Assembly: GCA_021818925.1 (NCBI GenBank)
Contig: JAKASU010000001.1
Coordinates: 188,035 to 252,034, forward strand
Direction of reading: 5' to 3'
Length of the DNA stretch: 64,000 nt
Source: Candidatus Micrarchaeota archaeon
GTDB lineage: Archaea > Micrarchaeota > Micrarchaeia > Micrarchaeales > CABMGC01
Shown in pieces: positions 1-64,000 of the stretch (positions are counted from its first letter, which is position 1; every line of letters starts with the position of its first letter). The translations under genes were made by a program, and so were the position numbers. Below the pieces are notes generated by a model. That model was not told where the DNA came from. It saw nothing but the letters and a program-made list of their open reading frames with translations, and did not search any database.

Positions 1-1
1 G

Positions 2-106
2 GAGGAACCTTACGCAACGGTGAAGTTCGACGCCTTTCCTACGGGCCTGGGACAGGGCCAGATCCTGCAGATACTTGAGGACAGCGAGAATGTAGACGCG
101 GAGTGA
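2..106 (+). CDS. 3' end of a CDS entering from the left edge, unknown product
   Basis: Frame 2 is open from base 2 to TGA 104-106 (EEPYATVKFD...NVDAE*), 16 nt before the next ATG. Confidence 0.6.
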   Translation, partial: EEPYATVKFDAFPTGLGQGQILQILEDSENVDAE

Positions 107-122
107 GCCGCGGACGGATCCG

Positions 123-866
123 ATGTCGTTGCTAGACATCTTCAAGAAGAAAGAGGCCGAGGGCACCGAGGACGAAAGCGCCTTCAGCGTTGAGGACCGG
201 GGCTATGAGCGCGTGCTGAAGTACGGAAGCATAACCTATTCCAAGCTCAAGGGAGAGAGCGTATACACGGGCGAGTACTGGGACTACTTCCTGCCCGCGG
301 CGTGCATCAGCAGAAACAGGAGCGCGCTGCTGATCGGGCTAGGCGGAGGAACGGTCGCCTTCCAGCTGTCGGCTCTGTTTGTAGACGCACTTAGTCTCGA
401 TGTCGTGGAGCTGAGCAAGCGCGTCATAGAGATGGCGCGAAAGTTCGCGCCGAAGATGAAGGCGAACATAGTTGCGGGAGAAGGCGCCGCTTATGTGGCT
501 ACCACCAACAAGCGATACGGCGCAATGCTGCTCGATGCGTATGTGTCATCAAAGATACCGGAGCAGTTCCTGCAGAGGAAGTTCATAGAGGATGCGCACA
601 GGGTGCTGTCAGAGGATGGCGTGCTCGCCGTCAACTATGCGATGAGCATGATGGGCGCGCTGCGGTACAGGGACTACGTCTCAAAACTTAAAGAGCGCTT
701 CATTGTCTTCAAGGTAAGTGCCGCGATGTTCGAGGGCAACGTGATAATACTCTGTTCCAAGAGACTTGGCAAGGACGAGCTGCTGGACAGGATAGAGGCG
801 AACATGCCGAAGAGCAGGGAGAGCGAGCCGGTACTGCGCAACTACTACAACATGATGCCACTGTAG
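123..866 (+). CDS. Spermidine synthase-like class I SAM-dependent transferase
   Basis: LIGLGGG glycine loop, DVVEL acidic motif and LLDAY motif. Confidence 0.75.
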   Translation: MSLLDIFKKKEAEGTEDESAFSVEDRGYERVLKYGSITYSKLKGESVYTGEYWDYFLPAACISRNRSALLIGLGGGTVAFQLSALFVDALSLDVVELSKRVIEMARKFAPKMKANIVAGEGAAYVATTNKRYGAMLLDAYVSSKIPEQFLQRKFIEDAHRVLSEDGVLAVNYAMSMMGALRYRDYVSKLKERFIVFKVSAAMFEGNVIILCSKRLGKDELLDRIEANMPKSRESEPVLRNYYNMMPL

Positions 867-1775
867 TCACTTTTTGTTTCCGGCACTGGAAAGCCATGTC
901 AGAGCACGGGTCACGAACGGGTGGCTGTTAATCGCCGGCTTGGCGACACTGGCCAGAGACCTGCGGCTATAGTCTGACAAAAAATCGTTTATTGATGAGA
1001 CCTCGTTCTTGCTGAGCCTCCAGCCCGCAGACCCGACAAGATCAGCAACATGCTTCTTGCTGCTCGCCTTCGGTATGGGGATGACGTTGCCCTTGCAGAT
1101 CAGCCAGTTTATCGCAACCTGCGCCACGTCCTTCCCGTGCCTCTCTCCGATGCCTGCAAGGAACTTCGTGAGTTCGGCGTACTTGGGTTCGAATATGTGC
1201 GCGCGTGAGAGCGGGCTGTAGGCTATGACGCTTATGCCTTCTTTCTTGCAGAACGGAAGCAGCTCGTCGCCTATGTCCCTTACAAGCATGCTGTACTCTA
1301 TCTGGTCCGAGACTATCTCGTACTTCTTGAGCGCAGCCTGCGCCTCCTCCAGCTCTCTGATTGAGAAGTTGCTGACCCCGATGTGCCTTATCCTGCCGTC
1401 ATCCACGAGCCGCTCCATCGCGCCCATGGTCTCATGTATGGGCACGTTCTTGTTCGGCCAGTGCAGCTGGTAGAGGTCGATTGTCTTGATCCCGAGCCTC
1501 TGAAGGCTGCCCTCGCACGCGCGGATCACCTCGTCGTGCCTGAAGTGCGTGGGAGAGACCTTGGTGGCGATGAATGTGTCTTTACTCTTCCTTATCGCCT
1601 TCGCGACGAGCGGCTCGGTGCCGTACATCTCAGCAGTGTCGATGAAGTTTATCCCGGAATCAAGCCCGTACTCGAGCGCCTCGATCTCCTTCTTCTCGTC
1701 GACGCCGAGCTTCCAGGTCCCGAGCCCTATCTCGCTCAGCCTCTCGCCTGTCTTTCCGAGACTGATGTAATCCAT
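867..1775 (-). CDS. Aldo/keto reductase
   Basis: IGLGTW, IDTAEMY, IATK, DLYQLHWP, IGVSNF, AYSPL and IPK motifs; start placed at MDYISLG. Confidence 0.95.
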   Translation of the reverse strand: MDYISLGKTGERLSEIGLGTWKLGVDEKKEIEALEYGLDSGINFIDTAEMYGTEPLVAKAIRKSKDTFIATKVSPTHFRHDEVIRACEGSLQRLGIKTIDLYQLHWPNKNVPIHETMGAMERLVDDGRIRHIGVSNFSIRELEEAQAALKKYEIVSDQIEYSMLVRDIGDELLPFCKKEGISVIAYSPLSRAHIFEPKYAELTKFLAGIGERHGKDVAQVAINWLICKGNVIPIPKASSKKHVADLVGSAGWRLSKNEVSSINDFLSDYSRRSLASVAKPAINSHPFVTRALTWLSSAGNKK

Positions 1776-1866
1776 GAAGTCACTTGCACGCCCAACTATT
1801 AAAATGTGCTTTGCGCTGCATGCAAGCATTAAAAATCTTGTATAAGAATAGCACTTGCCGAATCAC

Positions 1867-2529
1867 ATGGACTACTCAGACACAACAGTACTCATACCCG
1901 TGAAGGACGAGCCCGCAGCGGGTCAGGTGGCCAGGGAGGTGTTGTCGAAACTGGCAGGGGCTAAGGTTATGGTCGTGTACAAGGGAGAGAGGGGCGCGAT
2001 GAACCTCAACTTCACCGACCCGAACATGAGCACAGTGGAGCAGACAGACTCAGGCAAGGGCACCGCGGTTCGCAGGGCCATCGGGCAGATAGGCACTCCT
2101 ATCTTCTGCCTGATTGACGGCGATGCCACGTACAGCGTTGACGATCTCCCAAAGGTCATAGGCATGGTCAGGGACGGAGCTGACATGGCGCTAGGCAACA
2201 GGTTCGCGCATCTGGACAGGAAGGCGATGCCGTTCTTCATAGAGCTCGGCAACAGGATAATAACGATGGTGGCAAACCTCCTCTATGGCATGCACCTCCA
2301 CGACTCGCAGACCGGACTCCGCGCTATAAGGAAGGGCTCGATAGAGAGGCTTGAACTACGCGAGAGCGGGTTCGGGATCGAGTCTGAGCTGAACATAAGG
2401 GCGAGGAAGGCTGGGTTGAGAATCGAGGAGACGCCGATAAGCTACGCTGTGCGCGTAGGGGCGTCGAAGCAGATGAAGCTCGTCGATGGCATCAAGCTGC
2501 TGCTGCTCGATTTCAAGTTCCTATTCTAG
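1867..2529 (+). CDS. GT2 glycosyltransferase, dolichol-phosphate glycosyltransferase-like
   Basis: VLIPVKDE, GKG, IDGDATY, DSQTG and FGIESE motifs. Confidence 0.9.
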   Translation: MDYSDTTVLIPVKDEPAAGQVAREVLSKLAGAKVMVVYKGERGAMNLNFTDPNMSTVEQTDSGKGTAVRRAIGQIGTPIFCLIDGDATYSVDDLPKVIGMVRDGADMALGNRFAHLDRKAMPFFIELGNRIITMVANLLYGMHLHDSQTGLRAIRKGSIERLELRESGFGIESELNIRARKAGLRIEETPISYAVRVGASKQMKLVDGIKLLLLDFKFLF

Positions 2530-2933
2530 CCGCTTATCTCATAGAGCGAGATGGCGAGCAGCGCTGCGGTGCAGATGTGCACGATGGTGCAGTAGACGCA
2601 GATGCTGCCAAGCACGTACTCTGCGTGCACAAAGTAGATGACAAAACCTATTCCTATTGCGTTGAGCACGGCGAGCGGCTCCGCCCTCTTCAGGTAGATG
2701 AGCGCCAGCACAGCAGCAAAGAAGAGCACGCCCAGGTAGCCGTTTGGTATGCCGAAGGTCTTAGCATAGACGCTGTTCAGCACTGCGCCGCAGTTGATTA
2801 CTCCGGCCGTAGGGCATGCGACCTGGACGTCGAACGCAGCCGAATAGGAGAGGTATACTGAGGAGAGCAGGCCTATTATCGCGAGCGCGATGCGCGCGTA
2901 CCAGAGCCTTTTGCCCAGATCCCTTGCGTGCAT
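2526..2933 (-). CDS. Vitamin K epoxide reductase (VKOR) family protein
   Basis: Four hydrophobic helices, loop cysteines C-x6-C, NSVYAKTFGIP and CVYC active site. Confidence 0.9.
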   Translation of the reverse strand: MHARDLGKRLWYARIALAIIGLLSSVYLSYSAAFDVQVACPTAGVINCGAVLNSVYAKTFGIPNGYLGVLFFAAVLALIYLKRAEPLAVLNAIGIGFVIYFVHAEYVLGSICVYCTIVHICTAALLAISLYEISG

Positions 2934-2934
2934 G

Positions 2935-3807
2935 CTAGCCCAGCTGCGCCTCTATGCCTTTGATGTACTGCTGGCCGCACACGCTCGCCGGCGTGTTGTT
3001 GTCGATAATGCATATCTGCGCCGTAACGAGGTTGGCGCTGCCTACAAGCGCCTGAGCCTGCGGGCTGCCCGGGTTGTGGAGATCGCTCGCTATACTGCTC
3101 CAGTTCATCCCGTCTATCACAGTAGGGTCGCCGAAGTTTCCTCCCACCTCTGTGGAATAGTTTGCGTAGTCGATGAAAGGTATGCTGCCTCCTGGGTTGT
3201 ACTTCGCGAAAATGGACTGCTCTGACGCGTTAAGCGTCTCGAGATTGGGATAGCCGCCTATGCTCGAGTTGTACTTGTTCGTTGTCAGTTCCCTTGCTAC
3301 GAAGACTATATATGGGCTGCTATACGTGGCGTTGGCAAACGTGAATGTAGGTGTGTTTGCATAGACGTCTGTGGCGCTGCTGGTCATGTACTCTAGACCG
3401 TTGAACGTGCCGAACCTCATCAGGGCTATGATGAGCGGCCACCTCTGCACCGCGCAGTAGGGGCAGTACTCAGCGCCAATGTATAGTATCTCGGGCTTGC
3501 CGCCTATTGCGAGCTTCGTTGCGTTGGCCTTTGTCGGGAAGTTGGTCGCAAACCCTGTGTATATCGCGGCACTCACGTTGTTTGGCACTGCGAGCTGCGC
3601 GAGCACGGATTGCGGGACCGGCTGCCCGTCGAACTGTGCTAGCTGCGCGCCCGTGCTGCCGCCGCCTCCGCCCCCTGTCAGGGTCAGGGCAGCCACCACT
3701 ATTATTATCACCGCTATTATGCCGCCGTAGAGCGCCTTCTTGTTGGAAAGGATCGAAGGCTTGCCAGTTGGCTGCTGCTGCGGCTGCTGTTGTTCTGCTC
3801 CCTCCAT
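2935..3807 (-). CDS. Membrane-anchored thioredoxin-fold protein (DUF929-like)
   Basis: N-terminal TM helix, YIGAEYCPYCA, RWPLIIAL.RFG, TPTFTF and IPF cis-Pro motif; directly upstream of VKOR. Confidence 0.85.
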   Translation of the reverse strand: MEGAEQQQPQQQPTGKPSILSNKKALYGGIIAVIIIVVAALTLTGGGGGGSTGAQLAQFDGQPVPQSVLAQLAVPNNVSAAIYTGFATNFPTKANATKLAIGGKPEILYIGAEYCPYCAVQRWPLIIALMRFGTFNGLEYMTSSATDVYANTPTFTFANATYSSPYIVFVARELTTNKYNSSIGGYPNLETLNASEQSIFAKYNPGGSIPFIDYANYSTEVGGNFGDPTVIDGMNWSSIASDLHNPGSPQAQALVGSANLVTAQICIIDNNTPASVCGQQYIKGIEAQLG

Positions 3808-3852
3808 GTTGTTAAAGCTCAAAAAAAGTATTTAAGACTAGTGTAGCGTGTA

Positions 3853-3876
3853 GCAGGCCCTTCCGCGCGGGCCTGC
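3853..3876. terminator. GC-rich hairpin, possible terminator of the 3887-4150 gene
   Basis: GCAGGCCC-N8-GGGCCTGC perfect 8-bp stem just past the stop at 3887. Confidence 0.35.
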
Positions 3877-3886
3877 CGCCGTCGGT

Positions 3887-4150
3887 TCAGTCGCCTTGCA
3901 GCATTTCCAGCATGCTTACAGTCATTATCGCGGTTATTGCCTTGCTCGCTGCGCCAGCCGCCCTCCCATTCTGCTGCGTTGCGATGCATTCCTCTAGGGC
4001 ACGTATGATGCTCGCCCTCCTGTCAGGAGCGTCCATCGCCTCGCTTTTCAGCTGGGCTATCTGTCTCGTGCTTGTGCTGGTGGTTCTCCCAGGTCTCTGC
4101 AGGTCAGCGTCGGCTATTTGCTGTACGCTCAGGCTTGCTTTTTCTCCCAT
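3887..4150 (-). CDS. Small hypothetical helical protein
   Basis: ATG at 4150 with upstream GGAGGGTG SD-like motif and TTTAAATA box near 4192-4199; no recognisable motif. Confidence 0.55.
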   Translation of the reverse strand: MGEKASLSVQQIADADLQRPGRTTSTSTRQIAQLKSEAMDAPDRRASIIRALEECIATQQNGRAAGAASKAITAIMTVSMLEMLQGD

Positions 4151-4255
4151 TTTTTCCCCACCCTCCTGTGAATGTGTTATGCCTTTCTTCCTATTTAAAC
4201 GTATGCCTGACAAACGTCTATCACAGTAGTGAAACGGCGATTGTCGTCTATGATT

Positions 4256-5908
4256 TTATGTTCGCACTCTTAACTTCTCCGGCTCCGTGACCCCGTAGTT
4301 TCTCTTCCCGTCACGATAGACTGCTGTGAGGAACACCTTCTTTCCCGGATTTCCTATCTCAGGAACGGGCTCTCTCAGCTCTCCCCTGTGCAGCTTCTCG
4401 AACGTGCCAACGCTTATCGGGGTGCCATTCAAGACGAACGACATGTCGGTGCTGTTCGCGTACTCGACCACGCCGTCCTGTATAGTGCCAAGCATTCCCT
4501 TGCCTCCCGCCCCACTGCCGAAACCGAGTATGAGCATCTTCTCTCCTATTATCTGCGCTCCGCTCTTCGAGTAGTCGCTGGTCAGCGTCGACTGTATGCT
4601 GAAGAACACGGCGCCGGTGTACGTATTGCCTATGAACCCGGATGTGACCTGGCTGTTCGCTGCCTTCCTTGCGAACTCAGCCTTGTAGTGGCTCGTTTCC
4701 TGCATCGCCCTTACGAAAGCGGTCCTCCTCTCTCCAAAGCTCACCACCTCCTCCCCAAATCCTGCGAGCGCGGCGTTTATCTCCTTGTTCGAGTACCTGT
4801 CGAAATCCCTCACTATCTCGGTAAGTTCGCGGTGTGTCCATCCCATGCCGAGCCGTGACTCGAGCACCTCCAGATCATGCTTCAGCGACTGCCTGTCATG
4901 GTTCGCCCCGCGGACGATCTCCGAGTCCTCCCTCGTCAGTTTTGTTTTGGCGCGCCTGTATGTGAGTATGATCTCCTCAGATTCGTGGAGGTTGCCGGAT
5001 CCAGGCATCAGCGGCTCCCCGGTAAACGGCAGGTTCATGCCTGCCAGTTCCTTCAGCGTTTCCTGCCACTCCTCCGGATGATAATTCTTCAGATTGTGTC
5101 TTACCACATCGGCAAAAGGATCCTGGATCTTGCTTTTGTACGGCAGGTGCACGGCGATGTGTCTCACCTCGTCCAGCAGGCTCCTGCCGAGCTCCTCTTC
5201 GATCTGCCTGTAGACCTTGTAGTAGATGTAGTCGTAAACGAGGTTGGAGTGCTTCCCGTCGTATAGCGGCATGTCGCTCCCTATAATCTTGCTGCCGTCA
5301 GCGTTCGGGAACTTTGGTTTGTAGAAGTCGTACTCGTTTATCGTGTACTCCTTCATCATCATAGGATCGATGGCTATCAGCCTCGGGTTCGGTTCAACTA
5401 GAGTCGCGGTGGCTCCTGACCCCGAGGTCGCCTCTCCCGGAGAGTTTAGCGGATATTTCGCATGATCTGTGGTTACAACGATGGTGCGCTCGCCTGTCGC
5501 GACAGCGGCGCACAGCGCGTCGCCTAGCGCATCGAGCCCGGCCACGCAGGCGAACTTGTGCTCAACCGGCAGCGCGTAATTGAACGTCTTGCCGTAGTAC
5601 ATCTCCAGCGCGTCGTAGACGAATGTTATCGTGGGCTTCGAATCGTCTATCGCGCTCTCCGTGGCGAACTTCAGCTTCACCTTGTGCGGGTCTATGCCGT
5701 TCCTGTCAACAATCTTTATGATGGCGTTGGCTGCCATCGTTGCCGCATCCTCGTCCGTGTTGGGCACAGCGAACGTCTCCACTCCAAGGTTTCTGGTGAA
5801 GCTGTCTCTCTTCCTTCCCCTTGCCATGGCGAGCTCTTCTGCATTGACCCTAAGTATTGGAGCGTATGTCTGCAGGTCGCTTATACCTACCACTAGTGTG
5901 TTGGACAT
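4256..5908 (-). CDS. mvaS: Hydroxymethylglutaryl-CoA synthase, bacterial/haloarchaeal-like, with large insertion
   Basis: EDAATMAANA, ATESAID (Glu), KFAC (Cys), GEATSGSGA, HLPY (His), GNTYTG and GFGSG motifs. Confidence 0.88.
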   Translation of the reverse strand: MSNTLVVGISDLQTYAPILRVNAEELAMARGRKRDSFTRNLGVETFAVPNTDEDAATMAANAIIKIVDRNGIDPHKVKLKFATESAIDDSKPTITFVYDALEMYYGKTFNYALPVEHKFACVAGLDALGDALCAAVATGERTIVVTTDHAKYPLNSPGEATSGSGATATLVEPNPRLIAIDPMMMKEYTINEYDFYKPKFPNADGSKIIGSDMPLYDGKHSNLVYDYIYYKVYRQIEEELGRSLLDEVRHIAVHLPYKSKIQDPFADVVRHNLKNYHPEEWQETLKELAGMNLPFTGEPLMPGSGNLHESEEIILTYRRAKTKLTREDSEIVRGANHDRQSLKHDLEVLESRLGMGWTHRELTEIVRDFDRYSNKEINAALAGFGEEVVSFGERRTAFVRAMQETSHYKAEFARKAANSQVTSGFIGNTYTGAVFFSIQSTLTSDYSKSGAQIIGEKMLILGFGSGAGGKGMLGTIQDGVVEYANSTDMSFVLNGTPISVGTFEKLHRGELREPVPEIGNPGKKVFLTAVYRDGKRNYGVTEPEKLRVRT

Positions 5909-5977
5909 TGGATCACTTGGTCAATGAGTGTCACCAAATCCTTTTAAACGACGTCAAGCGGTTAGACGATGGGCGAA

Positions 5978-7528
5978 TTAAGAAAGCCTTGTCTGGGCAT
6001 CGTGCAACGCGCGCCTAGCCAGATCCCTGTTTATCTCGTTTATCAGGAACAGCATCTTCTTCTCCCTCGCCGCAGATACACGAAGATAGATCTCGTCCTT
6101 GGTGCCCTGCGCCACCAGTATGTAGACGTCTCCGGCCCTGAATCTCGCTGTGCGGCCCTTCCTCTGTATGTTCCTTATCTCGTTGGGTATAGGCTCGTAG
6201 AAGATGACGAGGTCGACGCTTGGTATGTCGAGCCCCTCCTCGCCTATCGAGCTGGCGACGAGAACGCTGAACTTTCCGGCCCTGAAGTCCTCTATCACCT
6301 TCTTCTGCTTCTCCTGCGTCACGCCCTCCTTCTTGCCCACGAAGGCCATTGCGTCTATGCCGTTATGAACGAACACGTCAACAAGCATCTTTATCGTTGA
6401 GCGGTACTGCGCAAAGACGATCGCACTCTTGCCTTTGTACTCGCGCAGTATCGACATGGCGTACTTCACCTTCTCGTGCTCCTCGCCTCGCTTCATCGCG
6501 TCCTTGGCCATCACGACCGCCTCTTTCACGTTATTGTTGGCGAGCAGGTTCTCAACGGCACGACTCTTCTCCTCGCGCTCCGACAGGGAATCGAAGTAGG
6601 CGCTGAACGGATAGATGCCCTCTGTTGTGAGGAGGTCATAGGCATGGGAGGCGTTCAGCAACTTTATGTAACTGAAGAACGCGCCGAACCTGAAGCCTGG
6701 CGCGTTTATCTTCTTTATCTCGTTGCCCAGCGCTATGAGCACGCCCTTCGGCACGCGCTCGAAGTTCTTCGCGTTCATGAGGCCCATCTTGTTCAGGCTG
6801 GCGAGGCTCTCTTCAGCCACCGGCTTGATCAGATTGCCTATGCTCTTGATCGTCGTGCTCTGCGGCACGCTCACAACGTGCATGTACTTGGGCATAACGT
6901 AGGAAACGACGTCAGCATCGGTTGAGATCCTGGCCTCTATATGATGTACGTTAAGAGTCTCAACGAGTTGCGTTATCTTCTCCTTCTTGCTTCCCGGCGA
7001 AGCCGTCAGGCCGAGCACCAGGGAGTTGCGCACGGCGAGCTCGTTCGCTATGTATGTGTATGCGTACTTGCCAACGGCCCTGTGGCACTCGTCGAAAACC
7101 GCGACCCCGAAGTCCTCAAGGGAGAAGTTTCCGGATTTGAGATCGTTGGCAATTGTCTGCGGTGTGGCGATTATCAGCTTCGCGCTCTGTTCCAGCTCTT
7201 TTCTCTGCTTCTTGCCTACGGATCCGAGCAGTAGGGCGATGCTCTCCTCTGGCAGCCTCACCATCTGCACTACGGTAGCATAATGCTGCTCCGAGAGCGG
7301 GCGCGTGGGCGCGAGCAGGAGCGCGCGCCTGCCCTGCGCTATCTCGCTCGAGATTACAGCAAGGCCGATAAGCGTCTTGCCAAGCCCGGTAGGCAGCACG
7401 ACCAGCGTGCTCCCGTGCTCGAGTATCGAGTTGATTATGTTGAACTGGTACTCGCGGAACTCCACGCCGTCGAGGTTGAGCAGCTCAGCTGTTGAGCCGA
7501 GCTTGAGCCATCTTTCATCGACAGTCAT
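5978..7528 (-). CDS. hef: Hef/FANCM-like SF2 helicase lacking the ERCC4 nuclease domain
   Basis: REYQ, LPTGLGKT, DECHRAVG, TASPG, EEGLDIP and IQRKGRT motifs; protein ends after the helicase core. Confidence 0.9.
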   Translation of the reverse strand: MTVDERWLKLGSTAELLNLDGVEFREYQFNIINSILEHGSTLVVLPTGLGKTLIGLAVISSEIAQGRRALLLAPTRPLSEQHYATVVQMVRLPEESIALLLGSVGKKQRKELEQSAKLIIATPQTIANDLKSGNFSLEDFGVAVFDECHRAVGKYAYTYIANELAVRNSLVLGLTASPGSKKEKITQLVETLNVHHIEARISTDADVVSYVMPKYMHVVSVPQSTTIKSIGNLIKPVAEESLASLNKMGLMNAKNFERVPKGVLIALGNEIKKINAPGFRFGAFFSYIKLLNASHAYDLLTTEGIYPFSAYFDSLSEREEKSRAVENLLANNNVKEAVVMAKDAMKRGEEHEKVKYAMSILREYKGKSAIVFAQYRSTIKMLVDVFVHNGIDAMAFVGKKEGVTQEKQKKVIEDFRAGKFSVLVASSIGEEGLDIPSVDLVIFYEPIPNEIRNIQRKGRTARFRAGDVYILVAQGTKDEIYLRVSAAREKKMLFLINEINRDLARRALHDAQTRLS

Positions 7529-7584
7529 TGCAACGATAAAGTATGGAATTGGCTTTATATAAATTGCATACCGAGTGTACGCAA

Positions 7585-7658
7585 GCCGCAGTAACTCAAT
7601 CCGGGAGAGTGTCCCGCTGAAGACGGGAATGTTGCTGGTTCAAATCCGGCCTGCGGCA
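7585..7658 (+). tRNA. tRNA-Phe(GAA)
   Basis: Acceptor GCCGCAG/CTGCGGC, anticodon arm TCCCG-CTGAAGA-CGGGA, T-loop TTCAAAT; no encoded CCA. Confidence 0.95.
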
Positions 7659-7723
7659 TCAGCCTGCTTGAAACAGCCCCATTATATGATTTGTACCGAG
7701 TAGGCTTCATTTGTGAGTTTATG

Positions 7724-7747
7724 AAAGTTATATATTTATATAACTTT
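7724..7747. promoter_or_regulatory. Inverted repeat over the TATA region, probable AbiE operator
   Basis: AAAGTTATATA-TT-TATATAACTTT, perfect 11-bp arms, 16 nt before the ATG at 7764. Confidence 0.7.
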
Positions 7748-7763
7748 GGTTGATTAATAAATT

Positions 7764-8399
7764 ATGGACATACCACTCGAAGTCGCGCTCTCTGGCAAAA
7801 GGCTCGACATAGCGCGCATGCAAGACCTGCTGATAGACCTGATATACGATTACGTGCAGCCCAACGCGATTCTGTACGGTGGCACGGCAATCTGGCGTTG
7901 CTTAGGTGGCGGCAGGTTTTCTGAAGATATCGACATATATGTAAACGCTCGTTTTCAGAGTAAACATGAGGCTGTACTGAAGCAAAATGGGCTAGAGATA
8001 ATCGACAGAGACAAAGAGCTACCACTGCACATGAGAATCTCAGACGGAAAGACTGACATTTTGCTTGAAGCCAGTATGGGCAGGTATGAAAATGTCATGG
8101 CGCAGTATACGAAGGTTGATGGCACGTCAATGACTATTTCAATGCTGCCTCCTGCAAAGTTATTTGCAAGGAAGATGGAGGCCTACAGGAGCAGGAAGTA
8201 CATTAGAGACCTTTATGACCTCGTGCACCTCACAAACTACGTAGATAAACACGACCACTATATTGAATTGAAACTTAGATCCTTCCTCGCAGATGTAGAA
8301 AAACCAGTCGATGGGCACATACTGCAATCGCTTGTCTACAAGGGACCAACAGCGTCTTTCGAGAAAATGATAAAGTACCTGAAGAGTTGGTCAGAATGA
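7764..8399 (+). CDS. AbiEii-like nucleotidyltransferase toxin (type IV TA)
   Basis: YGGTAI, RFSEDID and K..AY..R..IRDLYDL motifs. Confidence 0.9.
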   Translation: MDIPLEVALSGKRLDIARMQDLLIDLIYDYVQPNAILYGGTAIWRCLGGGRFSEDIDIYVNARFQSKHEAVLKQNGLEIIDRDKELPLHMRISDGKTDILLEASMGRYENVMAQYTKVDGTSMTISMLPPAKLFARKMEAYRSRKYIRDLYDLVHLTNYVDKHDHYIELKLRSFLADVEKPVDGHILQSLVYKGPTASFEKMIKYLKSWSE

Positions 8400-9058
8400 A
8401 GTATGACAGCGAGTTTAGAAAATACTTTTCTAAGATACCCATATTCACATTCAAGGACGCGGCGAGATTTCTTAAGAAGATGGGCGCTTCTGATGCTTAC
8501 GTGAAGTTGTTTATCCATAACCAAATGAAAAGGCACAGCCTTCTCAGAGTAGGTAGAGGCCGCTACACTTTCTCTAACAATGAAGCTATGGTCGGATTTG
8601 CCTTCGCTCCGTTCTACTATGGCCTCGAACACTCGCTGACTCTGCACAAACTCTGGACTCAGGTCTCAATCCCAGTTATAATAACAACGACCAAAGCGGT
8701 GCCTGGAATCAGGAATTCGATGGGCAAACGGGTTCTGGTAAGAAGGATATCCAAGAATATGTTTTTTGGTATAGAGCGGATTATGCATAACGGCGTATTT
8801 GTTCCGGTGTCTGACATCGAAAAAACACTGGTCGATTTTGTTTATTTCAATATAAATTTAAGCGATGAGGAGACGAAAAGAGTGATGCGGGAGTGTAATG
8901 TTGAAAAACTCGCGAGGTATGCCAAAAAATGTAACAGAGGCATAAGAACGAGGATTGAGAATATGATGAAGGATATGCGGAGCTGGGAGCACGAACAAAA
9001 CAAAAAGATTGGGCAACCGTACCTCAGGGGGTACTGCAGGCCTGCGGAATTCAACTAA
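8396..9058 (+). CDS. AbiEi-like antitoxin / wHTH regulator
   Basis: IFTFKDA wHTH start, RVGRGRY, FYYGLEHSL..H and SDIEKTLVD; ATGA overlap with the toxin stop. Confidence 0.85.
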   Translation: MKYDSEFRKYFSKIPIFTFKDAARFLKKMGASDAYVKLFIHNQMKRHSLLRVGRGRYTFSNNEAMVGFAFAPFYYGLEHSLTLHKLWTQVSIPVIITTTKAVPGIRNSMGKRVLVRRISKNMFFGIERIMHNGVFVPVSDIEKTLVDFVYFNINLSDEETKRVMRECNVEKLARYAKKCNRGIRTRIENMMKDMRSWEHEQNKKIGQPYLRGYCRPAEFN

Positions 9059-10170
9059 TCTTTGAGAATAAATTCTTCGAGCCTGTCCCTTAACTTGTCT
9101 TTCTTCTTCCTGTGCTCCTCAAGGAACCTATTTATCCTCTTTGCGAGGTCGTCCTTGTGCTCTCCGGCAAGAAGAGTGCCCTTTCTCTCCCCATCGAATA
9201 TCTTCTCTAGCTTCTTGTCGTCAGTCTCGAAGAGGTACTTGTAGTATTGGCAGACCGAGCACTTTTCCGGATCTCCCCCTAGTTTCTTCTGAAGCTCTGC
9301 CGTTGACTGCTGCCCTGTTATCGCCCTGTGCACCTTCTTCTCCACCACCTCTGGCGTATCGCTCAGGTAGATGGTGTCGTTCGGGTCGCTTGCCGACATC
9401 TTCGGCCTGCCGCCGAGCCCCGGGAGGAACTTTGCGTGCACTATCGCCGGCTTGTAGTAGCCCAGCTTTACGAGCGCGTCCCTTGCGACCCTGAAGTGCA
9501 CGTCCTGGTCTATCGCCAGCGGAATTAGGCATGGCACGTTCTTCTTCTCCTCGACAGATTTCAGGAACGCGGGCACAGCCTGCATGCTGGTGTAGAATAT
9601 GCTGCCTATGTTGGTCTCGTTAGTGAAACCGAACGCGTCCTTTACCATGGAGAATGTTATGCGCTTCGCGACCCTGACAGCCTGCCTGTAGAGGGTGCCG
9701 GCATAATCAGTATTGAAGAAGATCTTCGTCTTCTTCGGGTCGTAGCCTAGCGCGATGATGTTGAGCGCGTCATCGTAGGCAAGCTTGTGAACCTCATCGA
9801 AGCTCACGTTCCTGATCAGCGCCTTCTCCTCATCGGGTATCTGGATGTAGACCTCTGCCCCGAACTTCTCTTGGAGCCATTGGGTGAACATGAATGGTAT
9901 GAGGTGTCCCAGAGTCATCGAGCCGCTGGGCGCTATGCCTGTGTAGAGGTAGAACCTGTTGCCCTTCTCGTACTCGTCGAGCAGCCAGTTCATGTCCCTA
10001 TGGGCGTAGAAGATGTGCCTCCGTAGGAGCCAGTGGGAGCCTCCAGCCAGTTTCTCTATCCGCTCCTCGAGCTTCTTGTCTATCATGCTTATCCCGAACT
10101 CCTTGGCGAACCTCTCGTAGTCTATCTTGCCTTCTACGTCATACGGGGTTACCTTGAAGTTTTCAGACAT
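9055..10170 (-). CDS. trpS: Tryptophan--tRNA ligase, archaeal type
   Basis: VTPYDV, LLRR..F.AHRD, YTGIAPSG..LGH, IDQD.HFR and KMSAS. Confidence 0.97.
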   Translation of the reverse strand: MSENFKVTPYDVEGKIDYERFAKEFGISMIDKKLEERIEKLAGGSHWLLRRHIFYAHRDMNWLLDEYEKGNRFYLYTGIAPSGSMTLGHLIPFMFTQWLQEKFGAEVYIQIPDEEKALIRNVSFDEVHKLAYDDALNIIALGYDPKKTKIFFNTDYAGTLYRQAVRVAKRITFSMVKDAFGFTNETNIGSIFYTSMQAVPAFLKSVEEKKNVPCLIPLAIDQDVHFRVARDALVKLGYYKPAIVHAKFLPGLGGRPKMSASDPNDTIYLSDTPEVVEKKVHRAITGQQSTAELQKKLGGDPEKCSVCQYYKYLFETDDKKLEKIFDGERKGTLLAGEHKDDLAKRINRFLEEHRKKKDKLRDRLEEFILKD

Positions 10171-10196
10171 GGGCTCAACTATTGATAAATGGGCAA

Positions 10197-11642
10197 TTAT
10201 TTAAAGTGAGCATCGCTCGGGTACCAGACCGTGCCGTATTCCGTGTCCTCGATTTTTATACCGTGCTTCGACTCTATCTCCGTCCTCATCCTGTCCGCCT
10301 CTTCGAAGTTCTTGCTCTTCCTGAGATCGTCCCTCTGCTTTATCAGGAGGCTCGCGTCTTCGGGCAGCGTTTGCTTGTATATGCTCTCATTCACTATGCC
10401 AAGGAGCGTTCCCAAAACGGAAAGCTTGCCTATCGCCAGCTCTCTGGATTTCTGGTCGGTGCTGCCCTGCGCGTCAGCGAACTGCCTGACCTTCCTCATA
10501 GCCGCGGTCATCTTCATCAGGGCAAGCGGCGTGTTGAAGTCGTCGTTCATCGCATCGGCGAAGTCCTTCTCCAGTTGCTCCGCAATATTTACCAGCTCTT
10601 GCCCGCCGCTTCCTCCGTTCACTGGAAGGTTGTAGAGTATGCCTATCGACTGATTGATGTAGTACATGAGCTTGTTGGCGTCGCGCATCAGCTCATCCGT
10701 GTAGTTTATCTCCTTCCTGTAATGGGTCATGCAGACAAAGAGCCTAAGCGTCTCTGCCGGATATTCTGCAAGCGCTTCGCGTATCGTTATGAAGTTCTTC
10801 AGGCTCTTGCTCATCTTCTGCCCCTTTATGCTGAGCACGCCAGAGTGCAGCCAGTACTTTACGAACGGCTTAACCCCGAAGGCGGCCTCTGCCTGCGCGA
10901 TCTCGTTGGTATGGTGCGGGAAGATGAGCTCGCTTGCGCCTCCGTGTATGTCGTACTGCGGGCCGAAGAACGAGTAGGTTATCGCAGTGTCTTCTATGTG
11001 CCAGCCTGGCCTGCCGGAGAGCTTGACCTGTTTGCCATCGCTCTTCACCTCTATCTCCCACGAAGGCTCTCCGGGCTTGCTCGCCTTCCACAGGGCGAAA
11101 TCGTACACGTTCTTCTTGCCCTCCTTCGGCTCTATCCTGTGCTTCTCGAGTTCGTCTATCTTCATCCCTGACAGCTTCGTGTAGTCCTGAAACTTCGATA
11201 CGTCGTAATAGACGTCGCCGTCCAGCAGGTAGGCGTAGCCCTTGTCGATGAGCAGCTGCATCTGGTCGCGCATGGCGTTGATGTAATCGTGGGATCTGGG
11301 ATAAGACGACACGCTCTGCTTAACGCCTATCGCCTCCATGTCCTCCATGAACCTCTTCTCGCACTCGCGGGCCAGTTCAACAGGGTCTACGCCCTTCTCC
11401 TTCGCCCTGGCTATTATCTTGTCGTCTATGTCTGTTATGTTCTGTATGTAGTTTATCTCGTAGCCGGCGTGCCTCAGCCACCTCGCCACTATGTCGAACG
11501 AGATGTAGGTCCGTGCGTGCCCCAGATGGGCGTCATCGTACACTGTCTGGCCGCACACGAACATGTTTGCCTTCTTGCCGTGCATAGGTATGAACTCCTC
11601 CTTGCCCCTGGAGAGCGTATTGTATACCTGCAAGCGTTGCAC
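10197..11642 (-). CDS. cysS: Cysteine--tRNA ligase
   Basis: CGQTVYD.AHLGH, NITDIDDKII, DFALWK, GRPGWHIE, FPHH.NE and KMSKS. Confidence 0.97.
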   Translation of the reverse strand: MQRLQVYNTLSRGKEEFIPMHGKKANMFVCGQTVYDDAHLGHARTYISFDIVARWLRHAGYEINYIQNITDIDDKIIARAKEKGVDPVELARECEKRFMEDMEAIGVKQSVSSYPRSHDYINAMRDQMQLLIDKGYAYLLDGDVYYDVSKFQDYTKLSGMKIDELEKHRIEPKEGKKNVYDFALWKASKPGEPSWEIEVKSDGKQVKLSGRPGWHIEDTAITYSFFGPQYDIHGGASELIFPHHTNEIAQAEAAFGVKPFVKYWLHSGVLSIKGQKMSKSLKNFITIREALAEYPAETLRLFVCMTHYRKEINYTDELMRDANKLMYYINQSIGILYNLPVNGGSGGQELVNIAEQLEKDFADAMNDDFNTPLALMKMTAAMRKVRQFADAQGSTDQKSRELAIGKLSVLGTLLGIVNESIYKQTLPEDASLLIKQRDDLRKSKNFEEADRMRTEIESKHGIKIEDTEYGTVWYPSDAHFK

Positions 11643-11701
11643 CGAAGATAGTTTGATGGTTAAAATATTAAGGTTGACGCACTAAGAATCGTGTCGATTC
11701 C

Positions 11702-11887
11702 ATGAGGAGAGGAACTGTCACTTTCATGCTTGCTGTGCTGATAGCGTACATGGTGCAGGGCTCTATCTGGTACACGATGCCGTTGATATTCGCGCATGCG
11801 TTTGCCAACAACTACTTTGCTGTGGGACTGCTTATAGCGATCATACCGCTCATAGAGGTACTCGCCTTCAGGAAAAAGGATTTCTAA
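11702..11887 (+). pseudogene. Two-helix membrane ORF, probably a truncated MFS transporter N-terminus
   Basis: 61 aa with two TM helices resembling MFS TM1-TM2, ending 42 nt before tRNA-Gly. Confidence 0.4.
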
Positions 11888-11929
11888 CTATGCATATGAT
11901 TTTAATCCTGAATGGCGTAGCTAATGCAG

Positions 11930-12002
11930 GCGAGCGTAGTCTAGCCTGGTAGGACGTAGCCTTGCCAAGGCTATAACCCGGGTTCAAATCCCGGCGCTCG
12001 CA
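11930..12002 (+). tRNA. tRNA-Gly(GCC)
   Basis: Acceptor GCGAGCG/CGCTCGC, anticodon arm TAGCC-TTGCCAA-GGCTA, T-arm CCGGG-TTCAAAT-CCCGG. Confidence 0.95.
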
Positions 12003-12059
12003 CAGTGAAAATACGCGTACACGGGTCCAGATCCCATACGTAAACCTTTCTGGATGATA

Positions 12060-12626
12060 CTATCTACTCACGTTGACCTCAGCGTACATCTCTGTGCCTG
12101 TGCAGTAAGTATCGACCACCTGTGAGCCTGCTGGGAAAACGAAGAGGCTCATGGCTGTTCCGGTGCTATTGTTGCAGATTGCGTTTGCCTGCGCGCTTGT
12201 CACATTGTATGTAGCGCCAAGGTTGTATATGGTGTAAGGACTGAACCATACTAATGCAAATCCGGCACCGAGTTCAATCAATGTGATTACTATGGCTATG
12301 GCAATGAAGTGGCGATAGATTTTGCTGTGTTTTTGCATAAGCCAAAGCAACACGCCACCTATTATGAAGCCGAACATCACCATTTCGATGGCTACGAAAA
12401 GGTTGTATTGCCCCTTGTCCGGATTTTCATCTATGCCCTTCTTTGCCACATAAAGCAAAATTAACAGGAAGACCACTGTTACGAATATTGCCAAGGTGTC
12501 TGTAGCTAGAAAATTCAGCAATGCGAAAGAGATTATGCCTCCAAGTATGAAGGCTGCCCAGAAGCCGGGCTTGTCAGAGAAGGTTACCTTCCTTGCCGTT
12601 TTCTTACTTGCTATTTGCTTAGACAA
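12060..12626 (-). CDS. Hypothetical 4-TM membrane protein with a small extracellular C-terminal domain
   Basis: 188-aa ORF, TTG start after GTGA, four hydrophobic segments, two C-terminal Cys; AT-richer than flanks. Confidence 0.65.
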   Translation of the reverse strand: MSKQIASKKTARKVTFSDKPGFWAAFILGGIISFALLNFLATDTLAIFVTVVFLLILLYVAKKGIDENPDKGQYNLFVAIEMVMFGFIIGGVLLWLMQKHSKIYRHFIAIAIVITLIELGAGFALVWFSPYTIYNLGATYNVTSAQANAICNNSTGTAMSLFVFPAGSQVVDTYCTGTEMYAEVNVSR

Positions 12627-12699
12627 GGAATCACTTAATAGTGGAGAACTACTTAAACTTAAATAGTTAACCTAACTTACGTCATAGCATAGCGACATT

Positions 12700-12813
12700 A
12701 TGACCAGGCCGGAGAAGAAAATCTTGGATTGGTTCAAAGCGCATCCAGACGAAGATGTGACTGCTAAGACATCGGCTAAAAAGATTCGCGCTAAAGAACT
12801 GGGCGGAGGTTGA
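12700..12813 (+). pseudogene. 37-aa ORF resembling a wHTH N-terminal fragment
   Basis: MTRPEKKILDWFKAHPDEDVTAKTSAKK...; divergent from the 12626 gene across an AT-rich spacer. Confidence 0.3.
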
Positions 12814-13045
12814 AAACATGCCCTGGCACTTGTCTGAAACGATGTTGTTGACAAACCGGTTCTAGGAGAATGTGTCTCAAGAATCAATGCGTGGGAGTTC
12901 GGCTTTAGAATACCCAACACGGTGCGCGAGAATTTTCAAATCAGGTAGCCTATTTAAAATATAGAGAATTGTATGTTATTCGAAAGCGTTTGGAAATTTT
13001 GATTTAATCAATCTGCCCTGCGCTCGCAGTCATGTGTGTGGTACA

Positions 13046-13600
13046 ATGCGCGTCTCGAAGAAAGCGAACATCGGTGTAAGAAACAGGATAGAGGAGTTCG
13101 ACCACAGGATCTATAGAGACCTGAGGCACAAGCGCAACAGGAAGCACATACTGATACCCACCCTGATCACCACGATAGCGCTGATCCTGCTGATCTACAT
13201 CTTCAAGATCGCGAACCTCGACCTAAGGAGCAACATAGGCTACTCGCTCGTGGTCTTCACCTCCTTCGCGGGCAGCGCCTTCATACTGTTCATGACCCCA
13301 TACTCGAGGTCGTCGAGCACAAGGAGGTTCGTGAAGAGCTACGCGATAGCCAGCGTATTCGGCGAGCTGGGCTACCTGCTGACCGGGATTATAGGTTTCT
13401 ATCCTGCGGCGGCGTTCACAATCTTCGTGGTTGCGCTGCTCCTCTTTGAGACCGACAGCGCTCACCCTCCGGCAATGGGCATAGCTTTCGCCTTCGTGAT
13501 CTTCCAGATAGATTACGCGGGCCTAGTGATAGTCGTGCTGGGCGTGGCCCTCTTCGCTGGATTGAAACTGCTGCTCGAGAAGTTGAGAATCAACCCTTAA
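13046..13600 (+). CDS. HPP family membrane protein
   Basis: SFAGSAFILF.TP and AHPPA motifs, multiple TM helices. Confidence 0.85.
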   Translation: MRVSKKANIGVRNRIEEFDHRIYRDLRHKRNRKHILIPTLITTIALILLIYIFKIANLDLRSNIGYSLVVFTSFAGSAFILFMTPYSRSSSTRRFVKSYAIASVFGELGYLLTGIIGFYPAAAFTIFVVALLLFETDSAHPPAMGIAFAFVIFQIDYAGLVIVVLGVALFAGLKLLLEKLRINP

Positions 13601-13626
13601 ATACCTAAGAGGAGAACTCTCCCTGT

Positions 13627-13700
13627 GCGAGCGTAGTCTAGCCTGGTTAGGACTTTGCCCCTCCAAGGCAAAGAGCCGGGTTCAAATCCCGGCGCTCGCA
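13627..13700 (+). tRNA. tRNA-Gly(TCC) with C at position 33
   Basis: Same acceptor and T arms as tRNA-Gly(GCC); anticodon arm TTGCC-CCTCCAA-GGCAA. Confidence 0.88.
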
Positions 13701-13703
13701 TCC

Positions 13704-14936
13704 CTACTTCTTGGGCCTCAGCGCGACAAACCCGTACCTGTCGACATCAATGTATTTGCTGCAGTACTTCCTGAAGTCGTCTATGCTTACGCTGGTTATC
13801 AGGTTCGGAAACCGCTCTGTGAGCGTGGGTTCGTTGTAAACCGTCAGGTCCTCGGACATTGAAAGGGCTGTGCTCAGTGTGTCCTCCCTTCCTGTCAGCA
13901 TCCTGATCTTGTAACCGCGCTGTCGTGTCCTCAGCTCGCTCTTCGTTATCTCGCCGTCCTGCAACTTCTCGAATTCCTTCAGCAATATCTCTTTTGCTTT
14001 TTCTAGATTTACAGGCTCGATCCCGGCACCTGCTGCCAGAAAGCCAAAAGTGGAGTACAGGGAATACGACGCGCTCGGATCGTACGAAAGGCCGCGCTTC
14101 TCCCTTATCTCATCGTACAGCCTGTTTTTGAGCACCTCATAGATTACGGACACGGAAAGCATCTCCCTCATTCCCGCATCTACGAACCCCTTGGTTTTGA
14201 ATCCCATTCCTATCCTTGTCTGCTTTATGCCCTTCTTCCATACTGTCAGTTCCTTTTTGACCTGCGCCTCTCTGGCTGTGTTTCTTTTCGGCGCGGCCCC
14301 TTTCTTCTCGAAGTCGCCGAAGTACTTCTTCATTGTGGATATTATCTTTGCAGTTCCGACTCCGCCATAGACCGACACAAACATGTTGTTGGGCGAATAA
14401 TGGCTGTCGTAGATGCGCAATAGGTCTTCGCGTGTTGTGCGCCTTATCGATTTCTCGTCACCCCCGACCGAGAGCCTTGCCGGATGCTTGCTGTACAAAA
14501 CCTTGGGCAAAAAGTCGTAGAACATGTATATCGGCATGTCGCTGTGCAGGAGGTTCTCGTTTATTATCGGACCTCGTTCGAGCTCGAACTCTTTTTCAGG
14601 GAACACCGAGTTCCTGACCTGGTCTGAGAGAAGGTCGACCGCCCTTTCGAAGTATCCCTTGTAGCACCAGAGGAAATATGTTGTGGATTCCTTGTTCGTG
14701 AAAGCGTTCTGCTCCATGCCGTAGTTTCTCGCCTCCTCGATTATCTCCCGCCACGTCCTTTTCTTCGTGCCCTTGAACAGCATATGCTCGAGATAGTGCG
14801 CGGCGCCTCCTACGCGCGGATTGTCATCTATAGATCCGTATCTAAAACTTACGGCAATACCCACGGTCTGAAATTGGGGAGTCGAACGCATGGCGATCTT
14901 TACTCCGTTGTCCAGCTGCGCCGTTTTTGTCATCAT
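13704..14936 (-). CDS. M16 family zinc peptidase
   Basis: GAAHYLEHMLFKGT (HxxEH), NAFT and REKRGLSY motifs. Confidence 0.95.
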   Translation of the reverse strand: MMTKTAQLDNGVKIAMRSTPQFQTVGIAVSFRYGSIDDNPRVGGAAHYLEHMLFKGTKKRTWREIIEEARNYGMEQNAFTNKESTTYFLWCYKGYFERAVDLLSDQVRNSVFPEKEFELERGPIINENLLHSDMPIYMFYDFLPKVLYSKHPARLSVGGDEKSIRRTTREDLLRIYDSHYSPNNMFVSVYGGVGTAKIISTMKKYFGDFEKKGAAPKRNTAREAQVKKELTVWKKGIKQTRIGMGFKTKGFVDAGMREMLSVSVIYEVLKNRLYDEIREKRGLSYDPSASYSLYSTFGFLAAGAGIEPVNLEKAKEILLKEFEKLQDGEITKSELRTRQRGYKIRMLTGREDTLSTALSMSEDLTVYNEPTLTERFPNLITSVSIDDFRKYCSKYIDVDRYGFVALRPKK

Positions 14937-14993
14937 TCAATCCATCTCATTTTGTGTTTCACTTTTAAATATCAGTAACGTGTTCTATGATTC

Positions 14994-15284
14994 ATGAAGG
15001 TAACCATGACTGTACACGGGATAGTGCAGGGCGTCGGCTACAGGAATTTAGTGAGGGAGGTCGCCGCAAGACACGGAATAGCGGGCAGCGTGCGAAACGT
15101 GAGCGACGGCAGTGTTGAGATAGTCGCTGTCGGAACCTCTGAGTCGCTGGAAGGCTTCGAGCGGGAGATAAAGGTTAACGAGCGTTACGGGCCTCAGGTG
15201 ATGCACGTGGAGAGGAAGGAGCACGGCACCGCTTCGGATTCCGAATACAAGGGCTTCAGGATAGAAAAGGACAAGCGCCTATAG
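14994..15284 (+). CDS. acyP: Acylphosphatase
   Basis: VHG.VQGVGYR and GSVRN..DGSVE signatures. Confidence 0.93.
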   Translation: MKVTMTVHGIVQGVGYRNLVREVAARHGIAGSVRNVSDGSVEIVAVGTSESLEGFEREIKVNERYGPQVMHVERKEHGTASDSEYKGFRIEKDKRL

Positions 15285-16769
15285 CTCATAGTGCTCTTTT
15301 AGCAAGGGCAGCACTACCTTGTACTTGTTCTTCAGCTCCTCAGCGAACTCCTTCTGCTTCGTCTCGTCCCCGTGCACTATGAAGATGTTCTTCAGGCCCT
15401 TGACGCTGCTTATCAGCCTGAGAAGCTGAGCCTTGTCCGCGTGGCCCGAGAGGTGGTACGCCTCAACCTTAAGCCCGATCTTCACCTTCTTGCCGTCCAG
15501 CGATATCTCCTTGGCGCCGTTCAGCAGCTCCCTTCCCGGCGTTCCCTCGGCCTGGTAGCCGACCATGATGAGCTTGTTCATGTAGCTGTCTCCGAGCTTC
15601 TCCAGGTATCTTATCACCGGCCCTCCCTTCAGCATTCCGCTCGTGGTCACGATTATCGCAGCGCCCTCGGTCTTTATCACCTTCTGCCTGTCGTCCCTCC
15701 CTTCCACCGGGTGGAAGTTGGGGCTCTTGAATGGGTCGTCCTCGCTCATGAGTATGCGCTTCTGCAGTTCCTGCTTGCAGTATATGACGTTGTGCCTGTA
15801 GATGCGCATCGCCTTGTTGATCATTCCGTCGACGAATATCGGCACCTTCGGGATCGAGCCAGAGCGCATGTGGTCATCGAGGAGGAAGAGGACCTCCTGC
15901 GCCCTGCCCACCGCGAAGCTCGGTATTATCACCTTGCCTCCCTTGTTCAGCGTCTCCTTTATGCTCTCGGTGAATCCGGCCATGACTATCTTCTCCGAAG
16001 GGAAGATGTCTCCCTTGCCGCTGTACGTGCTCTCTGTTATGAGCGTGGCTGCGTTGAGGTACTCCGTGTATGCGGGGTCGAGCAGCTTGGTGCCCTTCAG
16101 GTTTATGTCACCTGTGTATAGGAGCCTGTTGTCGCCCTCCCTTATCTCCACCATGGCGCTGCCCAGGATGTGACCCGCTGGCACGAGCTTTATAGCGAGG
16201 TCCTTCACCCTGAACTCCTCATGGTACTCTACCATCTTGTAGTGCTTTGGCATCTTCGCAATCGCATCTTTTTTGATTCCCTTCGGTTTCGAGATCTGCA
16301 GGTAGTCGCTTGCTATCACGTTCACGAGCTCGAGCGTGGGCTTGAGCGAGTATATGGGACCGTTGAACCCGTTCGAGATGACGTGCGGCAGGTAGCCGCA
16401 GTGGTCCAGGTGGGCGTGCGATATGACAACGGCGTCGATGTGCTTGAGCATCGAGTCCTCTATCATCGGGTGCTCCTCCACCTCGCCAAGCTTTATCCCG
16501 GCGTCGATCAGTATCTTTGTGCCCTTGCCCTCGACCATTATGCAGCTTCTTCCCACCTCCCTGGCCGCACCGTAGAAGGTAAGCCTAAGCTTGCCCTCCT
16601 TTATCACCTCGTCCGCCTCCTTCGGCCTCCTCTCCTCCCTGGGCTTTGCGGGCTCTCTCGGCCTTGGGGCCGTCCTGTGCCTCGCTTCGCCGCGCCCTGT
16701 CTTTTGATAGGGCTTCATGTATGTCCTTTCTACGTCCCACTCATCAGTGTCTGCTAATTTTCTTTCCAT
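15279..16769 (-). CDS. beta-CASP metallo-beta-lactamase ribonuclease (aCPSF-like, no KH domains)
   Basis: EVGRS, SHAHLDH, AGHILGS, ESTY, FAVGRAQE and SGHAD; charged disordered N-terminus. Confidence 0.9.
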   Translation of the reverse strand: MERKLADTDEWDVERTYMKPYQKTGRGEARHRTAPRPREPAKPREERRPKEADEVIKEGKLRLTFYGAAREVGRSCIMVEGKGTKILIDAGIKLGEVEEHPMIEDSMLKHIDAVVISHAHLDHCGYLPHVISNGFNGPIYSLKPTLELVNVIASDYLQISKPKGIKKDAIAKMPKHYKMVEYHEEFRVKDLAIKLVPAGHILGSAMVEIREGDNRLLYTGDINLKGTKLLDPAYTEYLNAATLITESTYSGKGDIFPSEKIVMAGFTESIKETLNKGGKVIIPSFAVGRAQEVLFLLDDHMRSGSIPKVPIFVDGMINKAMRIYRHNVIYCKQELQKRILMSEDDPFKSPNFHPVEGRDDRQKVIKTEGAAIIVTTSGMLKGGPVIRYLEKLGDSYMNKLIMVGYQAEGTPGRELLNGAKEISLDGKKVKIGLKVEAYHLSGHADKAQLLRLISSVKGLKNIFIVHGDETKQKEFAEELKNKYKVVLPLLKEHYEL

Positions 16770-16830
16770 ATTGCATCAATTCTTTTTCTTTCAATTCCTT
16801 TTTGCTGTGCGTTTTTCCTATCCTATCATT

Positions 16831-17466
16831 CTATTCTTCTTTCTTTTTTATCGTGGCGATGTCCTCGAGGCTTACCTCGAAAGGTCCCTCGTGCTTGGGC
16901 GTTCGCTTCGGCCTGTGCTCGTCCGTGCTCTTCTTCCATCCGGTTAGGCCCCTGAGATTGGCATAGAGCGCATCGAGCTTCTTGTCGACCTCAAGCACCT
17001 GGTTCTTGTACGACTCCAGTGCCTTCCCTATCTCGTCTATATCCTTCGCCACGAGCTCAACCTTTCGCTTGAACCTGTAGGCGTTGAGGGCCTCGTCAAG
17101 TTCCTTGTTGATCTCGTTAAGCCTCTTTATCAGCTCCCTCTCGGCCGTGAGGGTGGCGGCCTCGGTGGCGATCTTGAACTCGATGCTGCTCTTCATCCTC
17201 TTCAGCCTGCCGACGTTCTTCGGGGCCGGGCTTGACACGGAGAGCTTGGATAGCGCTACCTGCTCCTCCAGCTTGTAGTTCATCTTCCCGCGCAGCCTGC
17301 GCATCTGGTCTATGAGTTGCGCGCGCTTCTTCTTCTCCTCCTCTATCTGCGCGTTTAGCCTTGTAGATGCTTCGCTCTGCGGGCTCTGTATCTTCGCAGG
17401 CTCCGGCTGCTTGCCCGCTTCCTGCTTCGCTTCTTCCGCCTTGATGTTATTTTCCGTTTCGCTCAG
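16831..17466 (-). CDS. Coiled-coil hypothetical protein, probable CTG start
   Basis: Frame stays open 54 codons upstream of the ATG at 17304, back to CTG 17466 overlapping the upstream TGA; IEFKIAT...ERELIK helix. Confidence 0.7.
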   Translation of the reverse strand: MSETENNIKAEEAKQEAGKQPEPAKIQSPQSEASTRLNAQIEEEKKKRAQLIDQMRRLRGKMNYKLEEQVALSKLSVSSPAPKNVGRLKRMKSSIEFKIATEAATLTAERELIKRLNEINKELDEALNAYRFKRKVELVAKDIDEIGKALESYKNQVLEVDKKLDALYANLRGLTGWKKSTDEHRPKRTPKHEGPFEVSLEDIATIKKKEE

Positions 17467-18644
17467 TTAACCGCCTGTTGTGAGACCAAAAGCCCGTAGG
17501 TTTTCAGGAGCCTATCGGTCACGCGCTCAGTTGAGTAGTCGCTTGCAGTCTCGACCGCGTGCTTCGTATAGGAATCCTTGTTATTTAAAACCTTATCTAT
17601 CTTCCTCGCGCAGTCGGCATAGTCGAGGGACGTGAACTTCTCGCCGTTCTTGCCGCTCTTTATCAGGTCTTTCAGCGCGAGATCGTTGGATCCCACAACC
17701 GGCTTCCCTGACGCCATCGCCTCTATCGCCACGATCCCCTGCGTCTCGAACTTGTGTGACGGCAGGCAGAGCAGGTCGCTGGCTGCGTAGACCTTCGGTA
17801 GTTCGTCGTGCTCCACGAACCCGAGGAAGGTGACACGGTCCGCTATCCCCAGCCTCATCGCGAGCTTTTTGCTCGATTCAAGCTGCGGGCCGGTGCCGCC
17901 GACAACGAACCTTATGCCGCTTCTCTTCTTGATCAGCAGCTTAGCGGCCTTGAGCATCACGTCTATCCTCTTCTCCTTGCTCATCCTGCCAACGTAGAGC
18001 ACCACCTGCTCGTTGCTACTTATGCCCAGCCTTTTCCTTACGCGTTCGCCGCTCACGCGCGGGCTGAACCTCTTTGTATCCACGCTGTTTGGGACTACCT
18101 GCACATTACCTATCTGATGCCTCCTCAGCATCGACGCCACTGCGTCGGAAGGTGCTATTGTCACATCGCACGACTTGTAGAAGAACTTGGTGTACTTCCA
18201 GAGATATGTCGAGTAGAAGTTCCTCAGCGTCCTGTTCTTCGGGTAGTAGTCGCTGAGCGAGCTGCTGTTTATCATGGTGTGGAACGTTCCGGCCAGCGGG
18301 TACCTGCCCAGCTTCGCGGCCAGCAGGCCCGTGAACCCCATCATGAAAGGGGTCTGCGCGTGCACCACGTCTATCTCCAGCCTCTTCAGCTGGCCTGGCA
18401 TGGACGAGTAGTAGGGAAAGAGCGCCACGCTGTACTGTGGATATGGCTTGAACCTGAGTCCCGTGTGCAGGAAGACGTTCCTTGATTCGTACATCTTCTT
18501 GTCCCGCAGCTGCGCGCTGGAGAATATGTATACCTTGTTGCCCCTCCTCTCGAGCTCGCGCTTGAACTCGAGCATCGATGTTACAACGCCGTCAACGGCT
18601 GGCAGGTAGCTATCGGAATAAAAGGCAATGTTCAGCTTATGCAT
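17463..18644 (-). CDS. GT4 glycosyltransferase
   Basis: DSYLP.VDGV, H.QTPF, YVGR...EK and ETQG...EAMASG.PV motifs. Confidence 0.95.
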   Translation of the reverse strand: MHKLNIAFYSDSYLPAVDGVVTSMLEFKRELERRGNKVYIFSSAQLRDKKMYESRNVFLHTGLRFKPYPQYSVALFPYYSSMPGQLKRLEIDVVHAQTPFMMGFTGLLAAKLGRYPLAGTFHTMINSSSLSDYYPKNRTLRNFYSTYLWKYTKFFYKSCDVTIAPSDAVASMLRRHQIGNVQVVPNSVDTKRFSPRVSGERVRKRLGISSNEQVVLYVGRMSKEKRIDVMLKAAKLLIKKRSGIRFVVGGTGPQLESSKKLAMRLGIADRVTFLGFVEHDELPKVYAASDLLCLPSHKFETQGIVAIEAMASGKPVVGSNDLALKDLIKSGKNGEKFTSLDYADCARKIDKVLNNKDSYTKHAVETASDYSTERVTDRLLKTYGLLVSQQAVN

Positions 18645-18654
18645 CAAAAAACAC

Positions 18655-19050
18655 TCAGAGCTTTACCGCTTCCCCTCCGGCCTGCCTTATCTTCTCCTCA
18701 GCGCTCTTGGAGAACTTGCTGGCCTTCACAACAACGGGTTTTGCAAGCTTGCCGTCGCCAAGCACCTTGTAGCCCTTCAGCTCTATGGTGGGCCTAGCTT
18801 CCTGCATACTCGCAGTCTTCTTGGAGATCGCGTAAAGGTCTATTATATCGAGGCTCTTCCTCCTCAACGGCGCAAACCCCTTCTTCCCTATCGTTTCCCT
18901 CTCGTAGACAACGGTGTATGTCCACTTGTGCCTTCCCCCGCCTCGGCCCACGCCTCCCCTGTCTCCGGCTCCCCTGGCGTTCTTTATGTTGCCTGCGCCC
19001 CAGCTCCTGTTGCCAAGGTACTTCCTCCTCTTCTTTATCCTCAGAACCAT
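18655..19050 (-). CDS. rpl15: 50S ribosomal protein uL15
   Basis: RGAGDRGGVG, GKKGF, KVLGDG and SKSAEEKI..AGG. Confidence 0.95.
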   Translation of the reverse strand: MVLRIKKRRKYLGNRSWGAGNIKNARGAGDRGGVGRGGGRHKWTYTVVYERETIGKKGFAPLRRKSLDIIDLYAISKKTASMQEARPTIELKGYKVLGDGKLAKPVVVKASKFSKSAEEKIRQAGGEAVKL

Positions 19051-19054
19051 GATC

Positions 19055-19480
19055 TCACAGCATCTTCTCTATCAGCCTGTTTATCTTCTCGCTCCTGTAT
19101 CCCAGGCTGCCGCCGTTCGTGAACGCGTCCTTCACGCCCTCGTATCCCTGCCTCGGAGGGTGCATCCTGATCGGCATCTCTATCTTCAGCTCCTTCGGAG
19201 ACTTGCTCCCGTCCAGCATCGAGCCCGCGGACGAGTCGTCGGCCTTTATGCCCTTCGCCGCGAGAAGCTTTGCGAGCGTCTCCCTGTTCACCTCCCCGAA
19301 GGTTACGAAGTCCTTGCACTTCTTGACCATTCCCATGTACGAGGAGTTGCCAGAATTGACGAGAACAAGGTTGTTTACGCGCTTCAGGTTCAGCCTGTCC
19401 AGCGTCTCCGCTATGCTCTGCCTGACCTTTACGCGCCCCCGCACTCTTATCACTGCGAGTAGCTTGCTTTTTTCTGCCAT
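19055..19480 (-). CDS. rpl30: 50S ribosomal protein uL30, archaeal long form
   Basis: AVIRVRG, TL..L.L, RMHPPR.G and LGYR..IN.LI..ML. Confidence 0.95.
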   Translation of the reverse strand: MAEKSKLLAVIRVRGRVKVRQSIAETLDRLNLKRVNNLVLVNSGNSSYMGMVKKCKDFVTFGEVNRETLAKLLAAKGIKADDSSAGSMLDGSKSPKELKIEMPIRMHPPRQGYEGVKDAFTNGGSLGYRSEKINRLIEKML

Positions 19481-19640
19481 GTAGGACACGTCAGTAGTGT
19501 ATAGTATTCGCGTGATGAGTTTATAAGCGTACCTATGACCCCTGAAAAGGCTGAGAAAGATGCGCTGGCGCGCCAGAAACGGCGCTTTGCGAACTATGGG
19601 ATTTTATAACTTGTTTGCTTATCCTAACTAGGTCAAACAA

Positions 19641-20414
19641 ATGAGGACATCGCTCGCTTTCACCGCTTTCTTTTTGCTGGGCATAGTTGCGAGCGGGAGC
19701 GTCAGCGCCTATTTCAACGCGACCTACCTGTCTACGACGGTCTTCCTGAAGAACTCGACGTCGGCGCACGTGGTCGAGGGGGTGCAGATATATGTGAGCA
19801 ACGCATCGATAAGCACGTACAACCAGGACAGGCAGGCCTTCAACCTCTCTCTGGCGAGCTGGCAGAAGGTGATAGGCAACACCCCGTTCCTGACGCAGCA
19901 CATACTCAACCCCAAGTCGAGCATAAGCAACTTCACCTTCCTGCCTGGTCCCATAACCCCGGCCAGCAACGGCGGAGGCTATGCCTCGCTCACCATGAGC
20001 TATGATGCGGGCAACGTAACAAGCGTGGTCAGCATAGCACCGAGGCAGTTCGAGTACTCAGTAAACAGCAGCGTCTTCAACTACCTTCACACCGCCAGCG
20101 GACAGTCGCTTCTGCCGAACGCCAGGCTCACCATAATGGTGCCAAACGGCACGAAGATTGTCACCATATATCCGCTTCCTGACTTCCCGCAGCCAAACTC
20201 GTTCGGCAAGTACTCCGGTACGAGCTTCTCGTGGTTCTCCGGAGAGCCGCTGCAGAATTTCAACTTTGTCTACATAACAACACAGACGCCGGAGCAGGAG
20301 GTGGTGCAGTTCTTCAGCGGCATTTACAACAATTACGGCTCTCTCATAGACGTGCTCGTGGTCCTCATGGTAGTGGGAATTGGCGCATACCTCTACTTCA
20401 GGCTCTTTAGGTGA
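19641..20414 (+). CDS. Secreted protein with C-terminal membrane anchor
   Basis: Signal peptide, S/T/N-rich body with N-x-S/T sequons, C-terminal TM; GTGA-coupled to pheS. Confidence 0.75.
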   Translation: MRTSLAFTAFFLLGIVASGSVSAYFNATYLSTTVFLKNSTSAHVVEGVQIYVSNASISTYNQDRQAFNLSLASWQKVIGNTPFLTQHILNPKSSISNFTFLPGPITPASNGGGYASLTMSYDAGNVTSVVSIAPRQFEYSVNSSVFNYLHTASGQSLLPNARLTIMVPNGTKIVTIYPLPDFPQPNSFGKYSGTSFSWFSGEPLQNFNFVYITTQTPEQEVVQFFSGIYNNYGSLIDVLVVLMVVGIGAYLYFRLFR

Positions 20415-21892
20415 ATCCCTTGCATAGGCACGAGCTATCTGTGCTCAACGCACTGAAAGAGAAGAAGAAGCTCAGCTTGGAGCAATTGCTGAAGGAGTCG
20501 GGCCTTGGCAGGGACGAGGCGATGTGGGCGCTCGGGAACCTGGCTGCGCAGGGGTTCGTGAAGATGGAGAAGGAGGAGGGGGCCGAGGTCAGGATAAGCG
20601 ACGAGGGAAGGGAGTACGCCAAAAACGGCTTGCCAGAATCGCGGCTCCTGAAGAGAATCGGGGAGAGGGGGATGCGGCTTGATGAGATTGGGAACAAGCA
20701 GGACCAGATCGGTTTCAGCTGGGCCAAGAAGAAGGGACTCGTAGACGTTGCCGGGGGCATGCTGAAGCTCAACGACAAAGGCAAACACGCGGCTTATGCC
20801 GGCTTGGAGGCCGAGACGGTGCTGAGGGCGCTGGAGAAGGACGAGAGATCATACAAGCAGTACAGAGGCAACGCCGCGATGAAGGAGCTGGAGCAGAGGA
20901 AGCTGGTCGAGGTCAGGTCCAGTGAATCCGTGGGCTCAGCGGAGATAACGCACCAGGGTGTGCTGGCGCTGGCGAAGGAGAAGCAGAACGAGGAGATGAT
21001 AGAGGCTCTGGACAGGAAGATGATAAAGAGCAGGTCGTGGGCTGACAAGAAGTTCACGCCGTACAACATCAAGGCGCCGGTGGAGCCCGCTGCCGTCGCT
21101 GCCAGGCATCCGCTGAGGAGGACGATAGACGACATAAGGCAGGCATACCTAAGCCTCGGGTTCACCGAGGTGAGCGGGCCGATAATAGAGCCGGCATTCT
21201 GGGTCTTCGACTATCTTTTTGTGCCACAAGACCACCCGGCGAGGGACGTGCAGGATACGTTCTTTCTCGGCAGGCCGGACTCGCTAAACGTGGAGTACAC
21301 GGGGCTCGTGGACAGGGTGAAGAAGGAGCATGAAACCGCGTGGCACGGGGAGTGGTCCAGGCAGGTGGCCATGCAGGCAGTTGCAAGGACGCACACGACA
21401 AGCGTCAGCGGCAGGTACATAAACAAGATAACTAGCGAGATAAATGCGGGAAAGAAGTTCGAGATGCCGATAAAGCTGTTCACGATAGGCAGGAACCTGA
21501 GGAACGAGACGATAGATCCGAGGCACATAGCAGACTTCTACCAGCACGATGGCATAGTTATAGGCAGGGGCCTCACGCTGGCAAACCTCTTCGACATACT
21601 CATCAAGCTCTACAAGGGCATCGGTATAGGCAACCTCAGGTTCAAGCCGATGTACTACCCGTTCGTGGAGCCGGGGGTGCAGCTCCTGGGCAAGCACGGC
21701 GACGAGTGGATAGAGCTTGGGGGAGCGGGGGTGATCAGGAAGGAGATAACGGGCATAGAGAGGAGCAAGATAAACGTGCTGGCGTGGGGGCCGGGAGTGG
21801 AAAGGATCCTGCTTGTAAAGAAGAAGATAGACAGCGTAGCCTCGCTCTACGGGTCCAGCGTCGGGTGGCTGAGGGAGATGGAGGGTGCCTAG
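20411..21892 (+). CDS. pheS: Phenylalanine--tRNA ligase alpha subunit
   Basis: LPE..L N-terminal domain, QDHPARD.QDTF, RNE.ID..H and YPFVEP. Confidence 0.96.
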   Translation: MNPLHRHELSVLNALKEKKKLSLEQLLKESGLGRDEAMWALGNLAAQGFVKMEKEEGAEVRISDEGREYAKNGLPESRLLKRIGERGMRLDEIGNKQDQIGFSWAKKKGLVDVAGGMLKLNDKGKHAAYAGLEAETVLRALEKDERSYKQYRGNAAMKELEQRKLVEVRSSESVGSAEITHQGVLALAKEKQNEEMIEALDRKMIKSRSWADKKFTPYNIKAPVEPAAVAARHPLRRTIDDIRQAYLSLGFTEVSGPIIEPAFWVFDYLFVPQDHPARDVQDTFFLGRPDSLNVEYTGLVDRVKKEHETAWHGEWSRQVAMQAVARTHTTSVSGRYINKITSEINAGKKFEMPIKLFTIGRNLRNETIDPRHIADFYQHDGIVIGRGLTLANLFDILIKLYKGIGIGNLRFKPMYYPFVEPGVQLLGKHGDEWIELGGAGVIRKEITGIERSKINVLAWGPGVERILLVKKKIDSVASLYGSSVGWLREMEGA

Positions 21893-23578
21893 ATGCCTGT
21901 AACGGTACACAACAAGAGATACATGCTCAAGCTCCTGGGCTTCAAGATAGACGATGCTGAGCTCGTGAAGAACATAGAGAGCATGGGCCCGAACGTGAAG
22001 AGGATAGACGCGGGCGAGATCGAGGTCGAATACCCGGCCAACAGGCCAGACCTGATAAGCACGCTGGGGCTCTCGCGCGCGGTAAGGTACTACATGAGGA
22101 AGAGCAGGGACTTCAAGTACGAGGTTGGCAAAGAGGGAGACGTCGCAATAAGCGTTGGCGCGCACGTCTCGGAGATAAGGCCTTACATCGCGGCGCTGGT
22201 CGTCGAGAACATGCGGCTCGGCGAGGACGATCTTCTTGACATCATAAACTTCACAGAGAAGCTGAGCAGCACCTACGGGAGGCAGAGGAGCAGAATCGCC
22301 CTTGGCCTGCACGACATGAAGGACACGAAGGGGCCGTTCATGTACGACGCTTACGAGGACGAGGAGTTCGTGCCGCTGGGCTCAAAGAGCAAGATGAAGT
22401 ACAGCGACGTGATAAACAGCGACAGGAGAGGCAGGAAGTACGTAAAGCTGAGCAAGACAGGAGCCAGGTACGTCGCGCTGAAGGATTCCAGGGGCACGAT
22501 GTCACTGATACCGATAATCAATTCCGAAAGGACGAAGGTTTCGGTGGGAACGAATCGCATGCTCGTCGATATCACCGGGGTAACTCGCGAGATAATAGAA
22601 CGCGTTGCTGACATGCTTGCCGCGGATTTCATAGACAGGGGCTTTGAGGTGAGCAGGGTGGTGGTAAGGTACAGGGAAAGCAGCCGAAGCCTGCCGAAGA
22701 TGGAGAGCCACGAGTTCAACATACCGCTGAAGCAGCTTGACGATGAGATAGGAGTCAGGATAGGCTTCAACAACGCCATTGTGCTGGCGAACAAGATGGG
22801 CCACGCGGCGGCGCTCGTGGGCAGCAAGATCAGGGTCACAGCCCCGACATACAGGCTCGACGTGATAAACGAGCAGGATATCATAGAAGACATTGCGGTG
22901 AGCTACGGCTACGACTACATACAGCCGGTGCCTATCCTCTCATCGGAAATGGGCGCGCTGGAGGACAGGACGAAGACGAACAACTTCGCAAGGGACGTGA
23001 TGATTGGAATGGGCTACGGAGAGACCATGAACTCTTACCTGACCAACGAGGAGGTCAACTTCAACAAGATGCGCCGGGAGAGGGATAGCGAGTACGTGAA
23101 CATAACCAATCCGAGATCCGGGTTAACGACCATGCTCCGCACGTGGATCATGCCGTCCCTGCTCAAGCAGCTCGGCCAATCGATGCACGACAGCTTCCCG
23201 CTCAGGATCTTCGAGCTGGACATGGTTTTCGGAGTGAAGAAGAACGTGCCTGAGGAGAAGTACCACCTTGCTGCGGTTTCGTGCCACTCGCAGGCGAACT
23301 TCAACGAGGCGAAGGCGTCGCTCGAGGGTCTCGTGCGCAGCCTCGGCGCGAAATGCGAGATCAGGGAAGACGACAACATGAGCATGATACCGGGCAGATG
23401 CGCAACTGTCGAAGTGGGCAAAAAGAATATAGGCTTTATGGGTGAGATACACCCCGAAGTGCTGGCCAGTTTCGGAATCGAGGAACCAGTTGTGGGCTTC
23501 GAGATAGACCTGAATGAATGGATTGGGAATAACGCCAGAAGTGGTGACGAAAAAGGTAGTCGCACTTCCAAGCGATGA
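21893..23578 (+). CDS. pheT: Phenylalanine--tRNA ligase beta subunit
   Basis: NRPDL, RPYI, YRLD....D.IED.A..YGY and GEIHP.VL..FG. Confidence 0.96.
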   Translation: MPVTVHNKRYMLKLLGFKIDDAELVKNIESMGPNVKRIDAGEIEVEYPANRPDLISTLGLSRAVRYYMRKSRDFKYEVGKEGDVAISVGAHVSEIRPYIAALVVENMRLGEDDLLDIINFTEKLSSTYGRQRSRIALGLHDMKDTKGPFMYDAYEDEEFVPLGSKSKMKYSDVINSDRRGRKYVKLSKTGARYVALKDSRGTMSLIPIINSERTKVSVGTNRMLVDITGVTREIIERVADMLAADFIDRGFEVSRVVVRYRESSRSLPKMESHEFNIPLKQLDDEIGVRIGFNNAIVLANKMGHAAALVGSKIRVTAPTYRLDVINEQDIIEDIAVSYGYDYIQPVPILSSEMGALEDRTKTNNFARDVMIGMGYGETMNSYLTNEEVNFNKMRRERDSEYVNITNPRSGLTTMLRTWIMPSLLKQLGQSMHDSFPLRIFELDMVFGVKKNVPEEKYHLAAVSCHSQANFNEAKASLEGLVRSLGAKCEIREDDNMSMIPGRCATVEVGKKNIGFMGEIHPEVLASFGIEEPVVGFEIDLNEWIGNNARSGDEKGSRTSKR

Positions 23579-24092
23579 TTTCCAGAGCAGGATAGAGTAC
23601 AAGATAGTTGACGCCTCGGGCAGCCTGCGCTCCTCTTTCAGAATAGACAGCAGCGCAGGCGAGAGACGCGCGATGAGCTCTGACACCGGAGCCGTGCCGG
23701 TGGAGTGGGATGTCTTTGATACAGGTGGCGGTGAGGGGATGGACTCCGGCAGGCACTATGACATCGCGCGGTTGGGCTACTCGACTGACATATATGTCAG
23801 GAACAAGGTATGGAACGTCAGCTGCAGAAGAAGCGGCGATGGGGTGGAAAACCTGCTCGTATCGGTAAGGACGCTTGACGTACGGATGCTGGACGATGAG
23901 GGCTTCGGGCTGAGCAGGGCGCAGGCCGACGAGCTCCTTTTTCTCAATGAGAAGGATGTTGAAAGACTGAGGCCGAGAAGCGAGGGCTATGTCTTGATGA
24001 AGAGGTTTGGAATAGACAGACCTGTCGGAGGAAACAGCTTTGAGCTCATCGGAGAGCTTGACGACATGGCTAGGCGGCTGCTGAGGGAGTAG
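23514..24092 (+). CDS. Hypothetical protein
   Basis: 192-aa ORF filling the pheT-rfcL gap and overlapping both; no motif recognised. Confidence 0.55.
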   Translation: MNGLGITPEVVTKKVVALPSDDFQSRIEYKIVDASGSLRSSFRIDSSAGERRAMSSDTGAVPVEWDVFDTGGGEGMDSGRHYDIARLGYSTDIYVRNKVWNVSCRRSGDGVENLLVSVRTLDVRMLDDEGFGLSRAQADELLFLNEKDVERLRPRSEGYVLMKRFGIDRPVGGNSFELIGELDDMARRLLRE

Positions 24093-25293
24093 TCAGGTAC
24101 TCGACCTCGCCCTTCTCGAGCTTGAAGTCGTTTTCAAGGGAGCCTGCCACGGCCTCCCTCCTCTCTTTTCCCATTTTTGATATCAGTATCTTGAAGAGAG
24201 GAAGGTAAGAGGCGATTATCTCGTGCCTGTTGGTATGTAGGTATGGCGAAAGTTTCATGGCCACCTTGCTTTGCATGCCTCGCGCCTCCTTGGTTGAGCT
24301 AAGGTACTTCACCTTGGACGGGAACGCGTATGGGCTCACGTACTTCATGTTGCCCCCGCTCGAGATTGACACGCCGGCTATGCCGCTGTTTGAGTACTTG
24401 ATGTAGCCGTAGTATCGCACCCGCTCCGCCATCTCGAAGAACCTGCTCGCGAACGCGAGGTGCTCGTATGCGAGGTCTATCGACTGCTTTACCCAGTATC
24501 TGTTAGGTATGTTCTCATCAACCCAGTTTATCAGCATGTCGATGTCTATGTCGCTCGTTTCCACAGCGGTTTTGGCGGAGGAGAAGCTGTTTGTCATGAA
24601 GATGCGGTCGAGAACGCGGAATATCTCTAGCTTCCTGTTCCTCACAACGAGGTTCTCGATTATGTCGTTGCCCCCGATGAGAACCATCTGCAGGTCGTTG
24701 AGCGCCGCGCGCACGTCACCGTCGCTTCTGTAGGCCACCTCTCTGAGCGCGCCCTCCTCGATCGTACGGCCTTCCGCTTTAGCTATGATGCGCATGTAGT
24801 CCATAAGCTCTTTCGACGCAACCTTCTTCAGCTCAACCCTTTCGACATGGTTCCTGAGGAAACTTATCCGCTGGTCCCAGAAATCGCTTGCGGTGAAGGC
24901 GATCGGCTGCCTCGACTCCCTCAGCATCCGCAAGATGACGCTCTCCGCGCCCTTGTCGAACCTTGATGATAGCTCGTCTATCTCGTCGAACAGTATCAGT
25001 GTTGTCTTTGCGAAGAGTCCGCGGGTCCTGGCTGCGGGAAGCAACCTCTTCCCGAGCGTTTCGGCGTCGCGGTAGTCGCTTGATGTGAGCTCGAGCATCT
25101 CGAAGCCATTCTCCTCAGCCATGGCCCTCAGCGACGCCGTCTTCCCGGTGCCGCTGGGTCCGTAGACCAGCACTGGCTTCGGCTTCTTGCCAGCCGCTAT
25201 GTCGGCGCCGAACCTCCTGATTCTGTCAACGCTCAGCCTGTTCCCGATGATCTCCTTCAGGGAGTGCGGCGTGTATTTTTCATAGAGAAGCAT
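24070..25293 (-). CDS. rfcL: Replication factor C large subunit
   Basis: EKY.P, GPSGTGKT, EL.SSD.R, DEID, GD.RAA.NDLQ and W..EN motifs. Confidence 0.93.
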   Translation of the reverse strand: MLLYEKYTPHSLKEIIGNRLSVDRIRRFGADIAAGKKPKPVLVYGPSGTGKTASLRAMAEENGFEMLELTSSDYRDAETLGKRLLPAARTRGLFAKTTLILFDEIDELSSRFDKGAESVILRMLRESRQPIAFTASDFWDQRISFLRNHVERVELKKVASKELMDYMRIIAKAEGRTIEEGALREVAYRSDGDVRAALNDLQMVLIGGNDIIENLVVRNRKLEIFRVLDRIFMTNSFSSAKTAVETSDIDIDMLINWVDENIPNRYWVKQSIDLAYEHLAFASRFFEMAERVRYYGYIKYSNSGIAGVSISSGGNMKYVSPYAFPSKVKYLSSTKEARGMQSKVAMKLSPYLHTNRHEIIASYLPLFKILISKMGKERREAVAGSLENDFKLEKGEVEYLTTPSAAA

Positions 25294-25346
25294 GCGAGCA
25301 CTGAGAAATGATAAGAATATAATGACAAAAGAGTCTATAAAAGCGT

Positions 25347-25421
25347 GCTCCGGTCGTCTAGTCCGGTCAAGGACGCAGGCCTCTCAAGTCTGCAACCCGG
25401 GTTCAAATCCCGGCCGGAGCA
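25347..25421 (+). tRNA. tRNA-Glu(CTC)
   Basis: Acceptor GCTCCGG/CCGGAGC, anticodon arm CAGGC-CTCTCAA-GTCTG, T-loop TTCAAAT. Confidence 0.95.
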
Positions 25422-25426
25422 AAACT

Positions 25427-25454
25427 TATATACCTATAGGCCTATAGGTATATA
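25427..25454. promoter_or_regulatory. Perfect 28-bp palindrome, probable vapBC operator
   Basis: TATATACCTATAGGCCTATAGGTATATA between the tRNA end and the antitoxin ATG, overlapping a TTATATA box. Confidence 0.75.
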
Positions 25455-25460
25455 GATTCG

Positions 25461-25661
25461 ATGGAGGAAACGACTACAATACAGTTGAGTAGAAAGGTGC
25501 GCGCTCTCCTAGACAACGTGAAGAAGGAGATAGGAGCCAAGAGCTACGCCGCGACGATTATGTGGATTGCAAAAAAGGCGAAGGTACTGGAGGTAAGCGA
25601 AGCTGGTTCTCTGCCAAAGCTGCGCACTTTCAAGAGGGAGAAACATGACCGTTTTGATTGA
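25461..25661 (+). CDS. VapB-like RHH antitoxin
   Basis: TTIQLS....L...K.....SY pattern; overlaps the downstream PIN gene. Confidence 0.8.
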   Translation: MEETTTIQLSRKVRALLDNVKKEIGAKSYAATIMWIAKKAKVLEVSEAGSLPKLRTFKREKHDRFD

Positions 25662-26019
25662 CAGCTGGGCCTGGATTGAGTACTGGAAAGGAGGGAAATC
25701 GTCAAAGGCGGCTGCAGAGTATATAGATGGGGAAGAGGAAGCGTACGTTTCGGCCATAAACCTGCTGGAAACTTATGCGTGGGTCGCCAGATACTACGGG
25801 GAGGGAGTCGCAAAAAGCAAGTTGGAGACCGTGGAGAGGCGGTGCTTCACCATACCCGTAGATAAGATCACTTCGATAGAGGCGGCAAAGCTAAAGCTGA
25901 AACACAAGCTAGGCATCGCAGACAGTGTGGTGCTTGCTACGGCAAGGAGCCTCAGCGCAAAGATTGTCACTGGAGACACAGACTTCAGGAAGATGGACGA
26001 TGTTATTTTTATTGGTTAG
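25645..26019 (+). CDS. vapC: VapC PIN-domain toxin
   Basis: IDSWAWIEY, S.IN..E, ADS..LATA and VTGD.DF motifs. Confidence 0.93.
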   Translation: MTVLIDSWAWIEYWKGGKSSKAAAEYIDGEEEAYVSAINLLETYAWVARYYGEGVAKSKLETVERRCFTIPVDKITSIEAAKLKLKHKLGIADSVVLATARSLSAKIVTGDTDFRKMDDVIFIG

Positions 26020-26031
26020 AGTTTATCCGAA

Positions 26032-26062
26032 CTGCAACCTGGCTCAAATCCCGGCCGAAGCA
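26032..26062 (+). repeat. Degenerate direct copy of the tRNA-Glu 3' end (att-like)
   Basis: CTGCAACCTGGCTCAAATCCCGGCCGAAGCA versus tRNA CTGCAACCCGGGTTCAAATCCCGGCCGGAGCA (25390-25421). Confidence 0.85.
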
Positions 26063-26076
26063 CACCGATCATGCAC

Positions 26077-26649
26077 TCATGGGAGATGAAGCAGTATCAG
26101 GCTGCCTGCTATGACCATCATAATGAGCCCCACGGCAATCTTGATGAAGCGCTCCTCCATCCTCTCGATCAGCGGCTTGAGGAACCTCACCGCCGCAAGC
26201 GGTATGGACCATCCGATCAGCAGGCCGAGTACACTAGGCGCAAGCTCGCCTGTCACGGCACCGAGCGAGACCACGACAGTGAGTATCTCAATGCCCTCGA
26301 GCACCACGCCGGAGTAGATGCCGAGCATGCCGGCGCTTATCCTGCTCTCCTCTTCGTGCTCCTCGCCGGCGTTGGTGGATCCCTTGAAAAGGAAGTAGGC
26401 GCCGATCAGGAAGATGACAGCACCTGCGGCAAGCCCCAGGAGCATCTGCGGCAGCACTGTGAAGAAGTAGTAGATCGCCGCGCCTACAGGAATCATTGTG
26501 ACCAAACCGGCCAGGGTTATTGTCCATGCCCTGCGCCACTTGTACTTCGTTGATGCGGCTACGGTGAGCATCGCTATCTCGCTGCCGCTGATCAGCCCGA
26601 ATCCTATTCCCGCAAAAAAAGGGAGTATCTCGTAAAAACCGGTGCTCAT
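26077..26649 (-). CDS. COG4280 / GDT1-like membrane protein
   Basis: Two-repeat 6-TM protein with SGSEIAML and VLEGIEI intramembrane acidic motifs. Confidence 0.6.
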   Translation of the reverse strand: MSTGFYEILPFFAGIGFGLISGSEIAMLTVAASTKYKWRRAWTITLAGLVTMIPVGAAIYYFFTVLPQMLLGLAAGAVIFLIGAYFLFKGSTNAGEEHEEESRISAGMLGIYSGVVLEGIEILTVVVSLGAVTGELAPSVLGLLIGWSIPLAAVRFLKPLIERMEERFIKIAVGLIMMVIAGSLILLHLP

Positions 26650-26653
26650 GCTT

Positions 26654-27967
26654 TCACGCCTGCGTTGTCGACGCCGCTGCCTGCTTCTTCTCATCCTTGG
26701 CCTTCTTCGCTATCGCCTTTTGCTCCTTGGACACCCTCCTGTCCTCGTCCTTGTTCACCCTGCTCGCTGACTTATTGGATCTCATGGTGGAGTAGGAGGC
26801 CAGGGACGTCACTATGTTGGTTATCAAAATGACAAACACGACTATGTTTATGAAGCTATTGGCGAGAGGCAGGCCGCTTGTGAGTGCCACTATCGCCAGT
26901 ATTGCGGGCGTGGTGCCTTGGGCGCACATCAGCGTGATCAGCCTCCTGTTATTGTGCATCTCCGATCCGCGCGTGGAGATGTTTACCGCCATGTACCTGA
27001 CTGACAGGAGTATCACCACGAAAATCAGGCCGGCGATGAGGTTCATGACTATGGCCGAGGGCTGCACCACGAACGTGAGCCCCAGGAAGACGAAGAAGAA
27101 GGTCTCGAACAGGAAAGAGATCTCGTCCTGGAAACCGCGCAGCTGGTTCTCAAGCTCTGAGATTTTCAGCTCCTTTCTTATCCAAGCCCCTACGCTCTTG
27201 TAGTTGCCCAGCATTACTCCGAAGACCAGCACGGCCATCAGGCCGCTGCCGCCGATTACCGATGCGATGACATAAGTGGTAAGCAGGAGCGCGAGGGTGA
27301 AGACGTATGTGTAGCGGTATTCCTTGAGATTGTCCAAGATGAAGAGCCATGCGATGGAGAGCGCGAAGCCTGCAACGACGCCCACGGATAGGTTCGCCGC
27401 CAGCGATGAAACCGCAGCGCTGAACGATGACGAGCCTGTCTGGTAGATGCTCAGGAAGACGTAGAACAGCACAACAAGGAAGATGGAATTCATCACAGAT
27501 TCGAGGCTGAGGAAGGTGATTGTCTTGTTGTCGTCGGTAAGCAGCTTCGAGACGCGCATCATCACAGGCGCGGTTGTTTCCCCGCCTATGATCGAGCCGA
27601 AGATGAGCGCCTCTATGATGTCCCAGCCGAACACAGCGTGCGCCACCGCCGCTATCACAACCATGCTGACCAGCACGTAAATGACCACCTGGACCAGAGT
27701 CCTGCTGCTGCTGCTTATCACGTCCCTTATGCCCATCTGCATGCCGTTGTAGAAGAGGACCATCATAAGAGTAAACGTGGCGAAGATGCTCAGGACCGGT
27801 ATGAAAGCGCTTGTTGAAACGAGCTTTAGCAAAGGGCCTATCAGGATGCCGATGACGATGAGGAACAGGAAGTGGGGTATTCCGGTCTTCCTGAAGAAGA
27901 TCTCGGCTCCGAATCCGAATAGGATTATGCCAGCAATGAGCAGAAACGCCAACGTAATGTCTATCAT
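26654..27967 (-). CDS. Cation:proton antiporter, CPA1/NhaP type
   Basis: About 13 TM helices, IP..L.LI..G...GP, LES..N and FF.FLG motifs. Confidence 0.88.
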   Translation of the reverse strand: MIDITLAFLLIAGIILFGFGAEIFFRKTGIPHFLFLIVIGILIGPLLKLVSTSAFIPVLSIFATFTLMMVLFYNGMQMGIRDVISSSSRTLVQVVIYVLVSMVVIAAVAHAVFGWDIIEALIFGSIIGGETTAPVMMRVSKLLTDDNKTITFLSLESVMNSIFLVVLFYVFLSIYQTGSSSFSAAVSSLAANLSVGVVAGFALSIAWLFILDNLKEYRYTYVFTLALLLTTYVIASVIGGSGLMAVLVFGVMLGNYKSVGAWIRKELKISELENQLRGFQDEISFLFETFFFVFLGLTFVVQPSAIVMNLIAGLIFVVILLSVRYMAVNISTRGSEMHNNRRLITLMCAQGTTPAILAIVALTSGLPLANSFINIVVFVILITNIVTSLASYSTMRSNKSASRVNKDEDRRVSKEQKAIAKKAKDEKKQAAASTTQA

Positions 27968-28049
27968 TCTATTTTACACCCACGCAGCACAAGCACGAAT
28001 CATGTTCAACATCTCCCGTTAACGCTTTTAAGCGTTGCTGAACGCGGAC

Positions 28050-29120
28050 CTAGACGTTGCCTGGCGTGTAAATGCCGTCGCTGCCGTTGACGAAGACCAC
28101 ATAGGACGCGCCTACGAATCCTGCTCCAGAGCTGTCGTTTAGCCATACGTTCACGGTGTACTCCCCCGGGCCGTTCTTGCCTATCGTGTTGCGCATGTTG
28201 AACGCGACGTTGAATCCGTTGCCGTTGACGCTGTACCGGTCCGCCACTATGGTCTGGATGTTGGAATAGTAGTAGAGCGGGCTGCTCACCACGCCAGCAA
28301 CAGGGGTCCCTGATGAATAAGAGGAGGTGTTGTCTAGCTGCGCCCTGGTCATGTTCTGCACAGGCGGGTCGTAGCTTATCTGTATGGATGAGAACCTGGC
28401 GCCGTAGAGGAGCCGGCCAGCGGCGTAGAACTCGTCGCTTGAAGGCTCTATTCCGAAGTTAGTCCAGTTTATGTAGTCGTTGATGAAGTCCTCCGTGAAA
28501 TACACACTGCTCGAGTTGTACGCTATGCCTATGCTCACCTGGTTGTGCTGCGGCGTGAGTATGTTATCCCTGTGGCCGTTGTGGCAGCACACGGAGTCAT
28601 TGTACATCATCTCGTACTCCATCTGCTGCAGCGCCTGCTTGACGTTTATGTTGCCTGTGCAGCCAAGGATTCCGCAGGTCTCGCTCTCCCTATAGGCGAT
28701 GTTCTCACTCACAGCACCGGTGCCCCCCAAGAGGGTATAGCGCATATAGGGCTTCATCCCATGTGGGTCCCAGTGGCTGAAGTAGTCGTTGACCAGCATG
28801 CTGTCCGAGTGCTGCTGGGCGGAAGGCTCGCTGGAGAGCGTCACGTTTGCCAACCCGAACTTCTGCCTGTCTGCATTAATCAGACCGAGCGCATAGGCAT
28901 CTAGCTGGGCATTTGTCTGCGACGCGTTCGCCTGCGCAGCCGTCGTTGTTATCAGGGTGCTGTTCGACTCGACTACTGTTGAAGTGAGGTTCGGGAAAGA
29001 GGTGAGAGGATTGCCCTGGTTCAGCACAATGCGCGTGTAGGATACGTACGCAAGGCCGGCCAAGAGCAGCACTATTGCGAGCGTGATTATGTTTGTCACA
29101 ATCCTCGTTGCGCCGCCCAT
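28050..29120 (-). CDS. Membrane-anchored CAP/SCP-domain protein
   Basis: LIN.DR...GL, AQQHS..M...YFSH, ENI and GHRDNIL...H..V.IG. Confidence 0.9.
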   Translation of the reverse strand: MGGATRIVTNIITLAIVLLLAGLAYVSYTRIVLNQGNPLTSFPNLTSTVVESNSTLITTTAAQANASQTNAQLDAYALGLINADRQKFGLANVTLSSEPSAQQHSDSMLVNDYFSHWDPHGMKPYMRYTLLGGTGAVSENIAYRESETCGILGCTGNINVKQALQQMEYEMMYNDSVCCHNGHRDNILTPQHNQVSIGIAYNSSSVYFTEDFINDYINWTNFGIEPSSDEFYAAGRLLYGARFSSIQISYDPPVQNMTRAQLDNTSSYSSGTPVAGVVSSPLYYYSNIQTIVADRYSVNGNGFNVAFNMRNTIGKNGPGEYTVNVWLNDSSGAGFVGASYVVFVNGSDGIYTPGNV

Positions 29121-29180
29121 GCTCTTGTTTCACACAAATAACCTATAAGAAGTTATTGAGACTGCAAGTGAAAGCAAGAC

Positions 29181-29415
29181 AGTGGTGTGCCGTAGCCCCT
29201 CTTCTGTTTTAGGTGGCATTCGACTAAGCGGCGATTGCCTTGCGCGTTCACCGCATGCCCATCGGCCGTTTCAAGCGCACATGCACGCTCGTCGTGTCAT
29301 CGCTTGTGTACACTTGCGCTGCGTTTCTTTTCCGATTCGGGCCTTAAGCCCGCTGCATGCATCGCGCGGAGGGAGCTTCCTCGGTCGTAAGACCGTAAGC
29401 CACCCGCACACCACT
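29181..29415 (-). ncRNA. rnpB: RNase P RNA, compact archaeal form
   Basis: Minus strand: 10-bp terminal P1, CR-I GAGGAAGCUCC, CR-II AGAAAC, CR-III UGAAAC, CR-V ACAGAAGAGGGGCUA; P4 AGC(U)CCCUC/GAGGGGCU; TTATAAA about 25 nt upstream. Confidence 0.92.
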
Positions 29416-29461
29416 AATGGCTTTTTATTATCTGTGGTTTATAAGGCTATCTGGAGACGCG

Positions 29462-29743
29462 ATGGTCGTATCGATCTTTGGAATTGCCCTATCGGGGATA
29501 TGGCTCCTGATAGCCGCTGCGGTAGCAATATTTGTGGTCTGGAAGCTGGGCAAACTGGTGTTAAAGATAGTGTTTGGGGTGATAGCCAACACGATACTCG
29601 GGTTCATAAGCCTCTTCCTGGCCAACAGCATATTCGGCTTCTCGATACCGTTCAGCTTGCCGGTGATAGTATCCACGGCGTTGTTCGGCCTCGGGGGAGT
29701 AGGCACGATAATAATACTTCAGCTGTTCGGCATCACGGTCTGA
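29462..29743 (+). CDS. Small BofA-like membrane protein
   Basis: Three hydrophobic helices with N.ILG...L...N..G..IP and G..G pattern. Confidence 0.65.
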   Translation: MVVSIFGIALSGIWLLIAAAVAIFVVWKLGKLVLKIVFGVIANTILGFISLFLANSIFGFSIPFSLPVIVSTALFGLGGVGTIIILQLFGITV

Positions 29744-29938
29744 CTAGCGTGCAAGCTCTACGTCTGACTTCTGCACGGTCTTCCTCTTGGCGTGCTTCGC
29801 AAGCTTGACGGCCTTCTTGGCTATCGAATAGGCATAGGCGTTTAGAGTCTCAGACAGCTCCATTGCGGCGCTGTCGCTTATCCTGTCGCCCCCGACGCTC
29901 TTCAGTATCCTCTTTGCCGTCATCTTAGAAATCGACAT
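29744..29938 (-). CDS. Archaeal histone
   Basis: RILK..G.DRIS..A and A.HAKRKTV...DVELA histone fold. Confidence 0.93.
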   Translation of the reverse strand: MSISKMTAKRILKSVGGDRISDSAAMELSETLNAYAYSIAKKAVKLAKHAKRKTVQKSDVELAR

Positions 29939-29978
29939 GCACAACTATTAAAATAAGAAAGCTTAAAACGATATTTGA

Positions 29979-30434
29979 ATGCAGGTAAGGGAACTTGAAG
30001 AGAGGGATTTCACCAGCCTCTGCGAGCTGATCCTTCAGGTGTATGACGAGATGCCATACGCCACAACGTTCGGAAAGAGGCCGAGCGACGAGGAGCTGGA
30101 GGAGCTGATGCGGAGGAAGCTAGAGGGCATGAGAGACAGGACACGCATCGACTTCGTGGCGACGCTCAACGACAGGGTGGTTGCTGATTGCGAGATAACG
30201 AAAACCACCGATGCGGGCGGGCTCATCGGGATCATAGTTGCAAAGGAGCAGAGGAGGAGGGGGATAGGCAAGAGGCTCGTGGAGAAGTGCGCCGCGAAGG
30301 CCAGGCTGCAGAAGATGCTCGAGGTATACGCGGAGATAGACGACAGGAACGAGGGAGCGGCGAGGTTCTTCTCAAGGTGCGGGTTCAGGGAGCAGGAGGG
30401 CGAAGACAAGCTCGTGATGGTAAGGAACCTATGA
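29979..30434 (+). CDS. GNAT acetyltransferase
   Basis: V...RRRGIGKRL motif A and N..A..FF...GF motif B. Confidence 0.9.
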   Translation: MQVRELEERDFTSLCELILQVYDEMPYATTFGKRPSDEELEELMRRKLEGMRDRTRIDFVATLNDRVVADCEITKTTDAGGLIGIIVAKEQRRRGIGKRLVEKCAAKARLQKMLEVYAEIDDRNEGAARFFSRCGFREQEGEDKLVMVRNL

Positions 30435-31055
30435 GCCGTTGGAGGCGTTGTAGGAGGCAAGGAAGGTTCCGTTCAACTGCGAGATCAACGCGTAGGCGCT
30501 GTTGTTTGAGAACGTTGACGAATAGCTGACCAGCCAGACGTTCGTGTAGTTCTTGCCCAGCACGCTCGTTCTGTTGTAGAAGTGGGCGTATGCCTGCACG
30601 TGCGAGAAGCCGACGGCGTTGATGAAGTTCGACAGGGCGGGTATGTTGAGCGCGTATGCGCGCGTCAGGGCCACGGGGAAGGATGAGACTATGAAAGGGC
30701 CTTTGCTGTTGAAGCCGTAAACGACGCAGTTGTTCGTGTACGTGTTATCGACCCTGTACACAAACCCGAACTGGGGATAGTCGAACGTGTATACGAAGTA
30801 CGATGGGCAGGGAGAGGTGGCGTTGAGTATCACTGATGCGACTATGTGCCAGCTGCCCGAATAGTTGGACGGGGTATTGTTGGTTATGTTAATGAGCGCC
30901 GAGGGATAGAGTCGTTGGAGGTCCGTCGTAACGAGAGACGCTGCCTGCTCCTGCGTCACGCGCTGGAAGACGCTGCTCTGGAGTGCATAGTAAACTGCGA
31001 AGAGCACCACTATGACTATCACAGCGAAGAGCATGGCGCGGACGAGCAGGTCCAT
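30429..31055 (-). CDS. Membrane-anchored extracellular hypothetical protein
   Basis: N-terminal TM, Asn/Ser/Tyr-rich with many sequons, CP motif. Confidence 0.7.
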   Translation of the reverse strand: MDLLVRAMLFAVIVIVVLFAVYYALQSSVFQRVTQEQAASLVTTDLQRLYPSALINITNNTPSNYSGSWHIVASVILNATSPCPSYFVYTFDYPQFGFVYRVDNTYTNNCVVYGFNSKGPFIVSSFPVALTRAYALNIPALSNFINAVGFSHVQAYAHFYNRTSVLGKNYTNVWLVSYSSTFSNNSAYALISQLNGTFLASYNASNGS

Positions 31056-31100
31056 GTTCTAAGATAAAACTAGCACATATAAAATGTTTGCTAACTTGCG

Positions 31101-31325
31101 CTACCTCTTGCGCAGGTCAACCAAGCCCAGGTCCGCCATCTTGCGGATGGTGCTCCCGGCTTCCTCCTCGCTGACGCTTTCGTTGCACACAAGCTTCTTG
31201 TACTGCTCAGCCTCCTTGCCCGTGAGCGTCCCGCGTGAAACCTTCAGTAGGAGCGAGTTTAGCAATTCTGATCTGCCTGCGTTTTTTGAGGCCTTCACGC
31301 CACCACAATCTCGCTTAATCATCAC
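31101..31325 (-). CDS. Small hypothetical protein
   Basis: 74-aa ORF filling the gap downstream of thiI. Confidence 0.4.
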   Translation of the reverse strand: MMIKRDCGGVKASKNAGRSELLNSLLLKVSRGTLTGKEAEQYKKLVCNESVSEEEAGSTIRKMADLGLVDLRKR

Positions 31326-31330
31326 AATTA

Positions 31331-32488
31331 TTAAAACTCGCGCATCGTTGACAGCGCCATGCTCCTGCTTGCGATCTTCGAAATGCCGATCTTGCCGAGC
31401 ATTGTTTTCATATCGCCTCTCCGCGTTTCTGTCTTGGGGTTTCTGGAGTTTATGGAGCAGACATCCCTGTAGGGTTTTATAGATTCCTCGAAAGTGCCTA
31501 TTTTTTTAGCCATGGCGATTATCTCCTCCTTGTCAAACCCGAAAAGCGGACGCATCACAGGCAACCTTATGCCCTGCTGCTCCGCGGCCATATTGCTTGA
31601 GGTCTGCGATGCGACCTGACCCAGGCTCTCGCCGGTAACAATCATATCGGCTTCTTCCCTGAGTGCCACTTTCTCTGCAATCCTGAGCATGAAGGCCTTG
31701 AGGAGCACGAGCTCGTATTTGCCGAACCTTGATGAGTTGGCCTGGAAGACGTATGAAGGGATGAAATATGTCTTGGAGTGCGGGTGGAACTCTGCGAGTT
31801 TGCTTATTATAATGGAAAGCTTGCTCCTCTCTGCTTCGCGATTGTCGCGGAAGGCATGCACGTGAAGGTAGACGGGTTCAAGGCCGCGCTTCATCGCGTA
31901 CCATGCGGCAACTGGCGAGTCTATTCCGCCTGATATGAGGATGACTGCTTTCCCGGAGCTGCCGACAGGCAGGCCTCCGGCGCCGCGTTCCCTGTTAAGC
32001 GTCAGGAAAGCCGCATCTTTGGTCACGCTGATGCTTAGTTTGCGTTCATACTCCTTCGGCTTTGGCTCTATTCCGAGCTTGTCGGCCGTCTTCTTCAGGC
32101 TGTCAACTATGTCCACCGAGGTAAACGGAAGCTGCTTGTACGACCTGTGCGAGTCTATCCTTATGCTGGCTGCCCGCGGTCTTCTGGAAAGCATCTTCTT
32201 TGCCGCGGATACGATCTCATCGAGTTCAGGCTTCGCTACGACCGAGAGCTCTATCGCGCTTATCCCGAAGACCTTCTTGAGTTTTGCGATGATCTTGTCC
32301 GCGTCGGAGCCTTTGCCGGGTCTCAGTGCAAGCCTGTCGAAGTTCCTCTGCAAGGAGAAATCCTCACCCGCCAGCTGCTCCCTTATGTTTCTTTCGAGAA
32401 GCCGTATGTAATAGTCTCTGTTGCCTCCCTTCAGCCAAAGCTCACCGAAGTGTACTATGATTAGTTCCTCGCCCTGCTTGAACTCCAT
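31331..32488 (-). CDS. thiI: tRNA 4-thiouridine synthase ThiI
   Basis: GELWLKG.NR, THUMP region, GGLPVG, SGGIDSPVA, TGESLGQVASQT and RPL...DK.EI. Confidence 0.95.
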   Translation of the reverse strand: MEFKQGEELIIVHFGELWLKGGNRDYYIRLLERNIREQLAGEDFSLQRNFDRLALRPGKGSDADKIIAKLKKVFGISAIELSVVAKPELDEIVSAAKKMLSRRPRAASIRIDSHRSYKQLPFTSVDIVDSLKKTADKLGIEPKPKEYERKLSISVTKDAAFLTLNRERGAGGLPVGSSGKAVILISGGIDSPVAAWYAMKRGLEPVYLHVHAFRDNREAERSKLSIIISKLAEFHPHSKTYFIPSYVFQANSSRFGKYELVLLKAFMLRIAEKVALREEADMIVTGESLGQVASQTSSNMAAEQQGIRLPVMRPLFGFDKEEIIAMAKKIGTFEESIKPYRDVCSINSRNPKTETRRGDMKTMLGKIGISKIASRSMALSTMREF

Positions 32489-32498
32489 AAAAAGAAAG

Positions 32499-32675
32499 CT
32501 ACTTCTTCTGCGCCTTGGTGAGCTCCTTGATCTCCTTTGGCCTCTGCTTCTTGTGCTGCACTGTGTCGAAGTTGTAGCACCGGTCTGAGCAGTAATACTT
32601 TACCGCTCCGGTCTTCTTGACGTACATTATGCCCGTCCCCCTCTCTATCTCCCTGGCGCAGTACGAGCACTTCAT
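32499..32675 (-). CDS. rpl24e: 50S ribosomal protein eL24 (absent from the ORF track)
   Basis: Hand translation [33 protein letters not shown]...; follows rps28e. Confidence 0.93.
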
Positions 32676-32679
32676 GCGA

Positions 32680-32910
32680 TCACTTCACGTTTATCGGCTT
32701 GTCCTCCCTGCTCGTGTCACCGAGCCTTATCATGTCGCCGACCTTGGCCCTGCCGCTTATGTTCCTCCTTATGACCCTACCCTTGTCCTTGCCTTCCATT
32801 ATCTTGCACATGACCTGTATGATGGAGCCGAACATTCCGGTCTTCCTTGGCTGTATCTCGACTATCTCCGCGAGGTAGCCGTCGTACTGCTTGGCCTGTT
32901 CCTCCGCCAT
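32680..32910 (-). CDS. rps28e: 30S ribosomal protein eS28
   Basis: TGM.G.I.QV.C.I.EG.DKGR.IRRN..G...GD. Confidence 0.95.
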
Positions 32911-32922
32911 CCAACTACCTAA

Positions 32923-33447
32923 TCACTGGGCCGTGGCCGCCTCTGGCTTTGGCGCTTCCTGCTTTGGCGCCTCTTGCTTAGGGGCCTCCTGCGGCTTCGC
33001 CTCCTTCTTCGGGGCCCTCTTCGGGGCTGCCTGCTTCGGGGTCTCAGCCTTTGGCGACGTTTCCTGCTTCGCTGCGCCTCCTCCCATCTTTCCTGACGCC
33101 CAGTTCGCCACCTCCTTAAGCTGCGACTGTCCTTCTCCAGCCTTCTCTATGGCCGCTGCGGCGCAAGGAACTCCAAGGCCCGCCGCCTTCCCAAGATCCA
33201 GTTTTGCGGGAACGAAAACGAACGGAATCTTCTTCTGCTCGCAGAGCGTAGGGATGTGCATAACCACCTCCTCAGGCTCGACGTCGCCCGCTATGACCAC
33301 AAGCGCCGCTATTCCGCGTTCCACGCTCTTGGTCACTTCGTTGACCCCCTTCCTGACAGATCCGCTCTGCTTCGCAAGCCTCAGGGCCTCGAGCGACTTG
33401 TCTGCTATCTCCTTTGGTACTTCGAACTTCGCGTATGTTTTTGCCAT
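32923..33447 (-). CDS. rpl7ae: 50S ribosomal protein L7Ae with low-complexity C-terminal tail
   Basis: RKGVNE.TK..ERG, DV.PEE...H.P.LC and LG.AAGL; SD GAGGTG. Confidence 0.96.
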   Translation of the reverse strand: MAKTYAKFEVPKEIADKSLEALRLAKQSGSVRKGVNEVTKSVERGIAALVVIAGDVEPEEVVMHIPTLCEQKKIPFVFVPAKLDLGKAAGLGVPCAAAAIEKAGEGQSQLKEVANWASGKMGGGAAKQETSPKAETPKQAAPKRAPKKEAKPQEAPKQEAPKQEAPKPEAATAQ

Positions 33448-33544
33448 ATAGACACCTCATCTCATTGGTGCAACAGAATCAGCACCGACAGCGAACACTC
33501 TGGCTCGCTTAAACATAATGTATACGCTGAAAGGCTTTTTAACC
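33336..33544. repeat. Copy 1 (functional) of the rpl7ae 5' end plus promoter duplication
   Basis: Near-identical to 34502-34680. Confidence 0.92.
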
Positions 33545-34411
33545 CTATCTCAGATAGCTCATCAGATCAAGTATTGCGCCTTCGCGGGCGGACACTTTCT
33601 CGCGGAAATCGCCATTGAGCTTCAGCATGAGATTCTCATAGGAGCCGCCTGTTGTCATTTTGACGTTTGAAAGTACTGCCACGCCGTTCTCGCTGCTTAT
33701 CGAGACCACGTTGATTATGTCCTTGCCCAGGGCGAACGCGGTGCCCAGGTCAAAGAGGCTTCCTGTGCTGCCCGTCCAGAATATCTGCACGCCAGCGACC
33801 TCCATCATCTTTGCGAGGTTCTGCCTGACTATGTTTATGCCTCCTTCAGGATCCACCTGCTCCGTCTGGTCACCTGGGTAATAACTGCTGCCTCCTTTCC
33901 TCTCGAAACTCTTTTTATGCTCGCGCAGCCTCTCAACGATCTCCTGGGGCGCATTCCTTACAGGGCATATCATGAACTCTGACCTGTCATCGATGAAGCT
34001 CTTTGTGTTGTTTTTTATCTGCTCCGGGAGCGCCGTTTTCCCTCCGGCAATATCGAGAATCACGTTGCTGTGCGACTTCCCCTGTGTTCTCTCGACCTCG
34101 TTGTCTATGACTATCTTTTTGCCCAACGCTACAGCCATCCCTAACTCGAAAAGAAGATCAGGATCCGGATACCTCCAGACAAAATGCACAACCTCTGCTT
34201 TCTTCATCGCCTCAAGGTCGCGATAGAATTCGAGTGTGGCCTTGTCAGCGTCCATCTCCTTCTTGTCCTGAGGGAAGTACGCCTTCTCCTTGTTTTTCTT
34301 CGCAATCAGGGCTTCTTGTTCAATCGTTGCCGAGTTTCCTCCGTTGGCATCGTTGGATCTCGGATAGGAATAGTATGCTAGCTTCTGCTTTGTGAAAAGA
34401 CCGAATCTCAA
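33545..34411 (-). CDS. Tandem nucleoside 2-deoxyribosyltransferase-like (NDT) domain protein
   Basis: Internal duplication: YFPQD...LLFELGMAVALGKKI...GKSHSNV and YYPGD...GSLFDLGTAFALGKDI...GGSYENL. Confidence 0.7.
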   Translation of the reverse strand: MRFGLFTKQKLAYYSYPRSNDANGGNSATIEQEALIAKKNKEKAYFPQDKKEMDADKATLEFYRDLEAMKKAEVVHFVWRYPDPDLLFELGMAVALGKKIVIDNEVERTQGKSHSNVILDIAGGKTALPEQIKNNTKSFIDDRSEFMICPVRNAPQEIVERLREHKKSFERKGGSSYYPGDQTEQVDPEGGINIVRQNLAKMMEVAGVQIFWTGSTGSLFDLGTAFALGKDIINVVSISSENGVAVLSNVKMTTGGSYENLMLKLNGDFREKVSAREGAILDLMSYLR

Positions 34412-34469
34412 TCAACCACAAAAGGGCTTTCTTATCCGTGTATTTAATCTTTTCTATGCTTTTGTTTGG

Positions 34470-34680
34470 TCAGTCTAGGTACTCCTGCGGTGCCGGAGGC
34501 TCTTCGTTGACCACTTCCTGACAGATTCGCTCTGCTTCGCAAGCCTCAGGGCCTCGAGCGACTTGTCTGCTATCTCCTTCGGTACTTCGAACTCATCTCA
34601 TTGGTGCAACAGAATCAGCACCGACAGCGAACACTCTGGCTCGCTTAAACGTAATGTATACGCTGAAAGGCCTTTTAACC
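34470..34680 (-). pseudogene. Chimeric scar: rpl7ae promoter/5' fragment fused to a fusA 3' end
   Basis: 34470-34502 matches fusA end 36101-36133 at 29/33; 34502-34680 matches 33336-33544 with a 29-nt deletion removing SD and ATG plus a 1-nt deletion. Confidence 0.9.
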
Positions 34681-34774
34681 GATTCGTTGCCAGAGTCAAA
34701 GCCGAACGGAATAGGATTATATAAATTTGCATTGAAGTGCATACGAACCCAAAGCGGGACGGGGATCTGGGAGT

Positions 34775-36094
34775 TTGGCGACCACTCTGAAACTCAATAA
34801 AGGCACGCCAGTAAACAGGCTGGATGAAGTATACAGGTCTTATCAGACAAGGTGCATAGAACACCTTGTTTCCAGGGTGGAACCGTCCGGCTACATCTCA
34901 GCCTCAAACGAGTACAAGCACTACGGAGCGCATTGGTTCCGCGACTCCTCGTTTGTCGCAATCTCCCTTCTCGAGTTTGCGGGGAGCAGGGGAGCAGACA
35001 GGGAGCACAAAGAGACCGCGCTCGCGGCGGCGACGAGAGTCATAGACAGGAACGTAGAAGAGATCGACAAGCTTACAGGGGCGATACGAAGGGCTGTAGA
35101 AACGGCGCTTGACAATGAGGACTTTTTCAAGCTATCGAATCAGATCTACTCAAGGTTCGGAAAGGAAGGCATGTTTGCCGAAGACACGTATCAGCTGGAG
35201 GTGAGGAGAAGCTGGCTGATGCAGCACGATTCGCTCCCGCTCCTGCTTCTCTCGCTGGAGAAGAAGGCAGACAGCTTCGGCCTGGCACCAAACGATAGGG
35301 AGTTCCTGAACAGGAACGCAAGGCTGTTCGCCGATTACCTAGGCAAGATATACCTGACAGAATGTTCGAACATATGGGAGATTGGATCCGACATGCTGCA
35401 TTCCTACGATGTTGCGTCGGTATACGCCGCTTTTAGGGCGATGGAGCACATGTGCAGGCTTGGTGAGATAGATTCGATGGAAGTGAATGAGGTAAGGGAA
35501 CGCGAATCGGGCCTGTTCCCCGGCGGCCCGCTTGGGTTTCTCAAGAAGTACTTTGTGAAGGACGGCGTGCTTTACAGCAGCAAAAGAAGATTCGAAGACC
35601 ACCCGGCGGAGGAGATGGGAGTGGACGCATCTGCTGTGTATGTGTTCACCGACCTGCAGCTGCGGAACGGCGAACTCGGCGCCGGAGTGGAGGAGAACAC
35701 GATACTAAAGGTGGAACGCGACCTCTTCGGGGATAGGAAGATGCCTTGGCGCTACCTTGGCGACAGGTACTTTGGCGGCAGACCATGGGTGCTTCTTGCG
35801 GAGAAGTTTGCCGCATACTATATTGAAAAGGGCAGTACTGAGAAGGCAATCGAGATACAGAATTATGTGATAGAGAAGTTCGGTGAGAGGTTGCCTGAGC
35901 AGGACAACGACTTTGCGCAGTTTCCTGGAGGGGACCTTGACGGTGAACTGGCCAGAAACGGCGGGAAGCCGATAGGCGAACTGGCGTGGTCGTATGCAGA
36001 AGCCGTACGTGCGCTGATGAAGATGCTGGATTCTGACGGCGCTGCTGAAACAAGCAGGCTGCTGTTCAGGCAGGCGGTCCAGATAAGAGGCTAG
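34775..36094 (+). CDS. Glycoside hydrolase family 15-like (glucoamylase/trehalase fold)
   Basis: W.RD (HWFRD), Q.D, IWE, VDAS, RY..D.Y.GG.PW, LPEQ and LAWS motifs. Confidence 0.85.
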   Translation: MATTLKLNKGTPVNRLDEVYRSYQTRCIEHLVSRVEPSGYISASNEYKHYGAHWFRDSSFVAISLLEFAGSRGADREHKETALAAATRVIDRNVEEIDKLTGAIRRAVETALDNEDFFKLSNQIYSRFGKEGMFAEDTYQLEVRRSWLMQHDSLPLLLLSLEKKADSFGLAPNDREFLNRNARLFADYLGKIYLTECSNIWEIGSDMLHSYDVASVYAAFRAMEHMCRLGEIDSMEVNEVRERESGLFPGGPLGFLKKYFVKDGVLYSSKRRFEDHPAEEMGVDASAVYVFTDLQLRNGELGAGVEENTILKVERDLFGDRKMPWRYLGDRYFGGRPWVLLAEKFAAYYIEKGSTEKAIEIQNYVIEKFGERLPEQDNDFAQFPGGDLDGELARNGGKPIGELAWSYAEAVRALMKMLDSDGAAETSRLLFRQAVQIRG

Positions 36095-36100
36095 CCAGAA

Positions 36101-38293
36101 TCAGTCCAGATACTCCTGCGGCGCTGGAGGCTCCTCCTTAAGCCCCTTCCTCTTCCTTATCTCCCTGACCACCTTGTCCTGCAGCTCCCTCGGCATCTTC
36201 TCATAGCCTGCGTACTCTGTATACCAGATGGCCCTGCCGGCCGTAGCCCCCCTTATCTCGTTAGAGAAGCCCTTGATTACCTCTGACACCGGCATCTTTG
36301 CTATTATCGTGACCGCCTCTCCTGATTGCTGCACCTCCTGCACCTGGCCCCTCCTGCTCTGCAGCATCGAGATCACCGGAGACATATACTCCTGCGGCAC
36401 GTTGACAGTGAATACCTGCTTTGGCTCGAGCAGCTGCACTCCGGAGATGAGCATGCCCGCCCAGATCGGCCTCCTCATCGCGGGCATTATCTGCGCCGGG
36501 CCCCTGTGCACCGGGTCCTCGTGTATGGTAGCGTCGGTTATGAGCACCTTCACTCCGTAGCACTTCTCCTTGGCAAGCGGCCCGTCCTTGACCGCTTCCT
36601 CGAATCCGTCTATCAGAAGCTCCTCGACCTCGTTCATGTACTGCACTCCCTTCGTCAGGTCTATGAGCACGCTAACCGTTGAAACGTCCCAGATGCCTCT
36701 CGCCTCCTCTCTCGGCATGCCGGCGGCGACGAGGTCCTCGAGGTACTGCTTGCTCTTCGGCTGGCCTTCCCTCACCGTGCCGTTCTCGATAAGGTCGATC
36801 ACTCCCTTCTCAAGCGGCATCACCGTTACCTCGAACTTCGAGTGCCTGTTCGGCGTCTTGCCCTCGATGTCCTTCGCCTCCTTTTCTATAGTCTCCTTGT
36901 AGAGCACTATGGGCTCGCTCGTTGTTATAGGTATCTTGAACTCGTCGCGTATCTTTGTCTCGACGACCTCAAGGTGCAGCTCTCCATTCCCGCTCACCAG
37001 GTGCTCGCCGGTCTCCTGGTTCAGGCTCACCACGATGCCGGGATCTGTCTTCGAAAGCTCCCTCAGCGCCTCTATGAGCTTGAGCGTGTCCTTCGACTCC
37101 TTGACCTCTATCGACTTGGTAACCACCGGCTTGGCGTAGTGGGTGATCTGCTCGAACGGTATTATGTTGCCCTCGCTGAGCGTGTCCCCTATCTGAAGGT
37201 CCTTTATTCCCACGATGGCCGATATGTTTCCCGCCTTTACCTCCTCGATCGGCACGCGGTCCGGCCCCATGTAGAGCCCAACCTGCTGTATCTTTTCGGT
37301 GTTTGGCCTCCCTGAAACGTATACCTCGGTTCCTTTCTTCACCGTGCCGGAGAACACCCTGCCAATAGCCACCTCTCCTCCGTGCGGATCGTAGCTTATT
37401 CCGAATACGACGACGTTCGCCTTCGCCTTCGGGTCTACTGCAAGCATCGCCTTTGCGTCTTCGCTCTGCATGTCGCCGTGCCAGAGGTGCGGTATCCTGT
37501 AGGCCTGCGCCTCCGCGGGATTGGGGAGGTGTTCGATCATCATCGTGAGCGTGGCTTCGTCTATCGGGGCTACCTCCTGCAGTTTCGCTATGTCCTGCTT
37601 CTCCGTGAGCTCAAATACCTGCTTGAACGTCGTCTTGTACTTCTCCATGATCCTCTTCGATATCGCCCACTTCTCGGCAGCGCTGCCGATGCACACGCTG
37701 CCGTCGTCCACGCTCACCTTCCACTTTCCGATGAACTCCTCGGGCGCGTAGCCGTCTATGAGCTTGTTTACGTCGTTTATCAGCTTGAGCAGCCTGTCGA
37801 ACGTCTGCTCGGGGGTGAGCTTGAGCTCTGTGAGGAGCCTGTCAACCTTATTGACGAACAGCACGGGTTTTGCCTTCTCCTTGAGTGCCTGCCTCACCAC
37901 CGTTTCCGTCTGCGGCATTATTCCCTCTACAGGGTCGACTACGACGACGACCCCGTCAACAGCTCGCATAGCCCTTGTTACGTGGAACCCGAAGTCGACG
38001 TGGCCGGGGGTGTCGATGAGGTTGATTATGTAGTCGTGTTCCTTGTAGTTGAACGACAGGGAGATGTTTGCCGACTTTATGGTCATCTTCCTGTCTCGCT
38101 CTATCGCCTCGTAGTTTGTCCAGAGAGCCTCGCCGGCCACGGTCTTCGATATTATTCCGGCTTTGGCGAGAAGCGAGTCTGTGAGCGTGGTCTTGCCGTG
38201 GTGCACGTGCGCCACTATGGCGACGTTGCGGATATGCTGCACGTCGCTCATTATCTTTGCGACTTCCTCGGCTACGAACTCCTTCCTTACCAT
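36101..38293 (-). CDS. fusA: Translation elongation factor aEF-2
   Basis: IRN...AH..HGKTT, DTPGHVDF, NKVD, GELHLE and HED.VHRG; follows rps12-rps7. Confidence 0.97.
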   Translation of the reverse strand: MVRKEFVAEEVAKIMSDVQHIRNVAIVAHVHHGKTTLTDSLLAKAGIISKTVAGEALWTNYEAIERDRKMTIKSANISLSFNYKEHDYIINLIDTPGHVDFGFHVTRAMRAVDGVVVVVDPVEGIMPQTETVVRQALKEKAKPVLFVNKVDRLLTELKLTPEQTFDRLLKLINDVNKLIDGYAPEEFIGKWKVSVDDGSVCIGSAAEKWAISKRIMEKYKTTFKQVFELTEKQDIAKLQEVAPIDEATLTMMIEHLPNPAEAQAYRIPHLWHGDMQSEDAKAMLAVDPKAKANVVVFGISYDPHGGEVAIGRVFSGTVKKGTEVYVSGRPNTEKIQQVGLYMGPDRVPIEEVKAGNISAIVGIKDLQIGDTLSEGNIIPFEQITHYAKPVVTKSIEVKESKDTLKLIEALRELSKTDPGIVVSLNQETGEHLVSGNGELHLEVVETKIRDEFKIPITTSEPIVLYKETIEKEAKDIEGKTPNRHSKFEVTVMPLEKGVIDLIENGTVREGQPKSKQYLEDLVAAGMPREEARGIWDVSTVSVLIDLTKGVQYMNEVEELLIDGFEEAVKDGPLAKEKCYGVKVLITDATIHEDPVHRGPAQIMPAMRRPIWAGMLISGVQLLEPKQVFTVNVPQEYMSPVISMLQSRRGQVQEVQQSGEAVTIIAKMPVSEVIKGFSNEIRGATAGRAIWYTEYAGYEKMPRELQDKVVREIRKRKGLKEEPPAPQEYLD

Positions 38294-38297
38294 GGAA

Positions 38298-39053
38298 CTA
38301 CCTTGCGCTCCTGGCGATTCTCTCTAGCTCTACCTTCTTCTTAATGGCGTAGCTTGCCGGGTCCTTGTTCGCTGAGAGGATCAGCTCTTCCGCGAGAGCG
38401 TCGGCGAGCGTCTTCTTGCTCTTGAAAGCGCCGATGAGGGACGAGAGCGCCATGTTCCTGAGAGCCACGTCGAGTCTCCTCGCCGCGCTTATTCCGACAG
38501 CGACGTTGTAGTTTATGCCTCCGTACCTTATTCTGGTTGTGTCCTCTATCGGTGCTGTGTTTTCGAGCGCGCTGACCAGCACCTGCGCAGGGTTCTTGCC
38601 GGTCTTCTTGTTTATGATCTCGAAAGCGGCCTCTACGATGTGCATCACCTTCACCTTCTTGCCCTGCAGCGCGCCCTTGGTGCGTATCACCTTGCCGCCG
38701 ATCTTCTGGCCGGTTCCTCCGCGCATGAGCTTGTTCATCAGCCTCTCTACTATGTTGACGTGCGTGACGTAGTAGACCCTGTTCTTCCTCCTTCCGAAGG
38801 TGTTAGGGAATGCCTTCGGCGCGAGCACTATGTAGTTCGCAAGGCTGGGGTCGTTAACCGAGACCTCCTTGAGGCTGTACTTGCCGAAGAGCAGGGATTC
38901 GGAGAAGGCTATGTTCTCCTTCTTCGCGGACCTTCTCGCGGTCTTCTTCTCCGGCTTGGCGGCTAAGGGAGCAGCGGGGGCGCTCTCGGCGGTTGCTGGC
39001 GCTTTCCCTTCCTTCTTCTCCTCTGCCGGCTGCTCCTTCTTTTCCTCTTCCAA
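38298..39053 (-). CDS. rps7: 30S ribosomal protein uS7 with N-terminal extension
   Basis: LFGKY, IVERL.N.LMR, NP.Q....A.EN and E.ER.A.SAR. Confidence 0.95.
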   Translation of the reverse strand: MEEEKKEQPAEEKKEGKAPATAESAPAAPLAAKPEKKTARRSAKKENIAFSESLLFGKYSLKEVSVNDPSLANYIVLAPKAFPNTFGRRKNRVYYVTHVNIVERLMNKLMRGGTGQKIGGKVIRTKGALQGKKVKVMHIVEAAFEIINKKTGKNPAQVLVSALENTAPIEDTTRIRYGGINYNVAVGISAARRLDVALRNMALSSLIGAFKSKKTLADALAEELILSANKDPASYAIKKKVELERIARSAR

Positions 39054-39057
39054 CTCA

Positions 39058-39492
39058 CTACCTCTTCGGCTTATCTATCTTGCCCTTCACCACCTGGAAC
39101 AGGTCAGCCCCGTTGACGCCTATTACCCTGTACTTGAGGCCTGGTATGCATCCCATCTGGCCGCGCTGGGAGCCCCCAAGTCCCTGTATCATAACCTCGT
39201 CGTGCTCCTCTATGAAGTTGACCGCACCGTCGTACGGCACGTACGCGCCGACAACCTTGCCGTTCTTCACGAGCTGCACCCTAACGCACTTTATCAGACC
39301 AGAGTGCGGCTGCTTCTGCTGCAGCACGAACTTCGCCAGCACAAGAGCCCTCGCCATCGGAACCGTGCCGACGGGGTCGTACTTCTGCTTCAGCTTGAAG
39401 TACTTCCTCTTCCACCACTTCTTCAGCAGGCGCTCCTGCTTTCTCTTCTTCTTGAGCTTCAACGCAGCGAATTCTCCGTTTGCCATGGTCAT
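39058..39492 (-). CDS. rps12: 30S ribosomal protein uS12
   Basis: KQP.S...KCVRVQL.KNGK, P.DGA..FI.EHDEV and IPG. Confidence 0.95.
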   Translation of the reverse strand: MTMANGEFAALKLKKKRKQERLLKKWWKRKYFKLKQKYDPVGTVPMARALVLAKFVLQQKQPHSGLIKCVRVQLVKNGKVVGAYVPYDGAVNFIEEHDEVMIQGLGGSQRGQMGCIPGLKYRVIGVNGADLFQVVKGKIDKPKR

Positions 39493-39800
39493 CTATACTC
39501 TTCGGTAAGTATCTTCGAGTTTCCAGGTTCGAGCACAGCCAGGCTGTTTATCGAGTAGGGCTTGCCGCACACGGTGCCGAGCTCCATGGAGCTGCCCTTG
39601 AACATCACGAGCTTTATGCCGGCGACGTTGCAGAGGTGTGTTATGTCGTCCGTGGCGCCCGCCTTGCCCTTGCTTGTTATGACCACAAGCTTGGCCCTGT
39701 TGCTGTGCACCGCCTTCTGCGTCTCCGCTGTGCCGAGGGCAACGCTTCCAGTATCCACAGCGAGCCTTAGGTCGTTGTTCAAATCTGCCACGCTAACCAT
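39489..39800 (-). CDS. rpl30e: 50S ribosomal protein eL30
   Basis: AVDTG.V.LG, ELG..CGKP and PG.S.IL. Confidence 0.95.
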   Translation of the reverse strand: MVSVADLNNDLRLAVDTGSVALGTAETQKAVHSNRAKLVVITSKGKAGATDDITHLCNVAGIKLVMFKGSSMELGTVCGKPYSINSLAVLEPGNSKILTEEYR

Positions 39801-39876
39801 CGAAAAAGCGTCTTTCCAGGAAAGAAAAACCGCCGTATAAACATATCGCCAAAAGTATTTAAAGGTTGATAATGCC

Positions 39877-40890
39877 CTACGCCGAGAGCGTCATGTTGCA
39901 GCCCGCCGGCGTGGCTATCTGCCCGCTGAGCAGCAGCTTCACGTAGCCCGCCACCGGTATATCGGCTATCACATAGCCGACAACCGCGCTCTGGTTCGCA
40001 GGGTAGTTCCCGAACTCGATGTCGAGGGCTTGGTTGTTGTCGCCCTTGGTGAGGAAGTAGTACTGGCCGCTCACGTTGAGCATTGCGTATACCCTGTGTA
40101 TTATGTCACCGCTGAAGCTGTCCCTGCTGTTGGTCTGGTAGACTATTATCGGGTTGCTGTAGTTCTCCGATATGGTGGTGTTGCCCACCATTATCTGGGA
40201 GGTGTAGATTGCATTGTAGTGAAGGGCGCCGTAGGTCAGGTTGCCTATCGAGTATGCGTATCTTATAAGGTTGCTTAGCTGCGCCTGTTCCGGAACCGCG
40301 CACTGGTACACGGTGCTCTGCCTGCCCAGGTACTGCCTTTGTGAAACGCACACTGTATTGTAGAGGCTTACGTTGTACTCCGATTTTGGATTGATTACGT
40401 ATGAGATTTGCGAGCCGTTGGTTGGAGAGTATGCGAAATAGGCGAGGAACTCGCTGTTCATGTTCGCCTCCATCTTCTGGAATGCGGTCCTGGTAAGATT
40501 TACAACAGGCACGTGGTTCTCCGTAGCGAACGTGGCAGGATTCCCTATCCCATGCAAAACAACGAGATCTCCGCGGTGAAGGGTCGGAAGCATGCTGCAG
40601 CTCGATACCGCATCTATCGGGGCCGATGTCTGCAGCACCACGGTAAGTATTATCCAGAAGATTATGGCGGCGCCAACCGCCACGGCGATGTCGATGGCGC
40701 TCTTCTTCGCCCCTTCTGTGGATACGCTTGCCTTTACCTCGTAGACCAGTATGATTATTATCAGGAAGAAAGTGACGGCCCCGACAACCACGTTGCCGTA
40801 TACCGCGTATACCGCGATGAGAGCCACAAGGAGGATATATAGGAGCCAAGAGAGCCTTGACTCGCGCTTTTTAGCTTTCCTTGCTCTCAC
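39877..40890 (-). CDS. Signal peptidase I (S26, Sec11-like) with large insertion
   Basis: SCSMLPTL.RGDL, IIHRV and TKGDNN motifs after three TM helices. Confidence 0.88.
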   Translation of the reverse strand: MRARKAKKRESRLSWLLYILLVALIAVYAVYGNVVVGAVTFFLIIIILVYEVKASVSTEGAKKSAIDIAVAVGAAIIFWIILTVVLQTSAPIDAVSSCSMLPTLHRGDLVVLHGIGNPATFATENHVPVVNLTRTAFQKMEANMNSEFLAYFAYSPTNGSQISYVINPKSEYNVSLYNTVCVSQRQYLGRQSTVYQCAVPEQAQLSNLIRYAYSIGNLTYGALHYNAIYTSQIMVGNTTISENYSNPIIVYQTNSRDSFSGDIIHRVYAMLNVSGQYYFLTKGDNNQALDIEFGNYPANQSAVVGYVIADIPVAGYVKLLLSGQIATPAGCNMTLSA

Positions 40891-40911
40891 GAGAATAACC
40901 AGTATTACTTC

Positions 40912-43900
40912 TTACTTAGTATTTGATATTTCTATCCCATACGCCTGGGAGTCGCCGCTGTTCTTCGTGACTCCGAGCGCCGCGTCGGCGTTGACTATCA
41001 GCGAGTCGTTGTGGCTCACGACCACGAACTGCGCGCTCTTCGCCATCTCCTTTATGAGCTGCGACAGCTTCTTCGAGTTCTCCTTGTCGAGCGCTGTGTC
41101 TATCTCGTCGAAGAGGTATACAGATGAGGGCTTGCACATGTGTATCGAGAAGAGGAGCATGAGAGATATGAGCGACTTCTGGCCCCCAGACAGGCCCCTG
41201 CTGCGGCCGACGAAGTTCGTGTCGTCTATCTTGAAGCTCAGGCCTGTTTCGAGCGGGCTGTTGGGGTCGTCCAGCTCTATCCCGGCCTTGCCCGGATATA
41301 TGAAGTTGTAGAGCTTTGAGAAGTTCTTGTTCACCTCGTTGAATGTTGTCACGAACGCGTTGAGCTTCTTCGACTCGATCTCCTCTATCATCGCTTCGAC
41401 AGCGCGCTTCTCGCCCTCCAGCGTGCTCACCTTGTCCGTGGCTTCGGCCACGCTCCTCGCCTTCTCATCATAGGCCTCTGGCGCCTTCAGGTTGACGGCT
41501 CCCAGCGCCTCTATCTTGGCTCCCAGGACCTGCGCGTCCTTCTCCATCTTCTCGCTATCCTCGTTGACCAGCTCAGGAACCGCATTGCTGTAAGCGCTGA
41601 GCTCTGCGGCTATGTCCGTAAGCCTCATCTCCGTCTGGCCCTGCGACACTCTAATCTCGCTTACCTTCTTCCCTATGCCCTCGTATTTTGAGTTCTGTGA
41701 AGCCTGCTCGGTTATGAGCTTCTCCTGCTCCTTGGCTATCGCCTCCTGCCTCTCTAGCGCCTCCCTGCTTGATTTGCTGCTTCTTTTCATGTGGCTCTCT
41801 ACCTCCGCCTTGTCCTCGAGCAGCTCCGCCTTCTTCTTGGCGTAATCCGCAGAAAGCCTCTTCGTCCTTTCGGCGAGATCCTCCTTCTCTTTCATCTCGC
41901 GGTTTCTCTGCTGCTGCGTCTCGGCGAGCATCTTGCTCTCCTTCTGCCACTCCGCCACCTTTATCCTCGCTTCTTCCATCTCCTTGTTCAGCGAGGCCAG
42001 CCTCTCTGCGTCCTCCTTCTTCATGCCCTTGTGCGCCGCCTCGAGCGAGTCCGAGTATGCTTCGCTGCGCTCGCTCTTCATGGCCTCTATCTCCCTGGCA
42101 AGCTTGGACACTTCGTTCTGCACTGATCCCGCATCCTCTGCGAGCTTCTTTGAGTCATTGTCAAGCGAGGAAAGCGACGACTCAAGTTTTGCCTTCTGTT
42201 CTCCGCGCTCCTTGATCTTTTTGTTGTACTCTTCTATCGCAGAGTTCGCCGAAGCCATCTCTATACCTGCCTCTGCCATCTCCTTGCTGCTGGAGAAGCG
42301 CCTTGCGTCGACGTCCTTAGCCTCTGCAAACGCCTTGACGCGTGCCGCTTCAACCTCTTTGAGCTTCTTCTCAATTACCGATATCGAGAGCGACTTTGAC
42401 CGAGAGCCTCCAGACAGCACTCCGGCGCGCTCTACCGTCTCGCCGGAGAGTGTGACGTACCTGTGCCTGCCCGTGCCGAGGGACTTTGCCTCCTCTATGT
42501 CCCTGACCAGATAGGTGTTGCTGAATATGTATGCGAAAACCTTCGCAAACTTGGAATCGTACTTGAGCAGATCTGTCAAAGCCTGGAGTCCATTCTCCCT
42601 GCTCTCAGCTTCAACGTGCAGTTCGCGCAACGGCACAAAAGTGGCCCTGCCGAGGTTCTGCTTCTTCAGGTACTGTATCATTGTGTTGGCAACGTCCATC
42701 GACTCCACAACCAGATAGCTGAAGCGCGAACCTGCTGCGGCTTCCACAGCCTCAGCGTATTTGCTGTCGTATGTGCATAGCTCTGCGACAGTTCCGAAGA
42801 AGCCCGGGTTGTCGGCGAATGCAGACTTGAGCCTGCTCAGCAGCACTCCGTCGCGCGAGTGCGAAGAGGCACGTTGCTCCTTTAGCGCGAGTATCTCGCT
42901 ATCGGCAGAGTCGAGTATCTGCCTGAGCTCCTCGGCGCGGGCCTGAAGCTCCGCTACCCGCTTCTCCGCCTTCTCCTTTCTGGATTTTTCCTCTTGGACC
43001 TTCTCCCTGAGCGCCGAGGCCGCTACCATATCCCTGCTTATCTCATCGCCTATGCCGGCGATCTCTTTCAGCGTGCCGTCCTTCTTCGCGTCGATTAGCG
43101 TCTTCCGCGTCTGTAGCTTGGAGAGCGTCTCCTGCAGGCGAGCGAGCTCCTTCTCCGAGTTCGAGATGCCAGAATCGAGCTCCTTGACCCTCTTGCCCGA
43201 GTCTCCGGGGCTGTCGAAGCTTCCGAGCTTCTTGGCCTGCGCCTCCAGCTCTGAGAGCCGGGATCGCATGCCTGCCACAGACGTTTCGTTGGCCTTTATC
43301 TTTTCGCCTATCCTCTTGATCTCCTCGCCTATATCCGCGACCTGCTTGGCTGTCTCGTCTATGGTAGAGGCGGCTGTGTTTATCTTAACCTCAAGCGCGC
43401 TTAGTTCGTTGCCAACATCGACGAGCCTCTTGCTTACCGCGTCTTGTGACGTTGCGCTGCTCGCGAGCGCGTAGCTTATCTTCTGCCTCTCTTCTGAGAG
43501 CGCTGCGATCTTCTTTGCGTACTCGGCCATCTTCGCCTCCACGCCCTTCTTCTCAGCCTCGAGCTTCGCGATCTCCTTGGCGTAGGCGTCGAGGTTAAGC
43601 TGAGAAGCCTTCTGCCTCTTGATAAGTATGCTGTAGTTGAGCGACTTCAGCCGCTTGCTCATTACTATGTAGTTCTCAGCCGCCTCCTTCTCCTTCTCAA
43701 GCTCCTTCAAGGTCGCGGCCCTCTCGCCCAGCATCGCCTGCGCTGTGCTTATCCTCACGCCCACCTTCTCCAGCTCCTGCATCGCCTCCCTCTTCTTATA
43801 CTCGAACTCCTGTATGCCCGCGGCTATGTCTATGAACTCCCTGCGCTGCTTGGCGTTGGCCTCTATTATCTTGTTTATCTCTCCCTGCGCTATCGTGCTT

Positions 43901-44292
43901 GTCTCGTCTATGTGAACGCTGTGCTTCTTCAGCACCTCGATCACCTCCTGTCTGGTCATGCGCTTCCCGTTGAGCCTGTACACGGTCTTGCCGTCGGCGC
44001 GTATGCCCCTCGTTATCTCCATCTTCTCGTCGCCGTCGAGCTCGATCTTGACGTGCGCTTTCGACATGCTGGCCGCGCCGCGGCTGGAGCCTTCCCTGAT
44101 CAGATATTGCAGCCTGTCGACACGTAGCCTGTGCAGAGAGCTCTCCCCGAGGGAGAAGAGTAGCGCGTCGATTATGTTGCTCTTTCCGCTTCCGTTTGGC
44201 CCGACTATGCAGTTGAAGCCCTTGTTGAAGATAACGTTGATGTGCTTGAATGACTTGAACCTGTCTATGCTCATGGATTTGAGGTACAGCAC
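40912..44292 (-). CDS. smc: Chromosome segregation protein SMC
   Basis: FKSF, GPNGSGKSN, coiled coils, hinge GRATF.PL, LSGGQ, FDEID.ALD and SH. Confidence 0.97.
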   Translation of the reverse strand: MLYLKSMSIDRFKSFKHINVIFNKGFNCIVGPNGSGKSNIIDALLFSLGESSLHRLRVDRLQYLIREGSSRGAASMSKAHVKIELDGDEKMEITRGIRADGKTVYRLNGKRMTRQEVIEVLKKHSVHIDETSTIAQGEINKIIEANAKQRREFIDIAAGIQEFEYKKREAMQELEKVGVRISTAQAMLGERAATLKELEKEKEAAENYIVMSKRLKSLNYSILIKRQKASQLNLDAYAKEIAKLEAEKKGVEAKMAEYAKKIAALSEERQKISYALASSATSQDAVSKRLVDVGNELSALEVKINTAASTIDETAKQVADIGEEIKRIGEKIKANETSVAGMRSRLSELEAQAKKLGSFDSPGDSGKRVKELDSGISNSEKELARLQETLSKLQTRKTLIDAKKDGTLKEIAGIGDEISRDMVAASALREKVQEEKSRKEKAEKRVAELQARAEELRQILDSADSEILALKEQRASSHSRDGVLLSRLKSAFADNPGFFGTVAELCTYDSKYAEAVEAAAGSRFSYLVVESMDVANTMIQYLKKQNLGRATFVPLRELHVEAESRENGLQALTDLLKYDSKFAKVFAYIFSNTYLVRDIEEAKSLGTGRHRYVTLSGETVERAGVLSGGSRSKSLSISVIEKKLKEVEAARVKAFAEAKDVDARRFSSSKEMAEAGIEMASANSAIEEYNKKIKERGEQKAKLESSLSSLDNDSKKLAEDAGSVQNEVSKLAREIEAMKSERSEAYSDSLEAAHKGMKKEDAERLASLNKEMEEARIKVAEWQKESKMLAETQQQRNREMKEKEDLAERTKRLSADYAKKKAELLEDKAEVESHMKRSSKSSREALERQEAIAKEQEKLITEQASQNSKYEGIGKKVSEIRVSQGQTEMRLTDIAAELSAYSNAVPELVNEDSEKMEKDAQVLGAKIEALGAVNLKAPEAYDEKARSVAEATDKVSTLEGEKRAVEAMIEEIESKKLNAFVTTFNEVNKNFSKLYNFIYPGKAGIELDDPNSPLETGLSFKIDDTNFVGRSRGLSGGQKSLISLMLLFSIHMCKPSSVYLFDEIDTALDKENSKKLSQLIKEMAKSAQFVVVSHNDSLIVNADAALGVTKNSGDSQAYGIEISNTK

Positions 44293-44336
44293 TGCACCAC
44301 TGGTCGCGAGTATTCATCAGTTGTGAAGAGTTTAAA

Positions 44337-45404
44337 TTACTTACCCTTGCGCTTCCCGAGCACATGGAGTGAGAGAAACGCCTGGATGTGCGATATCGTG
44401 ACAACTCCAACAAGCTTGCCCTTATGCGTCACAGCCGCTATCCCCGACTCATTAGATTCCATAGATCCGAGCGCATCGACGATGTTCTCGTTCATGTCAA
44501 CGCTGGGTATCATGACGGCTATGTCCCTGGCCCACATGTCCGGCTTCAGCCTCTCCTTCCTCAGTATGTTGACGTATGCGTAGCCGCCCTCGAGTTTCGT
44601 GATGAGTAGATGCTCTCTTGTGCGCTTTACCGCCTGGTACAGGTCGCCGATGCTGCTGCTGGGGCTGACAAGCACGAAGTGCTTGGTGGCCAGGCTCCTT
44701 AACTTCACTCCCTTGGATTCTCGCTTTATCTCCATTGTCTGCATCTCCTGCTGCGCCCCGCTGTACAGGAAGAAGGCGATGAAGAGGTCCCAGAGGAAGA
44801 AGAACTCCTTGTAAGCGAACGGCGCCGTGATCATGAGAACGTATATCACGGTCGCGACCATGAAGAGCAGCATGACTATCTTGCTCGCGGTTACCGTAAG
44901 CGCCGTGGCCCTGTACTCGTCGTACTTCCTCTCGAGATAGCTCCTGAACACCCTGCCGCCGTCAGTCGGGAATGCGGGCAGCAGGTTGAAGCCGCCCAGC
45001 AGCAGATTGAGTAGGAAGAGAGACTGCAGTATCTCTGTCAGCGCGCCGGGAGGGGCGAAAAGGACAAGGAAACCGAACACCGCTCCGAGAAGCAGGCTCA
45101 TCAGCGGGCCCGCGATGGAGATGTTGAACTCGAGGTCCGGGCTCAGGCTCGAGACGTCTATTATGGATGCGCCTCCGAGGGGAAGCAGGATTATCCTGCT
45201 CACCTTTACCCTGTTCTGCAGTGCAACGAACGAATGCGAGAGCTCGTGTATGAGAACGCAGACGAAAAGCAGCGTTATGAGGATGAAGATGAATATGTCC
45301 GAATAAACTCCGATAACGAAGGCAACAAGGAGAAGGGCGGCGAGGGTCCAGTGGAGCTCTATGTCTATGCCCCAGATCTTCGCTATCTTGTACGCTTCGG
45401 CCAT
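44337..45404 (-). CDS. Site-2 protease (M50) with CBS domains
   Basis: HELSH, AGP and NLLPAFP.DGGR; C-terminal CBS-like region. Confidence 0.93.
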   Translation of the reverse strand: MAEAYKIAKIWGIDIELHWTLAALLLVAFVIGVYSDIFIFILITLLFVCVLIHELSHSFVALQNRVKVSRIILLPLGGASIIDVSSLSPDLEFNISIAGPLMSLLLGAVFGFLVLFAPPGALTEILQSLFLLNLLLGGFNLLPAFPTDGGRVFRSYLERKYDEYRATALTVTASKIVMLLFMVATVIYVLMITAPFAYKEFFFLWDLFIAFFLYSGAQQEMQTMEIKRESKGVKLRSLATKHFVLVSPSSSIGDLYQAVKRTREHLLITKLEGGYAYVNILRKERLKPDMWARDIAVMIPSVDMNENIVDALGSMESNESGIAAVTHKGKLVGVVTISHIQAFLSLHVLGKRKGK

Positions 45405-45461
45405 GCAGTCGAGAGATAGTTGGCGATTAAGTATATTAAACCTGTTTGAGAAGAGAGCATT

Positions 45462-46199
45462 ATGCTTGTTTCCTTCATCAAAAATGTCCCCGCACTGCTT
45501 GTCGATGGGGAGAAAACTCTAGTCGTTGGCGATCTTCACATAGGCATGCACCTGAAACTCAGGGAGAAGGGCTTCTACTTTCAAGGGGCTACTGAGCGCA
45601 TGGCACGGAGTCTGCTCGATGCGTACAAAAAGTCAGGGGCAAGGAGCGTTGTGCTCCTTGGTGACGTGAAGGAGAGCATAGGCTCTCCGAAGTTCGCCGA
45701 GTACAAGGAGCTCAAGACCTTCTTCGACACGATAGCGGGGATAGACACAAGGATAGTGAAGGGCAACCATGACGGAGGGCTCGAGAAGGCAATCGCAAAC
45801 ATGGGCTTCAATATCCCGGTTTCAAAAGAGATACTCCTTGGAGGGGTAGCGCTCATGCACGGCAACTCGTGGCCTTCGGCAGAGGCGATGGGCATGCGAT
45901 ACGTGGTTGTGGGCCATGGCCACTATGCGCTGCTGAGGAATGGATCCTTGGAGAAGGTATGGGTCGTTTCGGAAGTGACCAAAATGGCGTCGAAAAAATA
46001 TGCGGACTATAACAAGAGCGCCAAGATGATAGCCACACCTTCGTTCAATGCGCTCATAATAGGCAGCGCGCTAAGCCCAAAAGCGAAGAATTATCTTCCG
46101 CCTTTCAAGCACGATTTCTTTGATTTCGAAGGCGCGAAGGTGTATGACATTAGAGGAAGACTCGAAGGAAGCGTAAGAGATCTCACAATGATGGGATAA
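45462..46199 (+). CDS. Calcineurin-like metallophosphoesterase
   Basis: DLHIG, LGD, GNHD, HG and GH.H motifs. Confidence 0.9.
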   Translation: MLVSFIKNVPALLVDGEKTLVVGDLHIGMHLKLREKGFYFQGATERMARSLLDAYKKSGARSVVLLGDVKESIGSPKFAEYKELKTFFDTIAGIDTRIVKGNHDGGLEKAIANMGFNIPVSKEILLGGVALMHGNSWPSAEAMGMRYVVVGHGHYALLRNGSLEKVWVVSEVTKMASKKYADYNKSAKMIATPSFNALIIGSALSPKAKNYLPPFKHDFFDFEGAKVYDIRGRLEGSVRDLTMMG

Positions 46200-46412
46200 A
46201 ATTGAGTAATCCATAGATCAAAAACAGGTTCTCCCTCCTGGGACTGCCAACAAAACTACACTATAGTTGATTGACGAGTGTAGAAACGACAAATCTATGA
46301 TGTGGAAAGAACCGACTTAAAGACGCACATGTTTAGAGCCGTAAGATTTGCGAGTTTCTCAAATCGCAAAGCAATATTTATATATGCTCTAAGAGATGTG
46401 AATAGGGGACAT

Positions 46413-46694
46413 ATGTCAAACGTCGAAAAAACTGCAGAAAGTAAAATTAAGGTTACTGAAGAAGTTTCCCGAATCGTTTCCCCCGCCTTAAAAGAAACGC
46501 TGAATCTGTTAAAAGATAGGATGGTGCAGTTAAGTAAGGCAGAAGGGATAGACGGGGAAACGGTAGAATTTGCTAACAGATATGCCTTGTCTAGTTTGCC
46601 GCCCGGACCACGAAGCAGACTGGAAATTGATGCTCATATAAGAGCAGAAATAAGCGGGGATTCAAAAAACTACAAAAAGCAATGGATGCTGTAA
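46413..46694 (+). CDS. Hypothetical protein in AT-rich island
   Basis: ATG at 46413 about 30 nt after a TTTATATA box; overlaps the next ORF. Confidence 0.5.
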   Translation: MSNVEKTAESKIKVTEEVSRIVSPALKETLNLLKDRMVQLSKAEGIDGETVEFANRYALSSLPPGPRSRLEIDAHIRAEISGDSKNYKKQWML

Positions 46695-46963
46695 TCAGTG
46701 ACATTGTTTTGATTTCTGAAGCACGCGATTTAAACGCGGGTGAGTTCGCCGGAAGAATAAGACGGTGGGGAGAAGAGAGCAAGATGCAGGCTATGGAATT
46801 CAGAGCTGCGATTGAGAGAAACAAAAGGAGCATAGCCGACGCAAAAACCTACAACGAAGTGCTCGGTCAAGCTGCACGATTACATAATGAACTTCACACT
46901 ATAGTCACAGGGCTCCCTGAGTATCTCTCTTCCTATGCAAACAATGACATACGTCACGATTGA
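46682..46963 (+). CDS. Hypothetical helical protein in AT-rich island
   Basis: 93-aa ORF overlapping the preceding one. Confidence 0.5.
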   Translation: MDAVISDIVLISEARDLNAGEFAGRIRRWGEESKMQAMEFRAAIERNKRSIADAKTYNEVLGQAARLHNELHTIVTGLPEYLSSYANNDIRHD

Positions 46964-47066
46964 GTTCTTAGGTACTGTTTTTGAAGCCACAAACCGAGCT
47001 TATTATAGTGAAGTTTCTTTTCATATCCTTTCCAGAAGATTTTCCATTCTCTGCCATTCATGAGGG

Positions 47067-47336
47067 CTAGTGTTTTATTAGAGATGCTCGTTTTGAAGTG
47101 AGATACTCTGCTAGCCTATCACCATTGGTAAAGAGCTCTTGCGGATCGTATGTCGTGAGCCTGAAAAGAACTTGGTGCTTCAGATCCTGCGGATCAAGAA
47201 GCGGTTTATTTTCAGCAACGAAATCGTTGACTCTCTGGGCTACAACTGGCCTTATAGATGATAGAAGAGGATCCGTAGGCCAGTTTTGCGACTGGAACTT
47301 AGATTCGGTTTTAATTCTTCCATCACGCAAGAGCAC
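47067..47336 (-). CDS. Hypothetical protein or pseudogene, start uncertain
   Basis: Frame is open about 21 codons beyond the GTG without an ATG; TTTAAATA box near 47420-47427. Confidence 0.35.
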   Translation of the reverse strand: MLLRDGRIKTESKFQSQNWPTDPLLSSIRPVVAQRVNDFVAENKPLLDPQDLKHQVLFRLTTYDPQELFTNGDRLAEYLTSKRASLIKH

Positions 47337-47599
47337 TCTTAGCTCCTCTCTTCGTAATTTCTCCGTTATCCCCGCCCCCGAGCCCTCCCTGGCTCTTATT
47401 TATATTGTGATTTTCTGCCTATTTAAACGAACTTGCAGCTTTGTTTTCATAGCCAAATAACGAAATCAAAGATCATAGAATATCGTTTGCTATTAAACGC
47501 TATAGAAAGGGCTCCTCACTCAAAGCGAGCCGCCCTCCTGGGGCTTTCAACCCTCAAAAGCGTGGTGGGGCTAATTAGTGGTTTTATAGATTTCTTGTA

Positions 47600-47621
47600 T
47601 TAGTTATCATTTGATAACTAA
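47600..47621. promoter_or_regulatory. Inverted repeat, probable operator of the second AbiE locus
   Basis: TTAGTTATCA-TT-TGATAACTAA with imperfect extension to TTTCT/AGAAA. Confidence 0.65.
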
Positions 47622-47657
47622 CAATAGAAATAAATATCTTTGCACCATAACATTATC

Positions 47658-48302
47658 ATGCAGACGAGTGAGTTCCTGAGGTTCCTGGAAGACAATGGCA
47701 TGCACGTATTTAACGTCAACGATGCCGCAAAAATACTACACCAGAAGAGGGGCTACACCAAGCTCTTCCTGCACAGATGCGCCAGCAGAGGTCTGATAGC
47801 CAGAATTGAGAGGGGGCTATACTACCTAAGGGAAAAAACAAACGAGTATGAGATTGCATCGAGCATCTTAAGCCCTTCATATGTCAGCATGGTATCGGCA
47901 CTGTATTACTACGGCTTAACCACCCAGATATCGCACACCATATACGTCATCTCGAGCAAGTGGCATCATAAAATAAATGACGCCATGGGGTATGAGATAT
48001 CATTCAGGACCGCCAGAAAGGATATGCTGTTCGGCTACCACAAGGAGGCTGGCGGAAACATATCAATAGCCGATCCGGAAAAAGCCATAGTTGACATATA
48101 CTATTTTAATGATATAAACGACCTGGATGAGAAGGCGCTCGATAGACCAAGCAGGATAGACGTGGCCAAGCTGGTCAGATACGCAGGAATGAGCGGCAGA
48201 GATACCGTAAAGTCAAGGGTGGCAACCCTACTGGCTGAACACGGATACAAAAGGGAAGCTACAAGACTGCTTGGGATGCAAGAAAAGAGGCGGGCTAAAT
48301 GA
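47658..48302 (+). CDS. AbiEi-like antitoxin
   Basis: VFNV.DA wHTH, RIERGLY, PSYVS..SAL.YYGL..Q and ADPEKA.VD. Confidence 0.9.
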   Translation: MQTSEFLRFLEDNGMHVFNVNDAAKILHQKRGYTKLFLHRCASRGLIARIERGLYYLREKTNEYEIASSILSPSYVSMVSALYYYGLTTQISHTIYVISSKWHHKINDAMGYEISFRTARKDMLFGYHKEAGGNISIADPEKAIVDIYYFNDINDLDEKALDRPSRIDVAKLVRYAGMSGRDTVKSRVATLLAEHGYKREATRLLGMQEKRRAK

Positions 48303-49075
48303 TAGACAAAGAATCACTGTTTGCACGGGGCGGCTATGAGCAGCCGTACCAGAATGAGAAGGACTACATCGAAGAAATGTTCCTGTCTGGGATATTCAAC
48401 AGCCTCGACTCTGTTGTATTCAGAGGCGGCACATCCATTTCAAAGTTCTATGGCTCTGTGAGATTTTCAGATGATCTGGACTTTTCTTTCGTACAGGATA
48501 AAGCGCAACAAAATGTAGCTGGTGTACTAGAAAAAGTTATCAAGAGCCTTTCGGAGTGGTATCCGATAAAAATAATGAGAAGAACGAACTCCGCTGGAAT
48601 GCTTACATATGAACTCAGCATAAGGGGTCCGCTATTCGAAACGCTCAACAAGTACCAACATCTGAAGATAGAGATAGACAAGAAGGCTTCTGTAGTGGAA
48701 ACTATAGGTAGATTTAGAAGAAATCCGAAGTATGATGATTTGAGGCCTTACTTGGCGCTTGTCATGAGCGAGAAAGAGATATTAGCTGAGAAGGTTGTTG
48801 CACTGCTGTTCAGGCGCAACCTCAAAGCTAGGGATTTGTATGATATCTATTATCTGGTAAATAAGAATGTTGAGATCAAGGTGGGCTTGATTGATAGGAA
48901 GATGAAAGAGTACGGCCACACCTTCAGTTCCGAAAGGCTGCACAAGAGGCTGATGGGCATATCAAAAATATGGGAGAAGGAACTGCGAAGGCTTCTGCCG
49001 AGCAAAGGTTTTGTTGATTATGAGATTGCGAAAGACGCCGTTGTCGCCAGCTTCACTAAAGCAGCTCTCATATGA
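48299..49075 (+). CDS. AbiEii-like nucleotidyltransferase toxin
   Basis: EKDY, FRGGT, RFSDDLDF and EILAEK..AL..R...RDLYD. Confidence 0.92.
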   Translation: MIDKESLFARGGYEQPYQNEKDYIEEMFLSGIFNSLDSVVFRGGTSISKFYGSVRFSDDLDFSFVQDKAQQNVAGVLEKVIKSLSEWYPIKIMRRTNSAGMLTYELSIRGPLFETLNKYQHLKIEIDKKASVVETIGRFRRNPKYDDLRPYLALVMSEKEILAEKVVALLFRRNLKARDLYDIYYLVNKNVEIKVGLIDRKMKEYGHTFSSERLHKRLMGISKIWEKELRRLLPSKGFVDYEIAKDAVVASFTKAALI

Positions 49076-49153
49076 CTGCCTTAAAGATTATGTTGGCGAG
49101 AATATGGCAAACTGAATAAGCCACAACCAAAAAAGAGTTATCCTACCTGGAGC

Positions 49154-50593
49154 TCAGACCGGATTGGGAGGGAATCTCGCCTTCGCCTCGGCTATCTCCC
49201 TGGTTACAGACTCTCTCCACGCCTTGAACTCGCCAATGCTCTTCGGATACTTCTTGTACATCTCGATGAGCTTCTTCATCTTGCTGTGCGCGAAGATCAG
49301 GTTCTTGAAGGCGCTGATGTTGCCGAGGCCGCTCAGCACCTTGCTGAACGTGCTTGCGAGCGTTATCTCGGGCACGAGCCCGTAGGCCATAGCTGTCGTC
49401 TCCTCCTTGGTCAGGAAGTGCGCCATTCCGTAGTCGATCTGCTCGTTGTTCAGGCTCTGCAGGAATATCCTGAAGACCTCAAGGCCGGCGGTCTTGTTGC
49501 CGTAGGCGTCGTTGAACCTCTGGTTGTATCTCCAGAGGAACTCCATACTTGTGTCTTTGGCAGCTATCGCCTCGGCCGCGGTCTTGCCGGCGAGTATACC
49601 GGCCACCATCGCCGGGCCTATGCCCCCGGCGCTTATCGGGTTGGGCATTGTCATTGTGTCTCCGGCTCCCATATAGTTCTTGTAAACAAGGCTGTCGAAC
49701 TGCCTCCTGACAGCGACAGACCAGTAGCCCTTGCCGTTGTGGTCGGTCTCGTCGACATTCATGTTTTTGAGTATCGGATTCCACGCAACGTACTCGTCTA
49801 TTAGCTTGTGAAGCGTGTCGGCCTTTCCCATCTTCTTGTTCCTCATGTCCAGGCTCTTCTTCTCCACGCCGATGCCTATGTTTATCTTGCCGTCGCTCTT
49901 CGGGAAGACCCAGCCGTAGCCTCCGGGAGCGAGCTGCTGGTTGAGGTGTATTATCGCGTTCTTCGGGTCGTAGAAGTTGAGGTCTTCGCCAGTGTGGTCG
50001 AATCTCGCTATGTACCTGCCAGTCGACTCTATGTCGTCAATGCTCACGTCCTTCTCTATGAACTCGTTAGGCGGCAGCCTCCTTCGCAGCGTGCTCGCCA
50101 TCCCGAGGCAGTCGATTATCACCCTTGCGCGGATCTCGAAGTGCTGCGTGTTCTTGTCCTTGCCGAACACACCCACCAGCTCGCCGTTCTCTATTACTGG
50201 ACCCTCGACCTCGTGCTTGGGCCTGTAGTCAGCTCCGGCCTTTACCGCCTCGTTGGTCATCCTCCTAGCGTACTTCGGCCTGTCGAGCGTGTAGCCCTCG
50301 CCGTCGAAGAGGAACTTGTTCTTCATGTTGGGGCTAAGAACGTATACGCCGTCTACTTTGTGGTCGATCTCAGGAGCCGACAGTTTTATGCCCGCCTCCT
50401 TTTCTATAAAATCTATGTGCGCCTTTGCGCACGCATCGCCACAGACCCAGCCCCAGTTGGTCTTCTTGCCGGCTTCCTGCGCATCGTTCCTATCAAGCAA
50501 AATAGTCTTCGCGCCGCCCTTCGCGGCCATTATGGCGGCGAGCTCGCCGGCCATTCCTGCCCCAGCAACTATGACGTCGAACTGCTCGCTCAT
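49154..50593 (-). CDS. Geranylgeranyl reductase family FAD oxidoreductase
   Basis: GAG.AG, CGDA, PGGYGWVFP, N.GIG and GD...NP...GGI. Confidence 0.9.
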   Translation of the reverse strand: MSEQFDVIVAGAGMAGELAAIMAAKGGAKTILLDRNDAQEAGKKTNWGWVCGDACAKAHIDFIEKEAGIKLSAPEIDHKVDGVYVLSPNMKNKFLFDGEGYTLDRPKYARRMTNEAVKAGADYRPKHEVEGPVIENGELVGVFGKDKNTQHFEIRARVIIDCLGMASTLRRRLPPNEFIEKDVSIDDIESTGRYIARFDHTGEDLNFYDPKNAIIHLNQQLAPGGYGWVFPKSDGKINIGIGVEKKSLDMRNKKMGKADTLHKLIDEYVAWNPILKNMNVDETDHNGKGYWSVAVRRQFDSLVYKNYMGAGDTMTMPNPISAGGIGPAMVAGILAGKTAAEAIAAKDTSMEFLWRYNQRFNDAYGNKTAGLEVFRIFLQSLNNEQIDYGMAHFLTKEETTAMAYGLVPEITLASTFSKVLSGLGNISAFKNLIFAHSKMKKLIEMYKKYPKSIGEFKAWRESVTREIAEAKARFPPNPV

Positions 50594-50775
50594 TACTTCT
50601 GCACCTTGCCTCTCATCACTACTATAGGTATGGCGTCGTTCTGGAATTCCAGTTCTGCGAGTGCAAGCGGATCAGTGACACTTTCTGGGACCTTGATAAG
50701 GGGCGGCGCCCCGTAGGCGAGCTGCAGCGCCCTCGCGCCTATGATTCTCGCCTTTTCAAATTTCGTGTATTCCAT
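50593..50775 (-). CDS. rpoK: RNA polymerase subunit Rpo6 (K)
   Basis: TKFEKARIIGARALQL..GAP signature. Confidence 0.96.
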   Translation of the reverse strand: MEYTKFEKARIIGARALQLAYGAPPLIKVPESVTDPLALAELEFQNDAIPIVVMRGKVQK

Positions 50776-50868
50776 CGGATCAGCTAACCTCTCTGGTTGC
50801 CTTATAAAGAGCTCATAAGCTATTTGCTGGCAAGGTTTATATTGTTTGCTAAGCGCAAAACGCCTGTT

Positions 50869-51582
50869 TCAGCGGATGGGCTCGTAGTACTCCTTCGGCT
50901 TCCGGAGAAAGTGGTATCGCGCCATGTTGCCGACGTGATAGCGGAAGAAGCCCAGTATGCCCCAGGCCCGTATCCTCCTCGCGCTTGTGTACGCGAGTGC
51001 CTTGTCAAGAAAGACTATGCGGCCCTCTCTCTTAAGCCTGAGCGAAAGGTCCCAGTCCTCGTATGTGGCGTATCTCTCGTCGAATCCGCCTATGCGTGTG
51101 AACGCGTCCCTCCACACTGCGAAATTCAGTCCCACGATAGAAGGCCTCCCGAAAAGAATTGAGGACTTTACGAATAAGACAGAGACGAACTTGAACCCGA
51201 GCTTGACTCTCTTGCTAGACTTCTCCAGCGGCTCTATGGGCCCTGTTGCAGCAACTATCTTCTTTCTTGCGAATGCGTCATGGTACGTGCGCAGCAGGTT
51301 GCGGCTCGGTTTCGTATCCGCATCTAGGAATACGAGTAAGCCGCCGATTGCGGCAGCTGCGCCCCTGTTCCTGCCGACTCCGATGCCTTTCTCCTTTACA
51401 ACGACCACCTTCGCACCGTAGGACTCGGCTATCTCCTTTGTCGAGTCGCTGCCGGGCCTGAGCGCGACTATGGTCTCGAAGTTCTTGAACGTCTGGTCTC
51501 GCAGGCCATCAAGCACGTTGCGTATGTACTTCTCCTCATTGTAAGCCGGCACTATAACGCTTATTTCTACCCTTCTCTGCAT
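50869..51582 (-). CDS. GT2 glycosyltransferase
   Basis: SVIVPAYNEE, RN.GA, FLDAD, GGFDE, ED.D and TSARR. Confidence 0.92.
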   Translation of the reverse strand: MQRRVEISVIVPAYNEEKYIRNVLDGLRDQTFKNFETIVALRPGSDSTKEIAESYGAKVVVVKEKGIGVGRNRGAAAAIGGLLVFLDADTKPSRNLLRTYHDAFARKKIVAATGPIEPLEKSSKRVKLGFKFVSVLFVKSSILFGRPSIVGLNFAVWRDAFTRIGGFDERYATYEDWDLSLRLKREGRIVFLDKALAYTSARRIRAWGILGFFRYHVGNMARYHFLRKPKEYYEPIR

Positions 51583-51619
51583 GCTTTTATTCCGAGTCCA
51601 AGGCATAAAAAGGCATTTG

Positions 51620-51708
51620 TGGTGCAGGGGGAGAGATTTGAACTCTCGCAACCACAAAGGTAACGGGTCCTAAGCCCGCCGCATTTGGCCAAGCTCTGCC
51701 ACCCCTGC
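51620..51708 (-). tRNA. tRNA-Leu(TAG), CCA encoded
   Basis: Minus strand GCAGGGG...GCGGG-CTTAGGA-CCCGT, long variable arm, GAGAG-TTCAAAT-CTCTC, CCCCTGC-A-CCA. Confidence 0.95.
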
Positions 51709-51764
51709 ACGATAGCATATACACACCCTTTATATTTATTTGATACCCACGGTAGCGTGAGCAC

Positions 51765-53066
51765 ATGCTTACGGCGAAATACGTCAGGGACAACCTTGAT
51801 GCTATAAGGAAATCGCTCCAGAAGAGGGGCAGCAAATACCCGCTTAATGAGCTTCTGCAGCTCGATGAGAAACTCGGGAAAGTGAACAGAGAGCTCCAGG
51901 AACTCAGGGCTGAGAGGAACAAGGGCAGCCAGCAGATCAACATGCTGAAAAAAACCGGCAAGGAGCCTGACAAGGCGCTGACAGACAGCATGAGTGGGAT
52001 CAAGAAGAAGATTGAGGGCATTGAGAAAGACACACCTGTCCAAGAAGCGCGTATGCAGACACTTTTGTGGAGCATGCCAAACATACTGGACGAGTCTGTG
52101 CCTGTTGGAGAGCCCCCCGATGGCAACAAGGTAATCAAGAAGTGGGGAAATCCTGCACCAAAGAATATTCCAACCCACGAGGAGATACTGGGAAAGCTGA
52201 ACATGCTTGATGTTGAAAGGGCGGGAAAAACGACAGGGGCAAGGTTCTACTTCATGAAAGGGGACCTCGTCCTTCTGGAGATGTCGCTGCTAAGGTATGT
52301 GATGGATCTCTTGACGAAACGCGGCTACACCCCCGTGCTGCCTCCGTTCATGCTCAAGAAAAAGTACTACAGAGGTGCGGCACCGCTTGCAACATTCGAA
52401 GACGCTCTGTACAGGGTCGGAGAGACAGAGGAGGCCTCAAAACTAAAGGACGTTGAGCATGTTGAAGACGAACTTTTCCTGATAGGCACAGCGGAGCATG
52501 CTCTAGCGACGATGCACGCCGAGGAGGTGTTTTCAGCCAACGATCTGCCATTCAAATACGCGGGCATAAGCCCATGCTTCAGGAGAGAGGCCGGGGCTCA
52601 TGGAAAGGATACGAAGGGCATTTTCCGAGTACATCAGTTCGACAAGATTGAACAATTTATCTACTGCAAAAAAGAGGACGAACAAAAATACTTTGACGAG
52701 TTGCTGGGCAACACGGAGAAGATATGGCAAGAACTCAATGTTCCGTACCGGCTAGTCATGCTTTGTAGCGGAGACACAGGTCACCAGATGACAAAAACTG
52801 TTGATATAGAATGTTACATGCCAGGCCAAAAAGCCTATAGGGAGCTGGGCTCTTGTTCAAGCGCTGGGATTTGGCAGAGCATGAGGCTTGACATAAGGTA
52901 CGATGAGAAGCAGGAGCGAAAGTATGTCTACACGCTTAACAACACTGCAGTGCCAGCCCAGAGGGCGCTTGTTTGTATAGTTGAGAACTACACTAATCCA
53001 GATGGCTCAATAACTGTTCCTGACGTCCTTGTCCCCTACATGGGCAAGAAGGTAATCGGCCGGTAG
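51765..53066 (+). CDS. serS: Serine--tRNA ligase (type 1)
   Basis: N-terminal coiled coil, GARF, TAE, CFRREAG, FRVHQF.K.EQ, EL.SCS and TLN.T. Confidence 0.97.
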   Translation: MLTAKYVRDNLDAIRKSLQKRGSKYPLNELLQLDEKLGKVNRELQELRAERNKGSQQINMLKKTGKEPDKALTDSMSGIKKKIEGIEKDTPVQEARMQTLLWSMPNILDESVPVGEPPDGNKVIKKWGNPAPKNIPTHEEILGKLNMLDVERAGKTTGARFYFMKGDLVLLEMSLLRYVMDLLTKRGYTPVLPPFMLKKKYYRGAAPLATFEDALYRVGETEEASKLKDVEHVEDELFLIGTAEHALATMHAEEVFSANDLPFKYAGISPCFRREAGAHGKDTKGIFRVHQFDKIEQFIYCKKEDEQKYFDELLGNTEKIWQELNVPYRLVMLCSGDTGHQMTKTVDIECYMPGQKAYRELGSCSSAGIWQSMRLDIRYDEKQERKYVYTLNNTAVPAQRALVCIVENYTNPDGSITVPDVLVPYMGKKVIGR

Positions 53067-53122
53067 CACAGGGCGCCTTTACGCCAAAGGTTAAATGAAC
53101 CAAGAGCATAATCTAGGATCAT

Positions 53123-54316
53123 ATGAAGCAGGAATATTCGTTGCTTAGGGAGATAAAGAGGCTGAAGTCGATCAGGGGCAGTGGAACCCAGCTTGTCAGC
53201 GTCTACATACCCGCGGGCTACAACATCAGTGAAGAGGTCTCGAGGCTGCGCAACGAGTACAGCACGAGCAGCAACATAAAGTCGAAGCAGACCAGGACGA
53301 ACGTGCTAGGCGCGATAGACAAGATATTGCAGTACCTGAAGCTCTACCGCGAGACGCCGAAGAACGGCCTAGTGGTGTTCGCCGGCAACATAGCCGGGGA
53401 CCAAAGCAAGAGCGACATACAGCTCTTCTCTATGGAGCCGCCGGAACCGCTGAAGGTGAACATCTACAGGTGCGACTCCACCTTCGTGCTGGATCCGATA
53501 GAGGCCATGGTAGAGAAGAGGGACACGTACGTGATGGTGGTGATGGATGGGAGGGAGGCGACGGTCGCCACGCTGAAGGGCACGCACATACAAGTGGTGA
53601 AGAAGGTGCACTCGATGGCCCACGCGAAGATAAAGAAAGGAGGACAGTCGGCCAACAGGTACAAGCGTGCGATAGAGGAGAGCATTGACGACTACTACAA
53701 GCAGGTCAGCGACGTGATAAACGACATCTTCCTGAGGGGCGAGTTCAAGGAGAAGGGGCTCATCGTGGGAGGGCCAGGTCCCGCAAAGGAGAACTTCGTA
53801 AAGACCAAGGCGCTCAACTACCAGGTCAAGATACTTGGCACGTACGACACCGGATACACGGATGAGACGGGGCTCAACGAGTTGGTGGAGAAGGCCAGCG
53901 ACCTGCTCAAGGAGCAGGAGGCGGCAAAGGAGAGGAGGGTGCTGGAGAGGTTCATGAAAGAGGTGGCGGTAGGGGGCCTTGCGGTCTACGGCTACGACAA
54001 GACAAGGGCTGCGTTGGAGAAGAAGCAGGCGAACACGCTGATACTCAACGATGCTTTGGAGATGTACGTGGTGAAGTACAAGTGCAGCGTGTGCGGCTCG
54101 GTCCTCGAGAAGGTGGAGACAGGCAGCGAGAGGCAGACGAAGCACAACGACGGCGGGACGTTCGGCATAGTGGAGGAGAAGGACGCGATAGAGGAGCTGA
54201 TAGACATGGCCGACGCCAACGGCGTTGAGACGGTCTTCGTGTCTATGGAGAGCTCACTGGGCAAGGAATTCATGATGGGATTCAGGGGCGTTGGTGCATT
54301 GCTGAGGTACAAGTGA
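53123..54316 (+). CDS. prf1: Peptide chain release factor aRF1
   Basis: GT.LVS.YIP, NIKS, YRCD..F, GGQS and GALLRY. Confidence 0.97.
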   Translation: MKQEYSLLREIKRLKSIRGSGTQLVSVYIPAGYNISEEVSRLRNEYSTSSNIKSKQTRTNVLGAIDKILQYLKLYRETPKNGLVVFAGNIAGDQSKSDIQLFSMEPPEPLKVNIYRCDSTFVLDPIEAMVEKRDTYVMVVMDGREATVATLKGTHIQVVKKVHSMAHAKIKKGGQSANRYKRAIEESIDDYYKQVSDVINDIFLRGEFKEKGLIVGGPGPAKENFVKTKALNYQVKILGTYDTGYTDETGLNELVEKASDLLKEQEAAKERRVLERFMKEVAVGGLAVYGYDKTRAALEKKQANTLILNDALEMYVVKYKCSVCGSVLEKVETGSERQTKHNDGGTFGIVEEKDAIEELIDMADANGVETVFVSMESSLGKEFMMGFRGVGALLRYK

Positions 54317-54399
54317 CCGCCACTACTCGCGCTTTCGCGGATGGTTTTTAAACCTAATTTTGGAATAGGTACTACGCATTTTTCTGAACAGGTGTTTTG

Positions 54400-54681
54400 A
54401 TGGGGGAGAGGGCATTCAGCCTGTACGATATAGAGCAGTTCATAAGGGAGGCGGGAGCCGAACGCGTCACCGAAGACGCGGTGCTCGACCTTGAGAGAAG
54501 GCTTGAGAGGCTGACCGAGACGCTGGCAAACAAGGCAAGCAGGTACGCGGCTCACGCGGGAAGGAAGAGGCTCATAACAAAGCAGGACGTGCTGCTGACA
54601 AAAAGGCGAGTCTACAGGAATCCTGCGAGCTTCAGGCCGAAAGCCAGGACCACGAAGAGCGCCTCGATAAGCGACATGTAG
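54400..54681 (+). CDS. Histone-fold protein with basic C-terminal tail
   Basis: IREAGAERV.EDA and A.HAGRK..I...DV, then about 26 extra residues. Confidence 0.85.
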   Translation: MGERAFSLYDIEQFIREAGAERVTEDAVLDLERRLERLTETLANKASRYAAHAGRKRLITKQDVLLTKRRVYRNPASFRPKARTTKSASISDM

Positions 54682-55652
54682 AGGGCAATCTCTTTCTCGT
54701 TCATCCTCTTGATGTTCATCAGGAAATGGGTCCAGCTGTAGATTCTCTTGCCGTACGGAGCCTTGAAGGTCCCGTCCCTCTGCCTCGTCCCGACGTCTGT
54801 CACGTTGAACTTCCTCCTCAGGTGCATGAAGAACTCGAGTATCCAAGGGAAGAAGACTATTATCCCGAACGCTTCGGAGTTGCCCATAGCCATTATCGCC
54901 ACGAAGATCGCGCCTATCGCGTAGGTGAAGCTGTCTCCGGGTATTATCTTCGCCCTATACGCGTTGAATGGGAGGAATGCGAGCAGCGATGCGAAGAGTA
55001 TCGATGAAAGAAGGGCGCCTATGTAGTTGCCGAAGAGCACCGAGTAGGCCAGGAATCCTATGCTCGCCACGATCGCGGTTCCGGGCTGGAGGCCGTCATA
55101 ACCTCCGAGAAGATTGAACGCGTTTGATACGAACACTATAGCAAGCGGCAGGATTATGAGAGGGTAAATTATCCCGAAGTCTACGGGGCCGAAGAAAGGC
55201 ACATTGACAATGCTAACTCCGGCGCTTATGGCCATGAGGGGAAGTGCGCCGATCACGGTGAGCAACGGCTTCTGCCACTTCTCAAGCCCCTTCTTCCTGT
55301 CCATGAGGTCCGTCGTCATAACCTCGCGGCCCTTGATGTGGATGTCGTCGATGAAGCCGACAAGGGTTATCAGGAGTATAGAGAGGCCTACGGCGAAGAG
55401 GCTTGAGGTGTCAATGACAGGCGTGAACACGAACGTGCCTCCGAAGGTGTACACAAGTATGCCGACTATTATGCCGAAGGCCACTGCGACGCCGCCGCTT
55501 GTGGGCAGGCGTACCGGTCTCTCCTTGTTCTTGTCGTCGATGGTTATGCCAGAGGATGAAAGGTAGCTTATCAGGAACTTTGTGGCTATAATAGTGATTA
55601 CAAATGACACCAGCGCGGGCACTATCAGAGTCTGGAACGTATGGTATGCCAT
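54612..55652 (-). CDS. MraY/GPT-family HexNAc-1-phosphate transferase (AglH-like)
   Basis: P.SGG, GFIDD, NAFN...G.DGL, FN...A.I.PGD; multi-TM. Confidence 0.88.
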   Translation of the reverse strand: MAYHTFQTLIVPALVSFVITIIATKFLISYLSSSGITIDDKNKERPVRLPTSGGVAVAFGIIVGILVYTFGGTFVFTPVIDTSSLFAVGLSILLITLVGFIDDIHIKGREVMTTDLMDRKKGLEKWQKPLLTVIGALPLMAISAGVSIVNVPFFGPVDFGIIYPLIILPLAIVFVSNAFNLLGGYDGLQPGTAIVASIGFLAYSVLFGNYIGALLSSILFASLLAFLPFNAYRAKIIPGDSFTYAIGAIFVAIMAMGNSEAFGIIVFFPWILEFFMHLRRKFNVTDVGTRQRDGTFKAPYGKRIYSWTHFLMNIKRMNEKEIALYMSLIEALFVVLAFGLKLAGFL

Positions 55653-55732
55653 GGTGAGAGTTTGCTGCGTAGCAATAAAAATGTTGTGTAGTGTCGGGAC
55701 AGGATTATAATCCTTTGATGCCGATTCTGCGC

Positions 55733-56818
55733 ATGCAACCTCTTCTTGAGGCCTACCTTGGCTTCGTCTGCCTCGTGTTCCTCTTCCTGATCGCGCTTGA
55801 CGTCTCGGGAGTTGCAAGGAGGGAGACGGACAGCTGGAATACGAGAAAGGGCTATGCCCCAAAGACCCTGGTCATAATCCCGTGCAGAGGGGAGGAGCCG
55901 ATGCTATACGAGAACTTCATCGCGGCGAAGACCCAGAGCTACAGGAACTACAAGTTGCTCGCGGTGGTGGACAGGAACGACGGCGCCTACGGGATAGCGA
56001 GGAAGGCGAGGGTTGCCTGCCTGCAACCAAGCACGCGTTTCAAGAGATGCAGCGACAAGGTGCGACGTATCGCCAGCGCGATAGTTGCGTTTCGTGGCTA
56101 TGACGTGTACGTGATACTCGACTCCGATGAGAAGGTGGGTGAGAGGTGGCTCGAAGAGCTTCTCGCGCCTCTCTCCGATGCCCGTGTCGGGATCTCTGTA
56201 ATGTTTCCGGTGTTCAAACCAACGGATCGAGGATTCTGGTCCAGAATCAAGCAGGTGTGGGGCTTTGTCGGCCAGAGCCTGCTCGAGTCGCGAAGAACCC
56301 GGTTCGCGGCTGGAGGATCTATGGCCTTCAGGAAGGGCCTGCTCGACAGCGGCTCTTTCCGTTTCTTCACAAGCTCGAAGTACTCAATATCAGACGACAT
56401 AACGCTGAACCTCATAGTGAGGAAGAAAGGGCTGGAAGTGGCCTACAACGCGGACATGCACCCGATAACCTATGTGAGGGAGAACGCGGCCACGCTTTTC
56501 GAATGGGCAAACAGGCAGACGGCGCTCTCGATCTTCGCCAACAGGAAGATACTGTACTACGGCGTATGCTACTACTCCGCGGAGATACTGGTGCTCCTGA
56601 CTGGGATAGTGGGAACTTTTGCGGTGTCGCCGTTGCTTCTTCTGCTCCTGCTGCACGCGGCGAGCAGCGTGATGAAGAACGTGTCGAGGACAGGGGAGCC
56701 TAGCGCCGGCCTTGTGCTCATAAGCCTGATCATGCCCTTCTTCTACCTCTCCAACCTGCTCGTGGCGAGCACGATGAGGAGCATCACCTGGCGCGGGATA
56801 CGCTACAGCCTCAGGTAG
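55733..56818 (+). CDS. Membrane GT2 glycosyltransferase, ceramide glucosyltransferase/HpnI-like
   Basis: N-terminal TM, IIPCRG, LDSD, GGSMA, SDD, W..RQ and I.WRG..Y. Confidence 0.8.
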   Translation: MQPLLEAYLGFVCLVFLFLIALDVSGVARRETDSWNTRKGYAPKTLVIIPCRGEEPMLYENFIAAKTQSYRNYKLLAVVDRNDGAYGIARKARVACLQPSTRFKRCSDKVRRIASAIVAFRGYDVYVILDSDEKVGERWLEELLAPLSDARVGISVMFPVFKPTDRGFWSRIKQVWGFVGQSLLESRRTRFAAGGSMAFRKGLLDSGSFRFFTSSKYSISDDITLNLIVRKKGLEVAYNADMHPITYVRENAATLFEWANRQTALSIFANRKILYYGVCYYSAEILVLLTGIVGTFAVSPLLLLLLLHAASSVMKNVSRTGEPSAGLVLISLIMPFFYLSNLLVASTMRSITWRGIRYSLR

Positions 56819-56921
56819 CCTATATAAACCAGCGCAATCGTGCAACCGTTTAAAAAAGCGGCTAGTGACTTGTGATTCTTTATATACCTGACCGAAGATA
56901 AGCGTAGAGTATGGTGATCTA

Positions 56922-57341
56922 GTGTCAGCAGAGCGCGAGATCCGTTATGTCTTCAAGGTAGTCCCGCACCGCAAGCAGCGTTACGAGACGATAGGCGACT
57001 GGATTCCGGGGAGGCCGGCCCACGTGGTCGCCTCAAGGCTGAACAACAGCGACTACGAGTTCCTTGTGCTCCTTCACGAGATGGTGGAGCAGGAGCTGTG
57101 CAAGAAGCGCGGAATCAGCGACAGCGTGGTTGTAGCATTCGACAAGAAGTTTGAGCGCGAGAGGGCGCGCGGCCTGCACTCTCCTTACGCAGAGCCAGGC
57201 GGCAGCAGAAAGGCGCCGTACAGGCGCGAACACGCCTTCGCCACGAAAATTGAGAGGATGATGGCCAAGGAGATGGGGATTGGCTGGAAGAGGTATGTGC
57301 GCGCGGTGGCGAAGATCATGGCCAGCGACGCATCGAGGTAG
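56922..57341 (+). CDS. Hypothetical protein with HExxE and distal His
   Basis: GTG start after GGTGA; YETIGDW, LHEMVE, EPG and APY..EH.FAT.IER. Confidence 0.7.
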   Translation: MSAEREIRYVFKVVPHRKQRYETIGDWIPGRPAHVVASRLNNSDYEFLVLLHEMVEQELCKKRGISDSVVVAFDKKFERERARGLHSPYAEPGGSRKAPYRREHAFATKIERMMAKEMGIGWKRYVRAVAKIMASDASR

Positions 57342-57344
57342 GAT

Positions 57345-57806
57345 TCAACCGGCCTTGGCGGACTTGAGGAATGCTAGCACCTCCTCGTTGTGGTGCTCCG
57401 GCTTTACCTTCTCGAATATCTTTACAATGACACCCTTGCCGTCTATCACGAACGTCTTCCTGAGCGTGCCCATCCCGAAGATCCCCCTGTCACCGTAAGA
57501 ATCGAATGCCTTTATCACCTTGCTTTCCGGATCCGACAGCAGGAGGAAGTTGAGCTTGTACTTGTCCCTGAACTTCCCGTGCGAATCTACGTTGTCGCTG
57601 CTTATTCCGACAACCTCCGCTCCCGCCTTCCTGATGTCGCTTATCATGTCCCTGAATCCGCAGGCCTCTGTGGTGCATCCCGGGGTGTCGTCCTTCGGGT
57701 AGAAGTAGAGAACGAGATACCCGCCCTTGAACTCGCTGAGCTTGTGCGTCTTGCCGTCTGAACCCTTCAGTTCGAAGTCTGGGGCCTTTGAATTGATACC
57801 TATCAT
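57345..57806 (-). CDS. bcp: Peroxiredoxin Bcp/PrxQ
   Basis: APDF, YFYPKDDTPGCTTEAC, LLSD and R.TFVID. Confidence 0.96.
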   Translation of the reverse strand: MIGINSKAPDFELKGSDGKTHKLSEFKGGYLVLYFYPKDDTPGCTTEACGFRDMISDIRKAGAEVVGISSDNVDSHGKFRDKYKLNFLLLSDPESKVIKAFDSYGDRGIFGMGTLRKTFVIDGKGVIVKIFEKVKPEHHNEEVLAFLKSAKAG

Positions 57807-57876
57807 GTTATTCTGGGGTTATTACGCAAAAAAAGCTTATAAGTTAAAGCGTACAGTTAGGATACTGAGGGTTGCT

Positions 57877-58563
57877 TTGGTAAAGCTTTCTGACCTATTC
57901 AAGGGCTTGGGAAAGAAGGAACCGGCGTCCAATACGGTGATAACGAGCATAAGCATAGACTACCAGGGGGATAAGCACGGCCTTGACGGGATGAAGGTAA
58001 ACGAGAGCGTCTTCGAGATAAGCATCCCGTTCCAGAACAAGACAGGCAGCGACCTGCTTGATGACAGCCTGAAGAGGCCCGATCTGAGGATAGAGAGCGC
58101 GAGCGTCAGTAAGCCGTTCGAGCTGGTCGACGTGTCTCCAAAGCTTCCCGTAGCAGTGAAGTACAAAGAAGGCGTCACGATGAAGCTCAGGATAAGGGCC
58201 CCATCGGTGCCGTACACCGGTCCGATGAGCGTGTCACTCGGCGAGAAGTCCAGCGGAATGGTGCGCGTCCAGATACAGAAGATAATAGCGGTCAGGAACG
58301 GTGTGAAGACTGTGCTGGAGGAGATGCCGAGCGTGCTGAGCGTTCAGAAAGGCCAGGTGCTAAAGCGCGACGTGCAGCTCTACAAGATGATGAAGTACGG
58401 GGACAAGGTCAGCTCCATACGGGTGAGCCCTCCGTTCGTCATGTCGGGCAGCGAGCCGCCCGCCCCTTTCAGGATCGACAAGGAGAACAGCTTCATAATA
58501 AGCATATTCGTGCTGGCTCCACAGGACAGCTACGCCGGGCCGCTTGAGATAACTATCTCATAG
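57877..58563 (+). CDS. Hypothetical protein with two beta-rich repeats
   Basis: VSKPF..V...P.LP...AP...YTGP repeated as VSPPF......P.P...AP...YAGPL; TTG start inferred. Confidence 0.65.
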   Translation: MVKLSDLFKGLGKKEPASNTVITSISIDYQGDKHGLDGMKVNESVFEISIPFQNKTGSDLLDDSLKRPDLRIESASVSKPFELVDVSPKLPVAVKYKEGVTMKLRIRAPSVPYTGPMSVSLGEKSSGMVRVQIQKIIAVRNGVKTVLEEMPSVLSVQKGQVLKRDVQLYKMMKYGDKVSSIRVSPPFVMSGSEPPAPFRIDKENSFIISIFVLAPQDSYAGPLEITIS

Positions 58564-59127
58564 AGAGTTCCAGAGCGTCCAGAACTGCCGCTTGAGTGCG
58601 TCGACGGCCTTAGGGTCGACGACCTGCCTTATGCTCTCTATGTTCTTGTGCATGCCGGCGTATGTGAGGTTGGCCGATCCCTCTATCGCTTCGCTGTCGC
58701 CCACGTACATCTTCGCATGTACGAACTCCTGCGGTATTTTGAGGAAGATGCTGTTCCTGTGCGTGAGCGAGAGGAAGACAAGCGCCATCCCGATCGTCAC
58801 GGACGAGAAGGTGAAGAGAGGGTTCGAGGCGTTGAGCACGAAGAGGAGCCAGTTCACGGAAACTGTGATGAATGCTGCTGTGAACGAGCCGCCGAGCGAA
58901 TCATCCCTGCGCAGCTTCTTGGCCGCGGTGCTGGCTATAGAAGATGAGATTATGTATATCTTCTTACCGCGCGAATGCCTCGCTAGATAGGACGCGTAGT
59001 AGTCATCGATGTAGGGCGAGACTATCAGCAGGTCCCTGCTCTCCCTCAGCAGTCTGTCGACGTATTTGTACGCCCTTTTTCCGTAGTATGAACCTGGTCG
59101 CTCCTTGAATAGGCTTAATAAGCCCAT
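58558..59127 (-). CDS. Phospholipase D-like (single HKD) protein with hydrophobic hairpin
   Basis: IVSPYI, HAKMYVGD, GSANLT and N.E motifs. Confidence 0.85.
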   Translation of the reverse strand: MGLLSLFKERPGSYYGKRAYKYVDRLLRESRDLLIVSPYIDDYYASYLARHSRGKKIYIISSSIASTAAKKLRRDDSLGGSFTAAFITVSVNWLLFVLNASNPLFTFSSVTIGMALVFLSLTHRNSIFLKIPQEFVHAKMYVGDSEAIEGSANLTYAGMHKNIESIRQVVDPKAVDALKRQFWTLWNSL

Positions 59128-59162
59128 GATTATATTAGGTACGAGAAGGAATAAATGGTTTT

Positions 59163-59903
59163 ATGGCCAGCACACAGAAGCTAGACATCATAATGAGACG
59201 CAGAACGCACCACATTGAGAAGCATTCGCGCCCGACGCTGCTTTCCAACTTCATACTGGGTTGCCAGGACGGGCTTGTGAACGTGCTGGGAATAATACTA
59301 GGGGTCAGCGCGGCGACAAGCGAGGTGCGCATCATATTCGTTGCGGCGCTTGCCGCGCTCGCGGCAGAATCAATTTCCATGGGAGCCGTGTCATACACAT
59401 CAACCATCGCGAGAAGGAAGCACTACCTAAGGGAGCTCGAACGTGAGAAGATGGAGATGAGAACCGTGCCTGAAACTGAGAGGAAGGAGGTCGAGGACAT
59501 CTTTAGGAAGTGGGGCTACAGGGGCGTCGCGCTGAAGGACGTAACCGACAAGATAGTCGCAAACCCGAAGGCGTGGCTTGAGTTCATGATGGCGCACGAG
59601 CTGGACCTCGAGCCCGTGGAGAAGTCAGCTGCATTGCAGAGCGCGTGGGTCGTCGGGGCCTCTTCGGTTGTGGGCTCGATAGTGCCGCTGATCCCGTTCT
59701 TCTTCATCGCAGGCAGCATGGCTCTCGGCACCGAGGCATCAATAGTCATAAGCGGAGTGACGCTGTTCGTCATAGGCGCGTACGAGGCGAGGACAACCGT
59801 CGGGTCCATATGGAGGAGCGGGCTGCAGATGGCCGTCATCGGCCTTATTGCGGGCCTTGCGGGCTACGCCATAGGCAGTCTGCTGGGAGCAGCGCCCGTA
59901 TGA
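59163..59903 (+). CDS. VIT1/CCC1 iron/manganese transporter
   Basis: ILG.QDGLV, SMG...Y, ERE..E....P..E..E and FMM..EL. Confidence 0.93.
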   Translation: MASTQKLDIIMRRRTHHIEKHSRPTLLSNFILGCQDGLVNVLGIILGVSAATSEVRIIFVAALAALAAESISMGAVSYTSTIARRKHYLRELEREKMEMRTVPETERKEVEDIFRKWGYRGVALKDVTDKIVANPKAWLEFMMAHELDLEPVEKSAALQSAWVVGASSVVGSIVPLIPFFFIAGSMALGTEASIVISGVTLFVIGAYEARTTVGSIWRSGLQMAVIGLIAGLAGYAIGSLLGAAPV

Positions 59904-60103
59904 CGCTCCGAAAAGCAATAAGGATATTGCTTGAGGCGATAAAGATTATTTCAGAAACGGGGATTGATGGGTATGACGCAATTCATGTGGCAACCATGAA
60001 AATGGAACGTATAAGCACAGTCATCATTGAGAATTACAAGGATTTCAAAAAGGTAAGATGGCTAAATATCATAAGACCATTGGATTACTCACGCAAACTC
60101 TAA
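59900..60103 (+). pseudogene. C-terminal half of a PIN/VapC toxin
   Basis: DAIHVATM...I...N.KDF.K pattern without the N-terminal Asp strand; AT-rich. Confidence 0.65.
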
Positions 60104-60184
60104 CAAGATCAGACTATGAACAAACAACCAGTAGTCTGGCCGGGGCTGCTTCGAATCAATGTACGTCGATTAACCCCACCGAAC

Positions 60185-60209
60185 TAACCTATAGGCGAAA
60201 AATAGGTTA
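60185..60209. promoter_or_regulatory. Inverted repeat overlapping the TATA box of the Lrp-like gene
   Basis: TAACCTAT-N9-ATAGGTTA adjoining TTATAA 60207-60212. Confidence 0.45.
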
Positions 60210-60227
60210 TAAGAATATTTGTTGCAT

Positions 60228-61385
60228 ATGAGTTTGGGAGAGAGCTTGGAGGCGAAGGGCAAGGCGGAACTGAAGAGCAGGATACTGAGGCTTCTCAGCG
60301 TCGACGCCAGGATAAGCATGCAGGACCTTGCAAACGACCTGAAGACCACCAAGGTCAACGCCTACAACCTTTTCAACGAGGTATCGAACGAGTACGGCAT
60401 GAGGTTCGTGCCAGAGATAAGCATAGACAAGCTCTGGAAATGGGAGTTCATCAAGAGAGCCAGGCTCAGGACGAAACGCGGCATACTCGCCGAGGCGGTG
60501 GAGGAGCTGCCCCTGACGGGTTTTGGCGAATACCTTGTATTCATCAAGTTCTCCGGAAAGAAACCGGATGACGCTGAAATAGTAAAGGCGATGGGAACGT
60601 CATATGCGGCGCAGTTCGCTGCGAGGACCAGGGGCGAGTACGACCTTGTGATCTACGTCGTGGAGAGGAGCTACGAGGATGCGGTAAGGTTCACTGACAT
60701 GCTGAGCAGGAACCTGGGCAAATACAAGATGCTGGCGTACACGAGCAGGGTCTGGGGAAGCTTCGGCTTCTTCCCGCTCAACAACAAGCTCATTGAGCAG
60801 TTCGACATATTCGACACCTACAAGAACCTGCTCTTCGGCCTCAACGACGGCGGCAGGAGCACGTTCACCGAGATAGGCAAGCGCTACAGCCAGGGGCCTG
60901 CGCAGATGCTGTATGCGTATGACAGGCTCGCTCGAACAGAGATACTGAAGCGCGTCACCTATTTTGAGTCGAGGCCTGGCAACAGTTTCTCCATCGTCGC
61001 AATCGTGAAGACCCAGAGCGAGAACCAGTTCGACGAATCGAAGGACAGGTGGTTCGCGAGCCTGGTCAGGAATTACGACAAGAATACAAACGAGTGCATC
61101 TTCATGTGCGACACGCCCACGCCGAAGGGGATGGTTGTAGTGGGCAGCTTCGCGAACAAGAGCGCTGCGGACAGGTTCCTGTCGGCGATGAAATCGGGCC
61201 TGAAGGGCGCGCAGGTTGGGAGCATGCAGATCTTGAAGGTGATTGTAGGAAGCCTGGGAGTGCGGGACTTCGACATGCGCTACGCACCGCAGTACAAGCA
61301 CCTGGAAAGGAAGAAGATGGTGCCGGCCCTGGCTCGGAAAGGGGTTGAAGCCCCGGTGGAAGACCCGAACGCTTTAGATCGGTGA
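60228..61385 (+). CDS. Double-domain Lrp/AsnC-like transcription regulator
   Basis: IL.LL..DAR.S..DLA..L HTH, GEYD RAM motif and second HTH L...GR..FTEIG. Confidence 0.8.
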   Translation: MSLGESLEAKGKAELKSRILRLLSVDARISMQDLANDLKTTKVNAYNLFNEVSNEYGMRFVPEISIDKLWKWEFIKRARLRTKRGILAEAVEELPLTGFGEYLVFIKFSGKKPDDAEIVKAMGTSYAAQFAARTRGEYDLVIYVVERSYEDAVRFTDMLSRNLGKYKMLAYTSRVWGSFGFFPLNNKLIEQFDIFDTYKNLLFGLNDGGRSTFTEIGKRYSQGPAQMLYAYDRLARTEILKRVTYFESRPGNSFSIVAIVKTQSENQFDESKDRWFASLVRNYDKNTNECIFMCDTPTPKGMVVVGSFANKSAADRFLSAMKSGLKGAQVGSMQILKVIVGSLGVRDFDMRYAPQYKHLERKKMVPALARKGVEAPVEDPNALDR

Positions 61386-61784
61386 CCTGAGCGGTATTAC
61401 TTTCACAGCCGCCACTTTTTTGAAGTCCTTTACGTTATCGGTGAGCACGCTCGCACCCAAATCGATTGCTTGCTGCGCTATAAGCGCGTCGTTTATCCTG
61501 ATCCCAAAATCTCGGGAAAGCGCCATCGCTTTTACTATGGAAGCGGGAGAAAACTCAAGGTAGTCCATGTCGGGAGAGGTGAGAAATCGCGAGATTCTCG
61601 TTGTCGCCTCTACGGCGCCGAGGAACTTCTGCAGCGAATGAAATACTTCAGAGACTATGATTGCATTAATCCCAACTCTTCCCTGATTAACGGCGTCTTT
61701 GATCTTCTCTACGGCCCTCGCGTGTTCGGGCGCGCTAGCCCCCTCTGAAAAAATGTGAATGTTGGAGTCTATTATAATCATCAT
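61374..61784 (-). CDS. vapC: VapC PIN-domain toxin
   Basis: IIDSNI, SE, NDALIA and LTDN.KDF motifs. Confidence 0.92.
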   Translation of the reverse strand: MMIIIDSNIHIFSEGASAPEHARAVEKIKDAVNQGRVGINAIIVSEVFHSLQKFLGAVEATTRISRFLTSPDMDYLEFSPASIVKAMALSRDFGIRINDALIAQQAIDLGASVLTDNVKDFKKVAAVKVIPLRSPI

Positions 61785-62032
61785 TCCCACTGCTCTTCTC
61801 CGATCTTCTCGAGCAACTCGGTCGTGATGGGAAAGTCTGTACGAAATGGTCTTTCAATCATGTCTTTGAACCACGGACTCATGCGGCTGCCCTTCTTCGG
61901 TTTGCTTATCACTATCCTGCCATTTTCAAAGATCACAGTAACGGCTTCCTTGCTCCTGGCGCCGAAGGCGTCGCTAACTCTCTTTGGTATCCTGATTCTC
62001 ATCTTCTGGTCTATGACAGCCGTTTCCTCCAT
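61781..62032 (-). CDS. AbrB/MazE-like antitoxin
   Basis: ID.K.RI.IPK.V...G...E.G.IVI; ATGA overlap with vapC. Confidence 0.88.
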   Translation of the reverse strand: MEETAVIDQKMRIRIPKRVSDAFGARSKEAVTVIFENGRIVISKPKKGSRMSPWFKDMIERPFRTDFPITTELLEKIGEEQWE

Positions 62033-62033
62033 A

Positions 62034-62056
62034 ATTCCCACAAATATAGTGGGAAT
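62034..62056. promoter_or_regulatory. Inverted repeat, probable operator of the AbrB-VapC locus
   Basis: ATTCCCAC-N7-GTGGGAAT between the TTTATATA box and the ATG. Confidence 0.65.
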
Positions 62057-62124
62057 ATACATATATAAACTTTTCTGTATGTGAGTAAAACTGCGTCGAA
62101 GTAAAATTCGGGCAGGTGTATGTG

Positions 62125-63537
62125 CTATTCAAGCTTGCCCTGCTCCTTGGTGTAGAGTATCAGCTCCGGGTGCCTTCTCGGCATCGGGTTGGCCCTTATG
62201 CCGTATATGGCCTTTATGCCCTTGTCGAGCGACAGCTCCACAAGCCTCTGGGTTATCACTCCGTCAAGCACCAGTGCGTAGGCGCCGCGCATGTCCTGCA
62301 GAGTGGTGAGGAGCTCGCGTATCGGCACCTCCCTGATCACTTCGCCGTCAGGCGAGTATATCCTGCTCCTCAGCGAGCCCGAAAGCTCGACAAGGCCGTT
62401 GGCCAGCTGCGCCAGGAGCGCGCTTTCGAGTATCGGCTTGACCTGGGCTCCGGCGTTGCCCGAGAACGTTTGCGCGGTATCTATCTTCTGCAGCGAAGGC
62501 GTCGGTTCCTCGTCGTCGTTTCTCAGGTCCTTTATGTACGGTTTGTCAACCTGCTCGAACATCTCGTCCCCCGCACCCTGGTCCGGCCTGGGCGTCTGAG
62601 GCGGCGGTTGGTGCATCGGCGCCTGCTCGTGCTGTGTCGTGTGCTGATCCCTCGCGCCCCTCGGGTCGTGCCTGTCGTTGCGGTGCGAGTTCATCTTCGC
62701 CTTCTCGATGCCGAGGTACTGCTCTATCGGCATCATGGTCCTGAGCGCCTTGATCACTTCCTTCCTCGCGAGCTCCTCAACCTCCTTTCCGTCAGGAGCG
62801 CGTGCGACAAAGTCTATGTCGAGGACGTTTAGCAGCGACCTTATCACCATCTCGCCTCCCCTGTCGCCGTCGACAAAAACAATCACCTCCTTCTCCGACG
62901 CAAGGTTGACTATCGTCTTTGGTATGTTTGATGTGGCTCCGCCTATCGCTATGGAGTTGGTTATGTTGTTCCTCAGCAGGTTTATCACGTCGGCCCTGCC
63001 CTCAACGAAGATCACCTCGTTGGCCTTCGCTATGTCAGGTCCAGCGGGCAGCTTGTCCGGCCCGTACTCCACGATCTCGCTGCTCTTTACCTCGCTCTGC
63101 ACAAGCTCGGAAAGCTCCTTGCTGTCAGGTATCTCGGTTGAGAGAAGCTGCTTCATGAGAAACTTTGCGCGGTCGAGTATCTTCCTGCGCTTCTCCGCTC
63201 TCGTGTCCTCAACCTTGTCGACCTGGAACTGCGCCTCGAAGGGCCCCACACGGTCCACAGATTCGACTGCGGCCGCGAGTATGCACGTCTCGACCCTGTC
63301 GAGCGACGCTGGCAGGAAGAGCTTGCCGTAGGTCTTGCTCCCGCTCTGCGAGACGTCTATCTCTATCCTTCCTATCTTGCCGCTCTTCTGCAGCTCCCTG
63401 AGGTCGAGCTCGTCGCCCAGAAGCCCCTCGGTCTGCCCGAACACGGCGCCTATTATGTCAGGCTTGTCAACAAGCCCGTCTATGCTGAACTTAGCCAGCA
63501 CCATATACTTTACAATGTCCAAATATGTTTTTGCCAT
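62125..63537 (-). CDS. dnaG: Archaeal DnaG (exosome-associated primase-like protein)
   Basis: KPD..GA.FGQTEGLLG..LDLRELQ..G.IGRI, VEGRADV, DGDRGG and DG.ITQRL; SD GAGGTG. Confidence 0.96.
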   Translation of the reverse strand: MAKTYLDIVKYMVLAKFSIDGLVDKPDIIGAVFGQTEGLLGDELDLRELQKSGKIGRIEIDVSQSGSKTYGKLFLPASLDRVETCILAAAVESVDRVGPFEAQFQVDKVEDTRAEKRRKILDRAKFLMKQLLSTEIPDSKELSELVQSEVKSSEIVEYGPDKLPAGPDIAKANEVIFVEGRADVINLLRNNITNSIAIGGATSNIPKTIVNLASEKEVIVFVDGDRGGEMVIRSLLNVLDIDFVARAPDGKEVEELARKEVIKALRTMMPIEQYLGIEKAKMNSHRNDRHDPRGARDQHTTQHEQAPMHQPPPQTPRPDQGAGDEMFEQVDKPYIKDLRNDDEEPTPSLQKIDTAQTFSGNAGAQVKPILESALLAQLANGLVELSGSLRSRIYSPDGEVIREVPIRELLTTLQDMRGAYALVLDGVITQRLVELSLDKGIKAIYGIRANPMPRRHPELILYTKEQGKLE

Positions 63538-63947
63538 CAAAATACACCTCTTGTCCTGTCCTCGATCTCCAGCTCGGCCCTTCTCATAAGGTCCGCGGCC
63601 GGCTTCCTCATCTCCTCCACGCACCTGACCCCAACTATCCTGAGCATTCTTGGAACCACAGTGGTATTGATCCTGGTGCCCGGATGCCTCTCCCGCAGGC
63701 AGATCAGCGCCTTCCTCTCCTTCTCCTCCCCTCCCCTGTCCAGATCCATGCCCACGTATGCTACCTTGCCGCTGAGGTCTATCCCGTTTGCCAAAAGCTT
63801 GGAGAGCGTTATGCTCTCAACCCCGAAATCGCTCCACGTTGAGGTATCGTGGTTGCCTTCCGAGACTGTTGTGCTCCTCTTGTCCCTCAGAACCTCCAGC
63901 AGGTGCATGAACTGCCTGGCGTTTGCTTGATCCTTGTTTCGCTGCAT
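63537..63947 (-). CDS. Small TOPRIM-domain protein
   Basis: SEG..D and D.DRGG motifs; coupled to dnaG. Confidence 0.7.
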   Translation of the reverse strand: MQRNKDQANARQFMHLLEVLRDKRSTTVSEGNHDTSTWSDFGVESITLSKLLANGIDLSGKVAYVGMDLDRGGEEKERKALICLRERHPGTRINTTVVPRMLRIVGVRCVEEMRKPAADLMRRAELEIEDRTRGVF

Positions 63948-64000
63948 CTCTTACACTGCGCAGCTGCGGCTAATAGAATTAGTATGCCTTGGCTATTTTC

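Follow-up and report, generated by a model that had tools for sequence, protein, structure and literature searches.

Small integrase-free cassettes, most with toxin-antitoxin cargo, inserted beside tRNA genes of a Micrarchaeota genome

The five loci described here, all from one 64,000-nucleotide stretch of a Micrarchaeota genome (the window), are real insertions, and the cassettes that follow tRNA genes represent an unusually small, gene-poor form of a mobile island already known. The insertion boundaries can be placed exactly, the repeats occur more often than expected, and integrases are found at the same tRNAs in relatives. The loci beside tRNA-Phe, tRNA-Gly, and tRNA-Glu, together with an island next to a reductase gene, are probably the products of tyrosine integrases at tRNA 3' ends, with the fifth locus, between the L7Ae and fusA genes, built by recombination. 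The coordinates and contents assigned to the five loci in an earlier note proved to be correct, as did its description of very small, recurrent, integrase-less inserts at fixed docking sites with cargo that differs between relatives.

The host is a tiny symbiotic archaeon with a genome of 0.76 Mb and a GC content of 0.53. The tRNAs were located with ARAGORN and Rfam, protein domains with Pfam, and defence genes with PADLOC. The comparison set consisted of 12 congeners (G003-G007 and G009-G012 among them), and the wider sets of 30 relatives and the order Micrarchaeales. Metagenome runs, X7 and X11 among them, were examined as contigs, in which rare DNA forms are not visible; they showed no excised circle. 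At three of the five loci, the GC content in 1-kb bins is 0.43-0.45 versus the genome-wide value. The earlier note looked to relatives for empty or alternatively filled sites, and alignment revealed such sites among the 12 congeners. Indeed, for four of the five loci the insert DNA has no same-site nucleotide match in any of them, the sites there being empty or otherwise filled.

The first docking site is tRNA-Phe(GAA) (7585-7658, plus strand; ARAGORN, Rfam). The AbiE cassette beside it (7659-9049, plus strand; Pfam, PADLOC), with a GC content of 0.44, carries an imperfect palindrome (7709-7762) and the genes for AbiEii (7764-8399, plus strand; Pfam) and AbiEi (8387-9058, plus strand; PADLOC). 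It closes with the tRNA-Phe 3' end repeated in direct orientation (9037-9049, plus strand), a copy that matches at 11 of 13 positions and contains an exact 9-nt core, GGCCTGCGG. In G010 the AbiE cassette is absent and the flanks abut with a 12-nt overlap. The junction there, ...ggcctgcggca/ttcaactaatcttt, equals the right junction of the cassette described here. The same site is occupied in G007 by a PIN gene and an orphan and in G009 by VapBC, with boundaries as here, and core copies matching at 12/13 and 11/13, respectively, close this other cargo.

The second docking site, tRNA-Gly(GCC) (11930-12003, plus strand; ARAGORN, Rfam), is accompanied by an orphan cassette (12004-13028, minus strand), in place of which G010 and G009 have an empty site. 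It contains a membrane-like ORF of 188 aa (12060-12626, minus strand) and an 82-aa ORF (12672-12920, minus strand), and ends in a 12/13 copy of the tRNA-Gly 3' end with a 9-nt core, GCGCTCGCA (13016-13028). In a near-identical population this cassette is both present and absent at exact boundaries, as observed in one contig of one run: a single contig of X11, with 0 differences in 873 nt of flank, links position 11993 to 13020 across 9 shared letters and thereby skips the cassette exactly. X11 also contains the cassette, with less coverage, and in X7 it is contiguous. A deletion between the 9-nt repeats and an ancestral empty allele explain the joint equally well. Taken singly, the Phe and Gly copies are weak (p=0.09 and p=0.04), as had been conceded for such 13-nt matches. 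They had also been called eroded, but look like 9-nt crossover cores and not like decayed long copies.

At the third docking site, tRNA-Glu(CTC) (25346-25422, plus strand; ARAGORN, Rfam), lies a VapBC cassette (25423-26062, plus strand) with a GC content of 0.49. It displays a perfect palindrome of 28 nt in total, formed by two 14-nt arms (25427-25454), followed by VapB (25461-25661, plus strand) and VapC with its PIN domain (25645-26019, plus strand; Pfam). The tRNA-Glu 3' copy (26032-26062) matches at 28 of 32 positions with one gap. The cassette has no match among the 30 relatives.

The low-GC island of 2.95 kb (46200-49153, plus strand) is located between a metallophosphoesterase gene and a geranylgeranyl-reductase-like gene, a site that is empty (6-85 nt) in G004, G009, G007, G010, G006, and G005. 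The three motif copies reported for it are copies of the 3' 13-mer of tRNA-Thr(TGT): a 12/13 direct copy (46233-46245, plus strand), a 13/13 direct copy (47533-47545, plus strand) that closes sub-cassette 1, and native reductase 3'-end sequence with ~10/13 by direct reading (49142-49154, plus strand), a putative secondary attachment site. Sub-cassette 1, bounded by the first two of these on the same strand, consists of three orphan ORFs, and both of its ends are common to a cassette beside tRNA-Pro in G009. It is followed by a second AbiE pair (47585-49075, plus strand; Pfam) with an imperfect palindrome (47585-47636), AbiEi (47640-48302, plus strand), and AbiEii (48299-49075, plus strand). 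Because the island carries tRNA-Thr end copies, a secondary site is suggested, and recombination may have occurred at a look-alike sequence. The reductase 3' end, taken earlier as the insertion site, is probably not the primary one, for the repeats there are tRNA-Thr ends. The junction repeat of 9 nt (GAGTAATCC at 46204-46212 and GAGTTATCC at 49135-49143) is weak, as is the third of the motif copies.

Palindromes had been claimed for the toxin-antitoxin (TA) pairs, and they were found upstream of the TA operons, perfect at tRNA-Glu and imperfect in both AbiE units. Membership in TA types II and IV is predicted from the PIN protein with its small upstream ORF, from the two AbiEii and AbiEi pairs, and from the upstream palindromes. 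Note that the palindromes are placed 5' of the TA genes in an operator-like manner.

The L7Ae-fusA locus appears, from its duplicated segments, to have arisen by homologous or illegitimate recombination, an origin unlike that of the other four. The L7Ae gene with its conserved leader (32923-33544, minus strand; Pfam, self-BLAST) includes a resident duplicated segment (33336-33544), and the 3' end of fusA (EF-2; 36101-38293, minus strand) forms the other boundary of the gap. Inserted in the gap are a gene with a nucleoside 2-deoxyribosyltransferase (NDT) domain (33545-34411, minus strand; Pfam) and a weak GH15-like gene (34775-36094, plus strand) whose Pfam match of 20.9 bits falls under the cutoff of 22. 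Also in the gap is a scar (34470-34680, minus strand) in which self-BLAST resolves two fused pieces, one copied from the fusA 3' end (34470-34519, 82% over 51 nt) and one from the L7Ae 5' end and leader (34502-34680, 83% over 209 nt). The start-codon region of the L7Ae-derived part is deleted. Along the NDT/GH15 stretch the GC content is no more than slightly lowered. The NDT gene is present in G010 and G004, has diverged homologues in G006 and G007, and is absent from G009, G003, G011, and G012; the GH15-like gene occurs, among the 12 congeners, solely in G006. The gap is empty in four of the 12 congeners and at seven of 14 syntenic Micrarchaeota loci. Two alternative fillings of one intergenic hot spot may thus have become stacked through single-crossover or unequal recombination between alleles, of which the fused scar would be a remnant. 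The order of the duplicated segments is compatible with two tandem units. Homology-facilitated recombination, as put forward in the earlier note, fits this locus with its duplicated fusA 3' and L7Ae 5' segments.

The proposed scan downstream of all tRNAs revealed that 3'-end copies are enriched over expectation. Within 3 kb downstream of 46 tRNAs, copies of the 3' 13-mer matching at least 11/13 positions numbered 10 versus 2.33 expected, and those matching at least 12/13 numbered four versus 0.14. For the same two thresholds, the upstream control counted 1 and 0, the reverse-strand control 4 and 0. In the complete congener G003 there was no such enrichment (at least 11/13 at two of 36 tRNAs, 2.65 expected). 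Four clearer integrase-less cassettes lie outside the window, at Arg(gcg) (53/53-nt repeat, 745 nt, a VapBC pair of PIN_2 and antitoxin), Ser(gct) (16/17 repeat, 634 nt), Asn (13/13 repeat, 1013 nt, CYTH and Doc), and Ser(cga) (12/12 repeat, 874 nt). The cassettes measure 0.6-1.4 kb, their repeats 9-53 nt, and their cargo is mostly TA pairs.

Homologous cassettes with predicted TA pairs only recur at different tRNAs throughout the order. Among AbiEii homologues, the nearest two (65-67% identity) belong to 1.3-kb AbiE-only cassettes at tRNA-His with perfect repeats of 28 and 35 nt. Across the order, AbiE cassettes occur at Phe, His, Arg(ccg), and Arg(gcg), and PIN_2 cassettes at Arg, Val, Thr, Leu, and Ser. 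At the PIN_2 homologue loci with testable tRNAs, an end copy was found downstream in five of eight, upstream in none of eight, and on the reverse strand in one of eight; two of the loci (L076 and L080) are tandem arrays. The sizes are near-uniform across genera, namely ~0.75-0.8 kb for PIN_2 and ~1.3-1.4 kb for AbiE cassettes, and complete TA-only units lie between perfect repeats 53, 35, 30, and 28 nt long. No tRNA lies within ~1.5 kb at 24 of the 29 AbiEii-homologue loci and 10 of the 19 PIN_2 loci. The repeat of the tRNA-Pro cassette in G009 is ~85 nt long and reaches ~75 nt past the tRNA.

In agreement with the earlier note, profile searches found no recombinase or transposase in the window. 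The search for tyrosine recombinases elsewhere in the genome yielded one integrase, its sole PF00589 match, on contig C3 at ~386 kb, 134 kb past the window end. It resides in a 7.4-kb element (C3:379.96-387.34 kb, 7377 nt, GC 0.44) at an intron-containing tRNA with a 26/26-nt repeat, and thus targets a tRNA other than those of the cassettes. The sole DDE transposase match is positioned on C3 ~92 kb before the window start. The genome contains no serine recombinase, Y1 transposase, or Cas1, and a TnpB-like match was sub-threshold only. Within the genus, the tyrosine integrases that adjoin tRNAs fall into two families: eight of 18 congener integrase genes lie within ~1.5 kb of a tRNA, including Phe, Ser(gct), Asn, and Thr(cgt). 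On this basis an integrase acting in trans, as had been suggested, is plausible. The repeat-defined congener elements measure 3.0-7.2 kb and occur at tRNA-Phe, Ser, and Asn among others; the repeats of integrase-bearing elements are 12-42 nt long. In five of the 12 congeners (completeness 71-96%) no integrase was detected. Where a tRNA is host to mini-cassettes and to integrase elements, the two share no sequence outside the repeat, so that common arm sites are not apparent. The comparison revealed no intermediates.

The cassettes could instead be immobile wreckage, having arrived inside small integrase elements from which all but the TA pair was deleted, the pair surviving because its deletion kills the cell. 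The earlier note had named decayed integrase-bearing elements as one outcome that would refute its own view. Such a decay route is described for bacterial cis-mobilizable elements (CIMEs) in PMC5704250. Congener integrase elements of only 3-7 kb do occur at tRNA-Phe, Ser(gct), and Asn, the tRNA-Asn integrase of G003 contains an in-frame TAG, and a matching integrase was not found in the genome studied here. The Glu copy differs at four of 32 positions, and G003 has no excess of tRNA-end copies. On the other hand, tblastn with 18 integrases found no fragments in the cassettes, and non-TA orphan cargo has been kept as well. The long perfect repeats around complete TA-only units, the near-uniform sizes across genera, and the presence and absence of the Gly cassette at exact boundaries likewise argue against decay, which we regard as rather unlikely.

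It is very unlikely that the tRNA-end repeats are not borne by the elements, one type of cassette being able to enter any tRNA end. The 9-53 nt span in repeat length, the homologous AbiE and PIN_2 cassettes at differing tRNAs, and the ~85-nt repeat in G009 would be in keeping with this, and PMC2853133 gives precedents, one of them beside a tRNA. We know of no enzyme for such a route, repeat length varies over the same range in the integrase-bearing elements here, and the last bases of the tRNA are always within the repeats. Moreover, tRNA-Thr and tRNA-Arg(tcg) end copies sit inside elements located elsewhere, and thus the att copies travel with the DNA. That the short matches arose by chance in fast-evolving or strain-specific native DNA is exceedingly improbable. 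The single p-values are indeed modest, and tRNA ends match anywhere in the genome at 12/13 or better 75 times as compared to 53.8 ± 8.8 for shuffled queries. Such a reading is contradicted, however, by the exact empty sites in relatives, and the low GC content, the long perfect repeats elsewhere in the genome, and the flat wrong-side and wrong-strand controls all speak against it.

The reading we favour is tyrosine-integrase recombination at tRNA 3' ends. The acting enzyme would be a tyrosine integrase, and the four loci would come from the same gene pool as the 3.0-7.4 kb low-GC integrase elements beside tRNAs, both here and in congeners. Many cassettes may have been inserted as whole units, and may still be removable, by the integrase of a sibling element in trans. 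Retention through toxin-antitoxin addiction would be the reason that TA pairs dominate what stays. We propose more tentatively, as a possibility somewhat short of even, that Micrarchaeota hold a distinct class of non-autonomous elements: single TA or orphan operons of 0.6-1.4 kb, whose sole cis requirement is a tRNA 3'-end copy, moved as units and re-targeted among tRNA genes by integrases of sibling 3-7 kb elements. If so, the tRNA set would serve as an array of scattered docking points at which addiction and defence genes are received, parallel to an integron in function and built from ordinary att recombination. We know of no conjugative partner for the cassettes.

Among known systems, integron gene cassettes are alike in being small, mostly single-operon, often TA, arrayed at a docking site, and subject to cargo turnover. 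The integron analogy drawn earlier nonetheless fails, in that there is no common integrase (IntI), attI, attC, or shared promoter (Pc): the one tyrosine recombinase of the genome is located at another place, next to a tRNA, and the boundaries are marked by directly repeated ends of differing tRNAs instead of attC-type imperfect inverted repeats. Each cassette comes with an operator and a promoter of its own, and each of the many tRNA-derived docking sites with its own repeat. Casposons, which are Cas1-integrase transposons, share the target classes seen here (tRNA 3' ends and the EF-2 gene end; PMC6563490). Cas1 (PF01867), however, was not found in any of the 13 genus genomes, the control search having matched seven of 14 known genomes, the repeat length is variable, and no terminal inverted repeats are seen by eye. 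The last observation, the repeats of 9-53 nt, and the location of the one DDE transposase outside the window also fail to match an IS or DNA transposon. As for autonomous tyrosine-integrase elements, no integrase adjoins an att site in the window, and the 7.4-kb C3 element alone qualifies. It and the 3-7 kb congener elements fit the small archaeal tyrosine-integrase elements, whereas the five loci are without the defining integrase. PMC6563490 describes "cryptic integrated elements" of Thaumarchaeota with tRNA 3'-end targets, short direct repeats, low-GC cargo including VapBC, tandem arrays, and protein-gene 3' ends also targeted. Restriction-modification (RM) complexes, in the "insertion with long target duplication" of PMC2853133, insert as an addiction module alone, with no mobility gene, between direct repeats tens of bases long that can overlap a gene 3' end or tRNA, and were recognised from filled versus empty sites. 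In contrast, the cargo here is TA/Abi pairs, and the repeats, which always include the tRNA terminus, together with the matching-target integrases in relatives point to site-specific recombination. In build the cassettes resemble the CIMEs of bacterial ICE/IME systems, which, as portrayed in PMC5704250, possess attL and attR at a target-gene 3' end (often a tRNA), lack integrase and transfer genes, occur in tandem, and are thought to rely on a related integrase. Direct repeats of the target 3' end delimit both boundaries at Phe, Gly, Glu, Arg, Ser, Asn, and Ser(cga), and ORFs fill the cassettes, with no integrase or transfer genes inside. The cassettes are CIME-like in the sense that both attachment-site copies are kept and recombination genes are absent. 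Unlike CIMEs, they are archaeal, far smaller (one operon, in most cases just a TA pair), and distributed among many tRNAs of one small genome.

The genome of this Candidatus Micrarchaeota archaeon, in which the window occupies positions 188035-252034 of contig C3, comprises 760,734 bp in three contigs with a GC content of 0.53, is rated 97.55% complete, and was compared with 12 searchable genomes of the same genus (G001-G012). ARAGORN and Rfam place tRNAs for Phe, Gly(gcc), Gly(tcc), Glu(ctc), and Leu in the window, where the GC content falls to 0.43-0.45 at 8-9 kb, 12-13 kb, and 46-49 kb. Downstream of tRNA-Phe lie the genes for AbiEii (7764-8399) and AbiEi (8387-9058), downstream of tRNA-Gly(gcc) that for a membrane-like orphan of 188 residues (12060-12626), and downstream of tRNA-Glu(ctc) those for VapB and VapC, a PIN toxin (25461-26019). 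These small inserts, each closed by a copy of the tRNA 3' end, are referred to here as cassettes. The gap between the L7Ae and fusA genes holds an NDT-domain gene (33545-34411) and a GH15-like gene (34775-36094, a weak match), and an island beside a geranylgeranyl-reductase-like gene holds three orphans together with AbiEi and AbiEii (46.3-49.1 kb). A palindrome precedes every toxin-antitoxin (TA) operon in the window, as the earlier note had described. The NDT and GH15 genes were considered as defence genes and rejected, with no PADLOC match and a GH15 match under the Pfam cutoff. Searches of genome_contigs, viral_contigs, and metagenome_contigs gave no relative of the 188-residue orphan, and a 40-nt exact pattern from its gene had zero matches in metagenome_contigs. 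Pfam and PADLOC returned nothing for this or the other cassette orphans, and an Rfam search of the conserved cassette ends identified no RNA family. An archaeal RNase P RNA (Rfam RF00373, 100 bits) lies at 29181-29415 on the minus strand; it overlaps the start of a listed 208-residue ORF on the opposite strand, which is thus probably not a gene.

Taken singly, the copies closing the Phe and Gly cassettes are weak (11/13, empirical p = 0.09, and 12/13, p = 0.04), in agreement with the caution voiced beforehand. For the Glu copy the 13-mer gives p = 0.017, and the full alignment matches at 28 of 32 positions. The 3 kb downstream of all 46 ARAGORN tRNAs were scanned with tRNAs masked and 400 random windows for each. 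Copies of at least 11/13 were observed at 10 tRNAs versus 2.33 expected, and copies of at least 12/13 at four versus 0.14 expected; the corresponding controls gave one and zero upstream and four and zero on the reverse strand. Taken jointly, the downstream copies are beyond chance, and the objection that they are no more frequent than chance fails for this genome. The same 3-kb scan of the complete congener G003 showed no excess (2 of 36 tRNAs at 11/13 or better versus 2.65 expected). Its sole find was a cassette of 1.46 kb at tRNA-Arg(gcg), which carries AbiE alone and is bounded by a 42-nt repeat; a 3.9-kb tRNA-Asn element falls beyond the scan range.

Four cases outside the window are clearer than those within it. 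At tRNA-Arg(gcg) a perfect 53-nt repeat encloses 745 nt with a PIN_2/antitoxin pair, at tRNA-Ser(gct) a 16/17 repeat bounds 634 nt with an orphan, at tRNA-Asn a 13/13 repeat bounds 1013 nt encoding CYTH and Doc proteins, and at tRNA-Ser(cga), an intron-containing call, a 12/12 repeat bounds 874 nt with an EEP-family gene. A low-GC stretch past tRNA-Val(tac) carries an orphan and a HepT/MNT pair.

The absence of recombinases from the window, stated in the earlier note, was confirmed by profile and tblastn searches, which found no such gene within the 64 kb. In the rest of the genome neither a serine recombinase nor a Y1 transposase was found, a TnpB-like match reached only 18 bits, and the single DDE transposase lies far from the window. 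The search for tyrosine recombinases elsewhere, which had been suggested, yielded one PF00589 gene. It directly follows an intron-containing tRNA (contig C3, 387338-387477) overlooked by ARAGORN at default settings, called Arg(cct) by ARAGORN -i and read manually with anticodon CCA (Trp); no other tRNA-Trp is listed in the genome. The integrase belongs to a 7377-nt element (C3:379961-387337, GC 0.44) with a perfect 26-nt repeat at both ends, whose cargo is a YHS/P-type ATPase and a PadR/TRASH regulator; a metal-efflux ATPase of this kind would suit mine drainage. A foreign attachment-site (att) scar, matching the tRNA-Arg(tcg) 3' end at 13/13 positions, sits just within the distal repeat.

The genus contains 18 integrase genes of two families, A and B, with none detected in five congeners (completeness 71-96%). 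Eight lie within about 1.5 kb of a tRNA, namely Thr(cgt), Phe, Asn, Gln(ctg), Ser(gct), Ala(tgc), Val(gac), and Pro(tgg), and the repeat-defined elements beside tRNAs measure 3.0, 3.0, 3.9, 6.3, 7.1, and 7.2 kb. Integrase-bearing relatives, themselves small, thus occur at three tRNAs that carry integrase-less cassettes in the genome under study. A tblastn search with all 18 integrases found no fragment inside any of its cassettes. A family B integrase gave a weak tblastn match through its C-terminal part (39 residues, E = 0.005) at C3:295939-296055, about 1 kb downstream of tRNA-Val(gac); this stretch may represent the sole integrase remnant in the genome. A casposon origin was rejected, Cas1 being absent from all 13 genomes of the genus.

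The DNA of the Phe, Gly, and Glu cassettes has no nucleotide match in any of the 12 congeners. At the tRNA-Phe site of G010 the flanking alignments overlap by 12 nt, and the junction is identical to the right junction of the window cassette. The same site holds in G007 a 1.47-kb filling (GC 0.37) with a PIN gene, an orphan, and a 12/13 closing copy, in G009 an 873-nt VapBC cassette with an 11/13 closing copy followed by a Fic gene, and in G004 an integrase of 402 residues beginning 68 nt past the tRNA. The tRNA-Gly site is empty in G010 and G009 and contains an HD-domain gene in G007. The tRNA-Glu site measures about 0.3 kb in G007 and G011 and in G004 carries a mini-insert of about 0.4 kb with its own 13/15 copy. 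A filling common to G010 and G009 at this site (70% nucleotide identity) encodes an amino-acid permease and a bPH protein; it was rejected as a cassette, for it looks like ordinary gene content. Alignment with relatives, a check that the earlier note had proposed, thus reveals empty or otherwise filled sites at these three tRNAs. All-against-all blastn and tblastx comparisons of 28 cassettes, elements, and fills revealed no shared arm sequences, with only repeats, integrases, and AbiE and NDT homologies in common. Several window segments match two G004 contigs at differing identities; with 3% contamination, two strains may be combined in that assembly, and counts based on it call for care.

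All 18 metagenome runs found consist of contigs, and four of them (X7, X11, X12, and X13) were compared with window positions 7000-26900. X11 belongs to a different study from the one that is the likely source of the genome. One 916-nt contig of this run matches 11121-11993 with zero differences and resumes at 13020 for 43 letters beyond, thereby skipping the 1026-nt Gly cassette, with nine letters (GCGCTCGCA) shared at the joint. The Gly-cassette bin is still covered in X11, at a depth of 4.6 versus 11.5 for the joining contig, and in X7 a single contig spans the cassette. Filled and empty Gly alleles with exact boundaries thus coexist among near-identical genomes, as observed in one contig of one run. 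The joint is equally compatible with excision, an ancestral allele, or deletion between the 9-nt repeats. No joints across the Phe or Glu cassettes were seen in contigs of the four runs; bins without cover in X12 and X13 were left out of the interpretation. The other joints are taken to stem from other organisms, because their short sides (21-40 letters) lie inside conserved genes.

Three motif copies had been reported at the island beside the reductase gene. Two are copies of the tRNA-Thr(tgt) 3' end, CCCTCCTGGGGCT, on the same strand (12/13 at 46233 and 13/13 at 47533); the third is native sequence of the reductase 3' end, like the Thr end at about 10/13 by manual reading. Exact 13/13 matches of any tRNA end outside tRNA genes number only five genome-wide, and three besides the Thr copy at 47533 are att repeats or adjoin one. 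An exact 13/13 tRNA-Lys(ttt) 3' end at C1:52330 on the minus strand, outside the default ARAGORN tRNA calls, is either an unannotated tRNA or a further att copy. Both ends of the stretch between the Thr copies (48 nt at 83% and 135 nt at 84%) match a tRNA-Pro(tgg) cassette of G009 with different cargo. The outer island junction shows just a 9-nt repeat, and the 2.95-kb island (46200-49153) is absent in G004, G009, G007, G010, G006, and G005, where the flanks lie 6-85 nt apart. From these similarities we infer that Thr-type cassettes probably integrated at a look-alike secondary site by the reductase gene. The tRNA-Pro(tgg) cassette of G009 (L057, contig C25, 2395-4330) is enclosed by a direct repeat of about 85 nt, in which the final 11 nt of the tRNA are followed by about 75 nt of downstream flank with a hairpin; this repeat is far longer than a tRNA-only att. 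A homologue of the second AbiE pair in the window (65% nucleotide identity) is found in G001 (L058, contig C45, 4607-5875) about 230 nt from tRNA-Leu(tag), and the docking site of this pair accordingly differs between the two genomes.

At the L7Ae-fusA gap, self-comparison pairs 33336-33544 with 34502-34680 (83%) and 34470-34519 with 36101-36151 (82%). The segments run in the order L7Ae 5' end and leader, NDT, a fusA 3' copy fused to a copy of the L7Ae 5' end and leader, GH15, and fusA 3' end, which indicates two tandem units. Such an arrangement would result if a circularised allele recombined by a single crossover, or if alleles carrying NDT and GH15 underwent unequal exchange. The scar at 34470-34680, previously read as an insertion-site copy, does hold copies of the flanking gene ends; an att core was ruled out. 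The gap is empty (6-83 nt) in G009, G003, G011, and G012, filled by NDT or NDT-like genes in G010, G004, G006, and G007 (with GH15 in G006 alone), and otherwise filled in G001, G005, and G008. Of 28 such loci examined, 14 have no L7Ae within the compared flank and were excluded; the gap in the 14 syntenic named Micrarchaeota loci spans 71-135 nt in seven and 1.0-2.4 kb in seven. The L7Ae-fusA gap is an insertion hot spot. Upstream of L7Ae lies a leader of some 100 nt (33448-33544) that shows conservation throughout the genus and that the scar copy retains (34592-34680). Autoregulatory L7Ae-binding leaders are known in other archaea, and by analogy this may be one.

Of 248 genomes of the order, 59 carry homologues of the PIN_2 toxin from the tRNA-Arg cassette, with identities no higher than 50%. 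Among the best 19 loci, nine have a tRNA. A downstream end copy encloses the TA pair at five of the eight testable tRNAs, versus zero of eight upstream and one of eight on the reverse strand; the five are Val(gac), Thr(tgt), Leu(cag), Ser(gct), and, weakly, Thr(ggt). Tandem arrays are present at L076 (VapBC then MNT/HepT, with 30-nt copies between) and L080 (two cassettes). In G241 a VapBC cassette about 20 nt past tRNA-Thr(tgt) (L073) contains GCCCAGCGTT, like the tRNA-Ser(gct) 3' end; this may be a scar of prior residence at another tRNA, although at 9-10 nt it could be chance. AbiEii homologues were found in 109 of the 248 genomes, a tally that takes in G054, flagged unpublished, and five of 29 loci have a tRNA. 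Both of the nearest homologues (65-67% identity) belong to 1.3-kb cassettes at tRNA-His that hold AbiE alone and have perfect repeats of 28 and 35 nt; the next (57%) is flanked by tRNA-Arg(ccg) on one side and a tRNA-like copy of 71 nt on the other. Against the generality of this arrangement count the 24 AbiEii and 10 PIN_2 loci with no tRNA nearby and the lack of excess in G003.

The tRNA-linked cassettes were likely made by tyrosine-integrase recombination, because the repeats always take in the last bases of the tRNA, relatives hold integrases of the same target, and the cassettes match the low GC content of the integrase elements. A target-duplicating mechanism, of the kind described for RM genes in the parts of PMC2853133 consulted, would fit the varying repeat lengths; it sits badly with att copies of one tRNA inside elements sited elsewhere, and we consider it very improbable.

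The cassettes could be decayed integrase-bearing elements of which the addiction modules survived. Such decay accounts for much of the same data, and we hold it to be possible, if somewhat doubtful. Movement of the cassettes as units, with the integrase acting in trans, is favoured because many tRNAs carry TA-only units that hardly vary in size, the long repeats are perfect with integrase debris absent, arrays of such units exist, and one exact polymorphism, that of the Gly cassette in X11, was observed.

The modes of gene gain and loss matter in DPANN archaea, whose genomes are minimal and which rely on host cells. Summed over cassettes, elements, island, and gap inserts, insert DNA that is att-bounded or lies in a hot spot comes to about 21 kb of the 0.76-Mb genome and consists mostly of TA or abortive-infection genes. 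The data place the main points of gene turnover in this lineage at tRNA ends and in the EF-2/L7Ae gap. Should the mini-cassettes travel as units, no smaller site-specific integrative elements would have been described in archaea, and they would offer a simple model of the spread of addiction modules that have no recombinase of their own; if they are wreckage, they still show toxin addiction shaping what survives genome streamlining. A limited literature search found no description of such cassettes in DPANN archaea. Gene capture in archaeal chromosomes was reportedly the subject, and the title, of a 2001 paper by She et al. Among known systems, the cassettes fit the definition of cis-mobilizable elements (CIMEs), as worded in the portion of PMC5704250 consulted, save for an origin by decay, which is unproven here.

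Follow-up and report, generated by a model that had tools for sequence, protein, structure and literature searches.

Two translation genes, aEF-2 and rpl7ae, enclose two accessory genes in this Micrarchaeota genome, and between the accessory genes lies a 211-nt hybrid made of a copy of the start of rpl7ae fused to a copy of the end of aEF-2. The locus raises the question of how pieces of both flanking genes came to be joined between the two cargos, and whether the hybrid still does anything. We analysed the window, i.e., the whole stretch of 64,000 nt (contig JAKASU010000001.1, positions 188,035 to 252,034), to which all coordinates refer unless a locus of a relative (L numbers) is named. The genome has 760,734 bp in 3 contigs and is 97.55% complete.

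Layout of the locus and anatomy of the hybrid

The features of the locus are given in minus-strand order.

36101..38293, minus: aEF-2 (fusA homologue), intact, 730 aa; ORF with eight Pfam EF-G/EF-Tu domains
36133-36101, minus: last 33 nt of aEF-2, copy a of the repeated end
34775..36094, plus: cargo 1, GH15-like glycoside hydrolase candidate, (alpha/alpha)6-type, 439 aa
34681..34774, no strand assigned: upstream region of the GH15-like gene (its promoter), conserved with relative G006 to about 35 nt before the fossil promoter
34503..34680, minus: fossil copy b', rpl7ae promoter with TATA-like box, leader and codons 8-37 (by alignment)
34592..34650, minus: 59-nt exact repeat, equal to 33456-33514, the longest exact run between the fossil and intact rpl7ae copies
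34672, 34651, 34580, 34527, 34513: substitutions in fossil copy b'
between 34594 and 34591 (ambiguous by 2 nt): joint of a 29-nt deletion
near 34514 (intact copy: near 33349): 1-nt deletion
34503/34502 (+/- 2 nt): illegitimate joint between the rpl7ae fragment and the aEF-2 end
34470..34502, minus: fossil copy a', last 10 codons of aEF-2 plus TGA (by sequence comparison)
34412..34469, minus: spacer containing a TATA-like promoter that belongs to the NDT gene; homologous to what follows the aEF-2 stop in relative G010
33545..34411, minus: cargo 2, NDT-like protein, 288 aa, with two nucleoside 2-deoxyribosyltransferase-type stretches
33448..33544, minus: functional rpl7ae promoter and leader (copy b)
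32923..33447, minus: rpl7ae, intact, 174 aa
32680-32910, minus: rps28e, downstream of rpl7ae
32499-32675, minus: rpl24e, following rps28e

The minus-strand order of genes is S7, aEF-2, GH15-like (on the opposite strand), hybrid, NDT-like, rpl7ae, rps28e, rpl24e. From aEF-2 to rpl7ae this is the order given in the first-pass annotation, to which one correction applies: the GH15-like gene is on the plus strand, so that it is convergent with aEF-2 (6 nt separate the stops) and divergent from the fossil promoter. Its product matched Pfam Glyco_hydro_15 weakly (E 2e-4, 20.9 bits against a cut-off of 22 bits) and, far below threshold, an NCBIfam oligosaccharide amylase (E 0.0026). The NDT-like protein matched Pfam PF05014 in 2 stretches (E 1.9e-14) and nothing in NCBIfam. 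Neither cargo protein had a match among PDB sequences at E <= 0.01, and a search of positions 32000-39500 against Rfam returned no family at E <= 1. The two cargo genes were the only long ORFs of the 2.65-kb insert and neither was recombinase-like. At the other end of the locus, the C-terminal tail of L7Ae (about 40-50 residues; 32923-33040, minus strand) was rich in lysine, glutamate, proline and alanine with short repeats, and relatives aligned with the protein over residues 1-136 only.

Alignment of the rpl7ae part of the hybrid (34680-34503) with the intact gene start (33544-33336) gave 174 identical bases out of 179, with 5 substitutions and three blocks of 87, 79 and 13 nt. The 29-nt gap corresponds to intact positions 33457-33429 and took away codons 1-7 together with 8 nt of the leader, among them the 3' part of the SD, and the 1-nt gap shifts the frame. 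The upstream edge of the promoter, where cargo is inserted, is exactly where homology to rpl7ae sets in, and the joint is where it stops. Beyond that edge the two promoter copies are preceded by unrelated sequence, with 12 identical positions in 40 nt. On the other side of the joint, 34502-34470 reads EPPAPQEYLD* and agreed with the intact aEF-2 end (36133-36101) at 29 of 33 bases; all four differences were synonymous and at third codon positions, the peptide being identical in both copies. Both halves had thus been described correctly at first pass, the aEF-2 end with its four synonymous changes as well as the rpl7ae promoter and 5' end, which before the 1-nt deletion read in frame into it (...RKGVNE-EPPAPQEYLD*).

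An agreement of at least 29 in 33 bases is expected by chance at 4.7e-14 per position, or about 6e-9 for the window on both strands, and a chance match was rejected as source of the aEF-2 end copy. In the genome itself, matches to the hybrid were three: the hybrid, the real rpl7ae start and the aEF-2 end. Together these form direct repeats that interleave as a, b', a', b. Self-comparison of 12 loci (this one and those of 11 relatives, see below) found internal repeats of this kind here and nowhere else. Its SD and ATG are deleted, its frame is broken by 1 nt, one of its changes is non-synonymous and each of the 5 substitutions is derived. On these features the 211-nt element is a fossil; it is best read as a recombination scar, and no function is indicated for it. 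Decay in its two halves was of similar size.

Cargo between aEF-2 and rpl7ae in related genomes

A 3.3-kb query was compared with 41 genomes, of which 33 matched. Twelve genomes were relatives from the same genus, and 11 of these gave an aEF-2/rpl7ae locus, in the following states.

Direct aEF-2|rpl7ae adjacency, gaps of 102-113 nt: G003, G009, G011, G012 (4/11)
Same NDT-like gene alone: G010 (79% aa identity), G004 (56%) (2/11)
Divergent NDT-like gene alone: G007 (31%) (1/11)
GH15-like gene (66%) plus divergent NDT-like gene: G006 (1/11)
Other cargo: G005, G001, G008 (3/11)

The cargo of G005 was a 141-aa ORF of no family. G001 (L014, 1952-2526) had a pair of short ORFs (105 and 94 aa) that overlap; the second of them matched a ParE toxin below threshold (E 0.008), and the pair may be a toxin-antitoxin cargo. 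The spacer of G008 (L013) was about 2.9 kb long and coded at 2505-3530 for a 342-aa protein with two AsnC-type HTH domains. Five or more states were therefore found at the same flanks among the 11 genus relatives, which makes the aEF-2/rpl7ae spacer a cargo hot spot. The variability claimed for this junction was borne out, with direct adjacency in 4/11, the NDT-like gene alone in 2/11 (plus 1 divergent) and a GH15-like gene at the same place in 1/11. In other genera, aEF-2 directly adjoined rpl7ae at 5/5 loci holding both genes (L018-L022); three further genomes had matches to the two genes on different contigs.

The two cargos had different distributions. GH15-like homologues were present in 56 of 201 genomes of the order and in the genus, besides this genome, only in G006 (1/10 sampled); the next best match after that of G006 was 42% identical and at another locus. 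NDT-like genes occurred in 8 of the 201 genomes, mostly in this genus. Two versions of the NDT-like gene (window 33545-34411 compared with L006 3058-3921 and L009 1999-2859), both coding for about 288 aa and with 31-36% amino acid identity, occupied the same position in different species, in which the flanking aEF-2 was about 89% identical; so deep a divergence suggests old allelic lineages or fast evolution of an accessory gene. We also observed a similar A-rich motif with a TATA-like box after the aEF-2 stop (34412-34469; first ~40 nt in L005, L007, L009 and L012). The motif recurred in alleles with cargo of any sort, be it NDT type 1, NDT type 2 or the ORF without family in G005, and would be a promoter shared by the cassettes or else a conserved border on the left of the hot spot.

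The comparison also indicated which parts of the locus belong together. The sequence that follows the fossil aEF-2 stop was plainly homologous to that following the intact aEF-2 stop of G010, and more loosely to that of G004, G007 and G005. Because of the homology to G010, the fossil aEF-2 end, the NDT promoter and the NDT-like gene form one collinear block, which on this sequence comparison is the remnant of an allele aEF-2 / NDT / rpl7ae. The collinearity of the fossil aEF-2 end with the aEF-2-stop-to-NDT junction of NDT-only relatives agrees with the two-allele proposal of the first pass. On the other side, the GH15-like gene abuts the aEF-2 stop convergently both here (6 nt) and in G006 (4 nt), its upstream region is conserved between the two, and in this genome that region runs straight into the rpl7ae promoter copy. 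Such a junction implies a second allele, aEF-2 / GH15 / rpl7ae.

No GH15-only allele was found among the 11 genus loci, the sole other carrier (G006) having a second cargo and no scar. Of the strain alleles to be sought according to the first-pass annotation, the NDT-only and directly adjacent ones therefore exist among the relatives and the GH15-only one was not encountered. A search for GH15-like proteins in metagenome contigs, from which records of this genome may have been excluded, gave 33 pattern matches, none confirmed by tblastn. Matching the fossil 33-mer to other fusA alleles was equally fruitless: a degenerate 33-mer for the EPPAPQEYLD* end had 0 matches in metagenome contigs and 0 in genome contigs (again possibly without records of this genome), the peptide end EPPAPQEYLD was absent from the two collections scanned and from the 10 relatives compared, and the 33-mer itself differed at 6-9 of 33 bases from the 10 relatives, as against 4 of 33 from the genome's own aEF-2. 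Between the two cargos of G006, self-blastn and local alignment revealed no piece of rpl7ae or aEF-2; local scores there reached 16-22 at best, which is chance level. As G006 stacks GH15-like and NDT-like genes without a scar, stacking can also arise, or be tidied, in another way.

Origin of the scar

Divergence was uneven between the two pairs of repeats. The aEF-2 ends differed at 4/33 positions and the rpl7ae copies at 5/178 (Fisher p = 0.036), and at third positions the values were 4/10 and 1/30 (Fisher p = 0.010), small numbers in both tests. Polarised with the relatives, all five substitutions of the fossil rpl7ae copy were derived and the intact copy had none; the fossil aEF-2 end had at least two derived synonymous states and the working one at least one. 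At the time of the event the rpl7ae copies thus look to have been nearly or fully identical, and the aEF-2 ends not. In the ten codons of the aEF-2 end, 21 of 90 possible single changes are synonymous, so that four synonymous changes out of four have P = 0.003 under random change, and decay alone at the rate of the rpl7ae fossil (5/178) would yield four or more synonymous differences with P = 0.002. Such low values argue that the aEF-2 ends diverged while both were parts of working genes, and the earlier case against local decay of the fossil end is supported. A sliding 120-nt comparison of the last 1290 nt of aEF-2 with 6 relatives gave no donor signal: identity was 70-90% throughout, with no switch of nearest relative and no breakpoint.

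The joint between the two halves lies on a patch where both genes encode RKG: aEF-2 (RKGLKEEP) and rpl7ae (RKGVNEVT) share 17 of 24 bases in register, nine of which are consecutive. Among the 1,086,669 pairs of 24-nt windows between the two genes, no more than 43 reached 17/24. The joining was therefore guided by microhomology, as had been proposed for one side of the event, and since both genes read the patch in the same frame, the product is in frame without any need for selection.

The scar is probably the outcome of a recombination, homologous on one side and directed by microhomology on the other, that joined a GH15-bearing and an NDT-bearing allele; in its essentials this supports the interpretation made at first pass. 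Judging from the pattern of alleles, the cargos of the hot spot would normally be swapped by homologous recombination in the conserved flanks. In this case the alleles aEF-2 / GH15 / rpl7ae and aEF-2 / NDT / rpl7ae would have been joined instead of swapped: one end, on the aEF-2 side of the GH15 fragment, would have been anchored by ordinary homology, and the other closed illegitimately, with rpl7ae codon 37 of the GH15 allele linked to aEF-2 codon -11 of the NDT allele. The mirror image, in which an NDT fragment enters a GH15 chromosome and is anchored in the rpl7ae operon, would be equally possible; a homologous anchor leaves no trace in the sequence. The product would have been aEF-2 / GH15 / rpl7ae'::'aEF-2 / NDT / rpl7ae, with both cargos kept and both essential flank genes intact. 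The in-frame stub would then have decayed by the 29-nt loss (SD, ATG and the 3' arm of a leader hairpin, see below), the 1-nt frameshift and 5 substitutions. Divergence of the aEF-2 ends as working genes before the event explains why their differences are purely synonymous. Given the uneven divergence of the repeat pairs, a single meeting of two evenly diverged strains is too simple. The unevenness suggests a meeting of alleles inside one species, the present aEF-2 end having come earlier, together with GH15, from a more distant lineage.

Tandem duplication and unequal crossing-over create a new joint of a downstream 5' fragment and an upstream 3' fragment at a microhomology. The scar is like their products in the type of its joint and in the interleaved repeats a, b', a', b, and differs from them in that its repeat pairs are unequal in divergence and its units in content. 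Since the first unit holds the GH15-like gene and the second the NDT-like gene, plain tandem duplication was rejected as the sole explanation. A duplication followed by a replacement is unlikely, though not negligibly so: in an aEF-2 / NDT / rpl7ae ancestor the same microhomology would have led to tandem duplication of the segment from the aEF-2 end through NDT to the rpl7ae start, and a GH15 allele would later have replaced the first NDT copy and, homologously, the aEF-2 end too, with the right-hand crossover inside the truncated rpl7ae copy. Such a history has the classic duplication joint to its credit, accounts directly for a fossil rpl7ae without pre-existing divergence (all 5 substitutions derived) and explains why the working aEF-2 end is the diverged one. 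However, it requires two rare steps, and the GH15 allele would have to choose a truncated target of 180 nt over the longer intact rpl7ae operon 1.1 kb away, where recombination would have erased the duplication. Moreover, a plain NDT duplication was seen at none of the 11 genus-relative loci when the 12 loci were self-compared.

Uneven divergence of the repeat pairs would also follow if a single event between well-diverged lineages had been succeeded by gene conversion, in which the intact rpl7ae start overwrote the fossil 1.1 kb away and the deletions and substitutions came later. The repeats are indeed direct, close and share the 59-nt exact run, but nothing positive speaks for conversion and the extra step is needless if the alleles were within-species, which makes this course quite improbable.

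The placement of the scar was examined in Logan contigs from four runs of four studies, none flagged as a possible source of the deposited DNA; the runs containing the stretch were mine drainage, sediment and tailings metagenomes. Single contigs (33516-34580 in run X7, 33485-34549 in X8) led from the rpl7ae promoter through NDT, the fossil aEF-2 end and the joint into the rpl7ae fragment, a contig covering 34551-34621 in both runs spanned the 29-nt deletion joint, and others (34652-36600 in X7, 34621-36600 in X8) ran from the fossil promoter through GH15 into aEF-2. A joint skipping either cargo was not seen in the contigs of the four runs. The low-depth runs X11 and X13, from two further studies, had fragments of both cargos with 0-1 differing letters, and uncovered bins. 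The check for spanning sequence called for at first pass was thus answered in part: contigs of two studies bridge every joint specific to the scar. The one part of the structure that they do not bridge is the 59-nt exact repeat, since no contig passes through it into unique sequence at either end. At position 34550 the sole contig of X7 had A for G (depth 15.5 of 15.5), as did a minor contig of X8 (depth 2 of 23.3); this may be a polymorphism inside the fossil or an alignment effect caused by the repeat.

The uncrossed repeat leaves room for an assembly artefact, with an alternative pairing at the 59 nt, i.e., a chromosome reading aEF-2 / GH15 / rpl7ae, and the stub plus NDT on a 1.13-kb circle or in a second strain. 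We regard this as very unlikely: the deletion joint, the rpl7ae'::'aEF-2 joint and the passages into NDT and from NDT into the promoter are on single contigs in two studies, contig depth (a weak measure) was about equal on both sides and similar across the parts (~15 in X7, 8-10 in X8), and a one-gene circle of 1.13 kb without replication function would hardly hold a 1:1 ratio across samples. Even so the scar would be real and only its placement would change, and the deposited 3-contig genome has the reported order.

The least credible alternative is a site-specific integration, by which a GH15 element targeted the aEF-2 3' end and brought a replacement end, like integrative elements at tRNA genes, the old end being an att remnant. 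The GH15 segment does lie between direct repeats of the gene end, and the protein is left whole by the incoming copy. As sole explanation, however, this was rejected: the 2.65-kb insert has no integrase or recombinase ORF, the GH15-like gene of G006 occupies the site although the aEF-2 end is not repeated there, and the element's other end is a piece of the neighbouring chromosomal gene rpl7ae, so that the element was cut from a chromosome and is not a dedicated mobile unit.

Known parallels and the rpl7ae leader

The proposed joining of a GH15-bearing to an NDT-bearing allele resembles homology-facilitated illegitimate recombination (HFIR), which is known from the naturally transformable bacteria Acinetobacter, Streptococcus pneumoniae and Pseudomonas stutzeri (as cited in PMC5361080). 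As HFIR is outlined there, one anchor is homologous, the other end closes at a short GC-rich microhomology, DNA is added and not swapped, and the event is rare relative to homologous replacement. The present case differs in being read from a scar, in a DPANN archaeon without a known transformation system, and in that both partners were alleles of one locus, so that the product looks like that of an unequal crossover. The literature retrieved with the name of the mechanism and archaea had no archaeal case among the matches listed, and the main text of the paper on HGT in Micrarchaeota makes no mention of GH15, glucoamylase, deoxyribosyltransferase or illegitimate recombination.

The same mechanism is proposed, in the part of PMC5361080 concerned with these systems, for arrays of orphan immunity genes of the Vibrio cholerae T6SS and for orphaned 3' ends of Rhs/CDI genes. 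According to that account, the incoming module is added in front, and the old one is kept downstream with a stub of the 3' end of the conserved upstream gene, as is the case here. Those modules, in the same account, are toxin-immunity pairs under diversifying selection, the retained genes giving immunity; here, in contrast, a sugar hydrolase candidate and a nucleoside-transferase-like gene lie between two translation genes, and part of the downstream flank gene is included in the stub as well. The kind of event is therefore already known; what is new is the example in an archaeal genome and the newly described hot spot, and no new molecular system is involved.

Recombination scars that keep both parental ends are rare, and the way in which a gene was gained can be read from them directly, with no need for trees. 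At the aEF-2/rpl7ae hot spot of one Micrarchaeota genus, accessory genes have been exchanged between lineages, and at least once an illegitimate join guided by microhomology probably added a gene and did not replace one, in a 0.76-Mb genome otherwise shaped by loss. Going further, and tentatively, the scar might record HFIR between co-existing DPANN strains, that is, uptake and integration of DNA among host-dependent cells, with one-sided recombination as a route of gene gain in tiny genomes. A bolder addition to the HFIR reading is that the captured copy of the ribosomal-protein promoter putatively still fires and co-drives the NDT-like gene; the fossil TATA box carries one substitution. The joint at 34503/34502 can serve as a marker for tracking the lineage in mine-drainage metagenomes and for seeking the parental alleles.

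The leader lost in part by the fossil has a possible function of its own in the intact gene. In other archaea, according to the description of the element in PMC6298567, the autoregulatory L7Ae leader contains a K-turn, a hairpin whose stem includes the SD and which has a 3-nt bulge and two G-A steps. The leader of rpl7ae here (33448-33500, minus strand; L005-L015 in the relatives) can form a hairpin whose 5-bp stem was invariant in 10/10 genus sequences, with the SD as its 3' arm, and whose 10-nt loop, by eye and against that description, fits the 3-nt bulge and two G-A steps. The intact hairpin is, by inspection, a candidate L7Ae-binding K-turn or K-loop; the stem, being invariant in all ten leaders, gives no covariation support. 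In the fossil the 3' arm of the hairpin is deleted, so that this copy is predicted no longer to bind L7Ae in the known form. A second hairpin, upstream in the leader, showed some compensatory changes (3 pairs).
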